Origin: Anaerolineae bacterium | GTDB lineage: Bacteria; Chloroflexota; Anaerolineae; JAAYZQ01 | Length of the DNA stretch: 64,000 nt | Direction of reading: 5' to 3' | Assembly (NCBI GenBank): GCA_041300865.1 | Contig: JBFYTF010000036.1 | Location: 34,604-98,603, forward strand | In this document: one piece after another, positions 1 through 64,000 of the stretch | How positions within the stretch are numbered: position 1 is the first letter of the stretch | Layout: each line of letters begins with the position of its first letter | Program-made: the position numbers and the translations under genes | The notes under the pieces: generated by a model | Told to the model about the DNA's origin: nothing | The model's input: only the letters and a program-made list of their open reading frames with translations | The model's database searches: none

Positions 1-2
1 AC

Positions 3-1079
3 CTTCGCTTTGAGCTGGAAGGCCGCCACGAGACCACGGACATCAGCGTCATACCCCTCTATCAGGCCACCGCCTTGCGCGGCCTGTTCCTGGTCCTGTT
101 CGAAAAACCGCGCCCACCGCGGGAAGTCGAGGCCGCTCCGCCCACCCCTGCAACCAAGGGCGCCGGCCGCCGGCGAGAAGCCGAGTTGGAGAGAGATCTC
201 CAGGACACCTCTGAATCTCTCCAGACGACCGTCGAGGAGCTGCAGAGCGCCAACGAGGAGCTGGTCACGGCCCAGGAAGAAGCCCAGTCGGTCAACGAGG
301 AGCTCGTCACCCTCAACACGGAATTGAACACCAGGGTGGACGAGCTGCGGGTGGCGAACGCCGATCTGACCAACCTCCTCGCCGCGGCGGACGTCGGCAT
401 CCTCTTCCTCGATCGGGAGTTCCACGTGCGCCGCTTCAACCGGGCAGCTGCCGACGTCGTCAACCTCATTGCCTCTGACGTCGGCCGGCCCATCAGCCAT
501 ATTTCGTCCCGGCTGCCGCAGCTGGATTGGCTCACCGCCGCCAAAGGCGTGCTCCAAAACATGCTCCCCTCTACACTCGAGGCGTCAAGAGACGATGGGC
601 GGCACTACTCGATACACATCAAGGCCTATGAAACCGGCGAAGGTGCCGTCAATGGTATCGTTGTCACCTTTACCGATATTACGCTGTTCAAGCGGATGGA
701 ACAGGAACTGCGCCGGTCTCAGATCGGCGAGTTGGTGGAAACCGTACACGAGCCCCTTCTGGTGCTTGAAGCTGACCTACGGGTGTGGCGGGCCAACCGG
801 GCCTTCTACCGAGCGTTCCACGTCACGCCCCAGGAGACGGAACGGCAACTGCTCTACGAGTTGGGCAACCACCAGTGGGACATTCCCCGCCTGCGGGAGC
901 TGCTGGAAACAATCATTCCTCGGGACGCGGCCTTTGAGGGGTTCGAAGTGGACCACGAGTTCGAAGGAATTGGTCGCCGGCACATGGTCTTGAACGCCCG
1001 CCGGCTCGACACCAGGGATAAGGGACCGGACCTCATCCTCCTGGCCATGCAAGAGAGAGCGACAGGCGGAAAGCGATGA
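3..1079 (+). CDS. PAS-domain signalling protein, C-terminal part (CheB/CheR-fusion-type sensor); 5' end lies outside the window
   Basis: The frame is open from the window edge. The coiled segment LQTTVEELQSANEELVTAQEEAQSVNEELVTLNTELNTRVDEL is typical of CheBR-PAS proteins. Two PAS-like repeats follow (GILFLDREFHVRRFNRAA; PLLVLEADLRVWRANRAFYRAF). Confidence 0.7.
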   Translation, partial: LRFELEGRHETTDISVIPLYQATALRGLFLVLFEKPRPPREVEAAPPTPATKGAGRRREAELERDLQDTSESLQTTVEELQSANEELVTAQEEAQSVNEELVTLNTELNTRVDELRVANADLTNLLAAADVGILFLDREFHVRRFNRAAADVVNLIASDVGRPISHISSRLPQLDWLTAAKGVLQNMLPSTLEASRDDGRHYSIHIKAYETGEGAVNGIVVTFTDITLFKRMEQELRRSQIGELVETVHEPLLVLEADLRVWRANRAFYRAFHVTPQETERQLLYELGNHQWDIPRLRELLETIIPRDAAFEGFEVDHEFEGIGRRHMVLNARRLDTRDKGPDLILLAMQERATGGKR

Positions 1080-1111
1080 AACAGGGCACGTCCTCCCAGA
1101 CGTGCCCTGTT
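1080..1111. terminator. Bidirectional intrinsic terminator between convergent genes
   Basis: Perfect 12-bp stem (aacagggcacgt / acgtgccctgtt) with an 8-nt loop. T-runs follow on both strands. It sits between the stop at 1079 (+) and the stop at 1188 (-). Confidence 0.8.
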
Positions 1112-1187
1112 TCCCGAAAGGTGTCTACAGCCCCGGACACATGCTGTCGACCGCGCCGTCGACTCTATCTCCCCAGGCAAGCTTCCG

Positions 1188-2396
1188 TCAACGGGGCACC
1201 AGGGCAATGCACTCCGCGGGGCAGACATCGGGGCACAGGCCGCAGCCGTAGCACTTTTCCGTGTCCACCGTCGGATAGCCGTCCGCGTCCATGACGTAGG
1301 CCCGGTGCCCGCCGTCGTCGCACGAGATCACGCAGCGGCCGCACTTGGTGCAGCGGCCCTTGTCCACCAGGGCCACGGCGTGCTTCACCGGCCTCAGGGC
1401 CGAGTGCGGCACGATGTTGGGCAGCGCCCTGCCCACGAGCTCCGCGGGTGATCTCATACCCTTTGACTCCAGGTAATAGCTCAGTCCCTCCTTGAGGTCC
1501 GCCACAATATCGTAACCATACAGCATGACCGCCGTGCAGAACTGGACAAGCGTCGCACCCGCGGCCATGTACTCGGCGGCATCGTGCCACGTGGTTGCGC
1601 CGCCACTGGCTGCCACCTTCAGATCCTGCCCGGTGCCCAGTTCGGCCAGATTGCGCAGCTCAAAGGGTTTCAGGTGCGCGCCCACCATGCCGGCGAACGT
1701 CCCCTTGCTGTCGATGGTCGGCAGCGGCGCGAACGTGTCAAGGTCGATGCCGATCAGCCCGTGGCGGGAGTCGCAGGCACACAGGGCCATGGCCCCTGCT
1801 TCCTTGACGGCCCTGGCGATGCTGACGATGTGGGTGACGTCGCCTGTCAGTTTCGGGACCACGGGAAAGCCGTCCGCCGCTTCGACGATCCAGCTCACGA
1901 TCCGGTGGGCTTCTTCCGGGATCTGGCCGATCATGAAGTGCAGCCCTTCGACCGGCGAGTCTGTCGGGCACGACATGGACACCTCCAGGTAGTCGGCCCC
2001 CACGTCAATGGACCGGCGCGTCAGGGTCTGCCACGACTCTTTGGTGGTGCCCCAGATGCTGGTGGCCACAATCTTTTCCGGGAACTCGGCCTTGAGGAGC
2101 CGGATGGCCCGCTCCATCTCGTCCATGTGGAACTCGGATATGTTGTCGATGTTGCCCAGGCCCATGAGCTGCCCCGCGGACCGCGTGCCGGCGATGCACG
2201 GGTAGGCAATGTCCACGACATAGTCCTCCATGGACGTCGTCTTGAGCACGGCGCCGGCCCAGCCGGCCCGAAACGCATCGCGCACCATCTCGTACGTGTC
2301 TGAAGGCGGCGCCGAGGCCAGGATGAACGGATTCTCGAACCGCAAACCGCAATATTCGACCGACAGATCAACGTCCGGAACCTGATAAATCGCCAT
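1188..2396 (-). CDS. preA: NAD-dependent dihydropyrimidine dehydrogenase subunit PreA-like (DHOD-type TIM barrel plus 2x[4Fe-4S] ferredoxin domain)
   Basis: N-terminus is MAIYQVPDVDLSVEYCGLRFENPF. C-terminal motifs are CTKCGRCVISC and CYGCGLCPDVCP. AGGAGG lies upstream of the ATG at 2396 (the ORF track starts at 2423). Confidence 0.85.
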   Translation of the reverse strand: MAIYQVPDVDLSVEYCGLRFENPFILASAPPSDTYEMVRDAFRAGWAGAVLKTTSMEDYVVDIAYPCIAGTRSAGQLMGLGNIDNISEFHMDEMERAIRLLKAEFPEKIVATSIWGTTKESWQTLTRRSIDVGADYLEVSMSCPTDSPVEGLHFMIGQIPEEAHRIVSWIVEAADGFPVVPKLTGDVTHIVSIARAVKEAGAMALCACDSRHGLIGIDLDTFAPLPTIDSKGTFAGMVGAHLKPFELRNLAELGTGQDLKVAASGGATTWHDAAEYMAAGATLVQFCTAVMLYGYDIVADLKEGLSYYLESKGMRSPAELVGRALPNIVPHSALRPVKHAVALVDKGRCTKCGRCVISCDDGGHRAYVMDADGYPTVDTEKCYGCGLCPDVCPAECIALVPR

Positions 2397-2413
2397 GTTT
2401 CCTCCTTGCCCTG

Positions 2414-3775
2414 CTACCCGCACAAGTATTTGTGTATCGCCAGGGCTACCTGCTTTCCCTCAGCGATGGATTGCACCGCGGTGCGCTGCTTCTGCCCGGC
2501 CAGGATGTCGCCCGCGGCATAGATGCCCGGCTCCGACGTCCTGCCTGTCTCGGGATCGACCAGGACGCAGCCATTGCGGGCCGTCTCCAGGCCCGCCACA
2601 CAGCGCAAGAATCCCTCGTCCGGCCGCTGGCCGATGGCGATGACGACCGTGTCGGCCGGCATGACCAGCGTGGACCCGGGCACGTCGACGACGTTGCCCC
2701 GCTCCCACGAGCCCGGCACCTTCCACGCGACGCGCACGCCCTCCAGGGCCACGACGTGCCCGTCCTTGCCCAGGATGCGGCTCGGCCGCACCCGCGAGTT
2801 GATCTGCACCCCCTCTTCGAGCGCCTGCCGCTTGTCGTTCTCGAAGGCATCCATCTCGGCGGGTGTTCGCCGGCTGGTGACGTTGACCGTTTCGGCCCCC
2901 AGCCGCAGCGCGCAGCAGGCCGAGTTCAGCGCCGCGCTGCCGCCGCCGACGACGATCACGTTCTTGCCCACTTTTACTTTGCTGGCGGTGTCGAGCCCCC
3001 GGGCAGCGCGCAGGATGTCCAGCGCCGTGTAGACCCCGGCCAGGTCCTCGCCCTCGATGCCCAGCGAGTATGAAGCCTGCAGGCCCACGGTCAGAAGCAC
3101 GGCGCCAAAGCCCTGCTCCAGAAGGTCAGCCGGGATGAGGCTCTCGTTGACCGGCGTGCCGAGCCTGAGCTCGACGCCCAGATCGCGCACGAGCTGCACT
3201 TCGTATTCAACCACCTCGCGCGGCAGCTTGAACGGCGGGATGACGCTGATGAGAGCACCGCCGGCCTGCTCCTCCTGCTCCAGGACCGTAACCGCGTGGC
3301 CCAACTCCCTGAGCTTGACCGCCGCAGCCAGCCCTGCCGGGCCTGCGCCGACAACCGCCACCGGCGGCGCCGTGATGGGCTGCACGGCCAGGGGCCGGGC
3401 GCCGGCTACCATCTCCCAGTCTGTAAGAAAGCGCTGCAGCGCGCCAATGCGGATCGGATCGGTCAGAGCCTGGCTGCGACAGCGCTCCTCGCACAGGAAC
3501 TCGGTCGGGCACACCCGGCCGCACACGCCGGCCAGGATGTTCTCCTCTCGCAGCAGCCGGACCCCGCCGCGGTAATCGCCAAAGCGGATGCGCCGGATAA
3601 AGCCCCGGACGTCGATGCCGGCCGGACAGCCCTTGGTGCACGGCGCTTCGGCGCACATCAGGCACCGGTTCGCCTCGAAGGCGGCCTGAGTCCGGTCATA
3701 GCCTCGATAGACCTCATCGAAACCCTTCACTCGCTCGGACACGTCTACCAGAGTGGCTTTCATCGCTACGCTCAT
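2414..3775 (-). CDS. preT: Dihydropyrimidine dehydrogenase subunit PreT-like (glutamate-synthase small-subunit family, Fe-S/FAD/NAD)
   Basis: Cys clusters CLMCAEAPCTKGCP and CGRVCP. Two Rossmann motifs, VAVVGAGPAGLAAA and VIVVGGGSAALNSA. The start could be 3775 or 3832. Confidence 0.8.
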   Translation of the reverse strand: MSVAMKATLVDVSERVKGFDEVYRGYDRTQAAFEANRCLMCAEAPCTKGCPAGIDVRGFIRRIRFGDYRGGVRLLREENILAGVCGRVCPTEFLCEERCRSQALTDPIRIGALQRFLTDWEMVAGARPLAVQPITAPPVAVVGAGPAGLAAAVKLRELGHAVTVLEQEEQAGGALISVIPPFKLPREVVEYEVQLVRDLGVELRLGTPVNESLIPADLLEQGFGAVLLTVGLQASYSLGIEGEDLAGVYTALDILRAARGLDTASKVKVGKNVIVVGGGSAALNSACCALRLGAETVNVTSRRTPAEMDAFENDKRQALEEGVQINSRVRPSRILGKDGHVVALEGVRVAWKVPGSWERGNVVDVPGSTLVMPADTVVIAIGQRPDEGFLRCVAGLETARNGCVLVDPETGRTSEPGIYAAGDILAGQKQRTAVQSIAEGKQVALAIHKYLCG

Positions 3776-3798
3776 TGCCCTATGCTCCCTTTCTGTCG

Positions 3799-5025
3799 TC
3801 AGTCTCCGTTCGGACTCGCCGGTTCCTGCCACTTCCCCCAGCCGGCCGCGCCCAGGTCGGGGCTGCCGCCGGCAACCACCTCGCGACCTCGCACGAGGGT
3901 GGAAACGATTCTGCCCTTCAGCCGCAGGCCGGCGTACGCGGTCAAGTCGCTGCGCCCGTGGCGCGGCAGGCCGGCAACCTCCTCGTGGTCCGGGTCAAGC
4001 AGGACCAGGTCGGCGTCGCTGCCCACCTGGACCGCTCCCTTGCGCGGGTACAGGCCCAGCACGCGCGCCGGGCCGGAGCTCAGCAGCCGGCACAGGTCCG
4101 CCCAGGAGATTCTGCCCGGCTCCACGCCGTAGGCCACCACCAGGCGCAGCATCGTCTCCAGGCCCGGAAAACCGGGCAGCCCGTGCTCGTCCTTTTCCTG
4201 GCGCGTGTAGGAACAGTGATCGGTGCCGATGGTCTGGATCCGGCCCGCTCTGATCTCGGGCCAGAGGTCGGCCGCTTCGATGGGCGGGTTCACGTTGCAG
4301 CCCGGCCGGCCCCTGGTCAGCTCCCAGAGAAGATACTGGGGGCAGGTCTCCAGCGTCACGCGCCCGGCGCCCAGCCCGGACACCACCTGGCTAAAACGCT
4401 GGTGGGGCACGTGCAAGATGTGCACCTGCCCGGAACCCTGCGTGCAGGCGTGGGCCGCGATGGCGGCGTAATCATCCATCTTTTCCACGTGCACGAGCAC
4501 CTGGTGCCCGCGGGCCATCGCCCGCTTGACCAGGTCCAGGCCGTCGCCCGCCCGGGCACCCAGTCCGGAGGCGGCCATAAAGACCTTGACCGTCCTGGTC
4601 GTGGCTGCCGCCAGCTGCTCGGTGGAGCGCACCACGGTGTGCACCACGAAATCGCACAGCGACTGCTGCTCCAGGGCCGCGACCTTTTCCTCGAGCTCGA
4701 CCTCGAAGCGGGTGCCCGCCGGATAGGCAAAATCGCCCAGGGTGGTGACCCCGCCCGCCACGGCGGCGGCCGACTCGCCCTCGAACAGGCCGGCCGTGCC
4801 CAGCGAGGAGCGCAGGTGGGTGTGCAGGTCGATCGCTCCCGGCAGCACGATGGCATTCCCGGCCTCCAATATGCGCCTGGCTGCCAGCGGCAGATGGTCG
4901 GCCAGGGCCGCGATCCTGCCCGCCTCGACGGCCACGTCCATGGGCAAGAGCGCCCCATCAGGCACCACAACCCGGCCGCCCTTGATCAGCAGATCTACCA
5001 CAGGGTTCATCTCCGCGGCGGTCAC
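3799..5025 (-). CDS. Cyclic amidohydrolase (dihydropyrimidinase / hydantoinase / dihydroorotase family)
   Basis: Motifs DLHTHLRS (HxH), ETCPQYL and GTDHCSY. The GTG start overlaps the upstream stop (GTGA); an alternative ATG lies at 5010. Confidence 0.8.
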   Translation of the reverse strand: MTAAEMNPVVDLLIKGGRVVVPDGALLPMDVAVEAGRIAALADHLPLAARRILEAGNAIVLPGAIDLHTHLRSSLGTAGLFEGESAAAVAGGVTTLGDFAYPAGTRFEVELEEKVAALEQQSLCDFVVHTVVRSTEQLAAATTRTVKVFMAASGLGARAGDGLDLVKRAMARGHQVLVHVEKMDDYAAIAAHACTQGSGQVHILHVPHQRFSQVVSGLGAGRVTLETCPQYLLWELTRGRPGCNVNPPIEAADLWPEIRAGRIQTIGTDHCSYTRQEKDEHGLPGFPGLETMLRLVVAYGVEPGRISWADLCRLLSSGPARVLGLYPRKGAVQVGSDADLVLLDPDHEEVAGLPRHGRSDLTAYAGLRLKGRIVSTLVRGREVVAGGSPDLGAAGWGKWQEPASPNGD

Positions 5026-5957
5026 ACTGCGGGCCGGGCGTGCAGGTCGCAGCTCCGCCCGGCCTTGATCACCTGGCCGGGAAAGTCCATGTTCAGGACC
5101 TTTTCCGCCCGGCGGACGGCCTCCAGCAGCGCCGGCAGGTCGATCCCGGTGTCGATGTCCATCTCGCTCAGCATGTGCACCATGTCTTCAGTGGCCACGT
5201 TGCCGGCAGCGCCGGGCGCAAAGGGGCAGCCGCCAAGCCCACCGAACGAGGCCTCGAAGCGGCCGATGCCTGCCTGCAGCGCGGCCAACAGGTTGGCGGC
5301 ACCAATCCCCCGCGTGTTGTGAAAGTGCATGACGACGTGCTCCGCGCCCAGCGCCTGGCGCGTCTCGCAGGCCACGTACGCCACCTGCCTGGGATTGGCC
5401 ATCCCGGTCGTGTCGCACAGGTTCAGCTCGACACAGCCCATCTCCAAGAGCCGGCGGCCGATCTCCAGGACGCGGGCCACGGGGACGTCCCCTTCGAAAG
5501 GGCAGCCAAAGACGGTCGACATACTGGCCCGGACGTGCACACCCGCCTCGCGGGCCACGGCCAGGACCGGCCCGAAGCCTGCCAGCGAATCGGCGATGGA
5601 CATGCGCACATTGCTCTGGTTGTGCGACTCGCTGGCGGACACAATGAGGTTCAGCATGCCGATGCCGGCCTCGATGGCGCGCTCCGCCCCCCTCAGGTTG
5701 GGCACCATGGCAAAGCAGGCACAGCGATCCTTGTCGACGCCCTGGACCACCTCCGTCGCGTCGCGCATCTGTGGCACCGCTTTAGGGTGCACGAAGGAGG
5801 TCACCTCCATGCGCCGGATACCGGCAGCGATCAGCGAGTTGATGATCTGCACCTTGTCTGCTGTCTCGATCCAGCCCGGGAGGATCTGAAACCCGTCCCG
5901 CGGGCCCACCTCGATGATCTCGACGCTCTGCGGCAGCGTGTCTTCCCAACCGGGCAT
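5022..5957 (-). CDS. HMG-CoA lyase-like (DRE-TIM metallolyase) protein
   Basis: Motifs EVGPRDGFQ and HFHNTRGIGAAN. A GGGGA RBS lies before the ATG at 5957 (the track starts at GTG 5969). Confidence 0.8.
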   Translation of the reverse strand: MPGWEDTLPQSVEIIEVGPRDGFQILPGWIETADKVQIINSLIAAGIRRMEVTSFVHPKAVPQMRDATEVVQGVDKDRCACFAMVPNLRGAERAIEAGIGMLNLIVSASESHNQSNVRMSIADSLAGFGPVLAVAREAGVHVRASMSTVFGCPFEGDVPVARVLEIGRRLLEMGCVELNLCDTTGMANPRQVAYVACETRQALGAEHVVMHFHNTRGIGAANLLAALQAGIGRFEASFGGLGGCPFAPGAAGNVATEDMVHMLSEMDIDTGIDLPALLEAVRRAEKVLNMDFPGQVIKAGRSCDLHARPAV

Positions 5958-5972
5958 GATCGTCCCCACTTC

Positions 5973-6878
5973 TTACAGCCGTGACCGGCCCAGGATCTCG
6001 CAGGCGACCCGGCCGATGTCGCCAAAGTGCTCCACCACCCGCACGCCCGCCTCCCGCAGGGCAGCACGCTTGGCCTGGGCGCTGCCCAGGCCGCGGTAAA
6101 TCATCGCGCCGGCATGTCCAAAGCGGACGTTGGGCCGGGAGTGGACGCCGGCCACGTAGGCGACCATCGGCTTGGTGAAGCCGCCGCCCTTGATAAACTC
6201 CGCGGCCTCCTCCTCCATGGTCGTGCCGATCTCGCCGAAGAAGGCGACCATTTCTGTCTCTGGATCCTTTTCGAACAGGGCCAGAAAATCGCGCAGGGTC
6301 GTGCCGACGAACGTATCGCCGCCCATGCCGACGGCCGTGGTCTGGCCCAGGCCTGCCTCGTTGATATAGTAGGCCAGGGTCGTGGTGTTGCCCCCGCTGC
6401 GGGACAGAACACCCACCGGTCCCGGGCGAAAGAACTCCCGCGCCGACTTCGAGTTGCCGCCGATCATGCCGACGAGGGCCTTGCCGGGGCTGATGAGTCC
6501 AATGGAGTTGGGCCCGATCACGTAGGCGCTGTACCGGCGCGCATAGGCGATCACCTCCAGCATGTCCTGCTGCGGCACGCGCTCGGGGTGCAGGCCGATC
6601 ACCCCGATCCCGGCATCCAGGGCCTCGATGGCTGCCAGCCTGGCTGCCTGCGCCGGCACAAAGATGGCCGAAGTGTTGAGCTCCGGATGCCGGTCTTTGG
6701 CTTCGAGAACGGTGTCATAGATCGGCACACCGTCGACCACCTGCCCGCCTTTGCCCGGCGTGACACCGGCCAGCACGCGGGTGCCATAGCTCGACATCAA
6801 CCGGATGCGCAGGAGGGCCTCGCGACCGGTAGCTCCCTGGACGACGACGCGGGTGTCGCTATCGACAAGTATGGACAC
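5973..6878 (-). CDS. Succinyl-CoA-synthetase alpha-subunit-like (CoA-binding, phosphohistidine) protein
   Basis: [11 protein letters not shown] at the N-terminus and a GHAGAMI phosphohistidine loop. GTG start preceded by GAGGTGA. Confidence 0.85.
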
Positions 6879-6881
6879 GTT

Positions 6882-7205
6882 TCACCTCTCGTAAACCACG
6901 GGGTCGGCCAACAGGTGCAGGTACCGGTCAAGCCCCTCCAGGGGCAGCAGGATCGAAATCGCTTTCTGTCCGAACAGCTCGCAGTCGAGCTCGCAGCCCA
7001 GGCATTCGACACAGCCCCCGCGCTCGATCTCGGCGAGCGACCAGCGCAGGCCTGGCACGAGGCGCGCCTCGTCGAGGACCAACGGGCCGCCCTGCACCTC
7101 GCACACCTGCAGGCAGGGCCTCGATTCGCACCCGGCACAGAAGTCCAGGTCGATGCACACCACGCCACCGGAACGGACTTTGAATTCGAGCTTTTCGCCA
7201 ATCAC
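6882..7205 (-). CDS. Small 2x[4Fe-4S] ferredoxin-like protein inserted between the ligase beta and alpha genes
   Basis: About 107 aa. Cys motifs CAGCESRPCLQVCE and CVECLGCELDCE. The GTG start overlaps the upstream TGA (GTGA). The longer 140-aa form in the ORF track overlaps the upstream gene. Confidence 0.6.
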   Translation of the reverse strand: MIGEKLEFKVRSGGVVCIDLDFCAGCESRPCLQVCEVQGGPLVLDEARLVPGLRWSLAEIERGGCVECLGCELDCELFGQKAISILLPLEGLDRYLHLLADPVVYER

Positions 7206-8476
7206 GACATGCCTCCTACGCTGGCCTGCCATTCTCCGTGCAGCGTGTGAAAGGCGTGGGCCACGTCCCGTTCCGTGGCGTCGCGCCCCAGGACGCGGAC
7301 CCACTTGCCGGCACTGATGCCGTGCTCGCCCAGGAGCCGGATAGCATCGCCGTCCCAGGCGCCGCGGAAGGCGAGCACGGTCGGAATGCTGGGCTGGCCT
7401 CCCGTGCCGGGATACAGCTCCTTCAGAGCCTTGATGATCCCCCGCGCGGTGTTGTCCAGCTGCTGGCTGGAGACGCAGGATTCAAAGACGTAGCCCTGGA
7501 TTCCGGGCTGGGAGAAGATGACCTTGGTGATGCGGTACAGCTTGGACGCCACCGGGTTGCCCGAGCTGTCGCAGAAATTGACGGGGTAGTAGCCCAGCGG
7601 CACCAGCTCGTCCATGAGGGTGAGGCTCACCCCCGCGCCGACGCAGTCAAAGCCGATGGGCACGTAGTGCTGCTCCTGGCAGAAGGAGAGATCGGGATCG
7701 ATCTGCACAAAGTGCACCGTGCCCCGGTGGTCCCCGGCGTCGATCGTGCCCGCAATGCGCTCGAGGAGCGTCGAGCTGCGGTCGCCGGCGTCCTCTGCAA
7801 TCTCGATGCCCAGGCCGGCCTGCCGGCTCAAGGCATCGCCGTCGATGTCCACGCGCGCGTCGAGAGCAACCGCGCCCGTGGGCGTCAGAGCCAGCGGGTT
7901 AATCTCGAGGAGCTTGCAGTCGTAGCGGCGGTAGACCTCGTACATCTGGCACAGAATGCGCGCCACGTCGAGCTTTTGCTTGGAAGTGATCTGGCTCAGC
8001 GAACGCAGCAGGTTCAGGGCGTCGTAGAGCTGGATCCCGCGCAGGATGTCTACGGGCCACTTGTGCAGGGCATCCGGCCGGCTGGCAACAACCTCCTCAA
8101 TGTCCATTCCTCCCGACTCGCAGACCATGATGGCCGGTGCCCTGGCAGCGGGATCGGCTGCTACCCCAACGTAGAGCTCCTGCTCGATCTGCAACCGCTG
8201 TTCCAGGAGCAGAGCGCCCGGCTTGTGACCTTGTATCGAGCGCGAGAACATGTCCGCCGCGACCTGGAGCAGTTCTGCCTCACACTCGGCGGATTGAATG
8301 CCGCCCGCCTTGCCCCGCTTGCCGGCGTAAATCTGCGCTTTGACCATGACCGGATAGCCCAGCTCGGCGGCGGCGGCGCGGGCCTCTTGCAGGTCGTGAA
8401 CCACGCGGCCGGCAGGCGTGGCGATGCCGGCCCTGCGCAAGAGATCCTTGCCATGATGTTCCAGTAGTTTAGCCAC
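7202..8476 (-). CDS. Succinyl-CoA-synthetase beta-subunit-like (ATP-grasp) protein
   Basis: (M)AKLLEHHGKDLLRRAGI and VMVKAQIYAGKRGKAGG resemble the SucC N-terminus. GGGGGAGGGG lies 7 nt before the GTG at 8476. Confidence 0.85.
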   Translation of the reverse strand: MAKLLEHHGKDLLRRAGIATPAGRVVHDLQEARAAAAELGYPVMVKAQIYAGKRGKAGGIQSAECEAELLQVAADMFSRSIQGHKPGALLLEQRLQIEQELYVGVAADPAARAPAIMVCESGGMDIEEVVASRPDALHKWPVDILRGIQLYDALNLLRSLSQITSKQKLDVARILCQMYEVYRRYDCKLLEINPLALTPTGAVALDARVDIDGDALSRQAGLGIEIAEDAGDRSSTLLERIAGTIDAGDHRGTVHFVQIDPDLSFCQEQHYVPIGFDCVGAGVSLTLMDELVPLGYYPVNFCDSSGNPVASKLYRITKVIFSQPGIQGYVFESCVSSQQLDNTARGIIKALKELYPGTGGQPSIPTVLAFRGAWDGDAIRLLGEHGISAGKWVRVLGRDATERDVAHAFHTLHGEWQASVGGMS

Positions 8477-8518
8477 GGACAAACCCCTCCCCCACGAAAG
8501 TTCGAAGCGCGTCACGAT

Positions 8519-9688
8519 CTAGCGGAGAGTACTCCACGGGACAAGGGCGTAGCCCTCCATCAGGCGCCGCGCTGTGCGCCCGAGGGCCGCCTGCGTAAGC
8601 CGGAGCGACCCGTCCTGGGCCTCCACGCAGGCGTCCACTTCGATGACGCCTGCCGGATGCCCAATGCGGACCACCGGCTGGTCGTGCTTCTCGGCCCTGG
8701 AGACCTGGTGCACCAGGGTGCCGGGGATCTTGGCTGCCGCCCCGGTACACACCGTCCCGGTGACGGGATATGCCTTGTGCATGCGCAGCATGAACAGCAG
8801 CCTGGAAACCAGATCCACGCCGTCGGCCTTGATGGTGTTGCCTGTGGTAAAGTCCAGGTAGTCGGCAGGCGGGCTGACCATAGCAAAGAAGGGCAGGTAA
8901 GGGCTCTTCTGGGCGGCATCCTGCCAGTGGTCGACGATACCCACCGCCGCGGCTGCCGTGCCGCGGATACGCTCGATCCGGTCGTTCAGATCGCGGTCGG
9001 CATCGATGGCCGCCGGCACTTCGGTGCCGCCGAGGCCCATATCCGCGGCGAGGACAAAGACGCAGGGAGTGCCGGCGTCGACGATCGAGACCTCAACGCA
9101 GCCCACCCCGGGCACCTCCAGCGCGTCGACGGCATTCCCCGTCGGCAGGAGCTTGCCGGTGATGGCGCCCGCGGTGTCTGCAAAGTCCAGGGCAATCCGG
9201 GCGCCCGTCCCCGGCACGCCGTCGATGTGATAGTCCCCCTCGACCGCGGCCTTGCCGTTCTTGACCGGCACGTCGGCAACGAGGATGCAGCGCGTGTTGG
9301 TCTGGTGGATGCGCACCCTGGTCACCGGCTCCACGGCATCCACCAGCCCCTCGTCGATGGCGTACGGTCCCACGGCCGACGAGATGTTGCCGCAATTGCC
9401 GGCATAGTCGACAAAGGGCTGGGTGATGCTTACCTGGCCGAACGTATAGTCCACGTCCGCGTCGGCCCGCGTCGACCGCCCGATGATCGCCAGCTTGCTG
9501 GTCAGGGCGTCGGCGCCGCCCAGGCCATCGATCTGCCGCACGTCGGGGCTGCCATACAGCTTCAGGATGACGGCGTCGCGCCGCCGCACGTCGGCGGGCA
9601 GCTCACTGCGCATGATGAACAGGGCCCGGCTGGTGCCGCCGCGCATGATCACCGTCCGCACTCGTTTCTGCTCTTCCTGGATCGTCAT
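8519..9688 (-). CDS. PrpF family isomerase (methylaconitate / 3-methylitaconate isomerase-like)
   Basis: Motifs RTVIMRGGTSRALF and YAGNCGNISSAVGPYA. RBS AAGGGGGA. Confidence 0.8.
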   Translation of the reverse strand: MTIQEEQKRVRTVIMRGGTSRALFIMRSELPADVRRRDAVILKLYGSPDVRQIDGLGGADALTSKLAIIGRSTRADADVDYTFGQVSITQPFVDYAGNCGNISSAVGPYAIDEGLVDAVEPVTRVRIHQTNTRCILVADVPVKNGKAAVEGDYHIDGVPGTGARIALDFADTAGAITGKLLPTGNAVDALEVPGVGCVEVSIVDAGTPCVFVLAADMGLGGTEVPAAIDADRDLNDRIERIRGTAAAAVGIVDHWQDAAQKSPYLPFFAMVSPPADYLDFTTGNTIKADGVDLVSRLLFMLRMHKAYPVTGTVCTGAAAKIPGTLVHQVSRAEKHDQPVVRIGHPAGVIEVDACVEAQDGSLRLTQAALGRTARRLMEGYALVPWSTLR

Positions 9689-9690
9689 GA

Positions 9691-10206
9691 TTATCCCCCT
9701 TCGTTCCGAGCCCGGCGGCGCGTTTGCTCTCGCACGTAGGCCGTCATCCCCCCGGCGTCCACGATCTCGACCAGGAAGTCGGGCAGAGGCGAGAAAGCAG
9801 CCTCAAACGGGCGGCTGAGGTCCTGGATCCGGCCACTGGCCAGGTCGACTCGCACCCGGTCCCCATCCTGGATGGCGTCGATGGCCTGCGGGCAAGTGAG
9901 CGCCGGCAATCCGAGGTTGATGGCATTCCGGAAAAAGATGCGCGCGAAGGAATGGGCCACGAGGCACGAGATGCCCAGCGCCTTGAGTGCGAGGGGCGCG
10001 TGTTCTCGCGAGCTGCCGCAGCCCATGTTCTCCCCGGCAACGAGAATGTCCCCCGGTTGGACCTCCTTGCTGAAAGCCGGGCGCACATCTTCGAGGCAAT
10101 GCGCGGCCAACTCGCGAGGATCGGTCAAGCTCAGATAGCGCCCTGGCAACAACTGGTCGGTGTCGACGTTGTCGCCAAGCTTCCAGACGCGTCCTTCAAT
10201 GATCAT
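9691..10206 (-). CDS. Aconitase-family dehydratase small subunit (LeuD-like)
   Basis: MIIEGRVWKLGDNVDTDQLLPG and GENMGCGSSREHA. Confidence 0.85.
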   Translation of the reverse strand: MIIEGRVWKLGDNVDTDQLLPGRYLSLTDPRELAAHCLEDVRPAFSKEVQPGDILVAGENMGCGSSREHAPLALKALGISCLVAHSFARIFFRNAINLGLPALTCPQAIDAIQDGDRVRVDLASGRIQDLSRPFEAAFSPLPDFLVEIVDAGGMTAYVREQTRRRARNEGG

Positions 10207-10215
10207 ACGCTCCAC

Positions 10216-11487
10216 CTAGCCCAGGTCGTCGGGGTGGGCGATACGCCCCACCACGGCCGAAGCCGCGGCCACTGCCGGCGAGGAGAGGTAGACCTCGCTC
10301 TTGGGGTGGCCCATGCGACCCACAAAGTTGCGGTTCGAGGTCGAGATCACCCGCTCACCGGCGGCCAACAGGCCCATGTGGCCACCAAAGCACGGGCCGC
10401 AGGTGGGCGTGCTGACGGCCGCGCCGGCGCGGGCAAGGATCTCCAGCAGGCCCTCGCCCAAGGCCTGCAAAAAGATGTTTTGGGTGGCCGGGATGACGAT
10501 GAGGCGCACGCTGCTGGACACCCGGCGCCCCGCCAGGATCTGGGCCGCCACCCGCAGGTCTTCGATGCGCCCGTTTGTGCAGGAGCCGATAAAGACGGCG
10601 TCCAGGGACGTGCCTGCCACCTCGCAGAGCGGCCGGACGTTGTCCGGGGACGACGGGCAGGCCACCTGGGGCTCCATGCCGCTCACGTCGATGGTGGTCA
10701 CCGAGGCATAGCGCGCCCCGGCATCGCCGGCCAGCGGCAGCCACTCGTCGATCCCCAACGCCTGGAGGTAGCGCCGCGTCTCCTCGTCGGGCGGGATGAT
10801 CGTGTTCTTGGCCCCAGCCTCCACGCCCATGTTGCACAGGGTCAGGCGCTGGTCGGTGCTGAAACCCTCGATCACTGGGCCCGTCAGCTCCATGCAGCGG
10901 TACAGGGCGCCGGCGACCCCGATCCGGCCGATGGTGTGCAGAATCAGGTCCTTGGCCCCGACCCAGGGCTCGAGCCGGCCCTCGTAGATAAAGCGCATCG
11001 TCTCCGGTACCCGCAGCCAGATGGTGCCGAGGGCCATGGCGGCTGCCACGTCGGTGCTGCCAAAGCCGGACGCAAACGCTCCCAGCGCGCCAAACGAGGT
11101 GGTGTGCGAATCGGCGCCCACCACCACGCTGCCGGGCCGGATCAAGCCCTCCTCGGGAAGAAGGGCGTGCTCGATGCCAAAGTTCCCACCCCTGCCTGCC
11201 TCGTAGTAGTGGTCCAGGCCCTGCTCCCGGGCAAAGTCGCGCAGCATCTTTGTTTTTTCGGCGCCCTCGAGCGTGGCGTTGGGGACAAAGTGATCGCACA
11301 CGATGGCCACCTTGTGCTGGTCAAAGACCCGGCCCACTTCCATGCGGCGCAGCTCGAGGACGGCCAGCGGCATCGTCGTGTCCTGGCCAAAGACCAGGTC
11401 CACGCCGGCCTGCACGATGTCACCGGCCCGCACCTGATCCTGGCCCGACGCCCGGGCCAGGATCTTTTCGGTCAGCGTCATTTCCAT
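10216..11487 (-). CDS. Aconitase-family dehydratase large subunit (LeuC / homoaconitase-like)
   Basis: Motifs VVGADSHTTS, IGSCTNGRIEDL and TPTCGPCFGGHMG (Fe-S ligands). Confidence 0.85.
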   Translation of the reverse strand: MEMTLTEKILARASGQDQVRAGDIVQAGVDLVFGQDTTMPLAVLELRRMEVGRVFDQHKVAIVCDHFVPNATLEGAEKTKMLRDFAREQGLDHYYEAGRGGNFGIEHALLPEEGLIRPGSVVVGADSHTTSFGALGAFASGFGSTDVAAAMALGTIWLRVPETMRFIYEGRLEPWVGAKDLILHTIGRIGVAGALYRCMELTGPVIEGFSTDQRLTLCNMGVEAGAKNTIIPPDEETRRYLQALGIDEWLPLAGDAGARYASVTTIDVSGMEPQVACPSSPDNVRPLCEVAGTSLDAVFIGSCTNGRIEDLRVAAQILAGRRVSSSVRLIVIPATQNIFLQALGEGLLEILARAGAAVSTPTCGPCFGGHMGLLAAGERVISTSNRNFVGRMGHPKSEVYLSSPAVAAASAVVGRIAHPDDLG

Positions 11488-11515
11488 GGTCGCTTTACCC
11501 TCCGGCCGGGCCGCG

Positions 11516-12508
11516 TTACAGCAGCAGTGACAGGACGGCCTTCTGCGCGTGCAGCCTGTTCTCGAGCTGGTCGTAGACGATAGCCCGCGGCCCGTCCATG
11601 ACGCTGTCGGTGACCTCCAGGTTGCGGTCGGCGGGCAGCGGGTGCATGAACTTCACGTTGCGGTCGCCCAGGTCGAGGAGCTCGTCGCTGACGATCCACT
11701 GCTTCAGCTCCTCGTCGCGCCGGGCAACTTCCTCGGCAGGCAGGGTCAGGCTGCCCCACGACTTGGCGTAAAAGATGTGCGCGTCGCGTGCTGCCTCTTG
11801 GATGTCGTGGACGACGTTGAACTCGGCCCCGCTCTCCTCGGCAAAGGCGGCGGCCCGGGCCGTGTACTCGGGGTCCATGTCGAACCCTTCGGGATAGGCG
11901 ACGGTCAGGTCGATGCCCAGGGTCGCAGCCGCCAACAGCCAACCCTGCGGCACGCCGGGCGACTTGGCGCGGGGCGAATAGGCCCAGCTGACCACGATCT
12001 TCTTGTCGTCGAACGTGCGCAGCTTCTCGCGAACCGTCATCACGTCGGCCAGCACCTGGCACGGATGCTCGCCGTCGTCCAGCATGTTGATGATCGGGAT
12101 GCGCGCGGCGTCGGCCATGGTGGTCAGGATCCGCCGCGACTCGCCGTAGGGCTCGATGTTGTACATCCGGATGGCGATGCCGTCCAGGTAGCGGTCCATG
12201 GCCCGCGCCGTATCCACCCAGGTCTCCTTGTGTGCCAGCTGCAGGTCGTCGGCGGTGTAGAACTGGGCGTGGCCACCCAGCTGCGTCATGCCCGTTTCGA
12301 AGGAGATGCGCGTGCGCGTCGATGGCTTGCCAAAGAGCATGCCCAGGCTCTTGCCTTCCAGGACGTGGTGCGGCGCCCGCCGTGCCTGGGCGCGTTTCAG
12401 CTCGGCGGCGGTGTCGAGGAGGAAGTAGAGGTCCTCCCGATCATAGTCTCCCAGGGTGATAAAGTCGCGCCCTCGGAAGTTTGCTCGGTTCGCTAGCGAT
12501 AGATCCAT
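11516..12508 (-). CDS. Aspartate/ornithine carbamoyltransferase-family protein with non-canonical second-substrate motifs
   Basis: STRTR and HPCQ are present. The protein has FMHPLP instead of HCLP, and YAKSWGS instead of DxWxSMG. Confidence 0.8.
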   Translation of the reverse strand: MDLSLANRANFRGRDFITLGDYDREDLYFLLDTAAELKRAQARRAPHHVLEGKSLGMLFGKPSTRTRISFETGMTQLGGHAQFYTADDLQLAHKETWVDTARAMDRYLDGIAIRMYNIEPYGESRRILTTMADAARIPIINMLDDGEHPCQVLADVMTVREKLRTFDDKKIVVSWAYSPRAKSPGVPQGWLLAAATLGIDLTVAYPEGFDMDPEYTARAAAFAEESGAEFNVVHDIQEAARDAHIFYAKSWGSLTLPAEEVARRDEELKQWIVSDELLDLGDRNVKFMHPLPADRNLEVTDSVMDGPRAIVYDQLENRLHAQKAVLSLLL

Positions 12509-12535
12509 GTTCGTCCTTCCTCTTCCTGTCTGCTA

Positions 12536-13921
12536 CTAGCCGGTCAGGGCAAAGAGCGCGCTGACGTCGTCTGCCTGTTCGATGTTGGTCACAAAAGCAA
12601 CGATCTTGGCGACGCGGTCCTCGTCCAGTTCCCGCCGCGCCAGCTTCGCGAACTTGGCCTGGATGTCCTCGGGGGTCACCGGGTTGCGGTAGTCGCCTTT
12701 TGGGTCGTCGACGGTGGACACGTACTCGCTGCCGTCCTGCATCGTGACGGTGACCGAGCAGGAATAGTGCTCCGGATAGCGGCGCTCGAACTCCTCGTCG
12801 ACCACCCACTCTACCCTGGTCATCAGCTCGCGCACGTCGGGACGGAAGATGTTCTGTTCCGTGAAGGTGTCGACGTCGATCTTGCCGTCGATGAGCGCGA
12901 TGGCGGCCTGCCAGGGCATGCTGAACTGCGTGTCGACGACGTTCTGCGGGTCGCGCTTGCGCGGCATGGCCAGCAGCCGGATGGTATAGTCGGACGAACG
13001 GATAAAGATGCTCTTGATCTCTTGCCAGTTGGGCCGGTGCCGCTGGACGATGTCCAGGCAGGCATCGAGGTGGCCGGCCGAGTAGCGGCAGCAGGGATAG
13101 ACCTTGATGCTCGAATCGGCAAAGGTCCACTCGGTCCCCAGGCCTTCGGTGATCCACTTGGTGTCGTACTGCAGCTGGTAAGAGTAGGCCTGCATGAAGC
13201 CGTCGCGGCCCTCGATGATCTCGGGTGGCCCGTTGAATCCCTTCTGGGCCATGAGGGCGGACATGATGCCGACCATCGCCGGGTGCCCGGCCTGGAGCCG
13301 CTTGGTGTACGACCCGGACGTGTTCCAGGCCATCAGCCCACCGACCTGGCTGCCGGCGATGCCCTGGGCGTAGACCGTCTGCTGGACGTCGAGCCCCAAC
13401 AGCTTCGCCGCCGAGATCGTCGCCCCAAACGTCCCGCACGTGCTGGACGGGTGGAAGCCCTGGTAGTAGGTCTTGCCCAGGAAGGCCGAGCCCAGGCGGC
13501 AGACGATCTCGTTGCCCAGGGCAACGGCCTCGATGACCTGCTTGCCCGTGGCGTGCAGCTTCTCGCCCAGCGCCAGGCTCACCGGAATGCTGGCCACGCT
13601 GGGGTGCGCGTTCGATTCGTTGTGGTCGTCGGCAAAGTCAAAGGCATAGCCCTGCATGGCGTTGGCAAAGGCCGCATGCGGAGCAGCGACCTTGCGGCCG
13701 TGGCCGATGACCGTGCTCTCCGGGGGCCCGCCCAGCTCCAGGGCCAGCTCGGTCGCGATCCGGCTCGAGTCGAGCCGCTTCGAACCGATCATTGAACCCA
13801 AAAGATCGAGGACCAGGTAGGCCGCGCGCTTGCGTGCCTTCTCGGGCAGATCCTCGTAGCGGAGACTGACTGTCAACTCGGCAATGAGCTCCGCAATGGG
13901 TTTGTTCCTGCTGTCAGTCAT
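12536..13921 (-). CDS. MmgE/PrpD family protein (2-methylcitrate-dehydratase-like)
   Basis: 461 aa. N-terminus IAELIAELTVSLRYEDLPEKARKRAAYLVLDLLG is typical of PrpD-family proteins. RBS GGAGTGAGGAAG. Confidence 0.8.
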   Translation of the reverse strand: MTDSRNKPIAELIAELTVSLRYEDLPEKARKRAAYLVLDLLGSMIGSKRLDSSRIATELALELGGPPESTVIGHGRKVAAPHAAFANAMQGYAFDFADDHNESNAHPSVASIPVSLALGEKLHATGKQVIEAVALGNEIVCRLGSAFLGKTYYQGFHPSSTCGTFGATISAAKLLGLDVQQTVYAQGIAGSQVGGLMAWNTSGSYTKRLQAGHPAMVGIMSALMAQKGFNGPPEIIEGRDGFMQAYSYQLQYDTKWITEGLGTEWTFADSSIKVYPCCRYSAGHLDACLDIVQRHRPNWQEIKSIFIRSSDYTIRLLAMPRKRDPQNVVDTQFSMPWQAAIALIDGKIDVDTFTEQNIFRPDVRELMTRVEWVVDEEFERRYPEHYSCSVTVTMQDGSEYVSTVDDPKGDYRNPVTPEDIQAKFAKLARRELDEDRVAKIVAFVTNIEQADDVSALFALTG

Positions 13922-13954
13922 GATGCTTCCTCACTCCTTGTGTTCTTCCGCACC

Positions 13955-15115
13955 CTAGGCCAGGACCTGGACGCTGATGGAATTCTTCGGGCAATAGTTG
14001 ACGCAGAAGGTGCACTGAATGCACTCCCCCTGCACGATATAGTTGTAGCCCTCGGCCTGGCGGATGGCCTGCACGGGGCAGACGGTCCGGCAGATGTCAC
14101 ATTGGTCGCAGCTTTCAGGGTCGATGGTCACCCGCAGCGCCTGGAGGGCCATCTCGTTCACCTGGCGCATGCCCTCTAGCCCGGTCCCCCGCATCTCGTC
14201 CATGGTGCAACCCTGCTCGTCGAGCCACCTGCCCAGACCTTTCACCAGCTTCGGAAAGATCTTCGGCCCCTCAACCATGGCTGCGGTGCACACACCCACG
14301 CCGGTGGCGCCGCCGATGATCATCTCCGCGGCATCCTCCCAGTTCGTGACACCGCCGATGCCGATGATCGGTAGCTTGGTCCGGCGGTAGATCTCGACCA
14401 CGTAACCGATGGCGTTCTCCTTGATGGCGCGCCCGGAGAGCTCGGGCATCCAGTTGCCGATGGTGCGCGCCACCTTGGGGCGGCGCGTGGTCACGTCGAA
14501 GGAAATCGCCGGGAAAATGGTGTCGCGGGAGGCGATGGCGTCGGCGCCACCCTCTTCGACGGCCCTGACCAGGTCGATCAGGTTCGACGGTTCGGGCAGC
14601 AGCTTGCCAATGACCGGCACCCGGACGGCCTTCTTTGCCGCCTGGATGACCTCGTACGTCCGCTTTGCAGACTGAACGGCACCAATACCCGACCCCTCGA
14701 CGACGTTGGGCGCCGAGCCAAAGGCCGACAGCTCGAGCGCATCGGCGCCCGCTTCAACGGCCATGGGTGCCATGCGCGCAATGTCTTCGATGGGCGTGTG
14801 GGTGACGGCCTGGAGGCTGACAATGACCGGCACGCCCCCCTCTTTGGCGATGGCAATCTCACGTTCGCACCATTCTTCGAAAGAATGAGCCGACCAGGGA
14901 TCGGTTAGCACCAGGCTGAAGCGGTCCTTCTTCTTGTGCGACAGGCTGATCTTCTGGCCCCCCGACGGCACGACGCCAATCGACTTGGTCACGACGGCAC
15001 CGGGACGGCCACTGGCCATCCGCTTCAGGGAGGCACCGGTCACGCCAGGAGGTCCGGCAGCGACGATGAACGGATTCTCCAGTTCCAACTCACCGATCCG
15101 AATGCTCAGGTCCAT
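13955..15115 (-). CDS. Second DHOD/PreA-like flavoprotein with a C-terminal 2x[4Fe-4S] domain
   Basis: MDLSIRIGELELENPFIVAAGPP at the N-terminus; CDQCDICRTVCP and CIQCTFCVNYCP at the C-terminus. The ATG at 15115 lies 4 nt after the upstream stop. The track's N-terminal extension to 15370 was rejected. Confidence 0.8.
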   Translation of the reverse strand: MDLSIRIGELELENPFIVAAGPPGVTGASLKRMASGRPGAVVTKSIGVVPSGGQKISLSHKKKDRFSLVLTDPWSAHSFEEWCEREIAIAKEGGVPVIVSLQAVTHTPIEDIARMAPMAVEAGADALELSAFGSAPNVVEGSGIGAVQSAKRTYEVIQAAKKAVRVPVIGKLLPEPSNLIDLVRAVEEGGADAIASRDTIFPAISFDVTTRRPKVARTIGNWMPELSGRAIKENAIGYVVEIYRRTKLPIIGIGGVTNWEDAAEMIIGGATGVGVCTAAMVEGPKIFPKLVKGLGRWLDEQGCTMDEMRGTGLEGMRQVNEMALQALRVTIDPESCDQCDICRTVCPVQAIRQAEGYNYIVQGECIQCTFCVNYCPKNSISVQVLA

Positions 15116-15119
15116 GAGC

Positions 15120-15953
15120 CTATTTCCTTTCGTACGAATCAGATGCCTGCGGCGCAGGCTGGTAAAGATCTGGGCGATTGTACCGCCAAAGCCCTGGGAT
15201 GGTCTTGTAGAGCTTTGGAAAAGCCAGGCTTTCCTCTTCCTGACGCAGGTAACACAGCCGGTCGAGGTCCAGGTCGGCGACCAGGACCCCCTCCTTGCTG
15301 CTGGCGGCAAGCTCCCCTTCCGGCCCGCAGATGAAGGCAAAGCCGTCTTCCACGCCAAAGAGGTTGACACACGAGGCCGTGTAGATCAGGTTCTCGGTGG
15401 CACGCGCCTGGATGAGGGTGCCCCACACCGCCGCGAGGTGGTAGAGCATGCCGCCTGTGGGAAAGAGAACCAGGTCGGCGCCCTGCATGGCCAGGGTCCG
15501 GCACAGCTCCGGGAACCAGGCCTCCCAGCAGATGAGGAGCCCGACCCTGCCCCACGGCGTCTCGGCCAGGGCAAAGCAGTTGCCGGGCACCGTCTCTTTG
15601 CCCGAGAGCTGGTCGTCGACGGGCGAAGGGATCATCTTGGCGTACGTGGCCGCCACCGATCCATCGGGGCCCAGCAGCTGGTAGACGTTGTGATAGACCT
15701 GAGTGCCGGGCACCGGCTCCATGAAACCGTAGGCCACGTGCATGCCGAACTCCCGGGCCACGGCCTTCAGGGCATCGCCGGCGGCATAGTCCGTGGGCCC
15801 GCTGTAAGGTCCGGGGTAACACTCGGGAAAGGCGACGATCTGCGCGCCGGCCTCGCCGGCCTGCCGGGCATAGGCCACGGCGCGCTCGACGTTCGCGCTC
15901 TCCTCGGGCCGGATGGTGCGGGGCTGAACGACAGCCAGGCGAACCTTACCCAT
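15120..15953 (-). CDS. Carbon-nitrogen hydrolase (nitrilase superfamily; beta-ureidopropionase / N-carbamoyl-amidase-like)
   Basis: Motifs VAFPECYPGPY and LLICWEAWFPE (Glu/Cys of the catalytic triad). GGAGGG lies 6 nt before the ATG at 15953. Confidence 0.8.
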   Translation of the reverse strand: MGKVRLAVVQPRTIRPEESANVERAVAYARQAGEAGAQIVAFPECYPGPYSGPTDYAAGDALKAVAREFGMHVAYGFMEPVPGTQVYHNVYQLLGPDGSVAATYAKMIPSPVDDQLSGKETVPGNCFALAETPWGRVGLLICWEAWFPELCRTLAMQGADLVLFPTGGMLYHLAAVWGTLIQARATENLIYTASCVNLFGVEDGFAFICGPEGELAASSKEGVLVADLDLDRLCYLRQEEESLAFPKLYKTIPGLWRYNRPDLYQPAPQASDSYERK

Positions 15954-15955
15954 GG

Positions 15956-17113
15956 CTAGCCCTCCATCCATTCCTTGAACTTGTCCAGGGACACCCGCCA
16001 ACAGAAGAACATGTCCTGCAGGGTCTCGTCCTCGAGCTCTTGGCTGCCGGCAGCGGTGCAGTCCTTGACGACGATGGGCCGGTAGCGCAGGTTGTAGGCC
16101 GAGACGACGGTGTGGCGCAGGTCGACGTTGGTCGGCCCGCCGGCGATGGCCAGGCGGGTAATGCCCTGCTCGCGGAGCCAGGGGTCGAGGCCGGTCTCGA
16201 AGAAAGCGTCATAGCCCCGCTTGTAGAACACCGCGTCGCCGGGCAGGGGTGCCAGCTCGTCCGCAACCTGGGCCCCTTCCGAACCGGCGATGCCATGAGG
16301 CAGCCGCAGGCGGAACTCCCAGTCACCGGGCACATGCGCATCCATAGCATAGATGACCGGCAATCCCATCTTCCTGGCGGAGCACAGCAAATCGGCGATG
16401 GTTTCCAGCCGGGCGGCCAGGCGCGTGCCGTATTCGGGCACATGGTTGGCCACCAGGTCCTTGTTGACATTCACCACCAATACTGCCGGACGCTCCACCT
16501 TGCTGCCGCCTGCGGCTGCTGGCGAGGGAGGTGGTACGGCCAGGAACTCCCGGGCAGGCATCACCGGGCCGAGCGTGGCGGCGAATTCGGCCATGGCCCG
16601 CTCGTGCATCTCGCCCGTCTTGGAGTAGAGGCAGTCCGAGATGGCGACCACCTCGTAGCGCCGCATGAAGCCATCGGCTGCGGAATAGAGGGCACAGACG
16701 TTGCTAGGCCGGCCGACGATCGCCAGCCGCCGGATGCCCTCCTCGCGCAGGTAAAGGTCCAGATCGGTGCCAAAAAAGGCGCTGAATCGCCGTTTGCCCA
16801 CGGCATAGTCTTTGGCACCCAGGGGTAGGAGCTGTGACACCAACTGCGCCCCTTCGCTCCCCCGGACGGCATGGGGCTGCCCGACAGTGAAGTCGGTGAA
16901 CTCCTTGTCGTCGGGCCGATGCTGGTCCTGGATAAAGACGATGGGATAGCCCGCTTCCCGCGCGGCGTTGATGAACGCCACGGTCCGCGCCAACACCTGG
17001 CCGTATTCCGGTGGCATCGGGAAGGGCTTGCTCCGCTCGATCATGTCCACCAGCAGGTTGATGACCACGATGGCCGTATCTTGTTCCAAGCCAGATCTCG
17101 GTGTGTCTGTCAT
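15956..17113 (-). CDS. Tandem (two-domain) isochorismatase-family cysteine hydrolase
   Basis: 385 aa with two homologous halves (LREEGIRRLAIVGRPSNVCALY / LREQGITRLAIAGGPTNVDLRH). ATG at 17113 with a GGAGTGGAG RBS. The upstream 197 aa of the track ORF overlap the neighbouring gene and were rejected. Confidence 0.8.
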   Translation of the reverse strand: MTDTPRSGLEQDTAIVVINLLVDMIERSKPFPMPPEYGQVLARTVAFINAAREAGYPIVFIQDQHRPDDKEFTDFTVGQPHAVRGSEGAQLVSQLLPLGAKDYAVGKRRFSAFFGTDLDLYLREEGIRRLAIVGRPSNVCALYSAADGFMRRYEVVAISDCLYSKTGEMHERAMAEFAATLGPVMPAREFLAVPPPSPAAAGGSKVERPAVLVVNVNKDLVANHVPEYGTRLAARLETIADLLCSARKMGLPVIYAMDAHVPGDWEFRLRLPHGIAGSEGAQVADELAPLPGDAVFYKRGYDAFFETGLDPWLREQGITRLAIAGGPTNVDLRHTVVSAYNLRYRPIVVKDCTAAGSQELEDETLQDMFFCWRVSLDKFKEWMEG

Positions 17114-17181
17114 GTCTCCACTCCGTGCCACGCACACCAGGTCCATGTGCGCGTGGCACCGATGTCTCTGCCCTCGGACGT

Positions 17182-18408
17182 CTACTGTTGCTTGTCGAGT
17201 GCCTTCAGGGCCTGTCCAAAGATGTCGAGCGCCTGCACTACCTGCTCGCGGCTGATCACCAGCGGCGGTGAGACGCGCACGGTCGTGCCCGAGTTGACGG
17301 TCCAGCACACGACGGCGCCCAGCTCGTTCACCTTGCCGACGAACGTTGGCGTGTCCTCTTCGCGCTGCATCTCCATGGCCGTCAGAAGGCCGCGGCCCCG
17401 CGCCTCTTTCACCAGGTGCGGGTACTGGTCGCGCAGCGCATTCATCCCGGCCAACAGCTCGGCACCCCGGTCGCGGGCGTTTTGCAGCAGGTTTTCCTCT
17501 TCGATGACCTTGATGGTAGCCACCGCGGCGGCACAGCAGACGGGGTTGCCGCCGAAGGTGGTGCAGTGCACCAGGGGTGGATCGGAGAACTCGCACATCA
17601 GATCCCGCGAGGCAACCACGCCTCCCAGGGGCATGCCCGAAGCGATGCCTTTGGCCACGGGCATGATGTCCGGGACGACGCCATAGTACTCCGAGGCGAA
17701 CCACTGGCCGGTGCGCCCAAACCCGGTCTGGATCTCGTCAACGATGAGGAGCGCGCCGAACTCGTGGGCGAGGTCGCGAAGGGCCGGCAAGAAGTCGTCG
17801 GTGCAGGCGCGGATGCCGCCCTCGCCCTGGATGGGCTCGACCAGGATGGCCGCGACGTCGTCGTCCATCGCGGCGCGGGTGGCGTCGATGTCGTTGAAGG
17901 GCACCTCTACCGCCCAGGGATAGAGGGGCTCGAAGGGATCTTTGTACAGGCGCTTGGAGCTCACCGACAGGGTCATGTAGGTCCGGCCGTGAAACGCCCG
18001 CTGGAAAAAGACGAGCTTTTTCCGGCGCGTGGCCTTCATCGCCAGCTTGATGGAGCCTTCCGCGGCCTCGGCGCCGCTGTTGGTAAAGAAGGTGCTCTCC
18101 AGGTTGCCGGGTGCCCGCTCGGCGATGAGCTGCGCCAGTTCCGCCTGGATGGGATAGATAAAGTTGCCAAAGGCGTTGCCGTGGATGATCTGGCTCGCCT
18201 GTTGGCAGATGGCCTCCACGACCTTGGGGTGCGAATGGCCCGTCGCCGTGACGGCGATGCCGCCGATGAGGTCCAGGTACTCCCTGCCCTCGCCCGTCTT
18301 GAGGATGGCGCCTCTGCCTTCGACGGCCAGAATGCTCTTGGCGGTGGGAAAGAGCTGCGCGACGTACTTGCTGTCAATCTCACGTATCTTTTGCAGATCT
18401 TGAGGCAT
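17182..18408 (-). CDS. Class-III PLP aminotransferase (acetylornithine / GABA / beta-alanine type)
   Basis: Motifs LIVDEIQTGFGRTGQWFA and MPVAKGIASGMPLGG. Confidence 0.85.
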   Translation of the reverse strand: MPQDLQKIREIDSKYVAQLFPTAKSILAVEGRGAILKTGEGREYLDLIGGIAVTATGHSHPKVVEAICQQASQIIHGNAFGNFIYPIQAELAQLIAERAPGNLESTFFTNSGAEAAEGSIKLAMKATRRKKLVFFQRAFHGRTYMTLSVSSKRLYKDPFEPLYPWAVEVPFNDIDATRAAMDDDVAAILVEPIQGEGGIRACTDDFLPALRDLAHEFGALLIVDEIQTGFGRTGQWFASEYYGVVPDIMPVAKGIASGMPLGGVVASRDLMCEFSDPPLVHCTTFGGNPVCCAAAVATIKVIEEENLLQNARDRGAELLAGMNALRDQYPHLVKEARGRGLLTAMEMQREEDTPTFVGKVNELGAVVCWTVNSGTTVRVSPPLVISREQVVQALDIFGQALKALDKQQ

Positions 18409-18473
18409 TGCTTCTCTCCTTTTCTATGGTTCCACGGTCCAATGTCGCTTGGAGCGTGCCTTGCTGCCGCTCC

Positions 18474-21400
18474 CTACTGTTTCTTCTGCAACAGCCCGAG
18501 GAGCACTTTGTCTCTCGTCGCCGGCAGCGAAGTGATGCGCACGCCAATGGCGTTGTCGATAGCATTGATCACCGCGGGGGCGGTGGGCATGTAGGCTCCC
18601 TCGCCCACCCCCTTGGCCCCGAATGGGCCGCGGGGATGGGGATCCTGAACGATGATGGCCGTCACCTCCGCCGGGTTGGTGCTGCGCGGGATGGCAAGCT
18701 TGTGCAGGCTGTCGGTGAGGATCCGGCCGTCGACTTGCAGGAATTCCTCGCCGAGGGCATAGCCCAAGCCCATGACCACGCCGCCCTCGATCTGTCCTTC
18801 GACCGACGTCGGGCGGATAGGCGCCCCCGTGTCGTGGGCGGCAATGACCTTCAGCACGTCCACCTGGCCCGTTTTCTCGTCCACTTCGACGACCGCCACC
18901 TGGCAGCCATAGCAGAAGGCGGGATAGTTGGCATAGTCGTCGTCGCTGAGGCCCTTTTCCTGGCGCTGCTGAAGCGACAAGATGCGATAGGTAGGCGCGG
19001 GCACGTAGTGGTGGGCCACCTGGACCTGTTCACCGCGTTCGCGCGCCGCAGCTGCCAGGTCCGCCAGGTCTCCCAGCCGCTCCTCCCGCTCCAGGTCGAT
19101 CAGCTCTCCGTCCGCGGTGAGCTTGATGCGGGCAGCATCGGCGTTGTACACCTGGGCCGCGTACTGGAGCAGCTGGGCGTGGAACATGGTGCTCACCTCA
19201 AACGTGGCCTGGCCCGTAATGTGGGTCTGGCGCGACGCCGCGGTGATACCGCCATCCCTTCCTTCGCGCGTATCGCCGGTCACAAAATGCACCCGGTCGT
19301 AGTGGATGCCCATCACCCGGGCCGCGATCTCGCACATGGCCGAGTTGGATCCCTGGCCCAGGTCTATGGCTCCGTGGCGCAGCATGAGGCTGCCGTCCTC
19401 TTGCAGCTCCAGGGAGACGTGGACGCTGTCGTCGTTGCCGATGCCCAGGCCCACGTTCTTCATGCCGGCCGCCACGCCGATGCCCAGGCGTTTGCCGGGT
19501 TTCTGCTCGGGCAGCCGCCAGCGCCGGAGCTCTGCCTCTGCCGCTTCCAGCACCAGCTTGGCACCGACGCTTTGCTTCAGGGTCTGTCCCGTAACGAGCG
19601 TCGAGCCCTCCTGGTACATGTTCATGCGCCGCACGTCAAAGGGATCCAAGCCCAGCACCTGGGCGAGGCGGTCGACCTGCGACTCCATGGCGAACGTGAT
19701 CTGCTGCGCGCCAAAGCCACGCATCGCCCCGCAGGGCACGTTGTTGGTCCGCACCGAGACGCCGGTCACCCGGACGTTGGGGATCTCGTAGGGACCTGAG
19801 GAAAAGACCGTGGCCTGCTCGAGCACGTCGTCGGAGGTGGACCGGTAGGCACCACCATCGGCCACTAGCTGGGCCTGCAGGGCAACGATCTTGCCCTGGC
19901 GCGTCGCGCCGAGCTTGTAGTGCATCCAGAAGGGGTGCCGCTTGACGTGCATGCGGATCGATTCCGTCCGGTCCAGGACCAGTTTCACAGGCCGGCCCGT
20001 CAGGTAGGTGCCCAGGGCCAGGAACGGCTGGACCGTCAGGTCCATCTTGCCGCCAAAGGCGCCGCCCACGGGCGTCTGGACCATGCGCACCCTTTCTATT
20101 GGCAGGCCAAGGATATCGGCCAGCTGCATCCGGTCGCCCGGCGGCCATTGGGTCGCTTGATAGACGGTGACACAGTCGCCGTCCATGACGCCGATGCCGC
20201 CCTCGGTCTCGAGGAATGCGTGCTCGATGGCTTGCGTGCGATAGTCATCCTCGATGACGATCTCGGCCTGGGCAAAGCCGGCCTCGACGTCGCCCTTTTC
20301 CACCAGGGTGCGGTGAAACACGTTGTTTTCGCCCTTGAGCACCGGCGCCCCGGGCTCCAGGGACCGCTGCGGGGTGAACAGGCCAGGCAGGGGATGATAA
20401 TCTACCTTGACCCGGGCGGCCGCCGCTGCCGCCGCCTCTTCCGTCTCGGCGTACACCGCAGCCACCGGCTCGCCGACGAACAGCACCCTGTTTTCGGCCA
20501 GGACGGGCTGGTCGTAGCCCATGGAGCCAAAGATGTTCTGGCCGGGAACGTCCTTGTGGGTGATGACCTTGACCACGCCCGGCACGGCCTCGGCCGCGGT
20601 GGTGTCGATGCCCAGGATCTGGGCATGGGGGTGCTCGCTCCACACGATCTTGCCGTAGAGCATGCCCTCCAGCTGCATGTCGCCGGCGTACACCTCGCGC
20701 CCCGTCACCTGAGCAAGGGCGTCCTTGCGCGGCAGGGCTCGCCGGGTCAGCTCTTTTTTGTCGCCGCGCATCACGGCCGCGGCGTCCTGGATGGCCTCGA
20801 TGATTTTGACATAACCCGTACAGCGGCAGTAGTTGTTGCCCAACCCTTCCTTGATCTCTTGCTCGGTCGGGTCGGGGATATCGCGCAGCAGGGTAAGGGC
20901 GGCGAGGACCATGCCCGGGGTGCAATAGCCGCATTGGACGGCATCGTGGACCATGAACGCCTGCTGCACGGGGTGCAGGTTGTCCGGGTTTGCCACACCC
21001 TCGATGGTCAACACCTCGCGACCGTGGGCCTTGGCAGCGGGAAAGAGGCAGGAGACCACCGGCTGGCCATCGACCAGGACGGTGCAGGCGCCGCACTCTC
21101 CCTCGTCGCAGCCGATCTTGGTGCCGGTGAGGCCCAGGTCTTCGCGGAGGAGATGTCCCAGCGTGGCACTCGCCCCTCCTTCGACCGTGCGGATCTCACC
21201 GTTGAGACGGAACGTGATGGTGCCGCCCGCGGCGGGCTCGCTTGCCGCGCCCGACCAGGCCCGGTCCCAGGCAAAACGGCCGGCGATGGTCTGCTGCTCG
21301 CCCGACCTGGCAGCCTGGACGGCGCGCTGGATGGCACGCTGGATGAGGACCTGCAGCACCACCTCGCGGTACTCGGCGGTGGCACGCAGCGCACTGGTGC

Positions 21401-22172
21401 GCACCGTGCACACCAGGGCCGCTTCGTCGGCGGCGATGGCATAGTTCTCGTCGGTGCACGCTTCGCCTGCCAGCCAGTCCTCGGCGCACGTAGCGCGGAA
21501 GGGAGTGTCGGCCACGGGTCCCAGCGAAATGCGGATCCAGGCCAAGTGGTCGAGGTCCTCCGTCAGCTCCAGGTCCACCGCGCAGCAGGCAATGGGCAGC
21601 GACATGACCTCCCGCTTGGCCAACCGCTCGTAGGCCGAGGCCTGCCGGGGCTTGCGCCTGCGCCAGCGAAAGCGGGTGATCATCTCCCGGCTGGCATCGA
21701 GGTGCGAGCGCCCAGGCCCGGCAAAGAGGCTCGAAACGGGCAGCCACTGCCGGCCACCTTTGCCCGCCACCTCGGCCTCGGCGTCCAGCGCCAGGAGGGC
21801 GATGCTGCCGTCACCCGCCGGCTGGGCGGTCACGACGTTTCCGGCCAACGTGCCGACGTTCTGGACTGACCAGGCACCGACGTGGTGCGCCGCCTCGGCC
21901 AGGACGTACGCCTCGCAATTGACCAGGGGCGAGGTCCACAGCTGGTGATACGTGGCGTTCGCCCCCACGACGACATAGTCCCCCTCGTAGCCGATGGCAT
22001 CGATGCCGGGGATGCGCGTCGTGTCGACCAGGCACTGGGGCGCGAACTTGCCCTGTCGCACATCGAGAACCAGGTCGGTGCCGCCGGCAATGAGCCGCGC
22101 CTTGCCCTGCCACTGCTCCAACGCCGACAGCGCGTCGTCTACGGAAGTGGCCAGGTAATATTTCTCCCACAT
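18474..22172 (-). CDS. Single-polypeptide xanthine-dehydrogenase-family molybdoenzyme (FAD, 2Fe-2S and Moco domains fused)
   Basis: 1232 aa. A CoxM-like FAD domain (about aa 1-288; [12 protein letters not shown]) is followed by a 2Fe-2S domain (about aa 318-468; [24 protein letters not shown]), then a Moco domain from about aa 480. Confidence 0.85.
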
Positions 22173-22192
22173 GCTGCCTCGTGCCTCCTAAT

Positions 22193-23488
22193 CTAGTGCT
22201 GGCGCCCGTTTCGCGCGCCTTGCCACAGCCGGGCAATGGTCGCCATTGCCTGCTCTCGTAGCTCCTCTTCGTCTGCGGTCTGGACCTGGCCATCGGCCAC
22301 CACCACCCGGCCATCGACGATCACGTGGCTCACGTCGCCTCCCGCCGCGCCCACCACCAAGTGATAGACGGCGTTTTCGGGCAGCAGCGGCGACGGTGCC
22401 GAGTTGCGCAGCAGGACCATGTCGGCCAGGGCGCCGGGCCTCAAGGCGCCGGCATCGAGGTGGAGCGCGCGCGCCGCCCGCGTGGTGTGCAGGCTCAGGA
22501 CGTCCTCTGCCGAGACCTCGCCGGGAGTCTGCAGCGAGTGCAGCAGCAACGTCGTGCTGAGGTTGACAAAGGGGTCAAAGGCCCGCACAAAACCATCGTC
22601 ACCCAGGCTGGCATTGACCCCGGCTTTGAGCATCTTGCTCAACGGAGCGGCTCCGGTGCCAATCTCCATGTTCGACACCGGGTTGTGGGACACCTGCGTG
22701 CCCGTCTCGGCCAGCACGCCGATCTCCTCGTCGTCGAGGTGAACGCACTGCGATGCGATCGTATCCTGGTCGAGAACTCCGAGCTCGTGCAGGTAGTGCA
22801 CCGGTCGCTTGCCAAATCGCTGCAGCGTATCCTGCACGTGGTAGGTGCCCTCGGAGACGTGGAGCTGGAAGAGGGCGTTGTGACGGCAGGCGATCTCTTT
22901 TGCCTGGCGAATGTAGGGACCACTGCACGAGAACGTGGTGTGCACGCTCATCACGCCGCGCACGCGCCCCCGCAGCGACAAGATCCGCTCGTTTTCCTCG
23001 AGCAGTTTCTGGGCGATCTCTTCTCCTGCACGTTGGGTGGCCTCGTTGGAGACAAAGGCCCGGGCGCCGGTTTTCGCTACGGCTTCCGCCTCGGCGAGCA
23101 TGAAGCCCGGTGCCGCGTAAGGGGACTCCATGACGTCGCAAAAGCAGGTAAAGCCGCTCTTGAGGTGCAGCAGCGAGGCATAAGCGGCGAGGCTGGCCAC
23201 GTCCTCGGCGCTAAGCATGTCTTCGACAAAGGGCCACCAGTACTCTTTCAGGAAGGGCCAGAACCCCGCCGGTGCCGGTACCGGGTGGCCGTAGGCCACC
23301 AGGCCGTGCAAATGGGTGTGGGTGCTGATCAGCCCCGGCATCAAGATGCCGTCGACGTACAGATCGGTCTCCTGGTCTCTCGCGCCGGCCAGGACACTAA
23401 CGATCTTGTCGCCCTCGATCTCGACCACAGGATCGCGGATCACGCCCTGTTCGGTCATCGTCACCGCCAGCCGCGCACCAACCTTCAT
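22193..23488 (-). CDS. Metal-dependent amidohydrolase (SsnA / chlorohydrolase / aminohydrolase family)
   Basis: Motifs LISTHTHLHG and QLHVSEG. AGGAGG lies 6 nt before the ATG at 23488. Confidence 0.8.
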   Translation of the reverse strand: MKVGARLAVTMTEQGVIRDPVVEIEGDKIVSVLAGARDQETDLYVDGILMPGLISTHTHLHGLVAYGHPVPAPAGFWPFLKEYWWPFVEDMLSAEDVASLAAYASLLHLKSGFTCFCDVMESPYAAPGFMLAEAEAVAKTGARAFVSNEATQRAGEEIAQKLLEENERILSLRGRVRGVMSVHTTFSCSGPYIRQAKEIACRHNALFQLHVSEGTYHVQDTLQRFGKRPVHYLHELGVLDQDTIASQCVHLDDEEIGVLAETGTQVSHNPVSNMEIGTGAAPLSKMLKAGVNASLGDDGFVRAFDPFVNLSTTLLLHSLQTPGEVSAEDVLSLHTTRAARALHLDAGALRPGALADMVLLRNSAPSPLLPENAVYHLVVGAAGGDVSHVIVDGRVVVADGQVQTADEEELREQAMATIARLWQGARNGRQH

Positions 23489-23525
23489 AGTTTCCCTCCT
23501 TTCTCTCCCTGTGCCCGCTCTCGGC

Positions 23526-25235
23526 TCACGCCGGCTGGAACAGGCGAGCCAGGTCCAGCTGGGCGAGTTTTTCTGAGCAGGGACGGCCCTGCTCATCCCA
23601 GCCCCGGATGCGGTAATAGGCGGCCATCCCCTCGCGGTAGACGTCCGGCTTGAGCATGCCGTCCATGATGCGACGGGGCAGGGTGTCGTGCGAGGCGTCG
23701 ACGCCGCGCTTGACGTTGAGCAGGCGCTCCAGGTTGTAGATCCGCTCGCCGGCTACATCAAGCTCCTCGTCACTGAACTCGGTGCCCAGGACGGCGCTCA
23801 GCGCGGAGGCGTAGAACGGGCGCAGCGTTCCGGCGAGGAACGTGCAGACGATGAGCGAGTCGCGGACGCAGCCGGCATCGTGGTAGTTCGCGACCATTTG
23901 GGCCAACTCTACCCCGGAGAACTCGGTCCCCGACAGCTCGTCGGCGACCGTCCAGGCCCGGCTGTGACAGCCGCCGCGGTTGGCCGTGCTGTAGGAGATG
24001 GCCATGCCCGTGAGCTTGCGCGGGTCGTAGGCGGCCAGCTCCAGCCCCTTCACCTGCATGGCGTAATCCACTCCCAGGCTGCGGGCCGCAGCCCGAGTGC
24101 CCTGGCCCAGGAGGTCGCCCTCAGCCTGCCGGTAGCCGATCTTGTGCACCAGGTCCAGGATGTTGGAAGGATCGTCCAGGGTGCCGGTGTATTCCCGGTA
24201 GAAGGCCACCGCGTTGCCGGTAGAGATGGTGTCGACACCCAGATCGTTGCAGAGGTTGTTCGCCCGGGCGATGAGGGCATAGTCGTCGACGCGGTTGTCA
24301 CCGCCAAAGGCCCACACCGTTTCGTATTCGGCCGCTTCCAGCTCCAGGCCATCGACCCGGACGTGGAGACGACAGCGGACGGGACAGGAGGGGCAGGTCG
24401 TGCGCTTGTAGACAAACTCCTCGACGATGCGCTCGCCGTAGAGGTTCGCAGCCCCGGCGAAATAGCGCTCCCGGTGATTCCCCGTGGGGAAGGCGTGGAA
24501 CTCGTTGACGGGCGCCACCAGGTTCGGGGTGCTGATGGGGCCTTGCACCTCCATCAAGAAGCTCGACTCGCGGATGGCGCGCAGTGCATCACGGCTGACG
24601 ACCTTCAGGCGGTCCGGATCGGCGACAGGGATCTCGCTGTTGCCTCGCGCGACGATGGCCTTGACGTTCTTGCTGCCCAGGATGGCGCCCATCCCGCACC
24701 GGCCGGCTGAATGGCTCTCGTCGCCGCGCACGTTGGCCATGGCCACCAGCCTCTCGCCGGCCGGGCCGATGACCACTGCTCGCAGGTTGCCCTTTTCCTC
24801 CCGCTCAAGGATGGTCCGTGCCTGGGAGACCGTCAGGCCCCACAGGTCAGGACGCGGAAGGACCTCGACCTTGTTCTCGTCGATATAGACAACCGAGGGC
24901 TGCGGGGCCTGTCCTTGGAGCACGAGAGCGAGGGTATCGGTGCGGGCCAGGGCCGGGCCAAAGTCACCGCCAAGCCAGCTGCCGGCGCACAGCCCCGTGA
25001 GGGGAGATACGCCAAAGAAGCACGCGCGGTTGGCTCCGGGGAAGCCGGTGGCGGTGAGGCCGCCGGTGGCGATGATCAGCGGCAGATCCGGGTCCAGGGC
25101 CGGCAGGGCCAGGTCGGCGCCGGCCATGAGGCGTGCTCCCAGGCCGAGGCCGCCCAGGTACTGCCCTTGCATGGTTGGATCCACGGCTTGGCTCTGAGGC
25201 GACCCAGAACAGAGATCCAGACAGCGAATGTGCAT
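23526..25235 (-). CDS. Aldehyde:ferredoxin oxidoreductase (AOR) family tungsto/molybdopterin enzyme
   Basis: AOR N-domain (LGGLGLGARLM, IIATGGLTATGFPGANR) and a CPSCPVRC cluster motif. AGGGGGA lies before the ATG at 25235. Confidence 0.8.
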   Translation of the reverse strand: MHIRCLDLCSGSPQSQAVDPTMQGQYLGGLGLGARLMAGADLALPALDPDLPLIIATGGLTATGFPGANRACFFGVSPLTGLCAGSWLGGDFGPALARTDTLALVLQGQAPQPSVVYIDENKVEVLPRPDLWGLTVSQARTILEREEKGNLRAVVIGPAGERLVAMANVRGDESHSAGRCGMGAILGSKNVKAIVARGNSEIPVADPDRLKVVSRDALRAIRESSFLMEVQGPISTPNLVAPVNEFHAFPTGNHRERYFAGAANLYGERIVEEFVYKRTTCPSCPVRCRLHVRVDGLELEAAEYETVWAFGGDNRVDDYALIARANNLCNDLGVDTISTGNAVAFYREYTGTLDDPSNILDLVHKIGYRQAEGDLLGQGTRAAARSLGVDYAMQVKGLELAAYDPRKLTGMAISYSTANRGGCHSRAWTVADELSGTEFSGVELAQMVANYHDAGCVRDSLIVCTFLAGTLRPFYASALSAVLGTEFSDEELDVAGERIYNLERLLNVKRGVDASHDTLPRRIMDGMLKPDVYREGMAAYYRIRGWDEQGRPCSEKLAQLDLARLFQPA

Positions 25236-25376
25236 AACCGTTCCCCCTTGATCTACGCTACTCATCTTCGAGCTTGAGCACGGACTGGGAAAGACGCTTG
25301 CGGGCCGGGAACAGACCTATGGGCCAAAGAGCGTTGCACGCATGGCTGACAAGCCGGCACCGGGCAGACATTGTAT

Positions 25377-25405
25377 ATTCTACAATATATACTGGCTGCT
25401 GTCAA
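25377..25405 (-). promoter_or_regulatory. Near-consensus sigma-70-type promoter (TTGACA-17-TAGAAT) with an overlapping palindrome
   Basis: On the minus strand, TTGACA is at 25405-25400 and TAGAAT at 25382-25377. ATTGTA-N5-TACAAT lies at 25370-25386. This is an AT-rich island in GC-rich DNA, about 140 nt upstream of the AOR start. Confidence 0.7.
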
Positions 25406-25460
25406 AGTCTGTCCTGCTCCTGGGATAAGGTAGAGCCGTGTAATCCTCCTGCTCCTCCGA

Positions 25461-26408
25461 TCAACGTTTGCCTTTGTTATACGGGAAGCCCAGTGCTGCT
25501 GGCGGCCGTGTGCGGCCGGTCAAACCGACGAACGTCAGGAAGGTCAACAAGTACGGAATCATCAGAACCAACTCGTACGGTATCTGGACGTCCAGCGCCT
25601 GCAGCCGGAGTGTAGAGGCATCCGCCGCACCAAAAAAGGCACACGCTAGCGCGACGCGCCAGGGATCCCATCTACCAAAGATGACAGCAGCGAGTGCAAT
25701 AAATCCGCGCCCGGCGCTCATGCCCTCCAAAAACATGTTTGACTGTCCCAAAGACAGGAAAGCCCCTCCAGCTGCCGCCAGTGCGCCGCACAGGATTGTG
25801 AATGCATAGCGCCAAAAAGCGACGTTGACACCCACCGTGTCGGCTGCCAGAGGCTGCTCGCCTACTGCCCGAATTTTCAAGCCCCACGTGGTCTTGTATA
25901 GGATGAACGCGCTGACAGGAACCAGGACATATGCAACATAGACGAGGGGCACGTGCTGGAAAAAGATCTCGCCGACGACCGGGATACTGCTGAGATAAGG
26001 TACCTCCCACACCTCGAAGGACTCGACGGTGACCCGCTGACCGAGCTCGAAAAAGCTGCGAGACAAGAAGGTCGTCAAGCCTGCAACGGCTATGTTGATG
26101 GCCGCCCCACTGACCACCTGGTCCCCCCTCACCGTCACAGCGACAAAGGCGTGAACAAGGGCCACCAGGCCACCACAAACCATCGCCACCAGCAGACCCA
26201 GCCAGGCATTGCCGAACAAGTAGGCACCCAAGACTCCGCCGAAAGCACCGCTCAACATCATGCCTTCAAGGCCGATATTGAGAATTCCGGTGCGTTCGCT
26301 GAAAACCTCACCGACGGCGGCAAAGATCAGAGGTACTGCAAACCGTACAGCCGCGGCCCAGAAGGCGACTGCGAACAAATTGCTCAGCAGGCCCACAGCT
26401 TCAGTCAC
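25461..26408 (-). CDS. ABC transporter permease (BMP/nucleoside-type system, second permease)
   Basis: Multi-TM protein with ERTGILNIGLEGMM. The GTG at 26408 overlaps the upstream stop. Paralog of 36731-37666. Confidence 0.8.
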   Translation of the reverse strand: MTEAVGLLSNLFAVAFWAAAVRFAVPLIFAAVGEVFSERTGILNIGLEGMMLSGAFGGVLGAYLFGNAWLGLLVAMVCGGLVALVHAFVAVTVRGDQVVSGAAINIAVAGLTTFLSRSFFELGQRVTVESFEVWEVPYLSSIPVVGEIFFQHVPLVYVAYVLVPVSAFILYKTTWGLKIRAVGEQPLAADTVGVNVAFWRYAFTILCGALAAAGGAFLSLGQSNMFLEGMSAGRGFIALAAVIFGRWDPWRVALACAFFGAADASTLRLQALDVQIPYELVLMIPYLLTFLTFVGLTGRTRPPAALGFPYNKGKR

Positions 26409-27504
26409 ATTTCCTCGCTTCTTCGCGCCAAAGCATGCCAAGCTGTATTGCCCCGGCTATCGCCACAAAGAGTATAGCGACTCCCTGGATGAAGGCCGCG
26501 ACTGAAGAAGGGACCCCCATCGTTCGCTGCATCATATTCGAGCCGGCCCGCAACGCGCCAAAGAAAATCGCGGCCGCAACAACGCCAAATGGGTGTCCTC
26601 GGGCCAGAAGGGCAATTGCGATAGCATCGTACCCATAACCGGGTGAGAAAAAGTCACTGAGCCGGTGCTGGACTCCTAGCACCTCCATGATGCCCGCCAT
26701 GCCAGCCAGACCGCCACTGACCAGCATGGAAACCGTGATGCTGCGAGTAGGCGAGATGCCGGCGTGCCGAGCAGCGCGCGAACCAAAACCCACGGCACGT
26801 ATCCGGAAGCCCAACGTCGTATGATATAGCACGACATACATAATGACGGCAGCCGCCAACGCAATCGGCAACCCGACGTGAAGGCGTCCTGCTTTCCAGA
26901 TAATGGGCAGTTGCGATGTGACGGGGACGATCTCTGTCTGTGGGTAGTAAGCACCCGGTTCCTGGATTGGGCCATGCACCATGTAGCTCACGAACCAGAA
27001 AGCAACATAGTTCAGCATGATGGTCATAATGATCTCGCTGAGCCCACGTTTCGCCCGCAAATAACCGGGGATGCCTCCCCAAATGGCGCCGCCAACAAAG
27101 CTGCCCAGTACGCAGAGCGGGATGTGCAACCAGGCGGGCAGACCCACCGCAAAGAGGGCAACAAGCGTTCCCACCAGAGCCCCAACATACAGCTGCCCCT
27201 CGGCCCCGATATTAAACAGAGAGCAGTGCAGGGCAAACGCCACTCCAAGGCCTGCCAGGATGAGCGGTACCGACTTTTGGAGAGTGAGGCCTACCTCCTG
27301 CCAACCGCCCATCGTGCCCTTGAGCATAGCCCCGTAAGCCGCTAACGGATCAACCCCAGCAACCAGGAGAGCCGCCGCCCCAACTAACAGGGCCAAGAGC
27401 ACTGCCCAGATCGGACCAAACGTTCGCAAGGACCAAAGTGCTCCCCTCAAGAGCTGGTCCGCTAAGGACCGGTGAGTACCCAATCGTTCTGCTTCTGCTG
27501 CCAT
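26401..27504 (-). CDS. ABC transporter permease (BMP/nucleoside-type system, first permease)
   Basis: Multi-TM protein with SLFNIGAEGQLYVGAL. Paralog of 37629-38873. Confidence 0.8.
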   Translation of the reverse strand: MAAEAERLGTHRSLADQLLRGALWSLRTFGPIWAVLLALLVGAAALLVAGVDPLAAYGAMLKGTMGGWQEVGLTLQKSVPLILAGLGVAFALHCSLFNIGAEGQLYVGALVGTLVALFAVGLPAWLHIPLCVLGSFVGGAIWGGIPGYLRAKRGLSEIIMTIMLNYVAFWFVSYMVHGPIQEPGAYYPQTEIVPVTSQLPIIWKAGRLHVGLPIALAAAVIMYVVLYHTTLGFRIRAVGFGSRAARHAGISPTRSITVSMLVSGGLAGMAGIMEVLGVQHRLSDFFSPGYGYDAIAIALLARGHPFGVVAAAIFFGALRAGSNMMQRTMGVPSSVAAFIQGVAILFVAIAGAIQLGMLWREEARKCD

Positions 27505-27530
27505 AGCTCTCTGTCTCTGGCTCCAGCTCT

Positions 27531-29060
27531 TTACAGAGCTGTCGATAGTCCCAGCGATGTGCCGGCCATCATCAGCCCAAGCTGTTCTATATCTGCATCC
27601 TTGTTCTCGATGATGCCCATGATCCTCCCCTCGTAGATGACCGCAATTCGATCGGCGAGCATCAGAATCTCTTCCAGCTCAGTGGAGATGAGCAGGATTG
27701 CGGCTCCCCGATCACGCTGCTCCAACAGACAGCGATAAACGTACTCGGTTGCGCCCACATCAAGACCACGCGTGGGCTGAAACGCCAGAACGAAGGAAGG
27801 GGTGCGGCTCAGTTCTCGAGCCAAAACGATCTTTTGCTGGTTCCCGCCGGACAGCGACCGGGTGACCATCTCCGGTCGATTGGGACGGATGTCGTACTCT
27901 TCTCCGAGAGCGAGCGCCTGCTTGCGCACGGCCCTTCGATTCAGAAACGAAAACCGCGAGTTGGGTCTTCGGTCAACGGAATCGAGGATCAAATTCTCTC
28001 CGATGGTAAAGTCCATGATCAGGCCAAGTTCGTGACGATCTTCAGGAATACGCGCAACGCCCAGCGATACGAGCTGCTTGGGTCCCAAGTGGGTCACATC
28101 TTGTCCCTTGACCTTCACGCTTCCCGTCGAAGCCTTTTGCAGGCCTGACACAATGGCCGCCAGTTCCTGTTGACCATTGCCGTCCACACCCGCTACGGCA
28201 AGGATCTCACCCTCACACACCTGAAACGATACGCCGGAGAGCAGCGGCTTGTCTCCGTGGTTGTGCAGTGTCAGGTCGCCCACCTCCAGGACAGGGTGAC
28301 GCGACCCGTGAACGCTGTTTCTTGAGACCTGAAACACAACTTCGCGCCCGACCATCATACGGGCCAGTTGAGCCTTGTCCGTCTTGTCGCGCTCAACGGT
28401 GTCGACCACCCGGCCGTCTCTCAGCACCGTGATCCGGTCACTGATCTCCATGACCTCGTTTAGCTTATGAGAGATAAAGATCACCGATTTTCCCTGTGCC
28501 GTGAAACTCCGCAAGATATCGAACAAGTCTCGGACTTCACCGGGCGTGAGTACAGCCGTTGGTTCGTCCAGAATCAGTAGCTTGGCATCGCGGTAGAGTG
28601 CCTTCATGATTTCGACTCGCTGGCGCACGCCCACCGGCAGGTCGCCAATGACTGCGCACGGGTCCACCGAGAGCCCATACCGCTCCGAGAGTTCCCGGAC
28701 CGCTGTCTCAACCTTGTTCAGATCAAGGAGAGGCTCCTTGGGCAGGCGCGTTCCCAGTACAATGTTTTCCGCCACTGTGAAGGCCGGGATGAGCATGAAG
28801 TGCTGGTGCACCATGCCGATTCCGCAGGCGATTGCAGCGCTAGGCGACGATATACTGACGCGCTTGCCATGCATGTACACCGAACCGCTGTCTGCCTCAT
28901 AGAGTCCATAAAGGACATTCATGAGTGTCGTTTTGCCTGCCCCATTTTCACCGAGCAAAGCGTGCACTTCGCCACTCTCAACCTCAAGGGAAACGCAGTC
29001 GTTGGCGTTGACACCGGGAAATCGTTTGGTTATTCTCTCCATGGACAGCAGAGCAGGCAT
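27531..29060 (-). CDS. ABC transporter ATP-binding protein with two ATPase domains
   Basis: Walker A GENGAGKTT, signatures LPVGVRQRVEI and LSGGNQQK. ATG at 29060 (MPALLSMERITKRF). Confidence 0.85.
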   Translation of the reverse strand: MPALLSMERITKRFPGVNANDCVSLEVESGEVHALLGENGAGKTTLMNVLYGLYEADSGSVYMHGKRVSISSPSAAIACGIGMVHQHFMLIPAFTVAENIVLGTRLPKEPLLDLNKVETAVRELSERYGLSVDPCAVIGDLPVGVRQRVEIMKALYRDAKLLILDEPTAVLTPGEVRDLFDILRSFTAQGKSVIFISHKLNEVMEISDRITVLRDGRVVDTVERDKTDKAQLARMMVGREVVFQVSRNSVHGSRHPVLEVGDLTLHNHGDKPLLSGVSFQVCEGEILAVAGVDGNGQQELAAIVSGLQKASTGSVKVKGQDVTHLGPKQLVSLGVARIPEDRHELGLIMDFTIGENLILDSVDRRPNSRFSFLNRRAVRKQALALGEEYDIRPNRPEMVTRSLSGGNQQKIVLARELSRTPSFVLAFQPTRGLDVGATEYVYRCLLEQRDRGAAILLISTELEEILMLADRIAVIYEGRIMGIIENKDADIEQLGLMMAGTSLGLSTAL

Positions 29061-29094
29061 CCGTTCTCCCGAGCTTGATGACTTTGGAGAGCGA

Positions 29095-29123
29095 TTGACC
29101 AGGCGAGCGTTCAGCCTGGTCAA
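29095..29123 (-). promoter_or_regulatory. Intercistronic hairpin between the binding-protein and ATPase genes
   Basis: Perfect 9-bp inverted repeat ttgaccagg / cctggtcaa with an 11-nt loop and no U-tract. Confidence 0.5.
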
Positions 29124-29141
29124 CCGCATCTCAGTTCATAT

Positions 29142-30182
29142 CTAATCCTGGGGCGGGACGTCGATCCGTGGCACTTCTGCCTTGCCGGAAATGATGTCCT
29201 GCCGGACCTGTTCTACTTGAGCGGCGACGTCGTCAGGCACGGTACCGTGATAGGGCGCGATGTCAACAGCGCCAACTTCCAGGCCGTACATCTGAATCTC
29301 TCCAGCAAAGTCACCCGCCAAGATACGCTTGACGCCCTCAACCATGAGCGTGCCATAGTCCACAATGAAGCTAGTAAGAACAGTCTCGGGTGCGAGCGAG
29401 TTCTGATCGAAGCCAAAACCGATGGCATACACCCCCTTTTCCTGGCAGCCATCGATGACGCCGACTCCAGCTTCGTTGGCGATGTGAAAAATGACGTCTA
29501 CGTCAGTGCTGATCTGGGCCAAAGCGGCTTCCTTTGCCCTGGCTACATCATCCAAGGTGCCAATATAGGCAGTAGTTGCTTCTGCGTCCGAATTGACGTA
29601 TTGGGCGCCAGCTCCAAAAGCCTCAATGCCGCGGACGATGATCGGGAACTCCATGCCGCCCACAGCACCGACCCTGTTCGTCTTGGTCATCAGGCCGGCC
29701 ACAGCACCGACAAGGAACCCGGCTTCCTCAAAGACCGGCTCAAGGGACGCGACATTCGGTCCGGAAACGTTGCCGTTGTTGACGAGGTAGTAGATGTCGG
29801 GGTATTCTGGTGCAATCTTGGCTGCTGGTTCTCCGAACTCGAAGCCATGGCCAATAATGATGTCATAGCCCTCGTCGCTGAAGCTGCGATAGGTTTCGTC
29901 GAACTCTGCCGGAGGAACCGATTCGGCAAAGGCGACTTCGAGACCCAACTCGCTCTCGATTCTCTTCAAGCCCTCATAGGCCATCGCATTGAAGCTTTGA
30001 TCGCTGATGGGGCCGATAAGTACCAATGCCACTCGGGGCTTTTCCTCGGTAGCCTCCGCTGCTGTTGGCGCGGCTGCCGGAGCTACTGTTGGCTCCGGCT
30101 CCGGCGTGGAACCGCAAGCAGCGATCATTGCCAGCAGCATTGCCAGAACAAGTACAAGACTAGCACCCTTGGTCCGTTTCAC
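29142..30182 (-). CDS. BMP-family ABC substrate-binding lipoprotein (nucleoside/purine-type)
   Basis: Lipobox LLAMIAAC. Motifs IGPISDQSFNAMAYEGL and IIIGHGFEFGEPA. GTG at 30182 preceded by AAAGGAGAGAG. Confidence 0.8.
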   Translation of the reverse strand: MKRTKGASLVLVLAMLLAMIAACGSTPEPEPTVAPAAAPTAAEATEEKPRVALVLIGPISDQSFNAMAYEGLKRIESELGLEVAFAESVPPAEFDETYRSFSDEGYDIIIGHGFEFGEPAAKIAPEYPDIYYLVNNGNVSGPNVASLEPVFEEAGFLVGAVAGLMTKTNRVGAVGGMEFPIIVRGIEAFGAGAQYVNSDAEATTAYIGTLDDVARAKEAALAQISTDVDVIFHIANEAGVGVIDGCQEKGVYAIGFGFDQNSLAPETVLTSFIVDYGTLMVEGVKRILAGDFAGEIQMYGLEVGAVDIAPYHGTVPDDVAAQVEQVRQDIISGKAEVPRIDVPPQD

Positions 30183-30396
30183 TTTCTCTCTCCTTTTTGT
30201 TTCAAGCGTTCTTTTCGAACCAGCGGACGGCTGCGAAAAACGCACATGGACTTTTGCGCCGACCCCCATGGATGTGTCGGGCACAGCGTCTCATCCCGCA
30301 ATCCCCTTATCAGACTCTTGTTGGGCTACGCCTCCTTCTCTGGTGCTAAGCAAAGACCCGCACCCCACTTTGCGTCCGAGCCTCGCTCCAGCCGCC

Positions 30397-32616
30397 TTAC
30401 TGGCCCCGCATTTCCCGCCATACCCGTTCCGGCGTGGCTGGCAGGTTCGGGATACGGACGCCTACTGCGTCGTAGATGGCATTGAGAACAGCCGGGGCAG
30501 TGGTCACGAGAGTGATCTCACCCAATCCTTTAGCCCCAAAGGGCCCGGTTGGATCAGGCACCTCAACAATGCGGCTGTCCAGCTCCAGGGGCATGTCGCG
30601 AACAGTCGGAACATAGTACTCACTCAGCCGGCCTGTGCGAACCTGGCCGTCCTCCTGGATGAACTCCTCCATGAGGGCATATCCAACTCCCATGTGAACG
30701 CCGCCGGCAACCTGTCCAAAGGTGGTTTGCGGGTTGAAGACATGTCCGGCATCCGTGGCTGCCCACACCTTCAGGATCTGCACCTCACCTGTCTCGCTAT
30801 CCACTTCCAGGAGAACGACCTGCGTACCGAAGGAGTAGCTATAATAGGGGTTACACTGGCCCGTCTCGGGATCGAAACTTGTTGTAGGCCGCTCTCTGAG
30901 GGGATGATGCGTGTAGGTGGCAGTGATAACGTCTTGCCCAGTTTCTTGGCGTAGAACGTCCTCCCACTGTTGTTGTGCTTGGGCACAGGCCCGAAGAAGA
31001 GCATTGCCGGCGATGTAGGTCAGACGAGAGGCTGATGCCGAACCCCCGTCGGGAACGTGGGCGGTGTCGACCACGCTGATCTGTACCTGATCCAGTTGCA
31101 GGTGCAAGGCCCCGGCGGCGATTTGCTGCAGGATCGTGTGTACGCCCTGGCCCATCTCCACTGCGCCCACACTGACTTGTGCCTTGAAGATGTGACCCGA
31201 CTCGTCAAGGCGCAGTTCGACATCCACCGTGCACTTGTCGTCGAACCCAAAGGGAAACCCTACGTTCTTTTGCGCACTGGCAACGCCGATACCGCGCCGC
31301 CGGTTCGGGGCTGAGGGCGTTCCAATGTCCGGGCGGACCCAACGGTCGCCGTCTCGCGGTGACCACCCGGCGGCGAGAGCAGCCTCCCGCAAGGTCTGTT
31401 TTATCCCCGTTCCGGCCGGCATCGGATGCCCCAACACGGTCTCGCTGCCGGCTTCGACCATGTTCTTCAGGCGGAACTCGACGACATCCATGCCCAACGC
31501 TTCAGCCAGCCGATCCATGTGCTGCTCGCAGGCAACGGGTGCTTGGGCCGTGCCGAACCCGCGCATCGCCATCGCCACCGCGTTGTTTGTGTGGACGGTA
31601 TAGGCGTCGATCTTGACGTTTGGCGTGACATAGGGGCCGGCCAACGCACAGACAGCACAGCCCAGCACCAAGCCGCTGGTGGACGCATACGCTCCCGCAT
31701 CAGAAATCGCCTCAATGTCCATGGCAAGGAGCCGGCCATCGCGCGCGGCACCGACCTTATAGCGGAAGAAGAAGCGATGGCGCTTACCTGTGCAGCGCAT
31801 CGTCTCTTCTCGCGAGAAGGTCATCTTTACCGGCATCCGCAGAACGTAGGCGCAGAGGGCCAGGAGGTGCTGGATATACATGTCCTCGCGTCCACCGAAT
31901 GCCCCACCAATGGCGGGAACGATCTCGCGCAACTGATCCTTGTCGAGATGGAGCATGTGCGAGATTTGACCCAGATCGTCGTGAGGCCACTGAGCAGCAG
32001 CGATCACCGCGATCCGACCTTCGTTGTCAACATACCCTATCCCGGCCTCTGGCTGAAGATATCCGTGCTCGATTGCTTGTGTGCTGTACGTACTCTCGAT
32101 GACCACGTCGCACTCGGCAAACGCCGCTTCGACGTTGCCCTTCCGCACCGGAATGTGAGCAAAGACATTCGTGCCCATTGCTTCGTGCACCAAGGGAGCG
32201 CCTGGCTGCATTGCGTCTCGTGGGTCAGTGAGAACTGGGAGCACTTCATAGTCCACCCGGACCAAGTCCGCGGCTTGACGGGCAATTCGTTCTGTTGTGG
32301 CGACGACAATTGCGATGCGATCCCCGAGCCACCGTACCTTGTCGCCTTCGGCGATGAGGACGGGTTGATCCTTCACAAATATCCCGTAGACGTTGACGGG
32401 AACGTCACAGTAGGTGATGACTCGGGCTACGCCAGGCACAGATTCCGCGGCGCTGGTATCGATCTTGAGGACCTTTGCATGGGGATGCCTGCTCCACACG
32501 ACCGCTCCATACAGCTGGCCGGGCATGTTATGGTCTTGGGGATACTTGTTCGCTCCTTGAACTTTGCCACGGGCGTCAACGCGTTCAACCGATTTACCGA
32601 GGACAGAGCTGCTCAT
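30397..32616 (-). CDS. Xanthine-dehydrogenase-family molybdopterin-binding large subunit (CoxL-like)
   Basis: MSSSVLGKSVERVDARGKVQGANKY at the N-terminus; GFGTAQ and GGGFGGRED-like motifs. AAAGGAGG lies before the ATG at 32616. Confidence 0.85.
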   Translation of the reverse strand: MSSSVLGKSVERVDARGKVQGANKYPQDHNMPGQLYGAVVWSRHPHAKVLKIDTSAAESVPGVARVITYCDVPVNVYGIFVKDQPVLIAEGDKVRWLGDRIAIVVATTERIARQAADLVRVDYEVLPVLTDPRDAMQPGAPLVHEAMGTNVFAHIPVRKGNVEAAFAECDVVIESTYSTQAIEHGYLQPEAGIGYVDNEGRIAVIAAAQWPHDDLGQISHMLHLDKDQLREIVPAIGGAFGGREDMYIQHLLALCAYVLRMPVKMTFSREETMRCTGKRHRFFFRYKVGAARDGRLLAMDIEAISDAGAYASTSGLVLGCAVCALAGPYVTPNVKIDAYTVHTNNAVAMAMRGFGTAQAPVACEQHMDRLAEALGMDVVEFRLKNMVEAGSETVLGHPMPAGTGIKQTLREAALAAGWSPRDGDRWVRPDIGTPSAPNRRRGIGVASAQKNVGFPFGFDDKCTVDVELRLDESGHIFKAQVSVGAVEMGQGVHTILQQIAAGALHLQLDQVQISVVDTAHVPDGGSASASRLTYIAGNALLRACAQAQQQWEDVLRQETGQDVITATYTHHPLRERPTTSFDPETGQCNPYYSYSFGTQVVLLEVDSETGEVQILKVWAATDAGHVFNPQTTFGQVAGGVHMGVGYALMEEFIQEDGQVRTGRLSEYYVPTVRDMPLELDSRIVEVPDPTGPFGAKGLGEITLVTTAPAVLNAIYDAVGVRIPNLPATPERVWREMRGQ

Positions 32617-32664
32617 GCGGCCTCCTTTGCCCTGACTTCTCAAGACGACAACGTTCCGGGTGCC

Positions 32665-33144
32665 TTAGGACCCCGCATGGTCTGCCAACTCGGTCGCCGC
32701 AGCCTTCACCGCATCGATGATCTGATAGTATCCGGTGCACCGGCAGAGATTGCCGGACAACCCGTCCATGATCTCCTGATGGCTTGGCCTTGGCTTTTCT
32801 GCTAACAGCGCCACCGTTGACATTACGAAGCCGGGCGTGCAGTAGCCACACTGAATTGCAGAGTGCTCCACAAAGGCTTTTTGCACAGGATGAAGCTGCC
32901 CTTCCGGAGCAAGCCCTTCAACGGTGCTAACCGAACGCCCGTGGGCCTTGAGTGCGGGATAGATACAACTCAGGACGGGTTCGCCATCTACCAACACAGT
33001 ACAGGCTCCGCACTCGCCCTCCTCGCATCCAACCTTGGTGCCTGTTAGGCCAAGCCTATCACGCAAGACCTGAGCCAGCATCTCTCCCGGATCGATCTCG
33101 ACGGCTGCAACCCTGTTGTTGATATTCATCTCGAGAAGGGTCAT
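32665..33144 (-). CDS. (2Fe-2S)-binding small subunit (CoxS-like)
   Basis: Motifs [18 protein letters not shown] and CRCTGY. Confidence 0.9.
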   Translation of the reverse strand: MTLLEMNINNRVAAVEIDPGEMLAQVLRDRLGLTGTKVGCEEGECGACTVLVDGEPVLSCIYPALKAHGRSVSTVEGLAPEGQLHPVQKAFVEHSAIQCGYCTPGFVMSTVALLAEKPRPSHQEIMDGLSGNLCRCTGYYQIIDAVKAAATELADHAGS

Positions 33145-33260
33145 GGCTTACTCCTCCGTCGTTCTTGTCCGCGGCCACTGCGCGGAGCAACTAACCTTCA
33201 GTCAGACATCGAGATGGCTGAGACCATATCGCAATCCGATGGCTTCCGTAATACCGGATC

Positions 33261-34172
33261 TCAGGCGCTGGGTGTCGCATCGGCCAGGGCTTGGCTCAAG
33301 GCACGGCGCACCAAGACTTCGACCATCTGCTTGCGATAATCGGCAGACCCGCGCAAGAGACTGTCTCGAGGTGCGGCGGTTTCAAATGCCTTCTTCGCAG
33401 CTGCAGCGATAACCTGCTCGCTTACCGGAGCATTCAGCAGCACATCCTCGGCCTCGCGGGCCCGAAATGGAACCGGCGCCACAGGCCCAACCGAGATCCT
33501 GGCGTCCGCGAAATGACTATCCTCGACCCTCACGACAACGGCGACGCATACGCTGGGCAGGATCAGGGCCTGACGGCGCGCCAGCCGCTGGAAGGACCAG
33601 CTCGTGGACCCTGGCAGAGGCCGGAAGCGGAGGGCCGTTACTATTTCCTGGCAAGGATCCACGGTACACTTACCGACACCGGTGTAAAAGCTACTGATTG
33701 GCACCCATCGCCGGCCACACCGGTCTAGTATCTCTACATCTGCGTCAAGGGCAAAAAGCGCTACGGCTCCATCGGCAGCGGGCAGAGCGTTTACTACGTT
33801 GCCGACTAGGGTAGCCACGCGTCGAATTTGAGGACCGCCAATGGCCGCACACGCGCGGGCTAATATGCCCGCCTTGGCCTGAATGAGAGAGGAAGCCGCC
33901 ACTTGGGCATGTGTTACCTGTGGACCTATCAGGATCCAGCCGTCTTGTTCTTCAAGGAAGCCCAAACCTGGAACACGTGTGATGTCGACCATCACCTGGC
34001 TGTCGCACTGGCCGCGCTGAGCCTGGAGCACAAGATCCGTGCCGCCAGCGATGATGCGAGCTCGGCCATTATGGTGCTGTAACATTTCCAGGGTTTCGCT
34101 CAGGGTTGCGGGGAAGAGGTACTCGGTCCAGAATGCAGGTTTCCGGTTCTCATTCTCTATCACAGGACTCAT
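33261..34172 (-). CDS. FAD-binding medium subunit of a molybdopterin dehydrogenase (CoxM-like)
   Basis: Motifs [11 protein letters not shown] and VGNVVNALPAADG. Confidence 0.85.
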   Translation of the reverse strand: MSPVIENENRKPAFWTEYLFPATLSETLEMLQHHNGRARIIAGGTDLVLQAQRGQCDSQVMVDITRVPGLGFLEEQDGWILIGPQVTHAQVAASSLIQAKAGILARACAAIGGPQIRRVATLVGNVVNALPAADGAVALFALDADVEILDRCGRRWVPISSFYTGVGKCTVDPCQEIVTALRFRPLPGSTSWSFQRLARRQALILPSVCVAVVVRVEDSHFADARISVGPVAPVPFRAREAEDVLLNAPVSEQVIAAAAKKAFETAAPRDSLLRGSADYRKQMVEVLVRRALSQALADATPSA

Positions 34173-34304
34173 TGTGCACTCCCTCGTACAGAAGTGGCCC
34201 TCGGAAACAGAGCGATGCTGCTGTTCGGCCCAACCTGCTTGGCCGATCCGCTTGCCGTTCCAATTACGAACGGCTCTAGCGAACGGTGGTTTTGTATATA
34301 ATAT

Positions 34305-34333
34305 AGTATATCATATGTCGCACAAGTTGTCAA
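34305..34333 (-). promoter_or_regulatory. Near-consensus promoter (TTGACA-17-TATACT, with TG at the extended -10 position)
   Basis: On the minus strand, TTGACA is at 34333-34328 and TATACT at 34310-34305. TTGTATAT lies on the plus strand at 34292-34299. The site is about 125 nt upstream of the CoxM-like start. Confidence 0.7.
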
Positions 34334-34365
34334 GATCTCGGTAGTCGCCATGAACAAAGACCTTC

Positions 34366-35718
34366 TCAGAGCACTCCAGCGCGCCGCACCAGCTTGAAGG
34401 CCGAATTTCGAGCCTGGCGTAGCACCTCCTCGTAGTCTGGGATGGTCAGCATCTGGCCATCCTCCATGACAAGTCTCCCGTCGATCATCACCGTGCGCAC
34501 GCACTCACTGGAAGCGGCGTAGACTAGCGTAGCCACGGGGTCGTAACTCGGGACCCCCGAGATATGGTGCTCAAAATCGCACACGAAGAGGTCTGCCCGC
34601 TTCCCAACTTCCAGGGATCCGAGTTCATCTGCCTTGCCGATGGCCGCGGCGGCTTGAATGGTCGCCATATCCAGAACCTGATAGGCGTTGATGATCCTTG
34701 GATTCTCAGTATGCGCTTTGTGAAGCAGGGACGCGAATTTTAGGTCCTTGATATAATCGACGCTATTGTTGCTGGCAGCGCCGTCAGTCGCCAAGCCGAC
34801 GGTAAGCCCGGCGGCCATCATCTGCGGAATGGGCGCTACCCCGTGAGCCAGGTACATATTGGACACTGGATTGTGGGAAACATTGACCCCGTGCCGGGCC
34901 ATGATCTCGATATCGTCTTCCGTGACCTTGATGCAGTGCACGGCCAAAACGTCAGGCCCGAGGAAACCAGTGGTCGCGAGATACGCCATTTCAGAACAAG
35001 AGAAGTGCGTGTGCGCCCAATCGACTTCGTAGGGGACCTCCGACAGATGAACCGTGATCCGGGCCCCGTGCTTGTCCGCCAGTTCCCGCACGCCACGGAA
35101 CGCCTCTGGAGTGGCCAGGGTAATGGTGCAGGGGGCCATCCAGATATCGAGGAGATCGACACCCCGATACTCGCGTATTAGTCGCTCACAATCTTCGAGG
35201 GCGACCTTTGTGGGTTGGACCCAGCTCCGCTGGAACGCAGCCTCCGGCGCATTGTCGGTGATCCCCCGCGCCATAATTCCCCGCACCCCCACCTGTTGAA
35301 AGCCACGGATCACAGCATCTGCGAGGTGCGGCCGCGGGTGCGCATACATAAAGTCGACAAAGGTCGTAGTCCCAGATTTGATTCCTTCCAGGCACCCGAG
35401 CAGGGTTCCTTGATAGCAGTCGTCTTCTGTCAGTTCGTCGGCACTCGGCGCGATCATGGAACTAAGCCAGTCATACAGCTGGCGATCTGCGCCGAGTCCT
35501 TTGAGCAGGCTCTGGAACAGGTGCATGTGGGTGTTGATCAAGCCGGGGAACACCACTTTCCCATGTCCTTCGATGACCTTCTCGTCGGAGCCTGGAGTAA
35601 TCTTGCCTTTGCCTACCTCACAGATTCTGCCGCCAGCAATCCGAAGATAACCATCATCGACGACACGGCCCAAAGGCCCGGCAGACACCAGAGTCGCGTT
35701 TCTGACTAGAACCTTCAT
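34366..35718 (-). CDS. Metal-dependent amidohydrolase (SsnA / chlorohydrolase family)
   Basis: Motifs LINTHMHLFQ and TVHLSE. The ATG at 35718 overlaps the upstream TGA (ATGA). Confidence 0.8.
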   Translation of the reverse strand: MKVLVRNATLVSAGPLGRVVDDGYLRIAGGRICEVGKGKITPGSDEKVIEGHGKVVFPGLINTHMHLFQSLLKGLGADRQLYDWLSSMIAPSADELTEDDCYQGTLLGCLEGIKSGTTTFVDFMYAHPRPHLADAVIRGFQQVGVRGIMARGITDNAPEAAFQRSWVQPTKVALEDCERLIREYRGVDLLDIWMAPCTITLATPEAFRGVRELADKHGARITVHLSEVPYEVDWAHTHFSCSEMAYLATTGFLGPDVLAVHCIKVTEDDIEIMARHGVNVSHNPVSNMYLAHGVAPIPQMMAAGLTVGLATDGAASNNSVDYIKDLKFASLLHKAHTENPRIINAYQVLDMATIQAAAAIGKADELGSLEVGKRADLFVCDFEHHISGVPSYDPVATLVYAASSECVRTVMIDGRLVMEDGQMLTIPDYEEVLRQARNSAFKLVRRAGVL

Positions 35719-36722
35719 CGTTGATCCTCCTGTTCGAGATACGACGGCCGGTTCGCCTTCTCGCCCCACCGGCCCCTCCTGATTAGGTAGGCCAGCGCCC
35801 CCTGAAGCTCCCGTTGCCACGCCTCCGCCGCCTCGGCAGTCCAGTCGTAGAACCCCTTGCCCGTCTTGACCCCTAGCTCCCGCCTGTCAACCTTGTCCAC
35901 GAGCAGGGGCGACGGCGACGCATTCGCGGCCAGGTGGGGCAGGAGGTGTTTCTGGATCTGGAGCTCCAGGTCCCAGCCGATCGGCTCGGCGATCTCGAAC
36001 GGCCCGGCAAAGGCCAGGCGCCGCCCGAAGCCGTCTTTCACCGCAATGTCCACGTCCTCGGCGCTGGCGATCCCTTGCTCCACCAGGTACAACGCCTCCC
36101 GCTGCAGAGCAAATTGGAGCCGGTTGGCGACAAAACCAAAGCACTCCTTCCGCACCACGATCGGCTGCTTGCCCATGCCGCGCAGCAGCCCGCAGGCCGT
36201 GTTGACGGTCGCGCCGGACGTAGCCGGGCCGGCAACGATCTCGACCAGGGGCAGGAGCGACGGTGGGTAGAAAAAGTGCATCCCCACGACCCGGTCCGGC
36301 CGGCCTGTCGCCGCGGCCAGCAGGCTGGGCATAAAGGTCGAGGTGTTGCTGGCCAGAATGGTCCGCGCGGGGCAGAGCCGGTCCAGCTCGCCAAAGACCT
36401 CCCTCTTGAGCGCCAAGTCTTCGTACACGGCCTCCACGACCAGGTCCACCTCTTGCGCCGCCTCGGGCAGCACGGTGGTCGTGCTTATCCTCGCCATGGC
36501 TGCCGCCGGGGCATCGGCCGGGACAATCCCCCACCCGGCGAGCTGGGCCAGGTTCGCACCAATCCGCTGCACCGCGTGCTCCAAGGCCAGCTGGCCTACG
36601 TCGTGAAGCACGACCTCATGTCCGGCCAGGGCGAACTCCTGGCCGATGCCGTGCCCCATGAAGCCTGCGCCTACGACGGCGACGCGCTGGATGCTCCCGG
36701 TGCTCATGGCCGTCTGTTCCAT
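35715..36722 (-). CDS. 3-hydroxyacyl-CoA dehydrogenase family NAD-binding protein
   Basis: Motifs VAVVGAGFMGHGIG, SNTS and GFVANR. Start taken at MEQTAMST (36722). The long N-terminal extension in the track overlaps the permease gene. Confidence 0.8.
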   Translation of the reverse strand: MEQTAMSTGSIQRVAVVGAGFMGHGIGQEFALAGHEVVLHDVGQLALEHAVQRIGANLAQLAGWGIVPADAPAAAMARISTTTVLPEAAQEVDLVVEAVYEDLALKREVFGELDRLCPARTILASNTSTFMPSLLAAATGRPDRVVGMHFFYPPSLLPLVEIVAGPATSGATVNTACGLLRGMGKQPIVVRKECFGFVANRLQFALQREALYLVEQGIASAEDVDIAVKDGFGRRLAFAGPFEIAEPIGWDLELQIQKHLLPHLAANASPSPLLVDKVDRRELGVKTGKGFYDWTAEAAEAWQRELQGALAYLIRRGRWGEKANRPSYLEQEDQR

Positions 36723-36730
36723 GCCTGCAC

Positions 36731-37666
36731 CTACTCCCGAATGTAGGGCTGGGCGAGCGCTGCCGGCGGCCGGGCCTGGCCCACCAGCCCGGCATAAACC
36801 AACAGGGTCACCAGGTAGGGCAGGGCCAGTAGCAGATGGTAGGGCAAGCCGATGTTGAGTGCCTGCGCTCGCAGGGCGACGGCGTCGAGCATGCCGAACA
36901 AGAGCGACACGAGGGCCAGTCGCCAGGGTTGCCACTTGCCCACGATGACCACCGCCAGGGCAATAAAGCCACGCCCGCCGGTCATGCCCTCGACGAACTG
37001 GTTCAGCTGGACCAGGGAAAAGAAACAGCCCGCCAAGCCGGCAAAGGCACCGCACAGCAGCACCCCGCTGTAGCGCATGCGCACCACCGAAATCCCCAGG
37101 CTGTCTGCCGCTTCAGGGTGCTCGCCGACGGCTCTCAAGTTCAGTCCCCACTTGGTCCGGGTGATGACCAGGGCCACCACTGGGATCAATAGGTAGGTCA
37201 GGTAGACCAGGGCGCTATGGTTGAACAGGGCATCGCCCACCAACGGAATCTGGCCGAGGATCGGCAGCCGCACAGGGGTGAAGCCGCTCACCTGGTTGCT
37301 TTCTGTCAGCGAGAACACCGAGCGAGAGATGAAGGTCGTGACGCCCAGGCTAAAGATGTTGAGGGCGATGCCCACGACGACCTGGTTAACTGCCAGGGTG
37401 ATGCTGAAAAAGCCCTGGAGCGTGGCAACCAGGACGCCCGCCAAAATGCCGGACACGACACCGAGCCAGGGGTTGCCCGTATAATACACGCCCAGGGCGC
37501 CACCCAGTGCTCCACACAACATCATGCCTTCCAGGCTGACATTCACCATGCCGCCCCGTTCCGACAGGGCTTCGCCCATCGAGGCGCCAAGCAACGGCGT
37601 CGAAAACCGGATCGTGGCCTGCAAAAAGTCAATCGACAAGAACAGCCGGACTAAGGTCTCCAGCAT
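36731..37666 (-). CDS. ABC transporter permease (second BMP-type system)
   Basis: Motif ERGGMVNVSLEGMM. Paralog of 25461-26408. Confidence 0.8.
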   Translation of the reverse strand: MLETLVRLFLSIDFLQATIRFSTPLLGASMGEALSERGGMVNVSLEGMMLCGALGGALGVYYTGNPWLGVVSGILAGVLVATLQGFFSITLAVNQVVVGIALNIFSLGVTTFISRSVFSLTESNQVSGFTPVRLPILGQIPLVGDALFNHSALVYLTYLLIPVVALVITRTKWGLNLRAVGEHPEAADSLGISVVRMRYSGVLLCGAFAGLAGCFFSLVQLNQFVEGMTGGRGFIALAVVIVGKWQPWRLALVSLLFGMLDAVALRAQALNIGLPYHLLLALPYLVTLLVYAGLVGQARPPAALAQPYIRE

Positions 37667-38873
37667 GTGTTCGTCTCCTTCTCCTCAGCTTGCGGCGGAG
37701 AACCACCGAGTTGCTGCCGATGATCAAAAGCAGGGTCAGTGACTGGATGATGAGCGAGATGGACGATTGCATGTCTGTCGAGCGCGCAGCGCTCTCGGCC
37801 CCATTGCGCAGGGCCCCGAAAAAGAGCCCCATGATCACCACGCCAAAGGGGTTAGCCTGCCCGGCCATAGCCACCACAATGGCGTCCCAGCCATAACCTG
37901 GCGAAAAGAAATCGCTCAGGCGGAATTGGACGCCCATGATCTCGACCAGGCCGCCCAGCCCTGCCAGCGCACCACCAATGGCAAAGGTCAAGATCGTCGT
38001 TCGCTTGGGGTTGATCCCGGCCAGGCGGGCGGCCTGGGCTCCCGCTCCCACGGCCCGCATTTCAAAGCCGAAGGCGGTCTTCCACAAGAGCACGTGGGAG
38101 GCCACGGCCGCCACCAGGGCAATGACAATCCCCAGGTTGATGCGGAACTTGGGCAGGATGATGGGCAGCCTGGCAGAGCCGGGAACCTGCACACTCCACG
38201 GATAGCCTCCGCCGGCCGGGTCCTTCATCGGCTCGTGGACCAGGTAACTGACGATCCAGAAGGCAATGTAGCCCAGCATGATCGTCGTGATCAGCTCGTT
38301 GAGCTGCAGGCGGGCCTTCAGCCAGCCGGGAATGGCGCCCCACAGCGCACCGCCCGCCGCACCGCCCAGAAGCACCAGGGGCAGGTGCACGTAGAGCGGC
38401 AGGCCTTGAAAGCCGAGGGCAGCCAGCGTGGCGAACAGTGCGCCAATATAGACCTGTCCCTCGCCGCCGAGATTGATCAGGCCACAGCGCAAAGGGAGCG
38501 CAACGCCGAGGCCGGCCAGGATCAGAGGCGTCGCCTTGGTCACCGTGACGCCGATGCGCGCCGGTCCGCCGAACGCTCCTCGCCACAGGGCGCGATAGCC
38601 CTCAATGGGGCTGACGCCGCTCAACGCCATGACGACTCCCCCCAGGGCTATGGCCACGACGATGGCCAGCAGGGGCATGACGAACGCTTGGCCGGCCGTC
38701 AGCCCTGGGACGAGCAGTCGACGAAGAAGCTCCTCGGCTTGAGCTCGGCGGGCAGATCTTCCAGCCTTGTGCCGGCCATCATCAGCCCGAGCTGCGTCTC
38801 CTGGGCCTCCTCCGTCGGTATCACGCCCATGATCTCGCCCTTGTGGATTACTGCGATCCGATCGCTGAGACAA
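37629..38873 (-). CDS. ABC transporter permease (second BMP-type system); start uncertain
   Basis: Motif GLINLGGEGQVYIGAL. Paralog of 26401-27504. The track start at 38873 overlaps the ATPase gene by about 175 nt, so the true start is probably internal (for example ATG 38678) or an unrecognised codon. Confidence 0.7.
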   Translation of the reverse strand: MSQRSDRSNPQGRDHGRDTDGGGPGDAARADDGRHKAGRSARRAQAEELLRRLLVPGLTAGQAFVMPLLAIVVAIALGGVVMALSGVSPIEGYRALWRGAFGGPARIGVTVTKATPLILAGLGVALPLRCGLINLGGEGQVYIGALFATLAALGFQGLPLYVHLPLVLLGGAAGGALWGAIPGWLKARLQLNELITTIMLGYIAFWIVSYLVHEPMKDPAGGGYPWSVQVPGSARLPIILPKFRINLGIVIALVAAVASHVLLWKTAFGFEMRAVGAGAQAARLAGINPKRTTILTFAIGGALAGLGGLVEIMGVQFRLSDFFSPGYGWDAIVVAMAGQANPFGVVIMGLFFGALRNGAESAARSTDMQSSISLIIQSLTLLLIIGSNSVVLRRKLRRRRRTHAGDLSPAVLVD

Positions 38874-40273
38874 AGTACCTCCTCCAGATCCGTGGAAAAC
38901 AAGAGAACGGCAACGCCTCGATCGCGGGCAGCCAGGAGCTGCCCGTAGACGAACTCTGTGGCGCCAACGTCCAGGCCGCGGGTGGGATCAGCGGCGACCA
39001 CGGCCAACGGCAGGCGGTGCATCACCCGCGCCAGGATGACCTTCTGCTGGTTGCCCCCCGATAGGGTGCTCGCCGGCACCTGAGCCGAGGGCATGCGGAT
39101 GTCGTACTCGCTCCCCAGGCGCTTGGCCAATTGCGTAATCGAATTCTGCTTCAAGAAGCCTGCCCGGCAGTATTGCTCGTCATGAAAGACCTCGAGGGCA
39201 AGGTTCTCGCGCACGGAAAGGGGCATGGCCAGGCCCATCGTCTGCCGGTCCTCGGGAATCCGCGCCAGGTTCATGCGCACCAGGTCCCTGGGCCCGCAGT
39301 CCCGGACGTCCCGGCCCAAGACCGAGATCTGCCCCGAAGTCACACCACGCAGCCCAAAGAGAGCTTCGATCAACGAGCGCTGCCCGTTGCCTGCCACGCC
39401 GGTCAGGGCCACGATCTCGCCGGCCCTCACCGACAAGGACACGTCGTGGACCTGGTGGCGATTGTCTGCGGTCGTGACGTTGACGCGGTCCAGGTTGATG
39501 ACGCTGTCGCCCGGTTCGTGCGGCCGGCGTTCGACGCGCAACACCACAGGTCGCCCGACCATCAAGGTCGCGAGCTTTTCCTTGGTCGTGTCGCACGTCG
39601 GTACCGTGGCGACGACGCATCCCCGGCGCAGCACGGTCACCCGGTTGCTGATGCGCATCACCTCGTCCAGCTTGTGCGAGATAAAGATCACCGCGTGGCC
39701 TTGGGCTCTTAGCGTATCGAGGACGGCAAAGAGATCGTCCGCCTCACCCGGCGTCAACACCGCGGTGGGTTCGTCGAGAATGAACAGGTGCGCGCCCCGG
39801 TAGAGGGCTTTGACGATTTCGACCCGCTGGCGCTCGCCTGTGGAGAGATCTTTGACCATGGCCCAGGGCTCAACGTGTAAGCCATAGCGGGTGGACAGCT
39901 CCTCCAGCTGCCGGGCTGCGCCCTGCAGGTCCAGCAGCGGGGAGCGACCGGTGCGCAAGCCGAGCACGACGTTTTCGATGACACTGAACTCCGGGATCAG
40001 CATGAAGTGCTGGTGGACCATGCCGATGCCGAGCTCAATGGCTGTGTGGCTCGACGAGATGTGAACGGGCCGTCCACGCCAGTAGAGAGTGCCGGTGTCG
40101 GGTGTCGACATGCCATACAGGATGCGCATCAGGGTCGTCTTGCCGGCACCGTTTTCGCCCAGCAGAGCATGGATTTCGCCTTCCACGACCTCGAAGGAGA
40201 TGCAATCGTTGGCGAGGACGCCCGGGTAGGTCTTCGTGATGCTCTCCATCCTCAAAAGCGTATTCGCGGCCAT
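38699..40273 (-). CDS. ABC transporter ATP-binding protein with two ATPase domains (second system)
   Basis: Walker A GENGAGKTT, signatures LSTGERQRVEI and LSGGNQQK. Confidence 0.85.
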   Translation of the reverse strand: MAANTLLRMESITKTYPGVLANDCISFEVVEGEIHALLGENGAGKTTLMRILYGMSTPDTGTLYWRGRPVHISSSHTAIELGIGMVHQHFMLIPEFSVIENVVLGLRTGRSPLLDLQGAARQLEELSTRYGLHVEPWAMVKDLSTGERQRVEIVKALYRGAHLFILDEPTAVLTPGEADDLFAVLDTLRAQGHAVIFISHKLDEVMRISNRVTVLRRGCVVATVPTCDTTKEKLATLMVGRPVVLRVERRPHEPGDSVINLDRVNVTTADNRHQVHDVSLSVRAGEIVALTGVAGNGQRSLIEALFGLRGVTSGQISVLGRDVRDCGPRDLVRMNLARIPEDRQTMGLAMPLSVRENLALEVFHDEQYCRAGFLKQNSITQLAKRLGSEYDIRMPSAQVPASTLSGGNQQKVILARVMHRLPLAVVAADPTRGLDVGATEFVYGQLLAARDRGVAVLLFSTDLEEVLCLSDRIAVIHKGEIMGVIPTEEAQETQLGLMMAGTRLEDLPAELKPRSFFVDCSSQG

Positions 40274-40321
40274 TGCCTGCCTTTCCTGCTACTTTTCCAG
40301 GTCTCCGAACAAGAGCGCCTT

Positions 40322-40353
40322 GCCTGGGCGCAGCGCACGCGCTGCGCCCAGGC
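40322..40353 (-). promoter_or_regulatory. Strong intercistronic hairpin between the binding-protein and ATPase genes
   Basis: Perfect 15-nt inverted repeat gcctgggcgcagcgc / gcgctgcgcccaggc separated by 2 nt. No clear U-tract. Confidence 0.6.
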
Positions 40354-40369
40354 GATCACAGGTCGACTG

Positions 40370-42385
40370 CTAGTCGGTTGACTCCTCGATGTAAGGGACC
40401 TCCAGCGTTCCGTCGATGATCTGCTGCCGAGCCTCGGCGACAATCGCCGCGACATCCTCAGGCACGAGCCCGTGATAGTCCGCGATGTCCACGATGCCGG
40501 TGTCGATCCCGTACACCCGCACCCCTCCCGTCCAGGTGCCGTCTGCGACCAGCTCGACGTCCTTGATCAGGAGTCCGCCGCTGTTGGTCAGCGAGCTCGA
40601 GAGTACATTCTCCGGCGCCAGGTGGTTCTGGTCGGCGCCCCAGCCGATCACCCAGATGTCCGACTCCACGGCCCCGTCGATGACGCCGATCCCGGCCGCG
40701 TCCGCGATGTGAAAGATCACGTCCACGCCGGCACTCGCCTGGGCCAACGCGGCTTCCTTGCCCTTGGCAACGTCCTCCATTGTCCCAATGTAGACGATGG
40801 TGGTCTCGATATCCGGGTTCACGGCCTTGGCACCCAGCTTGTAGGCTTCCATCTGGGAGACGATGTTGGGAAAGTCATAGCCGGCGATGCCGCCGATTTT
40901 GCCGGTCTCGCTCATCTGCGCCGCCAGCATCCCCAGAAGGTAGGCAGGCTGCCACGCAGCGGCGGCAATCCCGGCGACGTTCTCAGCCTGGACTATAGAG
41001 TTGTTGGTAACGATGAACTTGACTTCCGGATAGTCGGGGGCGACCTCCAGGGCAACGTCGCCGAACTGGAAGCCATGCCCCACGATGACGTTGTAGCCGT
41101 CCTCGGCAAAGTCGCGAAAGACCTGCACAAAGTCGGCGACAGGGGTTTTCTCCGAGTAAGCGATCTCGGCCCCCATCTCTTCTTCGATCTGGAGCAGGCC
41201 CTCGTAGACAACCTGGTTAAAGCCCTGGTCGTTGATCGAGCCCGGGAAGACGACCGCCACGCGCAGGTCTTCGGCGGCTGCCGGTTCCTCGCCCTCCGGC
41301 AGCTCCGTTCCCTCGCCCCCGACCGTGGTGATGTACGGCACCTCGATCTCGCCGGAGATGATCTGTTGCCTGGCCTCTTCGACCTGGTCGGCGACGTCCT
41401 GGGGTACCAGGCCGTGATAGTCGGCGATGCCCACCACACCGGTGTCCAGTCCATAGAGGCGGACCTCTCCCGTCCAGGTGCCATCGACCACCTTCTGGAC
41501 GTCCTGTACCAGCAGCTGGTCGCCGCTGAACAACAGGCTGGAGATCACGTTTTCGGGTGCCAGGTGGTTCTGGTCCAAGCCCCAGCCGATGCCCCAGATG
41601 CCCGTTTCCTCGACGGCCTGGAGGATACCGACGCCGGCCGCGTCGGCGATGTGAAAGACCACGTCCGCCCCGGCACTGGCCTGGGCCAGGGTGGCCTCCT
41701 TGGCCTTGGCCACGTCCTCAAAAGAGCCGATGTAGACCGTGTTCACCTCTACGTCGGGCCGCACCGACTCCGCGCCCAGCCGGTAGGCCTCCATCTGGGA
41801 CACGAGGATGGGAAAGTCAAAGCCGGCGATGCCGCCGATTTTGCCCGTCTCGGTCATCAAACCGGCCAGGACACCCAGCAGGTAGGCGGCTTCCCAGGAC
41901 TTGCCCGTGATGCCGGCTACGTTCTCGGCCGACACGTCGGGGTTGCTGTCGACGATGAACTTGATGTCGGGATAGTCGGGCGCGACCTGCAGCGCAATGT
42001 CGCCGAACTCAAAGCCGTGGCCGATGATGACGTTGTAGCCCTGGTCGGCAAAGTCGCGGTAGGTGTTGACAAAGTCGGCGACGGGCGTGAGCTCCGAAAA
42101 GGCCACTTCAGCGCCAAACTTCTCCTCGATCTCCATCAATCCCTGGTAGCCGGCCTGGTTAAAGCCCTCGTCGTTGATAGACCCGGGAAAGACGGCCGCG
42201 ACGCGCAGCTGCTCCGGCGCCGGTTCCGCAGCCGGCTCTGTGGCCTCGACCTGTTCCTCGACCGGTGCCTGCGTGGGAGCTTCCGGTTCCGCTTCCGGGG
42301 TGGACGCGCAACCCAGGACCAGGGTCAGCAGCATCATGCCGACCACCAGCACGGACAGTGTACGACGAATCTTTTCTACGACCAT
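40370..42385 (-). CDS. Tandem-duplicated BMP-family substrate-binding lipoprotein (two BMP domains in one chain)
   Basis: 671 aa with lipobox LVLGCAS. Two about 295-aa repeats (QLRVAAVFPGSINDEGFNQ...EVPYI and DLRVAVVFPGSINDQGFNQ...EVPYI) are joined by an acidic linker. Confidence 0.85.
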   Translation of the reverse strand: MVVEKIRRTLSVLVVGMMLLTLVLGCASTPEAEPEAPTQAPVEEQVEATEPAAEPAPEQLRVAAVFPGSINDEGFNQAGYQGLMEIEEKFGAEVAFSELTPVADFVNTYRDFADQGYNVIIGHGFEFGDIALQVAPDYPDIKFIVDSNPDVSAENVAGITGKSWEAAYLLGVLAGLMTETGKIGGIAGFDFPILVSQMEAYRLGAESVRPDVEVNTVYIGSFEDVAKAKEATLAQASAGADVVFHIADAAGVGILQAVEETGIWGIGWGLDQNHLAPENVISSLLFSGDQLLVQDVQKVVDGTWTGEVRLYGLDTGVVGIADYHGLVPQDVADQVEEARQQIISGEIEVPYITTVGGEGTELPEGEEPAAAEDLRVAVVFPGSINDQGFNQVVYEGLLQIEEEMGAEIAYSEKTPVADFVQVFRDFAEDGYNVIVGHGFQFGDVALEVAPDYPEVKFIVTNNSIVQAENVAGIAAAAWQPAYLLGMLAAQMSETGKIGGIAGYDFPNIVSQMEAYKLGAKAVNPDIETTIVYIGTMEDVAKGKEAALAQASAGVDVIFHIADAAGIGVIDGAVESDIWVIGWGADQNHLAPENVLSSSLTNSGGLLIKDVELVADGTWTGGVRVYGIDTGIVDIADYHGLVPEDVAAIVAEARQQIIDGTLEVPYIEESTD

Positions 42386-42535
42386 TTGGATCCCCTCCTT
42401 GGATTCTCTTTGTTCCCAAACTGAGCCACTGGCTCGCTAATGTACGCAGTGCTGCCTGCTTGTGCTCTCATTCGCTTGCCTGACCTTTTCGCCCTCCTTC
42501 CTGTCCCTGGCGCCGCGCACGCGAGATGCTGATGG

Positions 42536-43633
42536 TCATCCGTGCTTGATCGTGTACGGGACCTGTACTTCCTGATCGAAATAGGACTCACCAGTGGGCG
42601 GTTCCATCAGCCCAAAAAAGCTCTTCAGTTGGGCCACGATGCCGTCTACAGCGGCAACGGGCGGGTCAGGGCAGGGCCCGAGGGGGTCTGGGCGCGGGGG
42701 TTCGCCCCGCAGAGCACGCAGGGCACCCGCGGCAGACGCCGTCAGCGAGCGCAGATTGTAGCCCCCTTCCAGGACAAGGACGAGCCGGCCCTGGCAAAGA
42801 CGGCCGGCCAACTCCTGAATCCCGTGCACCAGATCGGAATAACCCCGGGCACTCAGCCCAAGTACGGACGAGTGATCTAGCCAGTGGGCATCAAAGCCGG
42901 CCGAGACGAGTATGAGCTGTGGCCGGTATTGTTCAGCCAGCGGGGTCACCAGCTCGCGCAGGACGCGCAGGTACGCTTCGTCGCCGCTCCACTGGGGGAG
43001 CTCGACGTTATAGTTGTAGCCCAGGCCGGCCTCGGCGCCGTTCCGGTACCAATGGCCCGTCCCCGGGAACCAGGGCTGTTGGTGATACGACACAAAGAGC
43101 ACGTCTCGGCTGCCGTAAAAGATCTCTTCGGTGCCGTTGCCGTGGTGCGCGTCGATGTCCACGATCATCACCCGCTCCAGGTGATGCTCTCGCAGGGCAT
43201 AGAGGGCGGCAATGGCCACGTTGTTAAAGATGCAGTAACCCATGGCCCGGGTGGGCAGGGCGTGGTGGCCGACGGGGCGCATCAGCGAGAAGGCGTTGCG
43301 CACCACACCGTCTAGAACGGCCCGCGTAGCACACACGGCACTCGACGCGCTCAGCCGGGCGGCTTCGGCAGCCGCCGGGGTGAGATAGGTGTCAAAGCTG
43401 ATCCTTTTCTTGCCCGCCTGCGACAGGCGGCGCACGGCATCCACGTGGGACTGGACGTGGGCAGCTTGCACCCACTCCCATGGGATCGTCTCGACCTCAA
43501 TCCGCCGGCAGAGGTCCAGCTCACCCTCGGCCCGCAAGGTGGCTATCAGTGCCTCCAGCCGTTCCGCCGACTCGGGTGCCGCCGGATGGCTGTGGTCTCG
43601 ATGGCGCTCGTCGTAACAGAAGCCCGTCGTCAT
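42536..43633 (-). CDS. Histone-deacetylase-family Zn amidohydrolase (AcuC / acetylpolyamine-amidohydrolase-like)
   Basis: Motifs DIDAHHGNGTEEIFY and SAGFDAH. Confidence 0.8.
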   Translation of the reverse strand: MTTGFCYDERHRDHSHPAAPESAERLEALIATLRAEGELDLCRRIEVETIPWEWVQAAHVQSHVDAVRRLSQAGKKRISFDTYLTPAAAEAARLSASSAVCATRAVLDGVVRNAFSLMRPVGHHALPTRAMGYCIFNNVAIAALYALREHHLERVMIVDIDAHHGNGTEEIFYGSRDVLFVSYHQQPWFPGTGHWYRNGAEAGLGYNYNVELPQWSGDEAYLRVLRELVTPLAEQYRPQLILVSAGFDAHWLDHSSVLGLSARGYSDLVHGIQELAGRLCQGRLVLVLEGGYNLRSLTASAAGALRALRGEPPRPDPLGPCPDPPVAAVDGIVAQLKSFFGLMEPPTGESYFDQEVQVPYTIKHG

Positions 43634-43657
43634 CGTCTCTCCTTCCCGTTGCCGGCC

Positions 43658-45136
43658 CTAGTAGCGGTCCACGGCAAAAGGCTCGGCCAGGACCCGCTGC
43701 TGAAACCGTTCCTGGGCCTCCAAGAACTTTTTTCCGGCGGGACCCACGGGTGGAATGTCCCGCTTCCGCCTGGCCCACATCTCGCGGGCCTCGGCCAGCA
43801 GCTGGGCCTCGTCGACTGTCTGCAACACGCCATTGTCCACCACGACCCGGCCGTTGACGATCACGGTCCGCACCGAGGAGCCGTTTTCGGCATAGACGAG
43901 GTGCTGGAACGGATCGTTGAGCGGCGTGAACGCCGGGGTACGCAGGTCCAGCATCGTCAGGTCGGCCAGGGCGCCGGGTGCCAGCACGCCCAACCCGCCC
44001 GGTGCCCTGAACAGGCGCGCGCCGCCGGCGGTGGCCATGCCCAGGATCTGGCGGGCTTTGAGCCAGGCGTGGTGGCTGGGATCGCGCACGGTGTGCATCA
44101 GCCCGGTGACCTTCATCACGTCAAACATCACCTGGTTGTCGTTGCTGGCCGCCCCATCACAGGCAAGGGCCACGTGGGCGCCACGCTGGACCATGCGCAG
44201 GACCGGCGCAAAACCGCTGCCGAGCTTGAGGTTGCATACCGAGTTGTGCACGACGGTCGCTCCCGCCTGGGCAATAAGCTCGACGTCGTAGTCGTCGACC
44301 CAGACGCAGTGGGCCAGGGACGTCCTGTCGGTCAGCAGGCCGAGCTCGGCCAATTGGGCGACGGCCGAGCGGCCAAAGAACTGGCGGCAGCTCATCGCCT
44401 GCAGCTTGGTCTCTTCGGCGTGCATGTGGAAGCCGCCATCGTAGCAGCGCGCGATGTCCATGGCGCCGACCATGAGCTCCGTGGAGCACCACTGTGCTCC
44501 GGAAGGGCCGGCCAGGCACTGCAGCCGGCCATCCTCGGCAAGGTGCCACTTGCGGAAGAAGGCATCGAGCACGCGCAGGTACTCCGGGGCCGTAATCGGC
44601 GGCGAAGAGCCATAGACCCCGCCCTCCAGCTCGGGATTCTGCCTCAGGATCATGTCGTTGATCTTGTGATCGTCCTCTACGAGGGGAGCGACGCCCGCCC
44701 GGATCCCGACGTCACGGTAGGCACTCATGACGGCATCCAGGGCGCTTTCTGACATGGAGCCGTTGACCCAGAAGTGGTCGACGACACCGGTGGTGCCGGT
44801 GTGCAGCATCTCGACAGCGCCGACGACGGCCGCCAAATAGATCTCGCGCTCGGTGAAAGCGAACGACGAGCCAAAGAGGTCGCACAGCCAGAACTCGAGA
44901 GGCACGGCCTCGATCCGGCCCTTGAGCATGTTTTCCGGCGAGTGCGCGTGAGCGCTGATGAGGCCCGGTATCAGCAGGTGGTCGCGCCCGTCGATGCGCC
45001 GGGTGCCGGCAGCGGGCTGCAAGGGCTCGGGGGTAATGGCGGCGATGCGGCTACCCTCGATGGCCACGTTCTGCCGCTCCAGCATCCCCTCCCGTTCGGG
45101 GCTCAGAACCGCTACGTTTTCAATAAGGACATCCAT
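43658..45136 (-). CDS. Metal-dependent amidohydrolase (chlorohydrolase / deaminase family)
   Basis: Motifs LISAHAHSPE and HMHAEE. ATG at 45136 (MDVLIENV). Confidence 0.8.
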   Translation of the reverse strand: MDVLIENVAVLSPEREGMLERQNVAIEGSRIAAITPEPLQPAAGTRRIDGRDHLLIPGLISAHAHSPENMLKGRIEAVPLEFWLCDLFGSSFAFTEREIYLAAVVGAVEMLHTGTTGVVDHFWVNGSMSESALDAVMSAYRDVGIRAGVAPLVEDDHKINDMILRQNPELEGGVYGSSPPITAPEYLRVLDAFFRKWHLAEDGRLQCLAGPSGAQWCSTELMVGAMDIARCYDGGFHMHAEETKLQAMSCRQFFGRSAVAQLAELGLLTDRTSLAHCVWVDDYDVELIAQAGATVVHNSVCNLKLGSGFAPVLRMVQRGAHVALACDGAASNDNQVMFDVMKVTGLMHTVRDPSHHAWLKARQILGMATAGGARLFRAPGGLGVLAPGALADLTMLDLRTPAFTPLNDPFQHLVYAENGSSVRTVIVNGRVVVDNGVLQTVDEAQLLAEAREMWARRKRDIPPVGPAGKKFLEAQERFQQRVLAEPFAVDRY

Positions 45137-45164
45137 GTCTGCCTCATTTCGAGAGATGACGACA

Positions 45165-46808
45165 CTATAGATACCGGCGCAGCTTGCGGTAGACCTGCAA
45201 CAGGCTGGCCAGTTTCTTGGCACGCTCCACCAACCCCTTGCGGCCCGGTGGCGGGAGCAATCCCAGATCCTGCAGGATTGCCTGGGCGGTGTTGTAGCCT
45301 GGATTGCCGCTCATGCCGCCGCCGGGGTGCGTGCCGCTGCCGGTAAGATAGAGCCCGCCGACCGGTGTGTGATAGTCTTTCAGCTCCGGCAGGGGGCGAT
45401 AGCCCAGGATCTGGTCCAGCGTCATATCCAGGTGGTTGGGGTTACCGCGCAGGCTCCCGGTCCGCCGGTGCCAGTCCAGGGGCGACGTTAGCTCGCCGGC
45501 GATGAGCACGTCGCGGACGTTGGGCGTGTAGCAGCTCAGCACGTCCAGCATCCGGTCGGCAAACTCTTGCTTGGTTTCGTCCCACGACCGCCCGTCGCGG
45601 CGGCGGTAGGGAGCAAAGGACGACAGCCACAGCGTATGCCCGCCGTTGGGCGCCAGGGAGGGGTCGAGGACAGAGGCCGTGCCGACCATCATCGCCGGTT
45701 CCTCGGGAGGCACGCCGCGCTCGATGTCGGCAAAGACATAGTCCAGGTATTCCATGGAGGGGCATAGAAGCTGCATGCCGCCGCTGAACTCCTGCCCGTG
45801 CGGAAAGCGACTCCAGTCCAGGGGGCCGCTGAGGGCGGCGTCGATCTTGAACTCGGAGATGTTGGTGCCCCCGGCACGGAGCCTTTGCAGCTTGCGCCGT
45901 AGATCGGCGGGCACCAGCGAGGCGTCGAGGAGCTGCGTGAAGACGCGCAAGGCGTCGATGGACGACACGACCCCCTTGCCGGCCGTGAGGCGCTCCCCGC
46001 CTGCCAGCTCGACTGCGGCGGCCCGGCCGTTCTGCACGAGGATCTGGCACACCGGGGCGGCGGTACGCACCGAGCCGCCGTGGGCCTCGATAAAGCCCTG
46101 CAATGCGTCGTTGAGCTTGCCCGAGCCGCCGCGGGGGCGGGCGACGCCCGCGTGGGCGCCGACCATGATGCACGGTGCATAGCCGGCCCCCACGCGCGAC
46201 GGTGCCGTCTGCGTGTGCGCGCCGTAGTAGGCCAGGGCCGACTTGACCTGGGGATGGTCGAACCAGGTATCGAGCACGGAGCGAGGGCAGGTCAGCAAGG
46301 TCCAGAGCACCTGGTCCGTGTCCAGGCCAAGCTCCGCGTCCATGAGCGCCGCCAGCTCGCCAAAAGTCGGCGGCGGGCCGTAGCTGACGGCCCCCAAGAT
46401 GCCGAGAAAGGCATCGGAGAACTGCATGAAGTCCTTGTAGGCCTGCGCGTCGTGGGCCGACAGCTTGCCGATCTCGTCGGCAGTCCGGTCCACGTCCTGG
46501 TAGATGGGAATGTCGCAACCGTCGAGGAAGGGAAACAGGTAGAGCTGGTCCCTCAGGATATAGTCCAGGCCATGCCGCTCAAGCTCCAGGTCCTTCACAA
46601 AGGGCATGTCGAGGATGGAGATGTGCTCCAGGGCGCCGATGTTCAGCCTGTAACCAGGCGCCCCGGGGATCTCTTCCGTGGTGTTGTAGCCACCCAGGAT
46701 GTCGTGTTTCTCGAGGACGCACACCCTCTGCCCCGCCCGGGCCAGATACCCGGCGCACACGAGGCCGTTGTGCCCCCCGCCGATGACGATGTAATCGCAG
46801 TCTGCCAC
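45165..46808 (-). CDS. FAD-dependent oxidoreductase (phytoene-desaturase / amine-oxidase fold)
   Basis: Motif DYIVIGGGHNGLVCAGYLARAG. GTG at 46808 preceded by GGGAGA. The upstream extension of the track ORF was rejected. Confidence 0.75.
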   Translation of the reverse strand: MADCDYIVIGGGHNGLVCAGYLARAGQRVCVLEKHDILGGYNTTEEIPGAPGYRLNIGALEHISILDMPFVKDLELERHGLDYILRDQLYLFPFLDGCDIPIYQDVDRTADEIGKLSAHDAQAYKDFMQFSDAFLGILGAVSYGPPPTFGELAALMDAELGLDTDQVLWTLLTCPRSVLDTWFDHPQVKSALAYYGAHTQTAPSRVGAGYAPCIMVGAHAGVARPRGGSGKLNDALQGFIEAHGGSVRTAAPVCQILVQNGRAAAVELAGGERLTAGKGVVSSIDALRVFTQLLDASLVPADLRRKLQRLRAGGTNISEFKIDAALSGPLDWSRFPHGQEFSGGMQLLCPSMEYLDYVFADIERGVPPEEPAMMVGTASVLDPSLAPNGGHTLWLSSFAPYRRRDGRSWDETKQEFADRMLDVLSCYTPNVRDVLIAGELTSPLDWHRRTGSLRGNPNHLDMTLDQILGYRPLPELKDYHTPVGGLYLTGSGTHPGGGMSGNPGYNTAQAILQDLGLLPPPGRKGLVERAKKLASLLQVYRKLRRYL

Positions 46809-46824
46809 GATGCGTCTCCCTGTG

Positions 46825-47832
46825 CTATAGCGCGAGCTTGCCCTTGTCGTATACCAGCTTGCCGTCAAGGTACACGCTGGCCTCGCGCAGAATGGCGTCG
46901 ATATGGCAAGGTGCCTTGACCTTGCCGCCGATGGCATAGTTGCTCCCGATGCCGATGTGGGCATGATCGGCCTTGCCCAGGTCTTCGAGGTTGGTCGCTG
47001 CCTCCCTGGCCTGGGGATTGAGACCAATGCCGAACTCGGCGACGTTGTAGGCGGTTGCGTCGTCGAATCCTGCCAGGATGCGCGCCAGGTCGTCGGCCAT
47101 GGCGCCACCTTCGATCCCGGCGATGAAGCCATCTTTGAGGGTCAGGGTGATCGGCTCGCGGCGTGTCACTCCGACGCTCATGACGCGGACGTCGACAATG
47201 GCCACGCCCTGGGCCGTGCCCTCGATGGGCGAGATGTTGATCTCGCTGTTGGGCAGCGCGGCAAACTGGCCCGGCTCGCGGAATAGGCCCGTTTCATATT
47301 GGGTCGGCCGCCCCTTGACAATGCCGCAAAAATCGGTGCCCCCTGGTGTGGTGATCCGCATCTCGGTTGCCCCGTCGAGCATGGCGCCCAGGGTCCGCCC
47401 CAGGCGGTCGCACTCTACAAAATCGGCCAGGATCCCACCCGTGCACAGGGCATCCTCTGTCACCTCGCACATCGTCGCGCCCCGCGCCCCGTTTTGGATG
47501 GCCTGGATGCGCGCGTCGGTGTGGGTCTGGGAAAAGGTCGAGGGCAGGAAGAAGATGTCCGCTTCGCGGCAAGCCGCCACGGCGGGAGCAGGTAGCTGCG
47601 CACCATGGGCGCCCGTGGGCGTAATGACGACGATGGTCGGCACCGCCCCCACGGCATAGGCGGCGGCTGCCAGAGCCTCGGCAATGCGCATCTTGTTCGT
47701 GTCGGTGGAGATGACGACGTTCTCCCCGGGCCTGGCGCCGGCGCAGTCCATGGCCCGCATGGCGCCGCGCATCATCTCAATCCAGCTCGACGAGCCGGGC
47801 ACGTAGTGTAGATAAGAGATCGGCCATTCCAT
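46825..47832 (-). CDS. M29 (AmpS/AmpT) aminopeptidase-fold protein
   Basis: C-terminal HIGIGSNYAIGGKVKAPCHIDAIL resembles the M29 metal-binding region. GGAGAGGA lies before the ATG at 47832. Confidence 0.6.
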   Translation of the reverse strand: MEWPISYLHYVPGSSSWIEMMRGAMRAMDCAGARPGENVVISTDTNKMRIAEALAAAAYAVGAVPTIVVITPTGAHGAQLPAPAVAACREADIFFLPSTFSQTHTDARIQAIQNGARGATMCEVTEDALCTGGILADFVECDRLGRTLGAMLDGATEMRITTPGGTDFCGIVKGRPTQYETGLFREPGQFAALPNSEINISPIEGTAQGVAIVDVRVMSVGVTRREPITLTLKDGFIAGIEGGAMADDLARILAGFDDATAYNVAEFGIGLNPQAREAATNLEDLGKADHAHIGIGSNYAIGGKVKAPCHIDAILREASVYLDGKLVYDKGKLAL

Positions 47833-47872
47833 CGCTGATTCCTCTCCAGCCTGTTTGCTTGGCGCTGCGCGC

Positions 47873-48874
47873 CTACCGGTACCCACTGACAATGCCCATC
47901 GGACTGGGCTCCGGCAGCCGCTGCACGGAAGGCCGGCCGAAGCCGGCGGCGGCCAGCCAGCCGAGAATGTCGTCGGCGGTGTAGACGTTGCCCCCCTGGT
48001 TCTCCACGAGCATCATCACGGCAAAGACGGCGCTGGTCGCCGGGGTTACCCGGTCGGCATCGAGCAAGAACTCGTAGACGACGACGCGACCCCCGGGCTC
48101 CAGCGCCTGATAGGCTGCGGTTAGCAGCCCCTGGTTGACGGCCGGTGGCAGGTCGTGCAAGATGTTGGACAGGAGCACCACGTCGTAGCCGCGCGGCAAC
48201 GGATCGTGCAGAAAGTCAAAGGGCTCGACGACAACCCGTTCCGCAGCGCCGGCCTGGGCGACGAACTCTCGGGCCCAGGGAACCACCGCCGGCAGATCCA
48301 GGATGGTGACCTCTAACTGCGGATAGCGCTCCAACAGCGCCAGGGAGTAGCTGCCCACGCCGCCACCCACATCCAGCAGCCGCCGGCAGCCCTCCAGGGT
48401 CAACTGCCGGCCAAAGTCGCTGCCAAAGAGCGCCGCCACGTCGTCCAGGGCCAACAGGAAGTTGCGCGCAGTCTGTGGATCCTCTTGCGCCCGCACCGGG
48501 AAGGGGGCCAGGGCCGCACGGTCGGTCCGCACACAGTCCGCCAGCCCTGACCAGGCGCGGTAGAAGAACGCCTCCTTGTCGATGAGGCGACCGAGGTAGC
48601 CCGGGCTGCCGGGCACCAGGGTGGCCGTGGCCATGGGACTGCACGCGTACCGGTCACCCTCCTGCACCACCAGGTCCAGGGCGACACAGGCGCGCAGCAG
48701 GATGCCCAGGGAACGCCGCGGCACTCCCAGCCGCCCGGCCAGGTCATCCAGCGTGGTAGGGTCCACGCCCAGCTCGGCAAAGACGCCCACCTCGTGGGCC
48801 GCCATCAGGATCGCCGGAGCCTGGTAGCGGGTCAGGAGGTCGAGCACCTGGTAGGAGAATTCGCTGACTTGCAT
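47873..48874 (-). CDS. SAM-dependent O-methyltransferase (family 2, with N-terminal dimerisation/wHTH domain)
   Basis: SAM motif LLDVGGGVGSYSLAL. ATG at 48874, 1 nt after the upstream stop. Confidence 0.75.
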   Translation of the reverse strand: MQVSEFSYQVLDLLTRYQAPAILMAAHEVGVFAELGVDPTTLDDLAGRLGVPRRSLGILLRACVALDLVVQEGDRYACSPMATATLVPGSPGYLGRLIDKEAFFYRAWSGLADCVRTDRAALAPFPVRAQEDPQTARNFLLALDDVAALFGSDFGRQLTLEGCRRLLDVGGGVGSYSLALLERYPQLEVTILDLPAVVPWAREFVAQAGAAERVVVEPFDFLHDPLPRGYDVVLLSNILHDLPPAVNQGLLTAAYQALEPGGRVVVYEFLLDADRVTPATSAVFAVMMLVENQGGNVYTADDILGWLAAAGFGRPSVQRLPEPSPMGIVSGYR

Positions 48875-48875
48875 C

Positions 48876-50579
48876 TCACTCCACCCATTCCGCCGGCCGG
48901 TCCTGCCTGGCGGCCAAAATGCAGCCCTCGTGACTGGAGCCAACCTCGGCCGCGTAGCGGGCCAGGTAACCGGACAGGCGCTGCTCCCGCGGCTTCCAGG
49001 CGCCGCGCCGTTCCGCCAATGCCTTGGCAGAGACCAGGAGATCCAGGCGCCGGGCGGGAAGGTCAACCACGATCTCGTCGCCGTCCTGCACCAGGGCGAT
49101 GGGGCCGCCGGCCGCCGCCTCGGGGGCAACGTGCCCCACACAGGCGCCACGGGAGCCGCCCGAAAAGCGGCCATCGGTCACGAGCGACACCGTCCTGCCC
49201 AGTTCCTGCCCGGCGAGCAACGTGGCCGGGACATGCATCTCGGGCATCCCGGGCCCCCCTCGCGGGCCCTCGTAGCGGATGACCATGATGTCGCCGGGCT
49301 GCACCGCGTGCCGGCGCAGTGCCTCCACGGCCGCATCTTCGCCTTCGAACACGCGAGCAGGCCCGCGGTGGCAGCGCATCTCGGGCGCCACGGCACTTTG
49401 CTTCACGACCGCGCCCAGGGGCGCCAGGCTGCCGGTGAGGACCGCCAGGCTGCCCTCCGCAGACAGGGGATCTCCTGTCGAGCGCACAACAGACCGCGCC
49501 TCACCGGCGGCGGCCGGCACGTGGTCGGCCAGGGTGCCCCCGGCCGCTGTGGGCAGGTCAAGGTCGAGCCGGTCGCGCAGCTCGGCCATGACGGCCGGGA
49601 TACCCCCGGCCTGGTCCAGGGCCAGCAAGGAGTGCCGCCCGCTGGGCTTGACGTCGCACAGGAACGGCGTCTGGCGGTTGATGGCGTCGAATGCGGACAG
49701 ATCCAGCGGCACACCGGCTTCCCGGGCCAGGGCCAGCAGGTGTAGCACGGTGTTGGTCGAGGCGCCGATGGCGGCCCCGACGGTGATGGCATTGCGCAGC
49801 GATCCTGTGCCGATGATCGCACGGGGACGCAGATTCTCGTGCAGCAGGGCCACTGCCCGGGCGCCACTGCGGTGTGCCTCGCCGCACTTGGCGCCCGACG
49901 TCGCGTGCGTCGTCGCGCTGCGGGGTAGGGCCATGCCCAGGGCCTCGGTCAGGCAGGCCATGCTGTTGGCCGTGCCCATCATCGAGCAGGCACCGGGCCC
50001 GGGGCAGATGTGGCGCTCGATCTCTGCGAGCTGCTCGGCCGAGATGCGCCCCTCCAGGTATCGGCCCGTCGCTTCCCGGGCCTGGTAGACAGCCCACTCG
50101 CGGCCCATGTACCGCCCCGGCTCCATGGGGCCGCCGGGGACGATGATAGCCGGCAAGTTGAGGCGCGACGCGACCAGGAGCGCAGCCGGCAGGCTCTTGT
50201 CGCAGGAGGTGAGGATGACCAGGGCGTCAAAGGCGTGAGCCACGGCCATCACCTCTATCGAGTCGGCGATTAGCTCCCGGCTGGGAAGCGACATGCGCAT
50301 GCCGGCGTGGCCCATGGCCAGCCCGTCGCAGACGCCGATGGTGTTCACCTCGAAGGGCGTGCCGCCGGCTTCCGAGACCCCTTCGGCGGCCGCCCGGGCC
50401 AGCTCGCGCAGATGCGCGTGGCCCGGGTGTCCGCTGCTCCAGGTGCTCACCACGCCGACAAAGGGCCGGTCGAGATCGTCCCGGCCGAGCCCCAGGGAGT
50501 AGAGCAAGCCCCTCTGGCCCGCACGCTCCGGGCCGTCGGTCAGCCTGCGGCTCGGCCAGGTACTCGTCTGGTTGCTCAC
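48876..50579 (-). CDS. IlvD/Edd family dehydratase (dihydroxy-acid / sugar-acid dehydratase)
   Basis: Motifs GVCDGLAMGH, LTSCDKSLPA and PGGPGMPEM. Confidence 0.85.
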   Translation of the reverse strand: MSNQTSTWPSRRLTDGPERAGQRGLLYSLGLGRDDLDRPFVGVVSTWSSGHPGHAHLRELARAAAEGVSEAGGTPFEVNTIGVCDGLAMGHAGMRMSLPSRELIADSIEVMAVAHAFDALVILTSCDKSLPAALLVASRLNLPAIIVPGGPMEPGRYMGREWAVYQAREATGRYLEGRISAEQLAEIERHICPGPGACSMMGTANSMACLTEALGMALPRSATTHATSGAKCGEAHRSGARAVALLHENLRPRAIIGTGSLRNAITVGAAIGASTNTVLHLLALAREAGVPLDLSAFDAINRQTPFLCDVKPSGRHSLLALDQAGGIPAVMAELRDRLDLDLPTAAGGTLADHVPAAAGEARSVVRSTGDPLSAEGSLAVLTGSLAPLGAVVKQSAVAPEMRCHRGPARVFEGEDAAVEALRRHAVQPGDIMVIRYEGPRGGPGMPEMHVPATLLAGQELGRTVSLVTDGRFSGGSRGACVGHVAPEAAAGGPIALVQDGDEIVVDLPARRLDLLVSAKALAERRGAWKPREQRLSGYLARYAAEVGSSHEGCILAARQDRPAEWVE

Positions 50580-50586
50580 AGCTCGC

Positions 50587-51942
50587 CTACTGCACCATGC
50601 CCAGGTCTCGCTCCGCCTGGAAGATGGCGCGGTCGGTGATCTGGATCATCTCGTCGACCTCGGCCTTGGTGATGATCAGCGGCGGGCAGAACTCGATGAT
50701 GTTCTCCACGCGCCTCAGGATCAGGCCCGCCTGCAGGGCAGAGGCCATGATGCGCTCACAGAAGCTGTTCTGCTCGTCAAAGCGCGCCTTGGTCTTCTTG
50801 TCGCTGACAAATTCCACGGCGCACATCAGCCCCAGGCCGCGCACGTCGCCGACGGTGGGATGGCCGGCCAACGAGCGCAGGCCGTCCAGCATGTAGGCCC
50901 CGACCTCAGCCGAGTTCTCGACGAGCCCCTCGCGCTCGATGATCTCGAGATTCTTCAGGCCTGTGGCCGTGGATACCGGATGGTTGTTGTAGGTGTGGAC
51001 GTGCATGAACGTGGGCATGTCCTCCACGATGTACCTCTTGGCCGCCGTGGCGCCGAGGGGCATGTACCCCGAGGAGATGCCTTTGGCCATGACCAGCAGG
51101 TCGGGCTCGACGCCAAAGTGCGTGATGGCAAACATCTTGCCCGTCCGCCCAAAGCCGCACACCACCTCGTCGTCGATGAGCAGCACGCCGTGCTGGTCAC
51201 AGATCTCGCGCAGGCGCGGCCAGTACTCGGGCGGCGGCACCATGCAGCCACCCGCACCCAACACGACTTCGCCGATGACGGCCGCCACCGAGTCGGGCTG
51301 CTCGAACTCGATGATCTGGGCGATCGACTCGGCACACTGCAGGCTGCAATTCGGATACTCGAGGCCAAAGGGGCAGCGGTAGCAATACTGCTCGGGGGCA
51401 AAGTAGTAGCCGGGCGGCAGTGGCTCCATGATCTGGCGCATGGGCGATAACGTGCCTGTGGCAGCCAGGGCGCCCATGGTCGAGCCATGATAGGCGCGGC
51501 GCCGGGAGATGATCTTGTACTTGCGGCGATAGCCTTTGTGATATGCCCATTGCTTGGCCAGCTTGAAGGCCGACTCGACGGCCTCACTGCCATCCTGGGT
51601 AAAAAACACGTAGGGCATGTCGCCGGGCAGGATCTGGCTCAGCTTCGAGGCAAAGTCGATGGCGGGCTGCGCGACAAAGCCGTACGGGCAAAAGTAGTGC
51701 ATCTTGCAGGCCTGGTCGTACATGGTCCGGGCCATCTCTTCGCGCCCGTAGCCGATGAGCACCGCGTACACCCCGCTCGACATGGAGTCCATGTAGCGCC
51801 TGCCCTCTGTGTCCCAGAGATAGATCCCCTCGCCGCGCTCAAAGACCAGGGGGCCCAGCTGGCTTACCTCGGAAGGCGACACGACGGGGAAAATGATGTG
51901 GTCGGTCGCTTGCTGCCGTAGGTTCTTGGTCTGCTCACTCAT
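50587..51942 (-). CDS. Class-III PLP aminotransferase (omega-transaminase type)
   Basis: Motifs LIDDEVVCGFGRTGKMFA and VMAKGISSGYMPLG. Confidence 0.85.
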   Translation of the reverse strand: MSEQTKNLRQQATDHIIFPVVSPSEVSQLGPLVFERGEGIYLWDTEGRRYMDSMSSGVYAVLIGYGREEMARTMYDQACKMHYFCPYGFVAQPAIDFASKLSQILPGDMPYVFFTQDGSEAVESAFKLAKQWAYHKGYRRKYKIISRRRAYHGSTMGALAATGTLSPMRQIMEPLPPGYYFAPEQYCYRCPFGLEYPNCSLQCAESIAQIIEFEQPDSVAAVIGEVVLGAGGCMVPPPEYWPRLREICDQHGVLLIDDEVVCGFGRTGKMFAITHFGVEPDLLVMAKGISSGYMPLGATAAKRYIVEDMPTFMHVHTYNNHPVSTATGLKNLEIIEREGLVENSAEVGAYMLDGLRSLAGHPTVGDVRGLGLMCAVEFVSDKKTKARFDEQNSFCERIMASALQAGLILRRVENIIEFCPPLIITKAEVDEMIQITDRAIFQAERDLGMVQ

Positions 51943-51979
51943 CTGGCGTCTCCTTTGAATGTCGTCGCTGCGGCCAAGG

Positions 51980-53917
51980 TTACAGGCTCAGAACGGCCCG
52001 GGAAGCCGAGTGGATCGCATGGCGGATGGTCCTTGGCTCGGCGCAATCGCCGACTGCGAGGACCTGCGGTGCCACACCCTGCCAATGGCCCGGCAGCCCT
52101 GGGTCCGTCGTGCGTCCCCAGGCTACCAGCACACTGTCCGCCGGGTAGGTGGTTGCCGTCCCGCCTACGTCCGCGGCCACACCGTCGCCGCCGATGGCCG
52201 TGGCGCGGGCATTCGTGACGACCGTCACCCCGGCCTCGTCCAGCATCTTTTTCAGCAACAGCTGCCGGCCCACGTATTGCAGATAGGACGCATCGGCATA
52301 GCTCGCGCTGGGCTCGAGGACGGTGACCTCGTGGTTTCTCCGTCGCAGGGAGAGCGCGGCCTCGATGCCCTCGTTGCCGCCCAGCACGACGACCCGCTCG
52401 CCCAGCTGGGCCGTCCCCTGAAGGTAGGCCAGCAGATCGACCGTGGCCGGCCCGCCGTCCACAGGCAAGCCCGCCGGCAGCGTCTGGGCTCCCACGGCCA
52501 GGATGACGACGTCGGCACCGCCGGCCCGCACCAGCTCGGGGGTCGCTTCCACGCCGACATGGACCTCGACGTGCAGTTTCTCCAGTTCCCGCTGCTGCCA
52601 CTGGATGATGTTCGCCAGCTCGGCCATGTAGACCCGCGGCATGTTCGAGACCAGGCATACCAGCCCGCCGAGGCTGGCCTTTTCGTACAGGGTGACGCTG
52701 TGGCCCTTCAACGCGGCCAGGCGCGCCGCCTCCATGCCGGCCGGCCCACCGCCTACGACGACGACCTTCTTGGGGCGGACGGGCCGCTCCATCCTGGCGC
52801 GGACCTCCTCCTCACGCATGACTTCAAAGTTGATCGAGCAGTCGGCGACCCACTGCACGATATGCCGGTAGGAGCAGCCGATGTCGCAGGCGATGCACTT
52901 GCGCACGTCGTCGTAGCGGCCCTCCTCCATCTTGCGGGGCAGCTCGGGGTCCGCCAGGCTCTGGCGGGCCATGGCCACCATGTCGACCTTGCCCTGGCTC
53001 AGGATCCGCTCCACGAGCTTCGGGTCGTTGATGCGGCCCACGCCGATGACGGGGATGTTCACCTTCTCCTTCACCCGCTCGGCCAGGTAGAGGATCGGCG
53101 CCTTGGGGGAGTAGAGGGGCTGGATGTTGTAATAGACCCGCTCCTGGATGCCCCCCGACACGTCGATGCAGTCGATGCCCAGCTCCTCCAAGAGCGGGGC
53201 ATAGACGTTCGCCGTCTCGTCGATGGTCAACCCCGCGTCGCCCAGGAAGTCGTCGGCGCTGACGCGGTAAAAGAGGGGGTAGTCGGGTCCCACGGCCTCG
53301 CGCACGGCCCGCACGACCTGTTTGACGATGAGGTAGCGGTCCCGGCCGTACTCGTCGGTGCGGCGGTTGCAGTAGGGCGAGACAAACTGGGAGAGCAGGA
53401 AGCCGTGGGCGCCGTGGATCATCACGCCGTCGAACCCGGCCGCCTTGGAGCGCAGCGCGGCGCGCACCCAGGACTGCACGAGCTCCTCAATCTCGGCGAC
53501 GGTCAGCCCCCGCGGCCTTTCGCTCAGAGGCGGTGTCTCGTCCGACGGAGCCAGGGGCTGCCGGCCGGTGAACGCCCGGGGGGCGCAGCGCCCGCCGTGC
53601 ACGAGCTGGATGGTGCATTTGGCGCCGTTGTCATGGATGCCGCACACCAGCTCGCTCAAACCCGGAATCTGGCGGTCGTCGTAGACCCCCAGCATCCGCC
53701 CGAACATGTTGCCGTCGGGCCGGATGTAGGAAGCCTCGACGTGCACCAGCCCCCAACCCCCGGCTGCCTTGGCGGCGTAATAGGGCAGCATCCTGGGCGT
53801 CACGTGCCCGTCCTCCGTCGCATGGTTCATGACCATGGGTGCCGCGACCAACCTGTTCTTCAGGGCCAGCTTGCCGACGTTGATGGGATTAAAAACGGCC
53901 GCACGAGCTTCGCTCAC
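51980..53917 (-). CDS. Old-Yellow-Enzyme-type NADH:flavin oxidoreductase fused to an FAD/NAD(P) reductase domain (2,4-dienoyl-CoA / enoate reductase family)
   Basis: OYE N-terminus (FNPINVGKLALKNRLVAAPM), a CIACDIGC cluster motif and a Rossmann motif VVVVGGGPAGMEAA. GTG start with GGAGGAG. Confidence 0.85.
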   Translation of the reverse strand: MSEARAAVFNPINVGKLALKNRLVAAPMVMNHATEDGHVTPRMLPYYAAKAAGGWGLVHVEASYIRPDGNMFGRMLGVYDDRQIPGLSELVCGIHDNGAKCTIQLVHGGRCAPRAFTGRQPLAPSDETPPLSERPRGLTVAEIEELVQSWVRAALRSKAAGFDGVMIHGAHGFLLSQFVSPYCNRRTDEYGRDRYLIVKQVVRAVREAVGPDYPLFYRVSADDFLGDAGLTIDETANVYAPLLEELGIDCIDVSGGIQERVYYNIQPLYSPKAPILYLAERVKEKVNIPVIGVGRINDPKLVERILSQGKVDMVAMARQSLADPELPRKMEEGRYDDVRKCIACDIGCSYRHIVQWVADCSINFEVMREEEVRARMERPVRPKKVVVVGGGPAGMEAARLAALKGHSVTLYEKASLGGLVCLVSNMPRVYMAELANIIQWQQRELEKLHVEVHVGVEATPELVRAGGADVVILAVGAQTLPAGLPVDGGPATVDLLAYLQGTAQLGERVVVLGGNEGIEAALSLRRRNHEVTVLEPSASYADASYLQYVGRQLLLKKMLDEAGVTVVTNARATAIGGDGVAADVGGTATTYPADSVLVAWGRTTDPGLPGHWQGVAPQVLAVGDCAEPRTIRHAIHSASRAVLSL

Positions 53918-53944
53918 AGTGTCTCCTCCATTCTTCTTCCGGTC

Positions 53945-55177
53945 TCAGGCCACGCTCTGGGCAGCTGCCCGGCAGGCCACGTCAAGACGAGACAGCGCAT
54001 CCTCGACTTCGGCTGGGGTAATGGTCAGCGGTGGTTCGAGGCGTGCCGTGACGTCGTCGTTGATGGAATCGCCGATGATCACGTGCTGCCGGTGGACCTC
54101 GTCGACGTAGGCAGCCATGATTTCCTTGCTCTGCAGCTCGACGCCGATCATCAGCCCCAACCCCCGCACCTCCTTGATGACCGAGGGGTAGCGGACTTGC
54201 TGATCGCGGAGCCCGGCCATAAACTGCTCCCCCCGCTCGGCGGCTTTGGCCGGCAGGTTCTCCTGCCGCGTGAACTCCATGGCCGCCTTGGCCGCGGCAC
54301 AGCACACAGGGTGCCCACCGAACGTCGTCAGGTGCGAAAGCATGGGGTTGCACAGGGTGTCCATGACCTCGGGCCGCCCGATGAAGGCGCCGAGGGGCAT
54401 GCCACCGCCCAACGCCTTGGCCAGCACCATGATGTCGGGCACCACGTTCCAGTGCTCGCAGGCGAACCAGCGGCCCGTGCGGCCAAAGCCCGTCTGCACC
54501 TCGTCAAAGATCATGAGCGCGCCCGTGCGGTCGCACAGCTCGCGGATGCCGGGCAGGTAGTCGTCGTCGGGGATGCGCACGCCGCCCTCGCCCTGGATGG
54601 GCTCGATGATGATGGCCGCCGTGCGCTCGTCGATGGCCTGGCGTGCCGCCGGCAGGTCGTTGAAGGGGACAAAGTGCACATCGGGTACCAGGGGCTCGAA
54701 GGGCTTGCGATAGTGCTCGCGCCAGGTCACCGACAGCGCGCCGAAGGTGCGCCCGTGAAACGCGCGCTGGCAGGAGATGATGCGGCTGCGACCGGTGTAC
54801 TTGCGAGCCGTTTTCAGTGCGCCCTCGATGCCTTCACAGCCGCTGTTGGTGAAGAACGTCGTCTGCAGCTCCGGCGGCGTGACCTCGGCCAGCAGCCTGG
54901 CGGCCTCCACCTGGATGGGGATGACGTACTTGCCAAAAACCATGGTGTGCATTGACTTGTCCAGCTGGGCCTTGACCGCTGCCACGACTGCGTCGTTGCG
55001 ATGGCCAACGTTACACACGGCAATGCCGGCCAGCAGGTCGAGGTATTCTTCCCCGTCGACGGTGATGATACTGCACCCCTTGGATTCCGCCACGACCATG
55101 TCCTTGGCAAAGGGCGTGGTGCGGCAGATGTACTTCCTGTCGGCTGCGATGTATTCGGCTTTGGTTGCTGCGTCCAT
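53945..55177 (-). CDS. Class-III PLP aminotransferase
   Basis: Motifs MIFDEVQTGFGRTGRWFA and VLAKALGGGMPLG. ATG at 55177 (the track starts at GTG 55186). Confidence 0.85.
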   Translation of the reverse strand: MDAATKAEYIAADRKYICRTTPFAKDMVVAESKGCSIITVDGEEYLDLLAGIAVCNVGHRNDAVVAAVKAQLDKSMHTMVFGKYVIPIQVEAARLLAEVTPPELQTTFFTNSGCEGIEGALKTARKYTGRSRIISCQRAFHGRTFGALSVTWREHYRKPFEPLVPDVHFVPFNDLPAARQAIDERTAAIIIEPIQGEGGVRIPDDDYLPGIRELCDRTGALMIFDEVQTGFGRTGRWFACEHWNVVPDIMVLAKALGGGMPLGAFIGRPEVMDTLCNPMLSHLTTFGGHPVCCAAAKAAMEFTRQENLPAKAAERGEQFMAGLRDQQVRYPSVIKEVRGLGLMIGVELQSKEIMAAYVDEVHRQHVIIGDSINDDVTARLEPPLTITPAEVEDALSRLDVACRAAAQSVA

Positions 55178-55279
55178 AAAACTCACCCTCTGCGATCGTC
55201 TTGGTCCTGCAACTGCTGTTGGGCGTCACGCTGCCCTGCGGACCTGGCCGGACAGCACCGGACCGGGCCGCACCACCTG

Positions 55280-56431
55280 TCACCGGTAGTGCCCAACCTC
55301 CAGGGCAGTATCAAAGGCGGCGACAATGTTCTCCGGTGGCACCATCGCCTGGATGTTGTGCACAGCGGCAAACACATACTCACCCCCGGGGGCCAGGTCG
55401 TCGATGCGGCGCTTCACCTCGTCGGCAACCTCCCGGGGCGTGCCAAACGGCAGGACGTGCTGCGTGTCGACACCGCCGCCCCAGAAGACGATGTGCCGCC
55501 CGTAGCTCTCTTTCAGCTTCCTTGTATCCATCCCGCCGGCCGAGACCTGCACCGGGTTGACGATGTCCACCCCGACGTCGATCAGGTCCGCAATCTGCTC
55601 CGAGACGGCGCCACAGCCGTGGTAGAACAGCCTGGCGCCGGTTTTGTTCTTGATGGCGTCAAAGAGGCGCCTTTGCCTGGGCTTGATCGACCGTCGATAC
55701 AGGTCGGGCGAAATCAGCCAGCCGTGCTGGCCACAAATGTCATCCCAGTAGACAAAGACGTCCAGGAACTCGCCCACCTGGTCGAGATAGTTGTTGCAGG
55801 AGTCGATATAGAGCTCGGTGAGCTGGTCCAGGAGGCGGTTGGCAAAGGCCGGTTCCCGCAGCAGGGCGACGAGAAAACTCTCAAAGCCCATCATCGTCGC
55901 CGGCTGCTCAAAGATGCCACCGCCGATGATGGCGCTGCCCGTCAAAGCGCAGCCCGAGGTCTGGGAGAGGTGCACCGCCTGCTCGCGCAGGCGGCCCAGG
56001 TGGCCGGGCGGATCAAGGGGCGGCCAGGCGTAGGCGTCCAGCGCCTGCGACGTGGCCTCCCGGACGGGGAACTCGACCCAATCGTAGTACAGCCCGCCGT
56101 CTTTGGGCATGTGGAGTTTGGCGCCCCATCGGTCGACGTAGGCATAGTAGGGACCCTCTTCAAAGACCTCGACGGGCTGCATGTCCACCGCCGGCAGCTC
56201 GAGCATGCGCAGGTCCGCCCCGAGGCGAACTTGGAGCTGCTCATCCACGTAGGGCAGCTGCTGGATAGGGTCGACGATGGTCAGCTCTTCGACGTCCATG
56301 CCGAGATATCTCTTTAGCTGGATGTAGGCCTCGCGGTGGATGGACGAGCAGGCGGTGCCGCCAAAGTCGATGGGCACCCGATCCGGCTCCTGGTGATTCA
56401 GCGCGCACGCTACTCGCTGCCGAGAGTCCAC
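55280..56431 (-). CDS. Uroporphyrinogen-decarboxylase (URO-D) family protein (MtaA/CmuA-like fold)
   Basis: N-terminus (V)DSRQRVACALNHQEPDRVPIDFGG. GTG at 56431 preceded by AGGCGAGGA, just after the upstream stop. The track's 73-aa N-terminal extension was rejected. Confidence 0.65.
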   Translation of the reverse strand: MDSRQRVACALNHQEPDRVPIDFGGTACSSIHREAYIQLKRYLGMDVEELTIVDPIQQLPYVDEQLQVRLGADLRMLELPAVDMQPVEVFEEGPYYAYVDRWGAKLHMPKDGGLYYDWVEFPVREATSQALDAYAWPPLDPPGHLGRLREQAVHLSQTSGCALTGSAIIGGGIFEQPATMMGFESFLVALLREPAFANRLLDQLTELYIDSCNNYLDQVGEFLDVFVYWDDICGQHGWLISPDLYRRSIKPRQRRLFDAIKNKTGARLFYHGCGAVSEQIADLIDVGVDIVNPVQVSAGGMDTRKLKESYGRHIVFWGGGVDTQHVLPFGTPREVADEVKRRIDDLAPGGEYVFAAVHNIQAMVPPENIVAAFDTALEVGHYR

Positions 56432-56450
56432 TTTGTCCTCGCCTGGTGAC

Positions 56451-57443
56451 CTAGAGGCTGGCCAGGTGTTGCCCCAGAACGGCCAGCGTCTCTGGCAGCA
56501 CGAGCGGCGTGGCACCTGCTCCCCCTGTGGCGAACGTCCCCTGGACCTGGCGCGGCGTACGCCCCGGCGATCGCTCGGCCAGCCTGTCGAGGATGGCGTC
56601 GATCTCGGCCTCGTCGGGGATGCAGCGCACCCAACCGGGGCGAGAGTCATTCACGCCTACCAGGCGCAGCATGCCCTGGCTGGTCTGCCGGCCGAGTGCC
56701 AGTCCGGCGCGGCGCTTTTCCTCGACACTGGTCATGAAGCTGCGGTGCGTCAGCTTGGGGCTGACGAAAGCCAAACGGGCCACGTAGGCATCACCAAACC
56801 GCTCCAACATGGCGACAATCAGCTTGACGAGACGGTTGTGCATCTCGACAAAGGCGGCCTTCTCGTTGTCGCCCCAGCGATAACCGTTCGCGGCCGGTTT
56901 CGCCGTGCAGTCTGGGCGCCAGGGGCAGACCGCAGTGCCCCGGTGCTCGAACAGGCCGGGGTCGTCGTAGCGGGCCACCGGCGACGGCCTGTCGCGAAAG
57001 CGATAGAGCAGCTCGTAAGGGACGAGGGCCATGGGCTCGGAGACGACAAAGCGGTGAAGGTGCAGATCGCCCCGGCACCAGACCCGGTTGTTCAGCGTGC
57101 GGGCATCGGCGCCTGGCGGCAGCGCGGCCAGCAGCTCCGGCGGCTCGTCGCCGGCCTCGACCGGCTGGAAGCCCACCGCGAGCAGGTAGCGGTTAATCGC
57201 CTGGTGCTCATCGCTCAGGCTGTAGGGTTTGACCTTGGTGCAGGGGAGGAGGAGCATGACTGCCTTCCTGCCGGTCACCGGCGGCCGGTACTCGGTCAGC
57301 ATGTAGTGGTGCAGGTCGCGCACCGCGGGGTGGTCCAGCCCCTCGACGTTCTCCTGCGGGCAGAAGAACGTGAGCGTTTCGTCCAGCGTGAACGGTGCGG
57401 CGATCTTGGCATAGGCGGCGCGAACTCGGTCTGCTCTGTCCAT
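56451..57443 (-). CDS. Stand-alone ArcS-C1/DUF5591-like protein
   Basis: 330 aa. LLLPCTKVKPYSLSDEH matches PC-X3-KPY-X2-S-X2-H exactly (P67..H80, nt 57204-57245). ATG at 57443 after AAGGAGGA. The upstream 236 aa of the track ORF overlap the S-component genes and were rejected. Confidence 0.65.
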   Translation of the reverse strand: MDRADRVRAAYAKIAAPFTLDETLTFFCPQENVEGLDHPAVRDLHHYMLTEYRPPVTGRKAVMLLLPCTKVKPYSLSDEHQAINRYLLAVGFQPVEAGDEPPELLAALPPGADARTLNNRVWCRGDLHLHRFVVSEPMALVPYELLYRFRDRPSPVARYDDPGLFEHRGTAVCPWRPDCTAKPAANGYRWGDNEKAAFVEMHNRLVKLIVAMLERFGDAYVARLAFVSPKLTHRSFMTSVEEKRRAGLALGRQTSQGMLRLVGVNDSRPGWVRCIPDEAEIDAILDRLAERSPGRTPRQVQGTFATGGAGATPLVLPETLAVLGQHLASL

Positions 57444-57475
57444 GATGATCCTCGTCCTCCTTGACGGCAATAGCG

Positions 57476-57525
57476 GGTCCCCCCGGCGGTCCCTGGCTGC
57501 TCGCTTCGGGTGAGCCGGGGGGACC
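57476..57525 (-). promoter_or_regulatory. Long-stem intercistronic RNA structure
   Basis: Perfect 12-bp arms ggtccccccggc / gccggggggacc enclose 26 nt that contain a ttcg-looped inner hairpin. No U-tract. Confidence 0.5.
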
Positions 57526-57547
57526 GAGTGCGCGGGATTGCGGTAGA

Positions 57548-58228
57548 TCAGGTAATGATCCCGCGAGTCGCCAGCCCGTAGCGCTCGATGACCGGGGTCA
57601 GCACGCGCAGGAGGATCGGAGCAATGATGATCGTGACGATCATATTCCCGATCCACCAGGCGGTGATCGCCGGCCAGTAGGCGTCGGGAGGCACCAGGCC
57701 ACCCCAGCGCAGGATGGTTACCCCGTAGAGTGCACCGAGACCGTTGGGCACGAGCACGGCAAAGACGAGGAAGAAGAGGATCCCTTTCAGGGAGTAGACG
57801 TCCTTGCCGAGGGGATCCAGACCGAACCGGTGGGCCAGGGTGCGGTAGGCGATCAGCGGGATGCCAAATTGGATCAAGTCCACCAGGGCGAAGGGGATGG
57901 TCAAGAGCACGGGTGTCCCGGCCAGAATTCCGGCGCCGATGAATGAACCGATGTAGCCAATGAGCAGGCCCCAGCCACCAAACCACATGGCAAAGGGGAT
58001 GCCAAAGCCGATGGCCACAAACAGCGCCGAGACGCTGACAATACCGACGGGCAGGGCAATGACCCCCAGCCAGGAGAGGATGGTATAGACGCCTGCGGCC
58101 ACGGCATAGGTTACCAGGCTCACCACCGTCACCGGTGGGTTGGGGTTCCACTTCAGCCCGTAGGGAATGCGTGGGGCGCCGCCCCTCAGCGGGGCAGCAG
58201 CCTGTGTGGGCTGAGTTGCTTCTGACAT
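57548..58228 (-). CDS. ECF-transporter substrate-specific (S) component, paralog 2
   Basis: 226 aa with about 6 hydrophobic segments. YGLKWNPNPPVTV motif shared with the neighbour. AAGGAGG RBS. Confidence 0.65.
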   Translation of the reverse strand: MSEATQPTQAAAPLRGGAPRIPYGLKWNPNPPVTVVSLVTYAVAAGVYTILSWLGVIALPVGIVSVSALFVAIGFGIPFAMWFGGWGLLIGYIGSFIGAGILAGTPVLLTIPFALVDLIQFGIPLIAYRTLAHRFGLDPLGKDVYSLKGILFFLVFAVLVPNGLGALYGVTILRWGGLVPPDAYWPAITAWWIGNMIVTIIIAPILLRVLTPVIERYGLATRGIIT

Positions 58229-58259
58229 CGCGTACGCCTCCTTTCTGGAGCTCAGACTG

Positions 58260-58928
58260 TCACGTCAGCCAGCCAAAGTTGGTCAAGCCCATGCGCTCGA
58301 CCACAGGGCCCAGCAGGCGCAGCAGGACGGGTCCGACGACGATCACGACGATAAAGTTGCCCGCTATCATGCCCAAAAAGCTCACCAAGAGCATGTTCTG
58401 CGGGACAAAGCCTGCCACGTAGAGCAGCGGTACTCCGTACAATGCCCCGAGGACATGGGGGATCAAGGCACCAAAGATCGCGAAGTAGACAAAGCCCCTG
58501 GCGGTAAAGACGTCTTTGCCGATGGGATCGACTTTGAAACGTTTCGCGAATCCTCGGTAGAGCAGCACGAGGCTTCCGAACAGGATGATGTCCCCAACGC
58601 CGAAAGCCAGGGAGAGAGGTAATGGCAGGCCGGCCAGAATGCCGGCGCCGATGCTCGTGCCGATAAAGCCCATGACCAATCCCCAGAAACCGAACCACAT
58701 GGCGAACGGAACGCCAAAGCCCATGGCGATAAAGAGGCCGCCAATGCCCGGAATCTGGATCGGGCCGGAGACAACACTGATCCACGCCAGGACGGTATAG
58801 ACGCCCGTCGCCAGGGCATACGCCACCAACTGAGGTACCGTGACGGGTGGGTTCGGGTTCCACTTCAGACCGTACTCCATACGCGGTCTGGCGGACACCG
58901 GACCGGACTGTGCAGCCTTGGTAGTCAT
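58260..58928 (-). CDS. ECF-transporter substrate-specific (S) component, paralog 1
   Basis: 222 aa. Clear paralog of 57548-58228 (YGLKWNPNPPVTV, GFGVPFAMWFG, IGAGILAG). AAGGAGA RBS. Confidence 0.65.
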   Translation of the reverse strand: MTTKAAQSGPVSARPRMEYGLKWNPNPPVTVPQLVAYALATGVYTVLAWISVVSGPIQIPGIGGLFIAMGFGVPFAMWFGFWGLVMGFIGTSIGAGILAGLPLPLSLAFGVGDIILFGSLVLLYRGFAKRFKVDPIGKDVFTARGFVYFAIFGALIPHVLGALYGVPLLYVAGFVPQNMLLVSFLGMIAGNFIVVIVVGPVLLRLLGPVVERMGLTNFGWLT

Positions 58929-59052
58929 CGATCGCTTCTCCTTTTCCTGTCTTTTTCCTAGCAGACTCCACTTCGACGTCAGCCGGGATGCCGTTCAGTC
59001 GTTGATTGGTTTGTACCCTCCTTTCGGAACCCTCTGGCACGGGCGCTGCCGG

Positions 59053-60843
59053 CTAGCCCCGGCTGTAGCCCTCCAGCGCCCTGACCCACTCCACAGTGTT
59101 GAGCAGCAGAGGATAGCCCTCATTCTGCTCTCGGAGCGCAACGCTCAGGGAGATGGCCTGGGGCGCGCACAGCTGCGTGGCCTGGATGTGCTCAGGGTTC
59201 GAGAACAGCTCTCGCGGGCTGCCGGTAAAGATATCGTGCCCGTTGAGCAATACCACTACCCGCTGGCAGTAGTTGGCCACAAGCGTCATGTCGTGGGTAA
59301 TGATCAGCACGGTGTTGCCCTGTTTGTGCAGATCCTCCAGCAGGTTCATGATCCCGCACACCATGTCATAATCCTGGCCGGTGGTTGGTTCATCGACAAT
59401 GATCATCTCGGGGCGCATGGCAAGAATCGAGGCCACCGCCAGGCGCTGTCGTTGCCCTTTGCCCAGGAAGAGCGGATCCTCATGGGCCTGGTCTGCCAGG
59501 CCGACCGCCTCCAGGGCCTGCATGATACGGTCTTCCTTCTCGGCTTCGGGCACCTCCAGGTTCTTGAGACCGTAGGCAACCTCGGCATGGACCTGCCGCG
59601 AAAAGATCTGGTGGTCCGGGTTCTGGAACACGTAGCCCACGTAGCGGGGGAGCTGCCGCCGCAGCGAGCGCTTGGTCACGTCCATGCCCAGGACGCGGAC
59701 GGTGCCGGCGGAGGGCTTGTAGATACCATTCAGGATCTTGGCGACGGTCGTCTTGCCGCTGCCGTTGGTGCCGAGCAGGGCCAGTACCTCGCCCTTGTGC
59801 AGCTCGAAATTGACGCCGTGGAGGGCCTTGGTCCCATCGTCATAGACATATTCCAGATCCTTGACCTCGAGCAGTACCTCCCCATCGGGCTGATAGTCGG
59901 CCGGCTGGCAGGCGCAGTCCAGGTCCTTGGGGAAACACCCCAGGCATTCCTCGACGGAAATCGGTACCGCATCCTGGTCGCCGATACCAGCCTCGGAGGC
60001 GATTTGAGAGACCTCAAAGCGGTAGATGCCAGACTCTGCCAGGACGTCGACGTGCCGGTAGAAATTGGCCGCGGTGTCTACCAGCTTGACCTCACCGTCG
60101 TCGATGAGATAAATCCGGTCACAGAACCGGTGCAGGATCGCCGGGTCCTGCTCCACGAGGATCACGGTCATGTCATGCTCGTCGTGCAGCATCCGCACGG
60201 TCTCGATCACCTCGCTCTTGCCCCGCGGATCGAGGTCGCTGGTGGGCTCGTCGAGGATGAGCAGGTCAGGGCGCATGGCGAGGAAGGAGGCAATCGCAAC
60301 CCGCTGCTTCTGCCCTCCTGACAGATCGTTCGGATGGATATACTCCGCATCCGCGATGAGAAAGCCCAGCCCGACCATCTCCAGGGCTTCGCGCACGCGC
60401 ACTTCGATCTCTTCTTTGGGCAGCTTGAGCATCTGGAGGCCAAACGAGACTTCGTGCAACAGGCTCATTTTGAGGAACTGGTTCTCCGGATCCTGGAGGA
60501 CCATCCCCGCCTTGGCAGCGTTGATGCCGCGCCCCAGGAGCTTGCCCAGGGGCTGATCGTCCATGACGTTGCCTTCGGGGTCGACATCGGTCACCAGCTC
60601 ACCGTCGACCCAGACACTTCCCTGCCAGTGATAGTTGTAGGCCTGGAACGGGACCTTGAGGCCATGGGGGATGATGCCCACAATCGCCTTGCAGGTCGTC
60701 GTCTTGCCGACCCCGCTGGGACCGGTGATGCCGATGAACTCGCCGCGCTGGATCTCCAGGTTGATGCCTTTGAGCGTCCAGGGGTTTTCCTCCAAGCCGC
60801 TGAAACTCGGATACCGCCAGTGCAGGTTTTCGACCTTGACCAT
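59053..60843 (-). CDS. Fused double ECF/cobalt-type ABC ATPase (EcfA-EcfA')
   Basis: Walker A GPSGVGKTT and GTNGSGKTT; signatures LSGGQKQRVAIA and LGKGQRQRLAVA. ATG at 60843, 5 nt after the ecfT stop. Confidence 0.85.
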   Translation of the reverse strand: MVKVENLHWRYPSFSGLEENPWTLKGINLEIQRGEFIGITGPSGVGKTTTCKAIVGIIPHGLKVPFQAYNYHWQGSVWVDGELVTDVDPEGNVMDDQPLGKLLGRGINAAKAGMVLQDPENQFLKMSLLHEVSFGLQMLKLPKEEIEVRVREALEMVGLGFLIADAEYIHPNDLSGGQKQRVAIASFLAMRPDLLILDEPTSDLDPRGKSEVIETVRMLHDEHDMTVILVEQDPAILHRFCDRIYLIDDGEVKLVDTAANFYRHVDVLAESGIYRFEVSQIASEAGIGDQDAVPISVEECLGCFPKDLDCACQPADYQPDGEVLLEVKDLEYVYDDGTKALHGVNFELHKGEVLALLGTNGSGKTTVAKILNGIYKPSAGTVRVLGMDVTKRSLRRQLPRYVGYVFQNPDHQIFSRQVHAEVAYGLKNLEVPEAEKEDRIMQALEAVGLADQAHEDPLFLGKGQRQRLAVASILAMRPEMIIVDEPTTGQDYDMVCGIMNLLEDLHKQGNTVLIITHDMTLVANYCQRVVVLLNGHDIFTGSPRELFSNPEHIQATQLCAPQAISLSVALREQNEGYPLLLNTVEWVRALEGYSRG

Positions 60844-60848
60844 TGTGC

Positions 60849-61919
60849 TCACAGGGCTTCTCCCAAGAGTTCTGTAAAATTGATGCCGAAGCCGACCACG
60901 ACAACCAGGAGCAGGGCGCAAATACCCATCACGATCCAGTCGGCAAGGGTGAAGGGACGGACTTCGTGAAACTCGGTCGGGTCCTTCAGTTGCATCGAAA
61001 AGCCACGGGTGAGAGCGGCATCGCCGACTTCGCTCGAGCGGCGCAGCATCGTGGCCGTCAGTGGGACCGCAATGTACGCCAGATCGGCAATGATGCGCAA
61101 GAGGTTCTTCTGCTTGAGCGAGACACCGCGCGCCACCTGGGCCTGACGGATGGTGCTGTAGTCAAAGAGGGCCATGCTCAGACTGCGCAGCATGGTCGAC
61201 ACAAAAAAGGCCGAGATATAAGGAGCGCGGAACTGGCGCATGGTGCCAATGATCTCGATGTCCCGGCTGGTCATGACCAGCATCAGCGAAACCAACATCA
61301 TCGCCCCGTAGCCCAATGCTTTGGTCACCGCTACCACCAGGTTCTGCGACGATATCGTGATTACCATCGGGCGGAGAAAGTTGAACTCGGTGATCGTGAT
61401 CGACGGGTTGCCAAACACGTAGGTCACCAGCCCGCTCAGGACGAGGCCGCCCACAATCCCCCAGAAGATTCCCTTGCGCACAACGTACCAGGCCACCGCG
61501 AATGCTACAAAGACAACCAACCTGAGAGAGATGCCCAGCGAGATGACCCCCGCATATACAGGAATTCGCGCCACAACAGTTCCGCCGAGGCTTGGGTTAA
61601 AGACCACCCAGGCGAAAGCCATGCCGAACAGGGCGGGGAACATGACAATTGCATAAGACCTGAACACCCAGCGGAGCACGCCGCTGAGATAGAGGCCAAG
61701 AAAAGCGAGTAGGATCATGAGGATTGTACCCACGGGATCCGGATCGTCGGTTTTGATGAACCGGACGACGACGAAGGACAAGATGAGGATCGCGAACAGC
61801 TTGGTCAAGACATGCAGCCGGGCGAGGGGAGAGTCGATTTTGACCGCGAAGAGAAAACTGCGTACCCATTCCTTGCCGTGTACCTGTTCCTGGGTGACCG
61901 GTACGGCGACTTCTGCCAT
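60849..61919 (-). CDS. ecfT: ECF transporter transmembrane (T) component, CbiQ/EcfT family
   Basis: Multi-TM protein with QAQVARGVS (the Ala-Arg-Gly coupling motif). AAGGAG lies 6 nt before the ATG. Confidence 0.75.
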   Translation of the reverse strand: MAEVAVPVTQEQVHGKEWVRSFLFAVKIDSPLARLHVLTKLFAILILSFVVVRFIKTDDPDPVGTILMILLAFLGLYLSGVLRWVFRSYAIVMFPALFGMAFAWVVFNPSLGGTVVARIPVYAGVISLGISLRLVVFVAFAVAWYVVRKGIFWGIVGGLVLSGLVTYVFGNPSITITEFNFLRPMVITISSQNLVVAVTKALGYGAMMLVSLMLVMTSRDIEIIGTMRQFRAPYISAFFVSTMLRSLSMALFDYSTIRQAQVARGVSLKQKNLLRIIADLAYIAVPLTATMLRRSSEVGDAALTRGFSMQLKDPTEFHEVRPFTLADWIVMGICALLLVVVVGFGINFTELLGEAL

Positions 61920-61949
61920 GCTTCACTCCTTCTTGTCGGTTGTCTGTTC

Positions 61950-61973
61950 ACAAAAGGAGCCCGCGCTGGCTCC
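61950..61973 (-). promoter_or_regulatory. Terminator-like hairpin (possible attenuator) about 30 nt upstream of the ecfT start
   Basis: Minus strand GGAGCC-agcgcg-GGCTCC followed by TTTTGT. It lies inside the 361-nt gntR-ecfT spacer. Confidence 0.45.
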
Positions 61974-62280
61974 TCATCCTGCCAGGGCCGTTGAAAGCAC
62001 GAACACGAGAGACCCAACAGGGACCCATATCCAGACATCAAGGGCGTTTCGGGTCTAGGCAGTCAAATCACTACCTTCTGCTTTGCGCAAGCGTGTCTGA
62101 TAACGGCTGACCATAGCCCCTATTTCGCAATTTGATTCGCAAAGACCGAAGCGGCCGACGCATCGCCGGCCCGCCCACCCGATCCTCCGGCCGGCCTGCA
62201 ACCCTGTCCAACCCCATGGTTGCGCGCCAGCCGAACAGGGAGTGGCCATGCCGCCGGCGGCAAGTTGGCGTTGGCGCGTC

Positions 62281-62979
62281 CTAGGTTGCGCTTTGCCGCT
62301 TGACAAACTCGACAATACGATTGCCGGCCGTGGTGATATGATCGGCCAGATGTTCTGCCGCCAGGTCTGCATCCCGGGCACGCAACGCCTCGACGATGGC
62401 CCGGTGCTGGGTGATGGACTGCTCGGTGCGGCCGGGAATCATCCACAGCAGATCGGTGGCAAAGCGCGGCCACAGGCGTTCGATGAGGCCGCGCAACGTC
62501 TCGGAGCCCGCGCCCTGGTAGATGGTGGAATGAAACTGGTAATTGACACGGCGGACCTTGACGAGATCCATCTCCTCCCAAGCCTGTTCCATCTCGGTCA
62601 CGAGCCTGTCCAGGGTTTCCAGGTCGGCATCCTGCAGGCGGGCGGCAAACATGCGGACGGCAAGGCACTCCAATGCCACGCGGATGGGTGTGATCTCTCG
62701 AGTGTCTTGGGGGGAGACTTCGGCGACGTAGACGCCCTTGTGGGAAACGTGTTCCAGGAGACCTTCCGTTTCGAGAATGCGCAACACTTCACGCACGGGG
62801 GTGGCGCTCATGCCCAGCCATTCGGCCAGCTCCTGTTGTTTCAGTTTCTGCCCGGGCTTCAGGTCGCCGCGCAGAATGGCCTCGCGCAAAATCCTGGCCC
62901 CGCGTCCTAACTTGGTGCCCAGCCCGTCATCGACGATCACCGGCTGCGCTCCCAGATCGGTCAAACCATTGGTCTCCAT
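62281..62979 (-). CDS. GntR-family transcriptional regulator, FadR/FCD subfamily
   Basis: wHTH segment QQELAEWLGMSATPVREVLRILETEGLL plus a helical FCD-type C-terminus. GGAGGAGGA lies before the ATG at 62979. Confidence 0.85.
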   Translation of the reverse strand: METNGLTDLGAQPVIVDDGLGTKLGRGARILREAILRGDLKPGQKLKQQELAEWLGMSATPVREVLRILETEGLLEHVSHKGVYVAEVSPQDTREITPIRVALECLAVRMFAARLQDADLETLDRLVTEMEQAWEEMDLVKVRRVNYQFHSTIYQGAGSETLRGLIERLWPRFATDLLWMIPGRTEQSITQHRAIVEALRARDADLAAEHLADHITTAGNRIVEFVKRQSAT

Positions 62980-63025
62980 GTTGCCAGGTCCTCCTCCACG
63001 CCGAGTCCGAAGCCATCCGAAATAT

Positions 63026-63054
63026 AATATACAATATACTCGCGCATTTGTCAA
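63026..63054 (-). promoter_or_regulatory. Near-consensus promoter (TTGACA-17-TATATT) in front of the GntR gene
   Basis: On the minus strand, TTGACA is at 63054-63049 and TATATT at 63031-63026. GTATAT-T-GTATAT and TTGTATAT (63034-63027) overlap the -10. Confidence 0.7.
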
Positions 63055-63174
63055 GTGCGCGACTGCGTGGCTAAGGGGGAGAACGCCGTAAGGCGATATC
63101 ACGGGGATTGCCTTTTGAGGAGCCACCCTGGGTGGGGGGTAGCAGATTTGACAGAACCCTGCGCGTTGACGGCG

Positions 63175-64000
63175 CTACCCCCGACCGGCCGGCGAGAACC
63201 GCTGCCGCATGGTGGCCTCTGCTTCGGCCAGGACCCGGCGCTCGTCCCAGACGAGCAGTTGGCCGTTCTGGACGAGCAGTCGCCCGTCGACGATGACCGT
63301 CTCCACATCGCGCGCGGCGCTGGCGCAGTAGACCAGGTTGTTTACGACGTTGTTGATCGGCCGCATGTGGATCCCTGCCAGGTCCACGATGATGATGTCG
63401 GCCCGTTTGCCCGCCTCCAACGAGCCAATTCTGTCGGCCATGCCCAAGGCCCTGGCTCCGGCCGTAGTGGCCATGCGCAGAGCGCTGTAAGCGGGCAGCG
63501 CGGCAGGATCCATCGTCGAGTGCTTTTGCAGAAAGGCACCGACGCGCATGGCTTCGAACAGGTCCATGTTATCGTTCACAGCGCAGGTGTCGGTCCCCAG
63601 CGACACTGTCACGCCGGCGTCCAGCATCTTGGTCACCGGTGCAGTGCCCAACGACAGCTTCATGTGGCACTCGGGATTGTACGATACGGCTGTTCTGCTC
63701 TCCTGCAAAAGCCGTATGTCGGCGTCCGAGACCCAGATGCAGTGTGCCCCCAGGACGTCAGGGCCCAACACCCCCAGCTCGTGAAGGTAATGCACCGGCG
63801 TCTGGCCGTGCAGGCTGTGGATGTTGTCCCAACCGAACTTGCTCTCCGCGATATGGAGATGGATTCCGACCTGGTGTTCATCGGCCAGCCGGCGCACCAG
63901 CCGCAAGAGGTCGGGACTGGCCGAGTTTTCGCATGCCGGACCGTAGCGAAAGGTGACCCGGCCGCCCTTTGACGCCCGGCAGCGATGGATCAACTGCTCG
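63175..64000 (-). CDS. Metal-dependent amidohydrolase (chlorohydrolase / deaminase family), C-terminal part; N-terminus lies outside the window
   Basis: Motifs HLHIAES, LGTDTCAVN and GSLEAGKRADIIIVD. The frame stays open to the window edge. Confidence 0.8.
   Translation of the reverse strand, partial: EQLIHRCRASKGGRVTFRYGPACENSASPDLLRLVRRLADEHQVGIHLHIAESKFGWDNIHSLHGQTPVHYLHELGVLGPDVLGAHCIWVSDADIRLLQESRTAVSYNPECHMKLSLGTAPVTKMLDAGVTVSLGTDTCAVNDNMDLFEAMRVGAFLQKHSTMDPAALPAYSALRMATTAGARALGMADRIGSLEAGKRADIIIVDLAGIHMRPINNVVNNLVYCASAARDVETVIVDGRLLVQNGQLLVWDERRVLAEAEATMRQRFSPAGRG

Follow-up and report, generated by a model that had tools for sequence, protein, structure and literature searches.

A very probable operon for the breakdown of a nitrogen-ring compound in an Anaerolineae bacterium

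In an Anaerolineae bacterium (Chloroflexota), 19 genes on the same strand form a 24-kb run that is very probably a single operon for the breakdown of a nitrogen-ring compound, and the undescribed route that it encodes very probably joins pyrimidine-type ring opening to itaconate-type acid processing. We infer the link between ring and C5 acid from the enzyme families. The run lies in a 64-kb stretch of DNA (the window), which throughout forms one minus-strand catabolic island. The core of the cluster is also found in Ruthenibacterium, a common human gut bacterium.

Operon anatomy and boundaries

The interval 25235-1188 is filled by 19 intact minus-strand open reading frames with intergenic gaps of -4 to 68 bp, in agreement with the 19-gene unit of an earlier sequence-only reading. 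Our gene calls agree with those made publicly for the same cluster in a related contig (L102), from which the start codon of the tandem isochorismatase gene was adopted. The features are as follows.

25405-25377, minus strand: promoter A, sigma-70-like, TTGACA-17-TAGAAT (11/12 consensus positions)
25371..25385, no strand: palindrome TTGTA-N5-TACAA overlapping the -10 box of promoter A (read from the sequence)
23526..25235, minus: aldehyde:ferredoxin oxidoreductase, AOR family (AFOR_N 179 bits, AFOR_C 321 bits)
22193..23488, minus: AmhA, a COG0402/TRZ-ATZ-type, deaminase-like amidohydrolase (Amidohydro_1)
18474..22172, minus: fused Mo-hydroxylase, 1232 aa (eight Pfam domains)
17182..18408, minus: class-III (omega-amine) aminotransferase (Aminotran_3, 363 bits)
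15956..17113, minus: tandem isochorismatase-family cysteine hydrolase (two Isochorismatase domains)
15120..15953, minus: CN-hydrolase, N-carbamoyl-amidase/nitrilase superfamily (CN_hydrolase, 124 bits)
13955..15115, minus: PreA-like reductase with DHO_dh and 4Fe-4S dicluster (DHO_dh, Fer4)
12536..13921, minus: MmgE/PrpD-family protein (Pfam domains)
11516..12508, minus: OTC-like carbamoyltransferase OTC*, putative non-ornithine subfamily (motif comparison)
10216..11487, minus: aconitase-family hydratase large subunit, LeuC/HacA/DmdA type (Aconitase, 327 bits)
9691..10215, minus: aconitase-family hydratase small subunit, LeuD/DmdB type (LeuD/DmdB model, 205 bits; cutoff 109)
8519..9688, minus: (methyl)itaconate delta-isomerase orthologue Mii, PrpF fold (3g7k, 444 bits)
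7202..8476, minus: SucC-like ATP-grasp subunit of a dicarboxylate-CoA ligase (ATP-grasp_2)
6882..7205, minus: 107-aa Cys-rich ferredoxin-like protein between SucC and SucD (weak Fer4_21 match)
5973..6878, minus: SucD-like CoA-binding subunit (CoA_binding, Ligase_CoA)
5022..5957, minus: HMG-CoA-lyase-like (DRE-TIM) lyase (HMGL-like, 154 bits)
3799..5010, minus: cyclic amidohydrolase, hydantoinase/dihydropyrimidinase/DHOase class (Amidohydro_1)
2414..3775, minus: PreT/GltD-like FAD/NAD(P) Fe-S subunit (Fer4_20, Pyr_redox_2)
1188..2396, minus: PreA, dihydropyrimidine-dehydrogenase catalytic subunit (equivalog, 361 bits; cutoff 335)
1111-1080, no strand: G+C-rich hairpin with a 16-bp stem (between convergent genes)

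Promoter A had been called a consensus promoter, and it is one of three sites in the window that match at 11/12 positions (25405, 34333 and 63054, all minus-strand and intergenic), where Markov simulations give 0.08 expected per 64 kb. No site of at least 10/12 is present within the unit, and weak terminator-like sites occur there at chance frequency. The palindrome has one match in the whole window and is a candidate operator; ATATTGTA is confined to two places in the window, this palindrome and the 63054 promoter. At the other end, the hairpin lies 77 nt past the last stop codon, is stable (-34.2 kcal/mol, z = -4.5; none of 200 shuffles equally stable), and is a probable terminator. The perfect terminator claimed for this site stands as a hairpin, but one that is without a canonical or long U-run and was not called by the terminator scanner.

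The unit is not isolated. The genes directly upstream, under a promoter near-identical to promoter A, encode another XDH, one more amidohydrolase and an ABC importer of the Bmp type. Same-strand genes extend upstream of promoter A, and the 55 bp that separate its -35 box from the permease stop (25461) contain no terminator, so read-through into the unit is possible.

Acid-side and nitrogen-side genes

All 19 family assignments made earlier are upheld by Pfam and NCBIfam, but model scores, PDB matches and motifs show the labels 'PrpD', 'PrpF' and 'ornithine-type carbamoyltransferase' to be misleading on function. In the PDB, the PrpD-like protein best matches IDS epimerase (142 bits), followed by cis-aconitate decarboxylase (134 bits), and it shares 59.6% identity with the copy in the Ruthenibacterium cluster; an identity as 2-methylcitrate dehydratase was rejected (PrpD equivalog 61 bits, cutoff 950). 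A succinate backbone is common to all known MmgE/PrpD-family substrates (PMC12290011). The Mii orthologue scores 444 bits with 3g7k versus 287 bits with PrpF, is 57.8% identical over 379 aa to the 3-methylitaconate isomerase of Eubacterium barkeri, and keeps the catalytic residues K62 and C96. The LeuC-type subunit passes a HacA-family subfamily model and the HMGL-like lyase passes the HMG-CoA lyase subfamily model (345 bits, cutoff 246). The ligase subunits fall below the SucC (207 bits, cutoff 370) and SucD (286 bits, cutoff 336) models. The ferredoxin-like protein, with motifs C-x2-C-x5-C-x3-C and C-x2-C-x2-C-x3-C, is present in every SucC-x-SucD trio found (42-67% identity).

On the nitrogen side, the fused Mo-hydroxylase carries FAD, two [2Fe-2S] and Mo-cofactor domains, and its Mo part is nearest to E. 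barkeri nicotinate dehydrogenase (NdhL 328 and NdhM 190 bits, versus 258 for XDH). AmhA has MTA/SAH and 8-oxoguanine deaminases as best PDB matches, scores 219 bits with the SsnA model (cutoff 444), and is 25% identical to E. coli SsnA and 67% identical to the orthologue adjoining PreT in L014. The cyclic amidohydrolase has D-hydantoinases as top PDB matches and scores 187 bits with the D-hydantoinase model (cutoff 393). The stand-alone PreA-like reductase has no adjacent PreT and scores 174 bits with the PreA model (cutoff 335). The top NCBIfam match of the CN-hydrolase is N-carbamoylputrescine amidase, under cutoff, and the class-III aminotransferase passes no NCBIfam equivalog cutoff. The tandem isochorismatase has distant matches to N-carbamoylsarcosine amidase, RutB and biuret hydrolase.

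OTC* retains STRTR and HPCQ, but has AKSWGSL for DxxxSMG and HPLP for HCLP; YAKSW is common to the whole OTC* family, as is an additional conserved loop with R/K, and the L053 carbamoyltransferase shows the same motifs. Judged by these motifs, OTC* is a separate carbamoyltransferase subfamily without the ornithine motifs. The L014 carbamoyltransferase is 44% identical to OTC* and has different motifs.

Relatives and gene arrangements

The cluster is nearly intact in five Anaerolineae MAGs or contigs (L003, L006, L008, L023 and L102; 62-86% identity), of which L008 is without the CN-hydrolase and DHPase-like genes. Comparative genomics places the nitrogen genes together with the acid genes in three independent arrangements in two phyla at 33-60% identity, in support of their proposed association. 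The shared set is PreA/PreT, cyclic amidohydrolase, carbamoyltransferase, Mii and LeuCD; two of the three arrangements also have a PrpD-like gene. The first arrangement is that of the window. The second (L014/L015) has XDH-PreA-PreT-AmhA-IclR-OTC divergent from LeuCD-Mii-SucC-x-SucD-HMGL, and is without the PrpD-like gene. The third, in Oscillospiraceae/Ruthenibacterium, includes LacI, an NCS1 permease, CN-hydrolase, carbamate kinase, Mii, PrpD-like, TudS-like, LeuCD, PreA, PreT, amidohydrolase and OTC*; its PreA (462 bits, cutoff 335) and ArcC exceed their cutoffs, its amidohydrolase is allantoinase/DHOase-like, and no Mo-hydroxylase was found in it. Two Firmicutes-type contigs have OTC* with a PreA-like gene and carbamate kinase, and one of them also a DHOase.

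In other Anaerolineales (L020, L022, L024 and L025) the acid module occurs without nitrogen genes, and thus has an independent life. These solo operons are organized as GntR-PrpD-LeuCD-Mii-SucC-x-SucD-HMGL-CoA-transferase, the last being of family III. Carbamate kinase was not found in the 64-kb window, and with the acid module existing alone elsewhere, the claim that the unit encodes a complete pathway is unproven.

The solo operons would fit a mosaic super-operon, in which self-sufficient modules, for purine/pyrimidine base degradation and for a distinct acid pathway of the itaconate/mesaconate/citramalate type, would have no intermediates in common and be linked by co-transcription only. 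We regard this as somewhat unlikely. Consistent with it are the many contigs with Mii and LeuCD pairs but no nitrogen genes, the SucC-x-SucD trios adjoining methylmalonyl-CoA mutase genes elsewhere, the variable gene content among relatives, and the single-strand island that makes up the entire window. However, the genes are interleaved rather than juxtaposed, with OTC* between the PrpD and LeuC genes in the window, and with carbamate kinase and OTC* flanking Mii-PrpD-TudS-like-LeuCD-PreA-PreT in Ruthenibacterium; the recurrence in three arrangements and two phyla also argues against a mosaic.

Predicted route and comparison with known pathways

In the reading that we prefer, and hold with about even confidence, the unit would be a catabolic operon, conserved in Anaerolineae, for a pyrimidine-like ureido heterocycle that carries or yields a substituted-succinate skeleton. 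Bases would probably enter by the upstream Bmp-type importer, and the Mo-hydroxylase and deaminase-like AmhA would turn precursor rings into the dioxo form. PreT/PreA and the stand-alone PreA-like reductase may then reduce the ring C=C, and the cyclic amidohydrolase would open the ring to an N-carbamoyl amino acid. OTC* is predicted from its motifs to strip the carbamoyl group by phosphorolysis, giving carbamoyl phosphate, which would be worth one ATP where carbamate kinase exists, as in the gut-bacterial versions. The CN-hydrolase and tandem isochorismatase are putative hydrolytic decarbamoylases or amidases, and the aminotransferase and AOR may handle an omega-amine and the derived aldehyde. 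A C5 dicarboxylate of the itaconate type would bring the carbon skeleton into the back end. On a succinate backbone, the PrpD-like enzyme could catalyse epimerisation, elimination or decarboxylation, Mii would move the double bond (itaconate to citraconate type), and hydration by LeuCD would give an acid of the citramalate type. Its CoA ester would be formed by the SucC-ferredoxin-SucD ligase, and the HMGL-like enzyme would cleave this ester to pyruvate and acetyl-CoA, or propionyl-CoA from a methylated analogue. The previously suggested order, from ring activation through ring opening and deamidation to CoA esters, is compatible with these data.

Counted in favour of the ureido-heterocycle reading were the operon anatomy, the family assignments, the synteny, the linkage in three arrangements, the two Firmicutes-type contigs with OTC*, the motifs and conserved basic residues of OTC*, the identity and catalytic residues of Mii, the succinate backbone of known MmgE/PrpD-family substrates, and the passed HMG-CoA lyase cutoff. 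Counted against it were the solo acid module, L014/L015 without a PrpD-like gene, the L008 gene losses, the divergent L014 carbamoyltransferase, and the window without carbamate kinase. It also weighs against this reading that, among abundant natural ureido heterocycles, none is known to have a skeleton of the methylsuccinate type.

Purine, pyrimidine and pyridine rings had all been thought plausible, but they are not equally so. Conservation of the carbamoyltransferase among the nitrogen-linked clusters favours a ureido ring, and the Mii/LeuCD/PrpD-like set a substituted-succinate skeleton, which purines could not supply. A further point against the preferred reading is PreA above its uracil/thymine equivalog cutoff, which points to plain pyrimidines, whose products would be unfit for Mii and LeuCD; the reductive products of uracil and thymine, beta-alanine and beta-aminoisobutyrate, are monocarboxylates. 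Reductive pyrimidine catabolism (PreT/PreA or DPD, dihydropyrimidinase, beta-ureidopropionase, beta-alanine aminotransferase) is matched here by PreA over its cutoff, PreT, a DHPase-class hydrolase, a CN-hydrolase and a class-III aminotransferase. It differs in that decarbamoylation here is apparently phosphorolytic, via the new OTC-like subfamily, that the DHPase-like and CN-hydrolase proteins score far under equivalog cutoffs, and that its genes are here fused to Mii/LeuCD/PrpD-like/ligase/lyase genes superfluous for the canonical products. The enzyme families of the core mirror CPS/ATCase/DHOase/DHODH, and could run in the biosynthetic, de novo pyrimidine-like direction (carbamate kinase, carbamoyltransferase, cyclic amidohydrolase, DHODH-like enzyme), making an orotate analogue from an amino-dicarboxylate supplied by LeuCD, Mii and the PrpD-like enzyme. 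We think this highly improbable: uptake systems, IclR/GntR/LacI regulators, Mo-hydroxylase, AOR, amidases, CoA ligase and lyase make for a catabolic setting, and PreA is of the uracil-reducing type.

The E. barkeri nicotinate cluster (Ndh, Hnr, Ena, Hgd, Hmd, Mgm, Mii, DmdAB, Dml) shares with the unit an anaerobic logic of Mo-enzyme hydroxylation, ring reduction and amidohydrolase ring opening, followed by an exomethylene-dicarboxylate isomerase (Mii) and a LeuCD-type hydratase. A B12-independent variant of this pyridine-carboxylate fermentation would proceed through nicotinate-dehydrogenase-like hydroxylation, ring reduction and enamidase-like hydrolysis; 2-methyleneglutarate would then be processed in the manner of Mii/LeuCD, with no mutase step, before ligation to CoA and cleavage by a lyase. 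The nearness of the Mo domain to nicotinate dehydrogenase, the Mii identity, LeuCD in the LeuD/DmdB family and an isochorismatase of the nicotinamidase family speak for it, and the comparison suggested earlier was useful to that extent. It is nevertheless improbable, and the unit is not the E. barkeri cluster itself: the E. barkeri-type B12 2-methyleneglutarate mutase, Hgd, Hmd and dimethylmalate lyase (Dml) or any ICL/PEP-mutase-type lyase were not found in the window, and searches with both amidohydrolases gave no match to the E. barkeri enamidase structure. A pyridine yields no ureido group, yet the carbamoyltransferase is conserved, as is carbamate kinase in the non-Anaerolineae clusters, and the Ruthenibacterium cluster is without any Mo-hydroxylase. 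The carbamoyltransferase, DPD-type PreT/PreA and decarbamoylases are not needed by a pyridine pathway, and final cleavage here would use a SucCD-type ligase and HMGL-like enzyme rather than dimethylmalate lyase.

The E. coli reductive urate (2,8-dioxopurine) pathway (ygeW-ygeX-ygeY-hyuA-yqeA ... ygfK-ssnA-ygfM-xdhD) has the same module logic of Mo enzyme, flavin/Fe-S reductase, amidohydrolase, hydantoinase-class hydrolase and a carbamoyltransferase making carbamoyl phosphate. The unit could be a divergent form of this pathway, known from E. coli and clostridia, with XDH as XdhD, PreT/PreA as YgfK, the amidohydrolases as SsnA/HyuA, and OTC* with the hydrolases as YgeW/YgeY. The parallel runs family for family, and it is extended by the upstream XDH, amidohydrolase and base-binding-type Bmp system, by three decarbamoylase-type enzymes, and by L017, where OTC* is linked to a second TCase, carbamate kinase, a Bmp ABC system and a PLP enzyme. 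In the comparison with the ygeW-ssnA-xdhD region suggested earlier, similarity is at family level only; the unit is no copy of that region, and we consider a divergent form of the pathway quite unlikely. Window proteins are 25-31% identical to the E. coli ones, homologues of YgeX, YgeY and YqeA were not found in the window, the SsnA and YgeW models score far under cutoff, and AmhA is no nearer to SsnA than are other window amidohydrolases. Purines have a C3 skeleton, which leaves Mii, LeuCD and the PrpD-like enzyme without a substrate, and the C5-acid module is without counterpart in the E. coli pathway.

Returning to the ureido-heterocycle reading, its four-step logic is that of the reaction module dehydrogenase, cyclic amidohydrolase, carbamoyltransferase and carbamate kinase proposed by Barba et al. 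2013 (PMC4016543), who also place uncharacterised TCase subfamilies next to DHODH/DPD-like dehydrogenases. No mention of aconitase-type or isopropylmalate-type genes was found in that paper, and it does not appear to describe the link of the OTC* subfamily to Mii, LeuCD and PrpD-like genes. The acid side is reminiscent of itaconate/C5-dicarboxylate degradation by Ict-Ich-Ccl with an MmgE/PrpD methylsuccinate isomerase (PMC12290011). In contrast to that pathway, itaconyl-CoA hydratase and acyl-CoA dehydrogenase are absent from the cluster, isomerisation and hydration would use free acids (Mii and LeuCD), CoA would be added later by the ATP-grasp ligase, and the lyase is of HMGL type. The two have in common a PrpD-family enzyme acting on a succinate backbone, branched C5 dicarboxylates, and citramalyl-CoA-type cleavage to pyruvate and acetyl-CoA as the probable end (PMC12290011).

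Organization and signals of the unit

The unit consists of 19 intact minus-strand genes extending from 25235 to 1188, as defined by ORF listing, start choice, and Pfam and NCBIfam scans, and the gene order proposed in the sequence-only reading was recovered unchanged.

Genes of the unit, in order (all minus strand, 25235 to 1188)
1. AOR
2. TRZ/ATZ-type amidohydrolase (AmhA, 22193-23488)
3. Fused FAD/[2Fe-2S]/Mo hydroxylase, 1232 aa
4. Class-III aminotransferase
5. Tandem isochorismatase
6. CN-hydrolase
7. PreA-like reductase
8. MmgE/PrpD protein
9. OTC-like carbamoyltransferase (11516-12508)
10. LeuC-like protein
11. LeuD-like protein
12. PrpF-fold protein
13. SucC-like protein
14. Cys-rich protein, 107 aa
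15. SucD-like protein
16. HMGL-like protein
17. Cyclic amidohydrolase
18. PreT
19. PreA

Intergenic distances are all between -4 and 68 bp, and independent public gene calls for this cluster in L102 (GCA_041300615.1) agree on the genes and their sizes. The promoter predicted to head the unit (promoter A, TTGACA-17-TAGAAT, 25405-25377) is on the minus strand and scores 11/12. Only three such sites are present in 64 kb (at 25405, 34333 and 63054), where 0.08 would be expected by chance in first-order Markov simulations, and all three are on the minus strand, intergenic, and 5' of genes. No site of 10/12 or better lies within the unit.

Promoters of the window
25377-25405, minus strand: TTGACA-17-TAnAnT, 11/12, heading the AOR to PreA unit
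34305-34333, minus strand: TTGACA-17-TAnAnT, 11/12, heading a three-subunit XDH and Bmp ABC system
63026-63054, minus strand: TTGACA-17-TAnAnT, 11/12, heading the GntR/FCD gene

An AT-rich block around the -10 box is common to all three promoters, and ATATTGTA is found only at 25377-25405 and 63026-63054. The GntR/FCD protein (62281-63126) is a candidate for a common regulator of the three co-directional units.

The terminator proposed at the distal end is a probable one. A hairpin at 1111-1080, between the convergent PreA and PAS-domain genes, has a 16-bp stem and a stability of -34.2 kcal/mol (z = -4.5, with no shuffle equally stable), but it is followed by a short U stretch only and the terminator scanner made no call there. 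The PAS-domain gene (75-1079, plus strand, convergent on the end of the unit) codes for two PAS domains with no output domain in the ORF, and its product is possibly a sensor. Terminator-like sites within the unit are weak and occur at the chance rate. A perfect 12-bp stem at 11436-11464, with a T-run on the plus strand, falls within the LeuC-like gene, at its 5' end. The conserved ILARASGQ motif is written there in quasi-palindromic codons, which account for the stem, and relatives keep the stem only in part, so it is probably not a signal. The 55 bp that separate the upstream permease stop from the -35 box of promoter A contain no terminator, so transcription from the 34333 promoter could read through into the unit. 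Rfam has no match at gathering thresholds across the whole window, and a riboswitch or leader RNA was rejected since there is no match even at E <= 1 around the 5' UTR.

Minus-strand catabolic genes form an island that spans the whole window. Next to the unit on its upstream side are two permeases, an ATPase, and a Bmp/PnrA-type binding protein whose closest structure is 7x0r ('Lbp'), followed by AtzT (an atrazine-binding protein) and 3s99, a basic membrane lipoprotein that binds purine bases. Beyond these are a three-subunit XDH, another amidohydrolase and a 3-hydroxyacyl-CoA dehydrogenase, and further upstream a second Bmp ABC set, more amidohydrolases and aminotransferases, and the GntR/FCD regulator. 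The second importer set includes a 671-aa substrate-binding protein (40370-42385) with two tandem Bmp/PnrA domains (Pfam 453 bits, two stretches). The minus-strand region 42536-56650 codes for an HDAC-like amidohydrolase, an amidohydrolase, an amine-oxidase-like flavoprotein, an O-methyltransferase, an IlvD/Edd dehydratase, two class-III aminotransferases, an OYE/Pyr_redox enoate-reductase-like protein and a URO-D-like protein, and looks like another uncharacterised nitrogen-compound catabolic block.

Enzyme families of the unit

The carbamoyltransferase (OTC*) scores 290.6 bits against the NCBIfam model for ornithine carbamoyltransferase (TIGR00658), just above the cutoff of 280.85, and automatic annotation names it accordingly. 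In an alignment to the Pyrococcus furiosus enzyme the carbamoyl-phosphate motifs (STRTR, HPCQ) are present and the ornithine motifs are absent: AKSWGSL stands in place of DxxxSMG, and HPLP in place of HCLP. Where that enzyme has the GDGNN loop, OTC* has a longer one with an invariant Arg and Lys, and YAKSW is conserved throughout the subfamily. At the level of sequence motifs these changes set OTC* apart as a separate, so far unrecognised subfamily, one that databases will nonetheless name ornithine carbamoyltransferase; because both ornithine-binding motifs are missing despite the cutoff being passed, such public annotations are probably wrong. Since a Lys replaces the Asp that binds the ornithine alpha-amino group, and extra basic residues are present, we infer that the co-substrate may be an acidic (di)carboxylate. 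OTC* is not confined to Anaerolineae: Spirochaetales, Thermoanaerobacteraceae, Clostridiaceae, Bacilli and Oscillospiraceae have versions at about 50-55% identity.

The PrpF-fold protein is closest to 3-methylitaconate delta-isomerase (Mii) of Eubacterium barkeri (3g7k), with 444 bits and 57.8% identity over 379 aa, compared with 287 bits for true PrpF, and it was rejected as PrpF by the equivalog model (326 bits, cutoff 440). Lys62 and Cys96, the catalytic residues of Mii, are conserved. The PrpD-family protein was likewise rejected as a 2-methylcitrate dehydratase (61 bits against a PrpD cutoff of 950); its closest relatives are iminodisuccinate epimerase and cis-aconitate decarboxylase. Characterised MmgE/PrpD members all act on a succinate backbone, according to a 2025 study that added the methylsuccinate isomerase of itaconate clusters to the family (PMC12290011). 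With both proteins below their equivalogs, and no citrate-synthase-like (PrpC) or PrpB-like gene in the unit, the unit differs from the 2-methylcitrate cycle.

The LeuC- and LeuD-like proteins are placed by broad family models only (HacA and LeuD/DmdB), and the HMGL-like protein scores above the cutoff of the HMG-CoA-lyase subfamily. The SucC-like (207 bits, cutoff 370) and SucD-like (286 bits, cutoff 336) proteins fall below their equivalogs and, unlike the adjacent genes of a succinyl-CoA synthetase pair, are split by the conserved 107-aa Cys-rich gene; since this small ORF is conserved in relatives, it is a real gene. The trio, with SucC within 6882-8476, a ferredoxin-like protein with two 4-Cys motifs, and SucD at 5973-6878, is also present at four comparison loci (L014, L015, L016 and L020), the L016 copy lying beside methylmalonyl-CoA mutase, acyl-CoA dehydrogenase and ETF genes.

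The last gene product passes the PreA equivalog (361 bits, cutoff 335) and adjoins a PreT-type subunit with Fer4_20 and Pyr_redox_2 domains, in likeness to reductive pyrimidine catabolism. The best PDB relatives of the Mo domain in the fused hydroxylase are the NdhL (328 bits) and NdhM (190 bits) subunits of E. barkeri nicotinate dehydrogenase, which cover its two halves; 4-hydroxybenzoyl-CoA reductase scores 326 bits and xanthine dehydrogenases 258. AmhA most resembles COG0402 deaminases (MTA/SAH and 8-oxoguanine deaminases) among its listed PDB matches, which include no chain labelled enamidase. For the DHPase-like cyclic amidohydrolase the best 60 of 76 PDB matches belong to the hydantoinase/dihydropyrimidinase/dihydroorotase class with none labelled enamidase, and an enamidase identity is thus unsupported for either protein by the matches listed. 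Of the candidate counterparts of dihydropyrimidinase and beta-ureidopropionase in reductive pyrimidine catabolism, the cyclic amidohydrolase reaches 187 bits against a D-hydantoinase cutoff of 393, and the CN-hydrolase has superfamily-level matches only. The tandem isochorismatase has only distant relatives, including N-carbamoylsarcosine amidase, RutB and biuret hydrolase, all of which cleave carbamoyl or ureido groups.

Related gene clusters

Relatives of the PrpD-like protein at 75-86% identity are all from Anaerolineae/Anaerolineales MAGs. The gene was rejected as a neighborhood marker that would be diagnostic by itself, as close homologues are also found in unrelated contexts, beside acyl-CoA genes in L011 and beside PrpD paralogues and a PEP mutase in L012. 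Searches of the fetched loci with tblastn recovered nearly the whole unit, in the same order and at 62-86% identity, in L003, L006, L008, L023 and L102, with L008 lacking the CN-hydrolase and DHPase-like genes. Among more distant homologues the pairing of nitrogen genes with acid genes recurs in two other layouts. Two Anaerolineae loci (L014 and L015, about 60% identity) have an operon of XDH (FeS and Mo), PreA, PreT, AmhA, IclR and carbamoyltransferase genes, and a divergent one of LeuC, LeuD, Mii, SucC-x-SucD and HMGL followed by another amidohydrolase.

A metagenome scan with the Mii-like protein identified a compact Ruthenibacterium-type cluster (L053, L055, L057, L066, L078 and L054). Its order is LacI, an NCS1 nucleobase/allantoin-type permease, CN-hydrolase, carbamate kinase (passing the ArcC cutoff), Mii, a PrpD-like protein (59.6% identity to the window copy), a protein of about 190 aa, LeuC, LeuD, PreA (462 bits), a PreT-like protein, an allantoinase/DHOase-like amidohydrolase, and OTC* (53% identity to that of the window, with the same motifs). 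The Cys-containing protein of about 190 aa (L053 12662-13240 and L078 8887-9462; also in L055, L057, L066 and L083) has a weak full-length match, below cutoff, to the 2-thiouracil desulfurase family PF04463 (E = 1.5e-4). Exact-sequence look-up places this cluster in Ruthenibacterium sp./Oscillospiraceae, with at least 1000 public contigs carrying it; many of these come from human gut, and two contigs related to it are labelled human gut. That a prevalent gut genus of the Oscillospiraceae has the core beside bona fide PreT/PreA adds to its interest. PreT/PreA is the enzyme pair by which gut bacteria inactivate 5-fluorouracil.

Other loci carry parts of the set. The Firmicutes-type loci L018 and L019 have OTC* with a PreA-like gene, carbamate kinase and Tct carboxylate transporters, a DHOase-like amidohydrolase being called in L018 only. 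L017 (4578-19200) combines OTC* with a second TCase, carbamate kinase, a Bmp ABC importer, a PLP enzyme, three amidohydrolases and a metallo-beta-lactamase-fold protein, and could represent a purine-type route with two phosphorolytic decarbamoylations. In other Anaerolineales the acid-processing genes stand alone, as in L020 (4780-14788; GntR-PrpD-LeuCD-Mii-SucC-x-SucD-HMGL and a family III CoA-transferase, with a divergent AOR-like gene); the PrpD-to-HMGL run is also present in L022 and L025 and partially in L024. The L020-type operon is a candidate for a CoA-independent itaconate/C5-dicarboxylate degradation route, of which we know of no description. Mii and LeuCD pairs are common in other contexts.

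These stand-alone acid operons, together with variable gene content, are consistent with the unit being a mosaic operon of independent modules, an explanation that we consider unlikely but serious. Against it is the interleaving of nitrogen and acid genes: in the window the OTC* gene separates PrpD from LeuC, and in Ruthenibacterium carbamate kinase and OTC* bracket Mii-PrpD-LeuCD-PreA-PreT. Because such interleaving is hard to call an accident, and because the association recurs across two phyla, we favor a single pathway from a ureido ring to pyruvate and acetyl-CoA, a reading in which our confidence is about evenly balanced.

Pathway readings and candidate substrates

The enzyme families and motifs are observed in the proteins themselves, and the substrates assigned here are those that we infer from them. 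The proposed pathway would have five stages. A hydroxylase and a deaminase would prepare the ureido ring, a stage specific to Anaerolineae; PreT/PreA would reduce it and the cyclic amidohydrolase would open it; OTC* would then decarbamoylate the product to give carbamoyl phosphate, from which carbamate kinase, where present, would yield ATP. The leftover amino-(di)carboxylate would be converted to an itaconate/citraconate-type acid and processed, with the PrpD-like enzyme, Mii, LeuCD, the SucC-Fdx-SucD ligase and the HMGL-type lyase acting in order, to pyruvate and acetyl-CoA. Several enzyme specificities are probably new, and the whole is probably an anaerobic N-heterocycle catabolic cluster.

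The weak point of this single-pathway reading is the chemistry linking the ring to Mii and LeuCD. Uracil and thymine were rejected as substrates because their products are monocarboxylates unsuited to Mii/LeuCD, and orotate because it gives C4 aspartate, with no allylic hydrogen for the delta-isomerase. Purines and pteridines have no branched C5 chain, and biotin and allantoin are chemically unsatisfying for Mii/LeuCD.

The anaerobic fates of N-heterocycles are only now emerging, and the cluster joins parts of three known routes while matching no described pathway; full-text literature searches, including for this gene combination, found no description. The closest concepts are E. barkeri nicotinate fermentation, reductive pyrimidine catabolism, the reductive urate pathway (described in 2025), the itaconate/methylsuccinate cluster, and the module of dehydrogenase, cyclic amidohydrolase, transcarbamylase and carbamate kinase proposed by Barba et al. 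2013 (PMC4016543).

The comparison with the E. barkeri nicotinate cluster that had been advised was productive. Mii is shared, and NdhL and NdhM are the best PDB relatives of the Mo domain, but no B12-binding or mutase Pfam domain, as expected for 2-methyleneglutarate mutase, is present in the 19 genes or the other large ORFs of the window, and the unit has no ICL/PEP-mutase-type lyase as a dimethylmalate lyase counterpart; LeuCD fall within the LeuD/DmdB family model. A B12-independent nicotinate pathway would account for the Ndh-like and Mii-like proteins, but it leaves the conserved carbamoyltransferase and carbamate kinase unexplained, and the Ruthenibacterium cluster has no Mo enzyme; we regard it as improbable.

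The comparison advised with the E. coli ygeW-ssnA-xdhD region revealed no orthology. Identities are 25-31%, the models for YgeW, a knotted carbamoyltransferase, give 125 and 116 bits on the carbamoyltransferase (cutoffs 453 and 500; 30% identity), and the equivalog for SsnA, a ring-opening amidohydrolase, gives 219 bits on AmhA (cutoff 444), which at 25% identity is no nearer E. coli SsnA than are the other amidohydrolases of the window. Three genes are absent, YgeX (diaminopropionate ammonia-lyase), YgeY (peptidase) and YqeA (carbamate kinase) having no BLASTP match to any window protein examined, and carbamate kinase has no tblastn match in the window. A divergent reductive-urate pathway fits at the family level, but with every orthology test against E. 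coli failing and the acid module left without a role, we strongly doubt it. That the core is biosynthetic is contradicted by its catabolic context, and we give this very little credence.

Identification of the substrate would define a new nucleobase fermentation yielding energy through carbamoyl phosphate and ATP, and a probable new free-acid itaconate/citraconate/citramalate route, and would give functions to widespread Anaerolineae genes of digesters and sediments. Pyrrolo[2,3-d]pyrimidines (7-deazapurines) include queuine, preQ0/preQ1 and the archaeosine bases, and 5-carboxymethyl-uracils derive from tRNA wobble modifications. Among nucleobases, only these two skeletons could be mapped on paper onto itaconate, the deazapurine through C4, C4a, C7a, C5 and C6, and the uracil through C4, C5, C6 and the CH2-COOH group. 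The cluster might be the first catabolic route for nucleobases with a methylsuccinate-type skeleton, a proposal that we consider a long shot. If it is true, most of the 19 genes gain roles: cyano or carbamoyl side groups would be the targets of the nitrilase/amidase-type hydrolases, an aminomethyl group would become a carboxylate through the aminotransferase and AOR, and the deaminase-like amidohydrolase and Mo-hydroxylase would generate the dioxo ring. Four electrons would come from the two reductases, and the ureido group would be taken off by OTC*. On the succinate backbone the PrpD-like enzyme would carry out an elimination or decarboxylation, leaving an acid for Mii and LeuCD and then for the ligase and lyase. 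Such a route would further include a new dicarboxylate-specific transcarbamylase that yields ATP, and a sequence from itaconate to citramalate that is independent of CoA.

Follow-up and report, generated by a model that had tools for sequence, protein, structure and literature searches.

The window, a 64,000-nucleotide stretch of Anaerolineae bacterium DNA, carries four tightly packed minus-strand genes (8476..5022) whose predicted products are, in this order, a ligase large (β) subunit, a 107-amino-acid (aa) iron-sulfur (Fe-S) protein, a ligase small (α) subunit and an HMG-CoA-lyase (HMGL)-like enzyme. The SucC-like β gene (7202..8476) begins with GTG and encodes the 424-aa ATP-grasp subunit of a putative ADP-forming acyl-CoA ligase resembling citryl-CoA synthetase (CCS); its frame is open upstream to 8515, and 15 homologues align from MA(K/R)LLE. 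The GTG start (7205–7203) of the gene for the small eight-cysteine, ferredoxin-like protein (6882..7205) overlaps the β stop codon TGA (7204–7202) to form GTGA, with AGGAGG located 7 nt on its 5′ side. Three nucleotides past the stop of this gene starts the SucD-like α gene (5973..6878, 301 aa), which encodes a CoA-binding domain and a GHAGA phosphohistidine loop. It is directly followed by the gene of the DRE-TIM acyl-CoA lyase (5022..5969; 315 aa, or 311 aa from an alternative ATG at 5957).

On the same strand, immediately upstream of the ligase, lies a gene for a protein of the PrpF fold resembling 3-methylitaconate-Δ-isomerase (Mii; 8519..9688), preceded by the two genes of an aconitase-family, LeuC/LeuD-like (DmdAB-like) hydratase (9691..11487, with the LeuC-like subunit at 11487..10216 and the LeuD-like subunit at 10215..9691). 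Further upstream, an MmgE/PrpD-family gene (12536..13921) is an optional member of the module; among PDB entries, its product best matches iminodisuccinate epimerase (142 bits), followed by cis-aconitate decarboxylases (CADs, about 134 bits). The module as a whole would form the lower branch of a 19-gene operon for N-heterocycle catabolism.

The β subunit matches Pfam ATP-grasp_2 (164 bits), and the same Pfam search returned no match to Ligase_CoA. It falls below the Citrate_bind threshold, whereas relatives in which the Fe-S domain is fused to the large subunit (see below) do match this family. Over its full length, β is most similar to the β subunit of Thermus succinyl-CoA synthetase (SCS, 158.9 bits), and its score against the NCBIfam SucC equivalog model is 207 bits, below the cut-off of 370. 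For residues 225–424, which comprise the acid-binding half, the best match is the CCS large subunit 6hxq_B (52.6 bits, E = 4e-13), compared to 28.8 bits for the best SCS β subunit, and the motifs DHRG and NF.D..GNP...K.Y.ITK.I.S.PGI.G are common to β and CCS. The SCS β motifs NGAGL, DxGGGA and NIFGGI are replaced by GFDCVGAG, DSSGNP and ESCVSSQQ, and these replacements are conserved in the clade. By sequence, this half of β thus resembles CCS more closely than SCS. Its acid-binding loops GFDCVGAG and ESCVSSQQLD, however, are unlike those of SCS, Hydrogenobacter CCS and the fused clade, and the ligase substrate is not readable from homology. The α subunit matches Pfam CoA_binding, Ligase_CoA and Succ_CoA_lig and scores 285.7 bits against the SucD equivalog model (cut-off 336); the alignment to its best PDB match, the SCS α subunit 2yv2_A (278.9 bits), runs through the GHAGA of its RFGHAGAMI segment. 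The first-pass annotation had called the pair SucC-like and SucD-like and probably active. All four genes lie at the positions given there and the ligase looks active, but the β subunit would be better described as CCS-like.

The eight cysteines of the 107-aa protein are arranged as C23-x2-C26-x4-C31-x3-C35 and C65-x2-C68-x2-C71-x3-C75. Two four-cysteine cluster motifs had been described here, and the eight residues do have the spacing given, but the first motif is CxxCxxxxCxxxC rather than the canonical CxxCxxCxxxC, and the second, although canonical, has no trailing proline. The protein scores far below the Pfam Fer4_21 cut-off (17.9 versus 35 bits) and matched no NCBIfam family. Nevertheless, it has at least 94 homologues with 49–89% identity, the pattern is kept in 92 of 94 of them, and in 97 sequences, split as well as fused, the eight positions show little or no variation. 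C68 is replaced by aspartate in two related loci (L019 and L020); Cys-to-Asp replacements are found at ligand positions, and this position corresponds to the aspartate cluster ligand of Pyrococcus furiosus ferredoxin. In most unsaturated comparisons dN/dS of the small gene was 0.10–0.39, the exception being that between the window and L020, where dN/dS was 0.55 and dS, at about 1.1, was high; by these estimates the gene is under purifying selection. With at least 94 homologues, a retained cysteine pattern, low dN/dS and a conserved overlap, a chance open reading frame was rejected, and the earlier description of a conserved coding frame with a GTGA overlap stands. The AlphaFold2 model of the protein has a pLDDT of 93.1. 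Many of its nearest PDB chains in a Foldseek search are Fe-S domains or ferredoxins (FwdF, ABCE1, P. furiosus and Desulfovibrio gigas ferredoxins), with TM-scores of at most 0.62 on the target, none at E ≤ 0.001 and the best at 0.27. We infer that the protein binds Fe-S clusters.

A profile search located the same domain at the C-terminus of proteins of about 470–540 aa that consist of ATP-grasp_2 and a Citrate_bind-type domain. The eight-cysteine pattern is present in all 117 fused homologues listed, which come from many phyla. The Fe-S modules of uncharacterised fused large subunits of about 505–560 aa, such as P0422, P0436 and P0450, are 29–39% identical to the 107-aa protein with all cysteines aligned, and, as in the window, an α-subunit gene is adjacent; in four of the five loci examined, the fused gene adjoins both an α-subunit gene and a gene resembling citryl-CoA lyase (CCL; 167 bits versus 6hxp_A). 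In a tree with SucC as the outgroup, the split Anaerolineae clade groups with two fused proteins, P0226 and P0231 (SH-aLRT 97), and the large fused clade is sister to this group, so that two fused forms sit inside the window's own clade. Because the homologous domain is fused to CCS-like large subunits across many phyla, and to some within this clade, the 107-aa protein is, on the evidence of domain architecture, a detached ligase domain, or third ligase subunit, that was separated by gene fission in a linker, rather than an electron carrier placed between the subunits. The previous reading of the gene as an inserted ferredoxin and an unexplained redox partner thus finds no support in that form. 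The Fe-S domain marks an uncharacterised branch of CCS-like enzymes, within which the tree places the split Anaerolineae clade.

The arrangement of the four genes is conserved. The β–FeS–α–HMGL order, whose recurrence in other genomes the first-pass annotation had put forward as a check, is kept in every related locus long enough to show it (10 of 10), and two further, truncated loci are consistent with it. The junctions in these loci are overlapping or 0–3 nt apart; of the 12 loci examined, 10 show an ATGA or GTGA overlap with the β stop codon, in L005 the start is TTG/ATG and the junction equivalently tight, and the start in L013 is uncertain. In 10 of 11 related loci, the Mii-like gene is the immediate upstream neighbour of the ligase. 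The MmgE/PrpD gene is present in most and absent from L019 and L020.

Two alternative views of the ligase can be weighed against these data. That the pair is an ordinary SCS, which the Thermus SCS match of β and the strongly SCS-like character of α would favor, is hardly credible: both subunits fall below their equivalog cut-offs, other sequences stand in place of the succinate-site motifs GGGA and NIFGGI, the ligase genes are part of a catabolic operon that is conserved, and canonical sucC (540 bits) and sucD (452.6 bits) genes lie side by side elsewhere in the same genome. The sub-cut-off scores and this second sucCD led us to reject an orthologous sucCD, the identity that had been named as refuting the original interpretation. 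The window ligase shares with SucCD its superfamily, the ATP-grasp N-domain and the GHAGA phosphohistidine of α, but differs in these scores, in the succinate site and in its third, Fe-S component. It is also very unlikely that the 107-aa protein is a free 2×[4Fe-4S] carrier that serves the redox enzymes of the operon (AFOR, XDH and a PreA-like reductase without PreT) and lies between the ligase genes by coincidence. In each of the 117 listed sister-clade proteins, and likewise in P0226 and P0231, the domain is part of the large-subunit polypeptide, such reductases are not near the fused-form loci, and related loci keep the position of the small gene and its overlapping start whether or not they have PreT or AFOR; these observations outweigh the presence of several ferredoxin-using or Fe-S enzymes in the operon and of a PreA-like gene without a PreT partner in L005.

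The lyase carries the motifs EVGPRDGFQ, HFHNTRG and GLGGCPFAPGAAGNVATED, and its catalytic R-D, H-x-H, Cys-loop and Asn motifs are intact in the translation, which bears out the earlier assignment of a DRE-TIM lyase directly after α. It matches Pfam HMGL-like (153.6 bits), passes the cut-off of the NCBIfam HMG-CoA lyase subfamily PRK05692 (345.3 versus 246 bits) and has characterised HMG-CoA lyases as its best PDB matches (6nds_A, 289 bits; 1ydo_A, 279 bits). It is the only HMGL-domain gene of HMG-CoA lyase size found in the genome. The upstream isomerase is, by bit score, closer to the characterised Eubacterium barkeri Mii (3g7k_A, 444 bits) than to PrpF (2pvz_A, 287 bits) or oxalomesaconate isomerases (6p3j_A, 229 bits). 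The hydratase exceeds the cut-off of the NCBIfam LeuD/DmdB family TIGR02087 (205.5 versus 109 bits), and neither of its subunits reaches the equivalog cut-off for the leucine pathway (206 versus 246 and 578 versus 611 bits). The combined context of Mii-like, DmdAB-like and CCS-like proteins argues for citramalyl- or dimethylmalyl-CoA as the lyase substrate.

We consider it fairly probable that the products of the three genes 8476..5973 constitute a single ADP-forming acyl-CoA ligase, belonging to the CCS branch within the SCS/ACL superfamily and equipped with a ferredoxin-like module that was split off by linker fission, and that this ligase activates a citramalate- or dimethylmalate-type acid for cleavage by the HMGL-family enzyme. 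From an itaconate- or methylitaconate-type acid, the isomerase and hydratase would produce (R)-citramalate or 2,3-dimethylmalate, with citraconate or dimethylmaleate as the intermediate. The ligase would then use ATP, through the phosphorylated histidine of GHAGA, to form citramalyl- or dimethylmalyl-CoA, a β-hydroxyacyl-CoA that the lyase would cleave to acetyl- or propionyl-CoA and pyruvate. With a Mii-like gene and a LeuCD/DmdAB-like hydratase located just upstream, these substrates and products appear the most likely, and the ligase–lyase pair probably splits a branched hydroxy acid at the end of ring-compound breakdown. Synteny and homology thus make the activate-then-cleave logic for a hydroxy-dicarboxylate, proposed in the first-pass annotation, the best-supported reading.

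The same enzymes could instead act on a tricarboxylate, with the LeuCD-like enzyme acting as an aconitase-type hydratase that forms citrate or a closely related analogue, the ligase being a true CCS and the HMGL-family enzyme replacing the non-homologous CCL to release acetyl-CoA and oxaloacetate. This appears unlikely. Citryl-CoA differs from HMG-CoA only in having COO⁻ in place of CH3, a likeness that favors the proposal, as do the CCS-like C-terminal half of β, the presence of a PrpD/CAD-like tricarboxylate enzyme within the operon, and the CCL-like, aconitase-type and Iso_dh-type genes that accompany sister-clade ligases. However, the isomerase is far nearer to Mii than to aconitate-type PrpF, the hydratase belongs within the LeuD/DmdB family, the acid-binding loops differ from those of Hydrogenobacter CCS as well as from those of the CCL-linked clade, and the exchange of the lyase partner suggests a changed substrate. 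Distinctly unlikely, too, is a route in which 3-hydroxy-3-methylglutarate (HMG), obtained from 3-methylglutaconate by hydration, is activated by the ligase and cleaved by a genuine HMG-CoA lyase to acetyl-CoA and acetoacetate. HMG is without the tertiary carboxylate of citrate-type substrates that would be expected for a CCS-like enzyme, partners of the Mii/DmdAB type suit 2-methylsuccinate or 2,3-dimethylsuccinate skeletons, and acetoacetate-utilising genes were not seen in the operon. HMG would fit the subfamily score and PDB matches of the lyase equally well, but the (R)-citramalyl-CoA lyase of Chloroflexus reportedly belongs to the HMGL family as well.

The citramalate/dimethylmalate route has partial counterparts among known systems. 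As in the lower nicotinate fermentation pathway of E. barkeri (Mii, DmdAB and the dimethylmalate lyase Dml), the window pairs a Mii-like isomerase with a LeuCD/DmdAB-family hydratase, and the intermediates predicted for it are of the dimethylmaleate/dimethylmalate or citraconate/citramalate type. Unlike that pathway, the window operon contains neither a Dml-type (isocitrate-lyase family) gene nor a B12 mutase; cleavage would require ATP-dependent CoA activation and an HMGL-type lyase and would yield an acyl-CoA in place of a free acid. Compared with the DRE-TIM HMG-CoA and (R)-citramalyl-CoA lyases, the window lyase is coupled to a free-acid ligase and not to a CoA-transferase, carboxylase or hydratase route. 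Hydrogenobacter thermophilus CcsA/CcsB and Ccl (6HXQ, 6HXP) also combine a two-subunit ADP-forming ligase with a separate β-hydroxyacyl-CoA lyase, and CcsA is the protein to which the acid-binding half of β is most similar. Ccl, however, has the citrate-synthase fold and operates with CCS in the reductive TCA cycle, in contrast to the DRE-TIM lyase, catabolic context and different acid-binding loops of the window. The sister clade also differs from the window, in which the module is split, no CCL-like gene is found at the locus and the ligase is accompanied by HMGL, Mii-like and LeuCD-like proteins.

As the 429-aa Hydrogenobacter CcsA has no Fe-S domain and its CCS works without one, the Fe-S module of the window ligase most likely takes no part in ligase chemistry, and we infer a structural or redox/O2-sensing role within the enzyme. 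By functional analogy only, the N-terminal 2×[4Fe-4S] domain of ABCE1 is comparable as a ferredoxin-like di-cluster domain on a nucleotide-dependent, non-redox enzyme. The AlphaFold2 model superimposes on ABCE1 6tmf_d, one of its best structural neighbours, with an rmsd of 3.4 Å over 83 columns (probability 0.69), a match that is not statistically significant.

The four genes at 5022–8476, all on the minus strand, were confirmed in their coordinates, overlap and domains, as described in the first-pass annotation. The set opens with an ATP-grasp protein of 424 amino acids, the SucC-like large subunit β (8476..7202, GTG start, Pfam ATP-grasp_2), for which Pfam reported no Ligase_CoA match in the C-terminal half; its frame is open to 8515 and its homologues align from MA(K/R)LLE. 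The 107-amino-acid ORF follows (7205..6882), its GTG overlapping the β TGA as GTGA and an AGGAGG lying 7 nt upstream. The SucD-like small subunit α (301 amino acids, 6878..5973; Pfam CoA_binding, Ligase_CoA and Succ_CoA_lig) starts 3 nt past the small-ORF stop, and a lyase of the HMG-CoA lyase family, HMGL (315 amino acids, 5969..5022, alternative ATG at 5957; Pfam HMGL-like), completes the set. The motifs quoted in that annotation ([18 protein letters not shown] and HFHNTRG) are all found in the translations. The sole Pfam match of the small protein is a sub-threshold one to Fer4_21 (17.9 versus 35 bits), and its eight cysteines form the motifs C-x2-C-x4-C-x3-C and C-x2-C-x2-C-x3-C.

This three-part ligase and its lyase are real and conserved. 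The gene order β–FeS–α–HMGL, where FeS denotes the eight-cysteine protein, had been proposed for comparison with other genomes, and it is kept in all ten related loci with contigs that span it and fits what is left of two truncated loci. A database search returned at least 94 homologues of the small protein (94–122 amino acids, 49–89% identity), none with a Pfam domain. Conservation of the small ORF, on which the earlier reading had depended, is borne out: the eight-cysteine pattern is kept in 92 of the 94 listed homologues, all eight cysteines are invariant or nearly so in the alignment, and dN/dS is mostly low, at 0.10–0.39 in most pairs with unsaturated dS (0.097 for L019 versus L020, two more distant loci, and 0.55 for the window versus L020). 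In 10 of 12 loci a GGAGG-type site precedes a small-ORF start that overlaps the β stop (ATGA or GTGA); L005 has a TTG or ATG start at an equally tight junction, and the start in L013 is uncertain. In these 12 loci the α gene lies within 0–3 nt of the small ORF or overlaps it. An apparent split of a fused gene through a frameshift artefact was rejected, because the split and the tightly coupled start recur in 12 independent loci. When 400 genomes of the phylum were searched with the small-protein profile, only the window's own genome and one marginal match emerged, and a scan of genome contigs found eight loci, all in MAGs of Anaerolineales, Anaerolineae or 'Chloroflexia'. Few species representatives thus carry the split form, though it is common in metagenomes.

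The possibility that the ligase is an ordinary sucCD orthologue was ruled out. Against the SucC equivalog model β scores 207 bits (cut-off 370), against the SucD model α scores 285.7 bits (cut-off 336), and the same genome carries a canonical sucC (540 bits) with an adjacent sucD (452.6 bits) on another contig. Full-length β is about equally close to the β subunit of Thermus succinyl-CoA synthetase (SCS; 158.9 bits) and to 6hxq_B, the large subunit of Hydrogenobacter citryl-CoA synthetase (CCS; 139.1 bits). Its acid-binding half (residues 225–424) matches 6hxq_B with 52.6 bits (E 4e-13) versus 28.8 bits for the best SCS. Like CCS, β has DHRG and NF.D..GNP...K.Y.ITK.I.S.PGI.G; unlike SCS, it carries DSSGNP and ESCVSSQQ in place of DxGGGA and NIFGGI, replacements that are kept in 15 clade members. 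The active-site residues did not reveal the substrate of the ligase.

The key result of this analysis is that the small protein is, by sequence comparison, a detached domain of the ligase. An exhaustive search with its profile gave 120 cluster representatives, about a dozen of which are proteins of 470–540 amino acids that carry the domain at the C terminus. These fused proteins combine ATP-grasp_2 with the cysteine-rich tail, most with a middle domain of the 'Citrate_bind' type of ATP-citrate lyase (ACL; Pfam). One such large subunit, P0242, has thousands of homologues; the best 120 are almost all 505–607 amino acids long, and all 117 fused-size proteins among them have the C-terminal eight-cysteine pattern. 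Where the organism is named, they come from Spirochaetes, Gemmatimonadetes, Acidobacteria, Marinimicrobia, Zixibacteria, Calditrichaeota, Cloacimonetes, KSB1, Eremiobacteraeota, Chloroflexota and one Thermofilaceae archaeon. In a maximum likelihood tree of the ligase part, rooted on a single sequence, the genome's own SucC, the window's split clade forms one group with the fused proteins P0226, which sits on a long branch, and P0231 (SH-aLRT 97), and the sister of this group is the large fused clade (SH-aLRT 93). P0231 keeps the window-clade motifs IGFDGIGTG, PVNFCDTSGNP and CCVSSQ; past the conserved W...GG end of β it has a linker of about 25 residues and then MLEFATFS..., the N terminus of the split protein. 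The simplest reading is gene fission in the linker, within a CCS-like branch that bore the Fe-S module ancestrally. The first-pass annotation had seen a ferredoxin inserted between two ligase genes, a view that the 117 fused proteins, the tree and the P0231 linker overturn. That the small protein could instead be a free ferredoxin serving the reductases of the operon is argued strongly against, as the module tracks the ligase regardless of which redox genes are nearby.

The fused genes have partners of their own. Four of the five loci examined have, downstream of the fused gene, a SucD-like gene and one for a 258–267-amino-acid protein of citrate-synthase fold, the best PDB match of which is the citryl-CoA lyase (CCL) 6hxp_A (167 bits). 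An aconitase-family gene comes after these in three of the loci, and an Iso_dh-type gene is near in the same three (upstream and on the opposite strand in L030). Between the CCL-like and aconitase-type genes lies a conserved ORF of 177–180 amino acids in which Pfam finds no domain (L021 11301–11834, L029 10343–10885, L030 10661–11194); in L023 the same place is taken by a 181-amino-acid ORF with a weak HD-domain match. On a Cloacimonetes contig, L022, the fused β–FeS gene (8001–9572) has no adjoining α or lyase gene, its neighbours being a carboxyltransferase and Tex. A description of a ferredoxin domain in CCS- or SCS-type ligases, or of this combination of genes, was not found in the searchable literature, and among the NCBIfam models none describes the small protein or gives the fused proteins a correct name. 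The public names are 'succinyl-CoA synthetase beta subunit', 'acetate--CoA ligase family protein', 'ATP-grasp domain-containing protein' and 'hypothetical protein', and metabolic reconstructions are misled by the first and last of these.

Across 97 split and fused sequences, C23, C26, C31, C35, C71 and C75 are invariant and C65 and C68 nearly so; G14, E67, E72, G79, L87 and P88 are invariant too. The most distant split variants (L019 11272–11595 and L020 11272–11595) carry Asp at the second cysteine position of the canonical motif (C-TED-L-x-C-ELD-C), and in the fused P0231 Asp takes the fourth cysteine position of the other, first motif. Ligand variants of [4Fe-4S]/[3Fe-4S] clusters with Asp at a position of this kind are known, for instance in Pyrococcus furiosus ferredoxin. 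These natural ligand variants could serve to probe the cluster type. An AlphaFold2 model based on 19 sequences had a mediocre pLDDT of 72.7 and gave no usable Foldseek match; the model from a deeper alignment reached a pLDDT of 93.1. Many of the PDB chains nearest to the latter are Fe-S domains or ferredoxins, none of them significant (best E 0.27), including the FwdF polyferredoxin, the N-terminal di-cluster domain of ABCE1 and the P. furiosus and D. gigas ferredoxins, with TM scores of up to 0.62 for these non-significant matches when normalised on the small ferredoxins. The small-protein profile had no significant PDB match, the weak ones being the delta subunit of 2-oxoglutarate oxidoreductase (E 0.037) and NdhI (E 0.18).

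Considering (i) the conservation of the cysteines, (ii) the Asp variants and (iii) the Fe-S neighbours of the model, non-significant as they are, the predicted binding of Fe-S clusters by the eight-cysteine module is well supported. The CxxCxxCxxxC motif, the Asp variants and the structural neighbours make zinc less likely than Fe-S. Ligases of the SCS/CCS/ACL superfamily are textbook non-redox enzymes. Since Hydrogenobacter CCS is active without the module, catalysis probably does not require it. A role in electron transfer is unlikely as well. We consider a structural role, or one in the sensing of redox state or O2, the most likely; ABCE1, a non-redox NTPase with a di-cluster domain, offers a parallel in function only. 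The conservation of such a putative Fe-S module, whether fused or as a very small third subunit, throughout a large branch of ligases from mostly uncultured organisms would point to a layer of control or assembly that has gone unrecognised, and which may be structural or may respond to redox state or O2.

The genes around the ligase bear on its substrate. LeuC-like, LeuD-like and PrpF-fold genes lie directly upstream of it in 10 of 11 loci. The PrpF-fold protein (8519–9688, minus strand) resembles 3-methylitaconate Δ-isomerase (Mii), with 444 bits to the Eubacterium barkeri Mii 3g7k_A versus 287 bits to PrpF and about 229 bits to oxalomesaconate isomerases. The LeuD-like protein scores above the cut-off of the 'LeuD/DmdB family', and both hydratase subunits fall below the equivalog cut-offs of the leucine pathway. 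Further upstream, an MmgE/PrpD-family protein is closest to iminodisuccinate epimerase and cis-aconitate decarboxylases; its gene is absent from the more distant version of the locus in L019 and L020. The HMGL protein has all catalytic motifs, passes the HMG-CoA lyase subfamily cut-off and is the sole HMGL-domain protein of this size found in the genome. The operon encodes neither a B12-dependent 2-methyleneglutarate mutase nor a dimethylmalate lyase. In L013, upstream of 9986, a second β/α pair (38% and 52% identical to the window's) stands directly upstream of the β–FeS–α–HMGL set, replacing LeuCD and Mii, and no Fe-S ORF was detected between its two genes.

CCS activates the CH2-COOH arm that adjoins a C(OH)(COOH) centre. 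Itaconate or methylitaconate would be converted via citraconate or dimethylmaleate to citramalate or dimethylmalate. Based on established reaction chemistry, the ligase would turn (R)-citramalate or 2,3-dimethylmalate into a β-hydroxyacyl-CoA by CCS chemistry, and the HMG-CoA-lyase-type enzyme would cleave the latter to acetyl- or propionyl-CoA and pyruvate. We favour this ending because of the Mii-like and LeuCD-like neighbours, the CCS-type chemistry and the intact HMGL motifs; a citrate-type substrate and HMG are both live rivals. Whereas nicotinate fermentation ends with dimethylmalate lyase, the pairing of the same ligase type with HMGL and enzymes like Mii and DmdAB, a LeuCD-like hydratase, suggests an ATP-dependent alternative in which the thioester is retained. 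The pairing also gives a handle on the use of nitrogen heterocycles by an abundant group of Anaerolineae.

The ligase–lyase module is part of a single-strand block, a catabolic operon, that also encodes AFOR, an SsnA-like amidohydrolase, a fused XDH, a class-III aminotransferase, a tandem isochorismatase, a CN-hydrolase, a PreA-like reductase, an OTCase-like carbamoyltransferase, a hydantoinase-like amidohydrolase, PreT and PreA. The SsnA-like, fused XDH, PreT/PreA, hydantoinase-like and OTCase-like genes make up its upper half (1188–5025 and 13955–25265, minus strand), which is similar to the recently described reductive uric-acid pathway with its XDH homologue, YgfK, SsnA, hydantoinase and carbamoyltransferase (PMC12507026), but is joined here to a lower pathway for branched dicarboxylates. 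The PreA that partners PreT passes its equivalog cut-off (361 versus 335 bits), and the fused XDH has the composition FAD-FeS-Moco and is closest to Se-dependent XDH. The carbamoyltransferase (11516–12508, minus strand) narrowly passes the ornithine carbamoyltransferase model TIGR00658 (290.6 versus 280.85 bits) and fails NF001986 (294.6 versus 306); its gene is missing from the otherwise syntenic loci L007, L009 and L011.

Neither purine nor uracil in its plain form has a branched C5/C6 skeleton, so the operon may act on a carbon-substituted base. On paper, and as speculation, a ring of the 5-carboxymethyluracil or 7-deazapurine type could lead through acids of the 2-(aminomethyl)succinate type to those of the itaconate type. 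A joint reading, which we regard as rather improbable, is that the eight-cysteine module acts as a redox or O2 switch gating the ATP-consuming CoA ligase and that the ligase–lyase pair closes an undescribed anaerobic nucleobase route. The substrate would then be a carbon-substituted nucleobase, such as a 5-substituted uracil (for example 5-carboxymethyluracil) or a 7-deazapurine (for example 7-deazaguanine or preQ-type bases). Its reduction, ring opening and decarbamoylation would follow the reductive pathway of uric acid (PMC12507026). The resulting acids of the 2-(aminomethyl)succinate type would proceed via itaconate or methylitaconate, then citramalate or dimethylmalate, and end as acyl-CoA and pyruvate. 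Were the redox switch true, this whole branch would be the first in the SCS/CCS/ACL superfamily to be under redox control.

Elsewhere in the window, a 566-amino-acid ORF (56454–58151, minus strand) has a weak, sub-threshold match to DUF5591, the ArcS C1 domain (24.6 versus 26 bits). Upstream of the block lie further XDH subunits and two Bmp/PnrA-type ABC importers, the substrate-binding proteins of which are of the nucleoside or nucleobase type (29142–30284 and 40370–42385, minus strand), each with its own permease and ATPase genes. One of these two binding proteins is 671 amino acids long and has a duplicated Bmp domain.

Follow-up and report, generated by a model that had tools for sequence, protein, structure and literature searches.

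A Probable Single-Chain Molybdenum Hydroxylase with FAD, Iron–Sulfur and Molybdenum Cofactor Modules in Operon Order from an Anaerolineae Bacterium

Introduction

Enzymes of the xanthine oxidase family are known in several builds. CoxMSL-type enzymes (CO dehydrogenase, quinoline 2-oxidoreductase and 4-hydroxybenzoyl-CoA reductase) have separate polypeptides for the FAD (M), iron–sulfur (S) and molybdenum cofactor (Moco, L) modules, encoded in many operons in the order M-S-L, whereas bovine XDH (1FO4) and human AOX1 (4UHW) hold the three modules in one chain in the order FeS–FAD–Moco. The Desulfovibrio gigas and D. desulfuricans aldehyde oxidoreductases MOP and MOD (1SIJ/1VLB, 1DGJ) are devoid of flavin and have the FeS part joined directly to the Moco part through a short connector. 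Eubacterium barkeri nicotinate dehydrogenase (NdhF/S/L/M; 3HRD), which is selenium-dependent and acts before a ring reductase and an amidohydrolase, comprises four subunits, with the Moco module split over NdhL and NdhM. In E. coli, the FAD protein YgfM is encoded next to XdhD. Clostridium sporogenes XdhAC (DOPDH) is an S-L fused molybdenum enzyme found beside an SsnA-type amidohydrolase, an NAD(P)H ring reductase and a carbamoyltransferase, and a DOPDH-type enzyme reduces urate, its physiological electron donor not having been identified (bioRxiv 10.1101/2025.04.24.650524).

Here we describe a gene within a 64,000-nucleotide stretch of contig JBFYTF010000036.1 of an Anaerolineae bacterium (the window) that encodes all three modules in one chain in the order FAD–FeS–Moco, a layout for which we found no description from bacteria in the limited literature searched. 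We consider it likely that the gene product is a complete single-chain hydroxylase of the xanthine oxidase family, that it originated from an S-L gene and an FAD-subunit gene and that it has a role in a cluster for N-heterocycle breakdown. We see in it an uncommon form of a familiar enzyme family and not a new kind; what is known of the chemistry of the family stays unchanged. The gene adds that bacteria built single-chain enzymes of this family several times, in an order unlike the eukaryotic one, and offers a clean natural case of convergent operon-to-protein fusion with a plausible intermediate still visible as two in-frame genes one stop codon apart. A self-contained FAD–FeS–Moco hydroxylase encoded by one gene would moreover be an appealing starting point for expression, structural studies and the use of biocatalysis to hydroxylate N-heterocycles, and the gene draws attention to a conserved heterocycle-degradation cluster, as yet uncharacterised, in Chloroflexota that are abundant and uncultured.

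Results and Discussion

The gene (window positions 18474–22172, minus strand, as are all features below) is a single open reading frame of 1232 amino acids, with zero internal stop codons in its translation. It is preceded by a strong ribosome binding site (AGGAGG, 22184–22189, 11 nt upstream of the ATG at 22172) and has a third-codon-position G+C of 0.86, usual for coding sequence here. The CoxM/XdhB-like FAD module (aa 1–290; 21303–22172) contains FAD_binding_5 (PF00941, aa 4–168, 122 bits) and CO_deh_flav_C (PF03450, aa 183–283, 59 bits), and is followed by a linker of 27 residues (aa 291–317; 21222–21302), as delimited in an alignment of 24 fused homologues. Two [2Fe-2S] domains (aa 318–470; 20763–21221), Fer2 (PF00111, aa 322–370) and Fer2_2 (PF01799, aa 389–462), lead into the Moco module (aa 471–1232; 18477–20762), which Pfam and alignments resolve into the a/b hammerhead domain Ald_Xan_dh_C (PF01315, aa 490–596, 113 bits), MoCoBD_1 (PF02738, aa 616–852, 274 bits) and MoCoBD_2 (PF20256, aa 879–1164, 215 bits). 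Moco, FeS and FAD domains together with the catalytic site place the protein in the xanthine oxidase/molybdenum hydroxylase family. The preliminary description had proposed a fusion of all three XDH-family subunits in one chain, and the uninterrupted frame with its seven Pfam domains in order bears this out; the junctions it gave (about nt 21310–21220 and 20770–20700, corresponding to aa 288–318 and 468–490) agree with the Pfam layout. Also upheld is the reading of a true gene fusion that follows the M-S-L order common among operons. Because the eukaryotic domain order differs from this one, the eukaryotic and Anaerolineae single chains are independent fusions; bovine XDH and human AOX1 share only about 20% identity with the fused protein, at a query-normalised TM-score of about 0.75.

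An AlphaFold2 model of residues 1–1200 (pLDDT 90.8, pTM 0.91) predicts, by these values with confidence, a single body into which all three modules are packed, with the linker modelled as coil (pLDDT about 73–76). MOP and MOD are the best full-length matches in both sequence (E 3e-127) and fold, the S-L part of the model superposing on 1sij with a target-normalised TM-score of 0.88 and an rmsd of 2.8 Å. Unlike MOP, the fused protein bears an additional N-terminal FAD module of about 290 residues and the linker.

Could the long reading frame be an artefact, that is, an assembly chimera, an error hiding the stop codon between M and S-L, or contamination of the metagenome-assembled genome (MAG)? 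The source MAG consists of 722 contigs with 7.7% contamination, and relatives exist in which in-frame M and S-L genes are parted by one stop codon. Nevertheless, we regard an artefact as exceedingly improbable, because some 25 independent metagenomic clusters, 64–86% identical to the fused protein over their full length, retain this chain together with a linker that is conserved in part; the protein itself is a 100% match to one database cluster. The 24 full-length homologues aligned, drawn from four data sources (JGI, ENA, Logan and NCBI assemblies), are open and in frame across both junctions, differ by coding-type amino acid changes (mean column identity 75%) and share the semi-conserved linker motif AGRFxWxRxWS, all of which marks the gene as real and selected for. 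Flanking synteny is, moreover, identical in three other genomes, the GTDB species genomes L001–L003, which carry the fused gene. Among 401 sampled genomes of the class, the fused gene occurs only in the window's own genome and in G190.

Cofactor and substrate sites were assigned from alignments to rat XDH, nicotinate dehydrogenase, 4-hydroxybenzoyl-CoA reductase and MOP, using bovine numbering. As read from the sequence, all cofactor-binding signatures are intact. In the FAD motifs AGGTDL (aa 29–34) and TLAGN (aa 108–112), most positions are invariant in the 24 homologues and the remainder are at least 90% conserved or conservatively replaced; the eight FeS ligands (C355, C360, C363, C375, C414, C417, C449 and C451) are invariant in 58 sequences. 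Moco-site residues Q675, R818 and F820 correspond to Gln767, Arg912 and Phe914, and Glu1191 to the catalytic E1261, all of which have counterparts in the eukaryotic enzymes. The pocket is lined by Gln675, Met710, Gln786, Arg818, Phe820, Leu909 and Gly910. Inspection of these residues, as the preliminary description had advised, reveals that the purine-binding Glu802 and Arg880 of xanthine dehydrogenase are absent, being replaced by Met710 and Gln786, and that F1009/T1010 have become Leu909/Gly910. Within the fused clade Gln786 is invariant and Met710 at least 90% conserved.

With these purine-binding residues replaced, the fused protein does not qualify as a xanthine dehydrogenase of the classical type, and its substrate is not xanthine held in the classical manner. 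Xanthine dehydrogenase models head the NCBIfam names and a Bmp purine-type transporter is encoded near the gene, which would suit a fused but otherwise ordinary xanthine dehydrogenase. All XDH equivalogs nonetheless score below their cut-offs (pucD 584 vs 784, XdhA 447 vs 780, xdhB 328 vs 850), and with the four substitutions conserved in the clade we deem this explanation very unlikely. Scores also fall short for the selenium-dependent molybdenum hydroxylase model TIGR03311 (651 bits vs a cut-off of 830; the nearest S-L relatives score 717–830), for TIGR03313 and for the MOP-type aldehyde oxidoreductase model NF045668 (608 vs 1100). With every equivalog score below its cut-off, no function can be transferred by NCBIfam.

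The gene lies within a conserved cluster of about 20 genes, and the synteny of about 12 genes around it is kept in L001–L003. The unit opens with a gene for an aldehyde:ferredoxin oxidoreductase (AOR) family protein (23526–25265; PF01314 and PF02730), with conserved synteny, followed by the upstream operon partner, an SsnA/chlorohydrolase-like amidohydrolase (22193–23596), assigned by Pfam and NCBIfam at scores below every equivalog cut-off and likewise syntenic in L001–L003. Downstream, the operon continues with a class-III aminotransferase (17182–18408; PF00202) that is syntenic and 79–85% identical in the same three genomes. Besides these and a Bmp-type ABC importer, the cluster encodes isochorismatase-like and CN hydrolases, PreT/PreA-like ring reductases, a carbamoyltransferase and a lower pathway of PrpF/LeuCD/PrpD/HMGL/SucCD. 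Such a cluster would break down an imported nitrogen heterocycle of the pyrimidine, purine or pyridine-carboxylate type. P0038 and P0036, the closest S-L relatives, also occur in this pathway cluster, and their 6-kb flanks contain no M gene.

This setting bears on the possibility that the protein is a MOP-type aldehyde oxidoreductase that gained a flavin and oxidises a pathway aldehyde rather than the ring. Among solved structures, the Desulfovibrio aldehyde oxidoreductases 1dgj and 1sij match it best over the full length, its pocket is without the purine-binding Glu and Arg, and several homologues are named 'aldehyde oxidoreductase' by JGI, although these source names are automatic. The operon, however, already has a dedicated AOR-family aldehyde enzyme; the protein scores well under the NF045668 cut-off, and its Moco half, when compared by itself, has its nearest relatives in nicotinate dehydrogenase NdhL and 4-hydroxybenzoyl-CoA reductase. 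We therefore hold an aldehyde-oxidising role to be unlikely. Nicotinate dehydrogenase, the closest solved relative of the N-terminal half of the Moco module (E 7e-97), has a similar motif at the bovine E802 position (GGKLDLS vs GGKMDLT), shares the FAD, FeS and Moco modules and precedes the kinds of enzyme that the present gene cluster suggests. It differs in that the fused protein is one chain with a continuous Moco module, in having Arg in NdhL at the R880 position where the fused protein has Gln786, and in its selenium dependence: a search of the 90%-complete genome of the fused gene gave no YqeB, a selenium-maturation marker, although SelD (362 bits, with an in-frame TGA) is present.

We propose that the substrate is hydroxylated with water at the Moco, or that the reverse reaction takes place, and that the electrons would leave the Moco by way of both [2Fe-2S] clusters, reach the FAD at the N-terminus and be handed to a soluble carrier that takes two electrons. 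The three-subunit relatives use this route, which here would run inside one polypeptide that probably forms a homodimer. A mainly reductive role is possible, though we think it less probable than not: the protein would then be a dehydroxylase like DOPDH (XdhAC) or 4-hydroxybenzoyl-CoA reductase, providing the entry step of anaerobic ring fermentation with the fused FAD passing electrons from NAD(P)H or another donor to the Moco. The S-L lineage to which the protein belongs includes DOPDH, the cluster follows a parallel logic (SsnA-like amidohydrolase, PreT/PreA-type NAD(P)H ring reductases, carbamoyltransferase and Bmp purine-type importer), and the tungsten-type AOR and SelD with its in-frame TGA are markers of an anaerobe. 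XdhAC and XdhD/YgfM, however, are selenium-dependent and have either a flavin-less chain or a separate FAD subunit, whereas the fused protein carries its own FAD and remains under the TIGR03311 and TIGR03313 cut-offs in a genome where YqeB was not detected. The purine-type Glu/Arg pair, kept by P0047 and P0032, is Met/Gln here, and the direction of catalysis cannot be read from sequence. More speculatively, and in our estimate rather improbably, the fused enzyme would open an anaerobic heterocycle fermentation pathway of Anaerolineae that has yet to be described, in which the built-in FAD would take on the redox-partner role that a PreT/PreA flavo-FeS pair directly upstream may play in the closest flavin-less S-L relatives; the fusion would then mark a switch to another electron carrier, such as direct coupling to NAD(P)(H), and to another substrate (the Met710/Gln786 pocket), neither matching any characterised molybdenum hydroxylase.

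The window also holds a split paralog set (30397–34172), in which Pfam identifies, again in M-S-L order, FAD (M, 33261–34172), FeS (S, 32665–33144) and Moco (L, 30397–32643) subunits, so that the coxMSL-like set reported in the preliminary description is real. Its M, S and L proteins are 38, 56 and 41% identical to the matching fused modules, and the split L has Glu at the bovine E802 position and Cys at that of R880. The two enzymes are thus only distantly related paralogs whose pocket residues differ, and they probably act on different substrates, as had been presumed. No XdhC-type chaperone is present among the window ORFs scanned, in line with the earlier statement, nor did PF02625 or PF13478 bring one to light in the whole MAG (90% complete).

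The neighbouring set is not, however, the source of the fused gene. In the L-domain tree the fused clade (100% support) nests inside a 27-row S-L clade (100% support), a lineage of flavin-less FeS–Moco proteins typified by Desulfovibrio MOP, and lies outside the clade of the CoxMSL-type enzymes; the split L belongs to a different, well-supported clade. The earlier suggestion that the fusion derives from a three-gene coxMSL-like set such as the one next door thus fails on the Moco-domain phylogeny that had itself been proposed as a check. In the M-domain tree the fused FAD module falls in a 99%-supported Anaerolineae clade of 25 that includes the split M, although not as its sister, the nearest kin being orphan M+S pairs and M+S-L operons; support of near nodes is at most 94 and the tree does not fix the donor of the FAD module. 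The S-domain tree leans to the M+S-L operon group and the L tree to S-L-only proteins, the former having just 152 columns, too short to settle the matter. Because the S and L trees lean differently and the M donor is not fixed, recombination or a more complex history is possible. The likelier course is that S-L fusion, which is old and widespread, came first and was followed by capture of an upstream FAD-subunit gene. The catalytic half would stem from the flavin-less S-L lineage (D. gigas MOP, XdhD and DOPDH-like proteins), to which an Anaerolineae FAD-subunit gene directly upstream would have been joined, most simply by loss of a stop codon.

A plausible precursor state is an in-frame pair of M and S-L genes one stop codon apart. 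In eight relatives from the class, M and S-L genes lie in one frame with one to three stop codons between them, at an M-to-S spacing of 30–52 codons vs 43 in the fused protein; the search can see in-frame cases only, so their frequency carries no weight. Open frames of 1259–1331 aa in class relatives, considered as further fusions, are really two genes parted by stop codons.

The preliminary description had allowed that the fused architecture might prove common and already characterised. It is neither, yet it is not unique. A search of 1.84 billion representative proteins, with residues 1–1200 as query, and a 5.8-billion-protein search gave at least seven other M-S-L clusters, the order being confirmed by Pfam in P0161, P0271, P0272, P0274, P0278, P0280 and P0284, the last of which comes from Burkholderiaceae genomes. 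The Moco-domain tree requires at least four changes to M-S-L, and an AU test rejects a single origin (p = 5e-48). The layout thus arose independently at least four times in bacteria, and the same arrangement would have been reached in at least three lineages other than that of the fused gene described here. One further candidate, a 1338-aa ORF in a Myxococcota MAG (L053), was rejected as a full fusion because its M and S hits lie in a different frame from L; it is an M-S fusion with a separate L.

Results and Discussion

The open reading frame at 18474–22172 on the minus strand translates without interruption into 1232 residues and carries seven Pfam domains in the order FAD, iron–sulfur and molybdenum-cofactor (Moco) module (M-S-L): FAD_binding_5 (aa 4–168), CO_deh_flav_C (183–283), Fer2 (322–370), Fer2_2 (389–462), Ald_Xan_dh_C (490–596), MoCoBD_1 (616–852) and MoCoBD_2 (879–1164). 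This agrees with the single-chain order read in the preliminary description, whose two junctions correspond to aa 288–318 and 468–490. A strong ribosome-binding site (AGGAGG, 22184–22189, minus strand) lies ahead of the ATG at 22172, third-position G+C is 0.86, like that of the neighbouring genes, and the gene is assigned to an operon because 20 nt separate its start from the stop of the preceding amidohydrolase gene and 65 nt its end from the aminotransferase gene that follows. The MAG from which the window comes measures 6.7 Mb in 722 contigs (90% complete, 7.7% contamination). An assembly or frameshift artefact is countered by strong comparative evidence, namely read-through at the junctions and a linker motif shared across independent assemblies. 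When 5.8 billion protein clusters were searched, about 25 came back with the same seven domains, at lengths of 1228–1266 aa and 64–86% identical to the fused protein over 100% of the query; they derive from JGI, ENA, Logan and NCBI assemblies. With 24 fused homologues aligned (mean column identity 75%), both junctions are open in all of them, and a semi-conserved AGRFxWxRxWS stands amid the freely varying residues of the 27-aa M-S linker. The same single reading frame occurs in three GTDB species genomes (loci L001–L003, from Anaerolineae or 'Chloroflexia' MAGs).

The eight cluster cysteines (C355, C360, C363, C375, C414, C417, C449 and C451) are invariant in 58 sequences, comprising fused proteins and flavin-less FeS-Moco chains (S-L), and the FAD motifs AGGTDL (29–34) and TLAGN (108–112) are invariant or at least 90% conserved at most positions of the clade alignment. 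Alignments to rat xanthine dehydrogenase (XDH; numbering counted from the printed alignment), 4-hydroxybenzoyl-CoA reductase and Desulfovibrio gigas aldehyde oxidoreductase (MOP) place the Moco-site residues Gln767, Arg912 and Phe914 and the catalytic Glu1261 at Q675, R818, F820 and E1191. An AlphaFold2 model of aa 1–1200, built with 58 aligned sequences as input, has mean pLDDT 90.8 and pTM 0.91, with the M-S linker as coil (pLDDT ~73–76); its S-L part superposes on MOP with a target-normalised TM-score of 0.88 (rmsd 2.8 Å) and the whole model on mammalian XOR with a query-normalised TM-score of ~0.75. Given the intact motifs, the model and these superpositions, one chain can plausibly adopt the usual three-module arrangement, in which electrons would pass, as in the family, from Moco through FeS I and FeS II to FAD. 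We regard the gene as genuine and conserved, and its product as a probably functional molybdenum hydroxylase that combines FAD, FeS and Moco modules in a single chain.

The M-S-L architecture, which the preliminary description had singled out for a database search, is rare but recurrent; it is not unique, with at least seven further cases. HMMER was run over all of 1.84 billion representatives clustered at 50% identity; the best 150 matches examined held one representative of the fused clade (P0020) and, from a second M-S-L lineage, a fragment of 903 aa (P0161, 38% identity), the remainder being S-L proteins (~920 aa), L alone or other fusions. A second search, with aa 1–480 scored alone and long proteins required, added P0271, P0272, P0274, P0278, P0280 and P0284 (31–38% identity), all six in M-S-L order by Pfam; the last has ten members from Burkholderiaceae/Burkholderiales MAGs, among them MCL4772819.1, annotated only as 'molybdopterin-dependent oxidoreductase'. 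Among 401 sampled class genomes, a stop-free junction-spanning match whose frame reaches 1200 aa or more is found only in the window's genome and in that of L002 (G190), from the same family. Locus L053 proved a false lead, its M-S part and L lying in different frames. Literature searches found no published description of a bacterial FAD-FeS-Moco single chain. The family itself is very well known, and the gene is an uncharacterised, repeatedly evolved variant of its architecture.

Other layouts were also encountered: L-M-S (P0279, 1273 aa), M-L lacking the FeS domain (P0228, 1101 aa), and S-L joined to a GltD/PreT-like module (P0141, 1249 aa) or to an amidohydrolase (P0209, 1169 aa). Each is a single cluster representative, and some may be gene-calling artefacts. 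A two-domain M-S protein of ~470–500 aa, usually with a separate L subunit, is very common in Anaerolineae (loci L036, L037, L042, L045, L046, L050–L052, L057, L061–L063 and many class genomes); Rhodobacter XdhA has the reverse order, FeS-FAD.

The nearby split paralog is present as described, with M (33261–34172), S (32665–33144) and L (30397–32643) genes on the minus strand, 38%, 56% and 41% identical to the respective fused modules. An L-domain tree (67 rows, 755 columns, quick IQ-TREE, SH-aLRT support) places the L of the fused clade (100% support) within a 100%-supported clade of 27 comprising 19 S-L, 7 fused and 1 L sequence, a nesting unchanged with 14 extra rows. The window's split L groups with P0271, P0272 and P0274, apart from the fused gene, which rules out the neighbouring split set as its source. 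The M-S-L label requires at least four changes on this tree, and the AU test rejects a single origin for the 13 M-S-L rows taken together (log-likelihood difference 513, p = 5e-48). P0271 and P0272 are nested among L subunits from Chloroflexota that are partnered by an M-S two-domain protein, so they came to this layout along a different path; the Burkholderiales group stands apart once more.

In the M-domain tree the fused M falls in a 99%-supported Anaerolineae clade of 25, where its nearest kin (support 94; 50–52% identity) are orphan M+S gene pairs of same-family genomes; M genes from M+S-L operons and the split M of the window rank next in relatedness. The S-domain tree is too short to decide the placement of the fused S. 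Such orphan pairs (L090:4217–5608, L091:2451–3806, L094:1651–3090 and L098:1274–2668; 47–52% identity to the fused M) have no Moco gene within several kb; the gene after them encodes a class I/II aminotransferase or a HemN-like radical-SAM protein. In at least eight class relatives (L081–L088), M and S-L genes share a frame with one to three stop codons between them (e.g., L082:721–1623 and 1624–4500; L081:513–1709 and 1710–4508), although the search sees in-frame pairs only and the frequency of this state is uninformative. Their M-to-S spacing is 30–52 codons vs 43 in the fused protein. Loss of the stops would give exactly the M-S-L architecture, and we infer that such a pair is a candidate precursor, a near-fusion state. 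Since the fused L lies inside the S-L clade, the split L elsewhere, and in-frame candidate precursors exist, S and L would have joined first and M been captured later. The operon-order fusion proposed earlier was thus right in spirit, but not in its descent from a coxMSL-like trio. Window positions 25400–36000, with the first Bmp importer, the split set and a deaminase-like amidohydrolase, have a G+C of 0.57–0.60 vs ~0.65 around; L002 has the homologous amidohydrolase directly ahead of Bmp genes and no split set, so the latter may be a later insertion.

All NCBIfam equivalogs score under cut-off for the fused protein (Se-dependent XDH, TIGR03311, 651 vs 830; MOP-type aldehyde oxidoreductase, 608 vs 1100; pucD, 584 vs 784), so function is not transferable from any curated model. 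Taken alone, the N-terminal half of its Moco module finds its best match in E. barkeri nicotinate dehydrogenase NdhL (E 7e-97); for the module as a whole, 4-hydroxybenzoyl-CoA reductase comes next in similarity. Because the purine-holding residues of XDH are replaced (E802 by Met710, R880 by Gln786, F1009/T1010 by Leu909/Gly910), a pattern conserved across the clade, the enzyme is, judged by its sequence, not a classical xanthine dehydrogenase. At the E802 and R880 positions its nearest S-L relative (P0038) has Asn and Gln; the remoter S-L proteins P0047 and P0032, near the TIGR03311 threshold, retain Glu and Arg. In the split paralog the pocket residues are Glu, Cys and Phe, and these differences make it almost certain that the two enzymes bind different substrates, as had been presumed. 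The XdhC-type chaperone noted as missing from the window was not found in the 90% complete MAG either (PF02625, PF13478), nor was the selenium-cofactor marker YqeB; with nine Moco large-subunit domains in the MAG the lack of XdhC is notable, and at this completeness both absences are suggestive only. Its SelD gene (G000:C262:8409–9341) has one in-frame TGA and probably encodes a selenocysteine-containing protein, by which the organism would use selenium.

The fused gene belongs to an array running from ~25.3 kb down to 1.2 kb, minus strand throughout: an AOR-family enzyme, an SsnA/chlorohydrolase-like amidohydrolase, M-S-L, a class-III aminotransferase, a tandem isochorismatase-fold protein, a CN hydrolase, a PreA-like flavo-FeS protein, MmgE/PrpD, an OTC-like carbamoyltransferase, LeuC- and LeuD-like proteins, PrpF, SucC-like and SucD-like proteins, an HMGL-like lyase and, at its end (1188–5025), a further amidohydrolase, PreT and PreA. 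Upstream lie two Bmp-type ABC importers, the split set and a second deaminase-like amidohydrolase. The core of the array has the same order in L001–L003 (Bmp transporter, AOR, amidohydrolase, M-S-L, aminotransferase, isochorismatase, CN hydrolase, PreA, PrpD, OTC). In the closest flavin-less relatives (P0038/P0036) the cluster reads amidohydrolase, PreT, PreA, S-L, a second PreA-like gene, aminotransferase, CN hydrolase, AOR, OTC and Bmp, with no M gene in the 6-kb flanks of S-L. The amidohydrolase-PreT-PreA trio that closes the window's array is thus immediately upstream of S-L there (L100/L101), which hints that PreT/PreA might serve as redox partner where the FAD module is absent. The combination of a Mo enzyme with a ring reductase, a ring-opening amidohydrolase, decarbamoylation (or transfer of the carbamoyl group) and transamination has parallels in nicotinate fermentation, in the reductive breakdown of pyrimidines and in the 2,8-dioxopurine pathway, whose S-L enzyme reduces urate at the expense of an unknown electron donor (bioRxiv 10.1101/2025.04.24.650524). 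By these analogies, the best reading is that the fused enzyme would hydroxylate or dehydroxylate an imported nitrogen heterocycle, its flavin linking this chemistry to a soluble carrier of two electrons. Of most interest are the enzyme's substrate, the part played by the captured flavin and the Anaerolineae pathway around it. A 671-aa reading frame at 40370–42385 (minus strand) has two Bmp/PnrA-like matches. It may represent the second ABC importer's substrate-binding protein in tandem-duplicated or fused form, or else its upstream part is untranslated.
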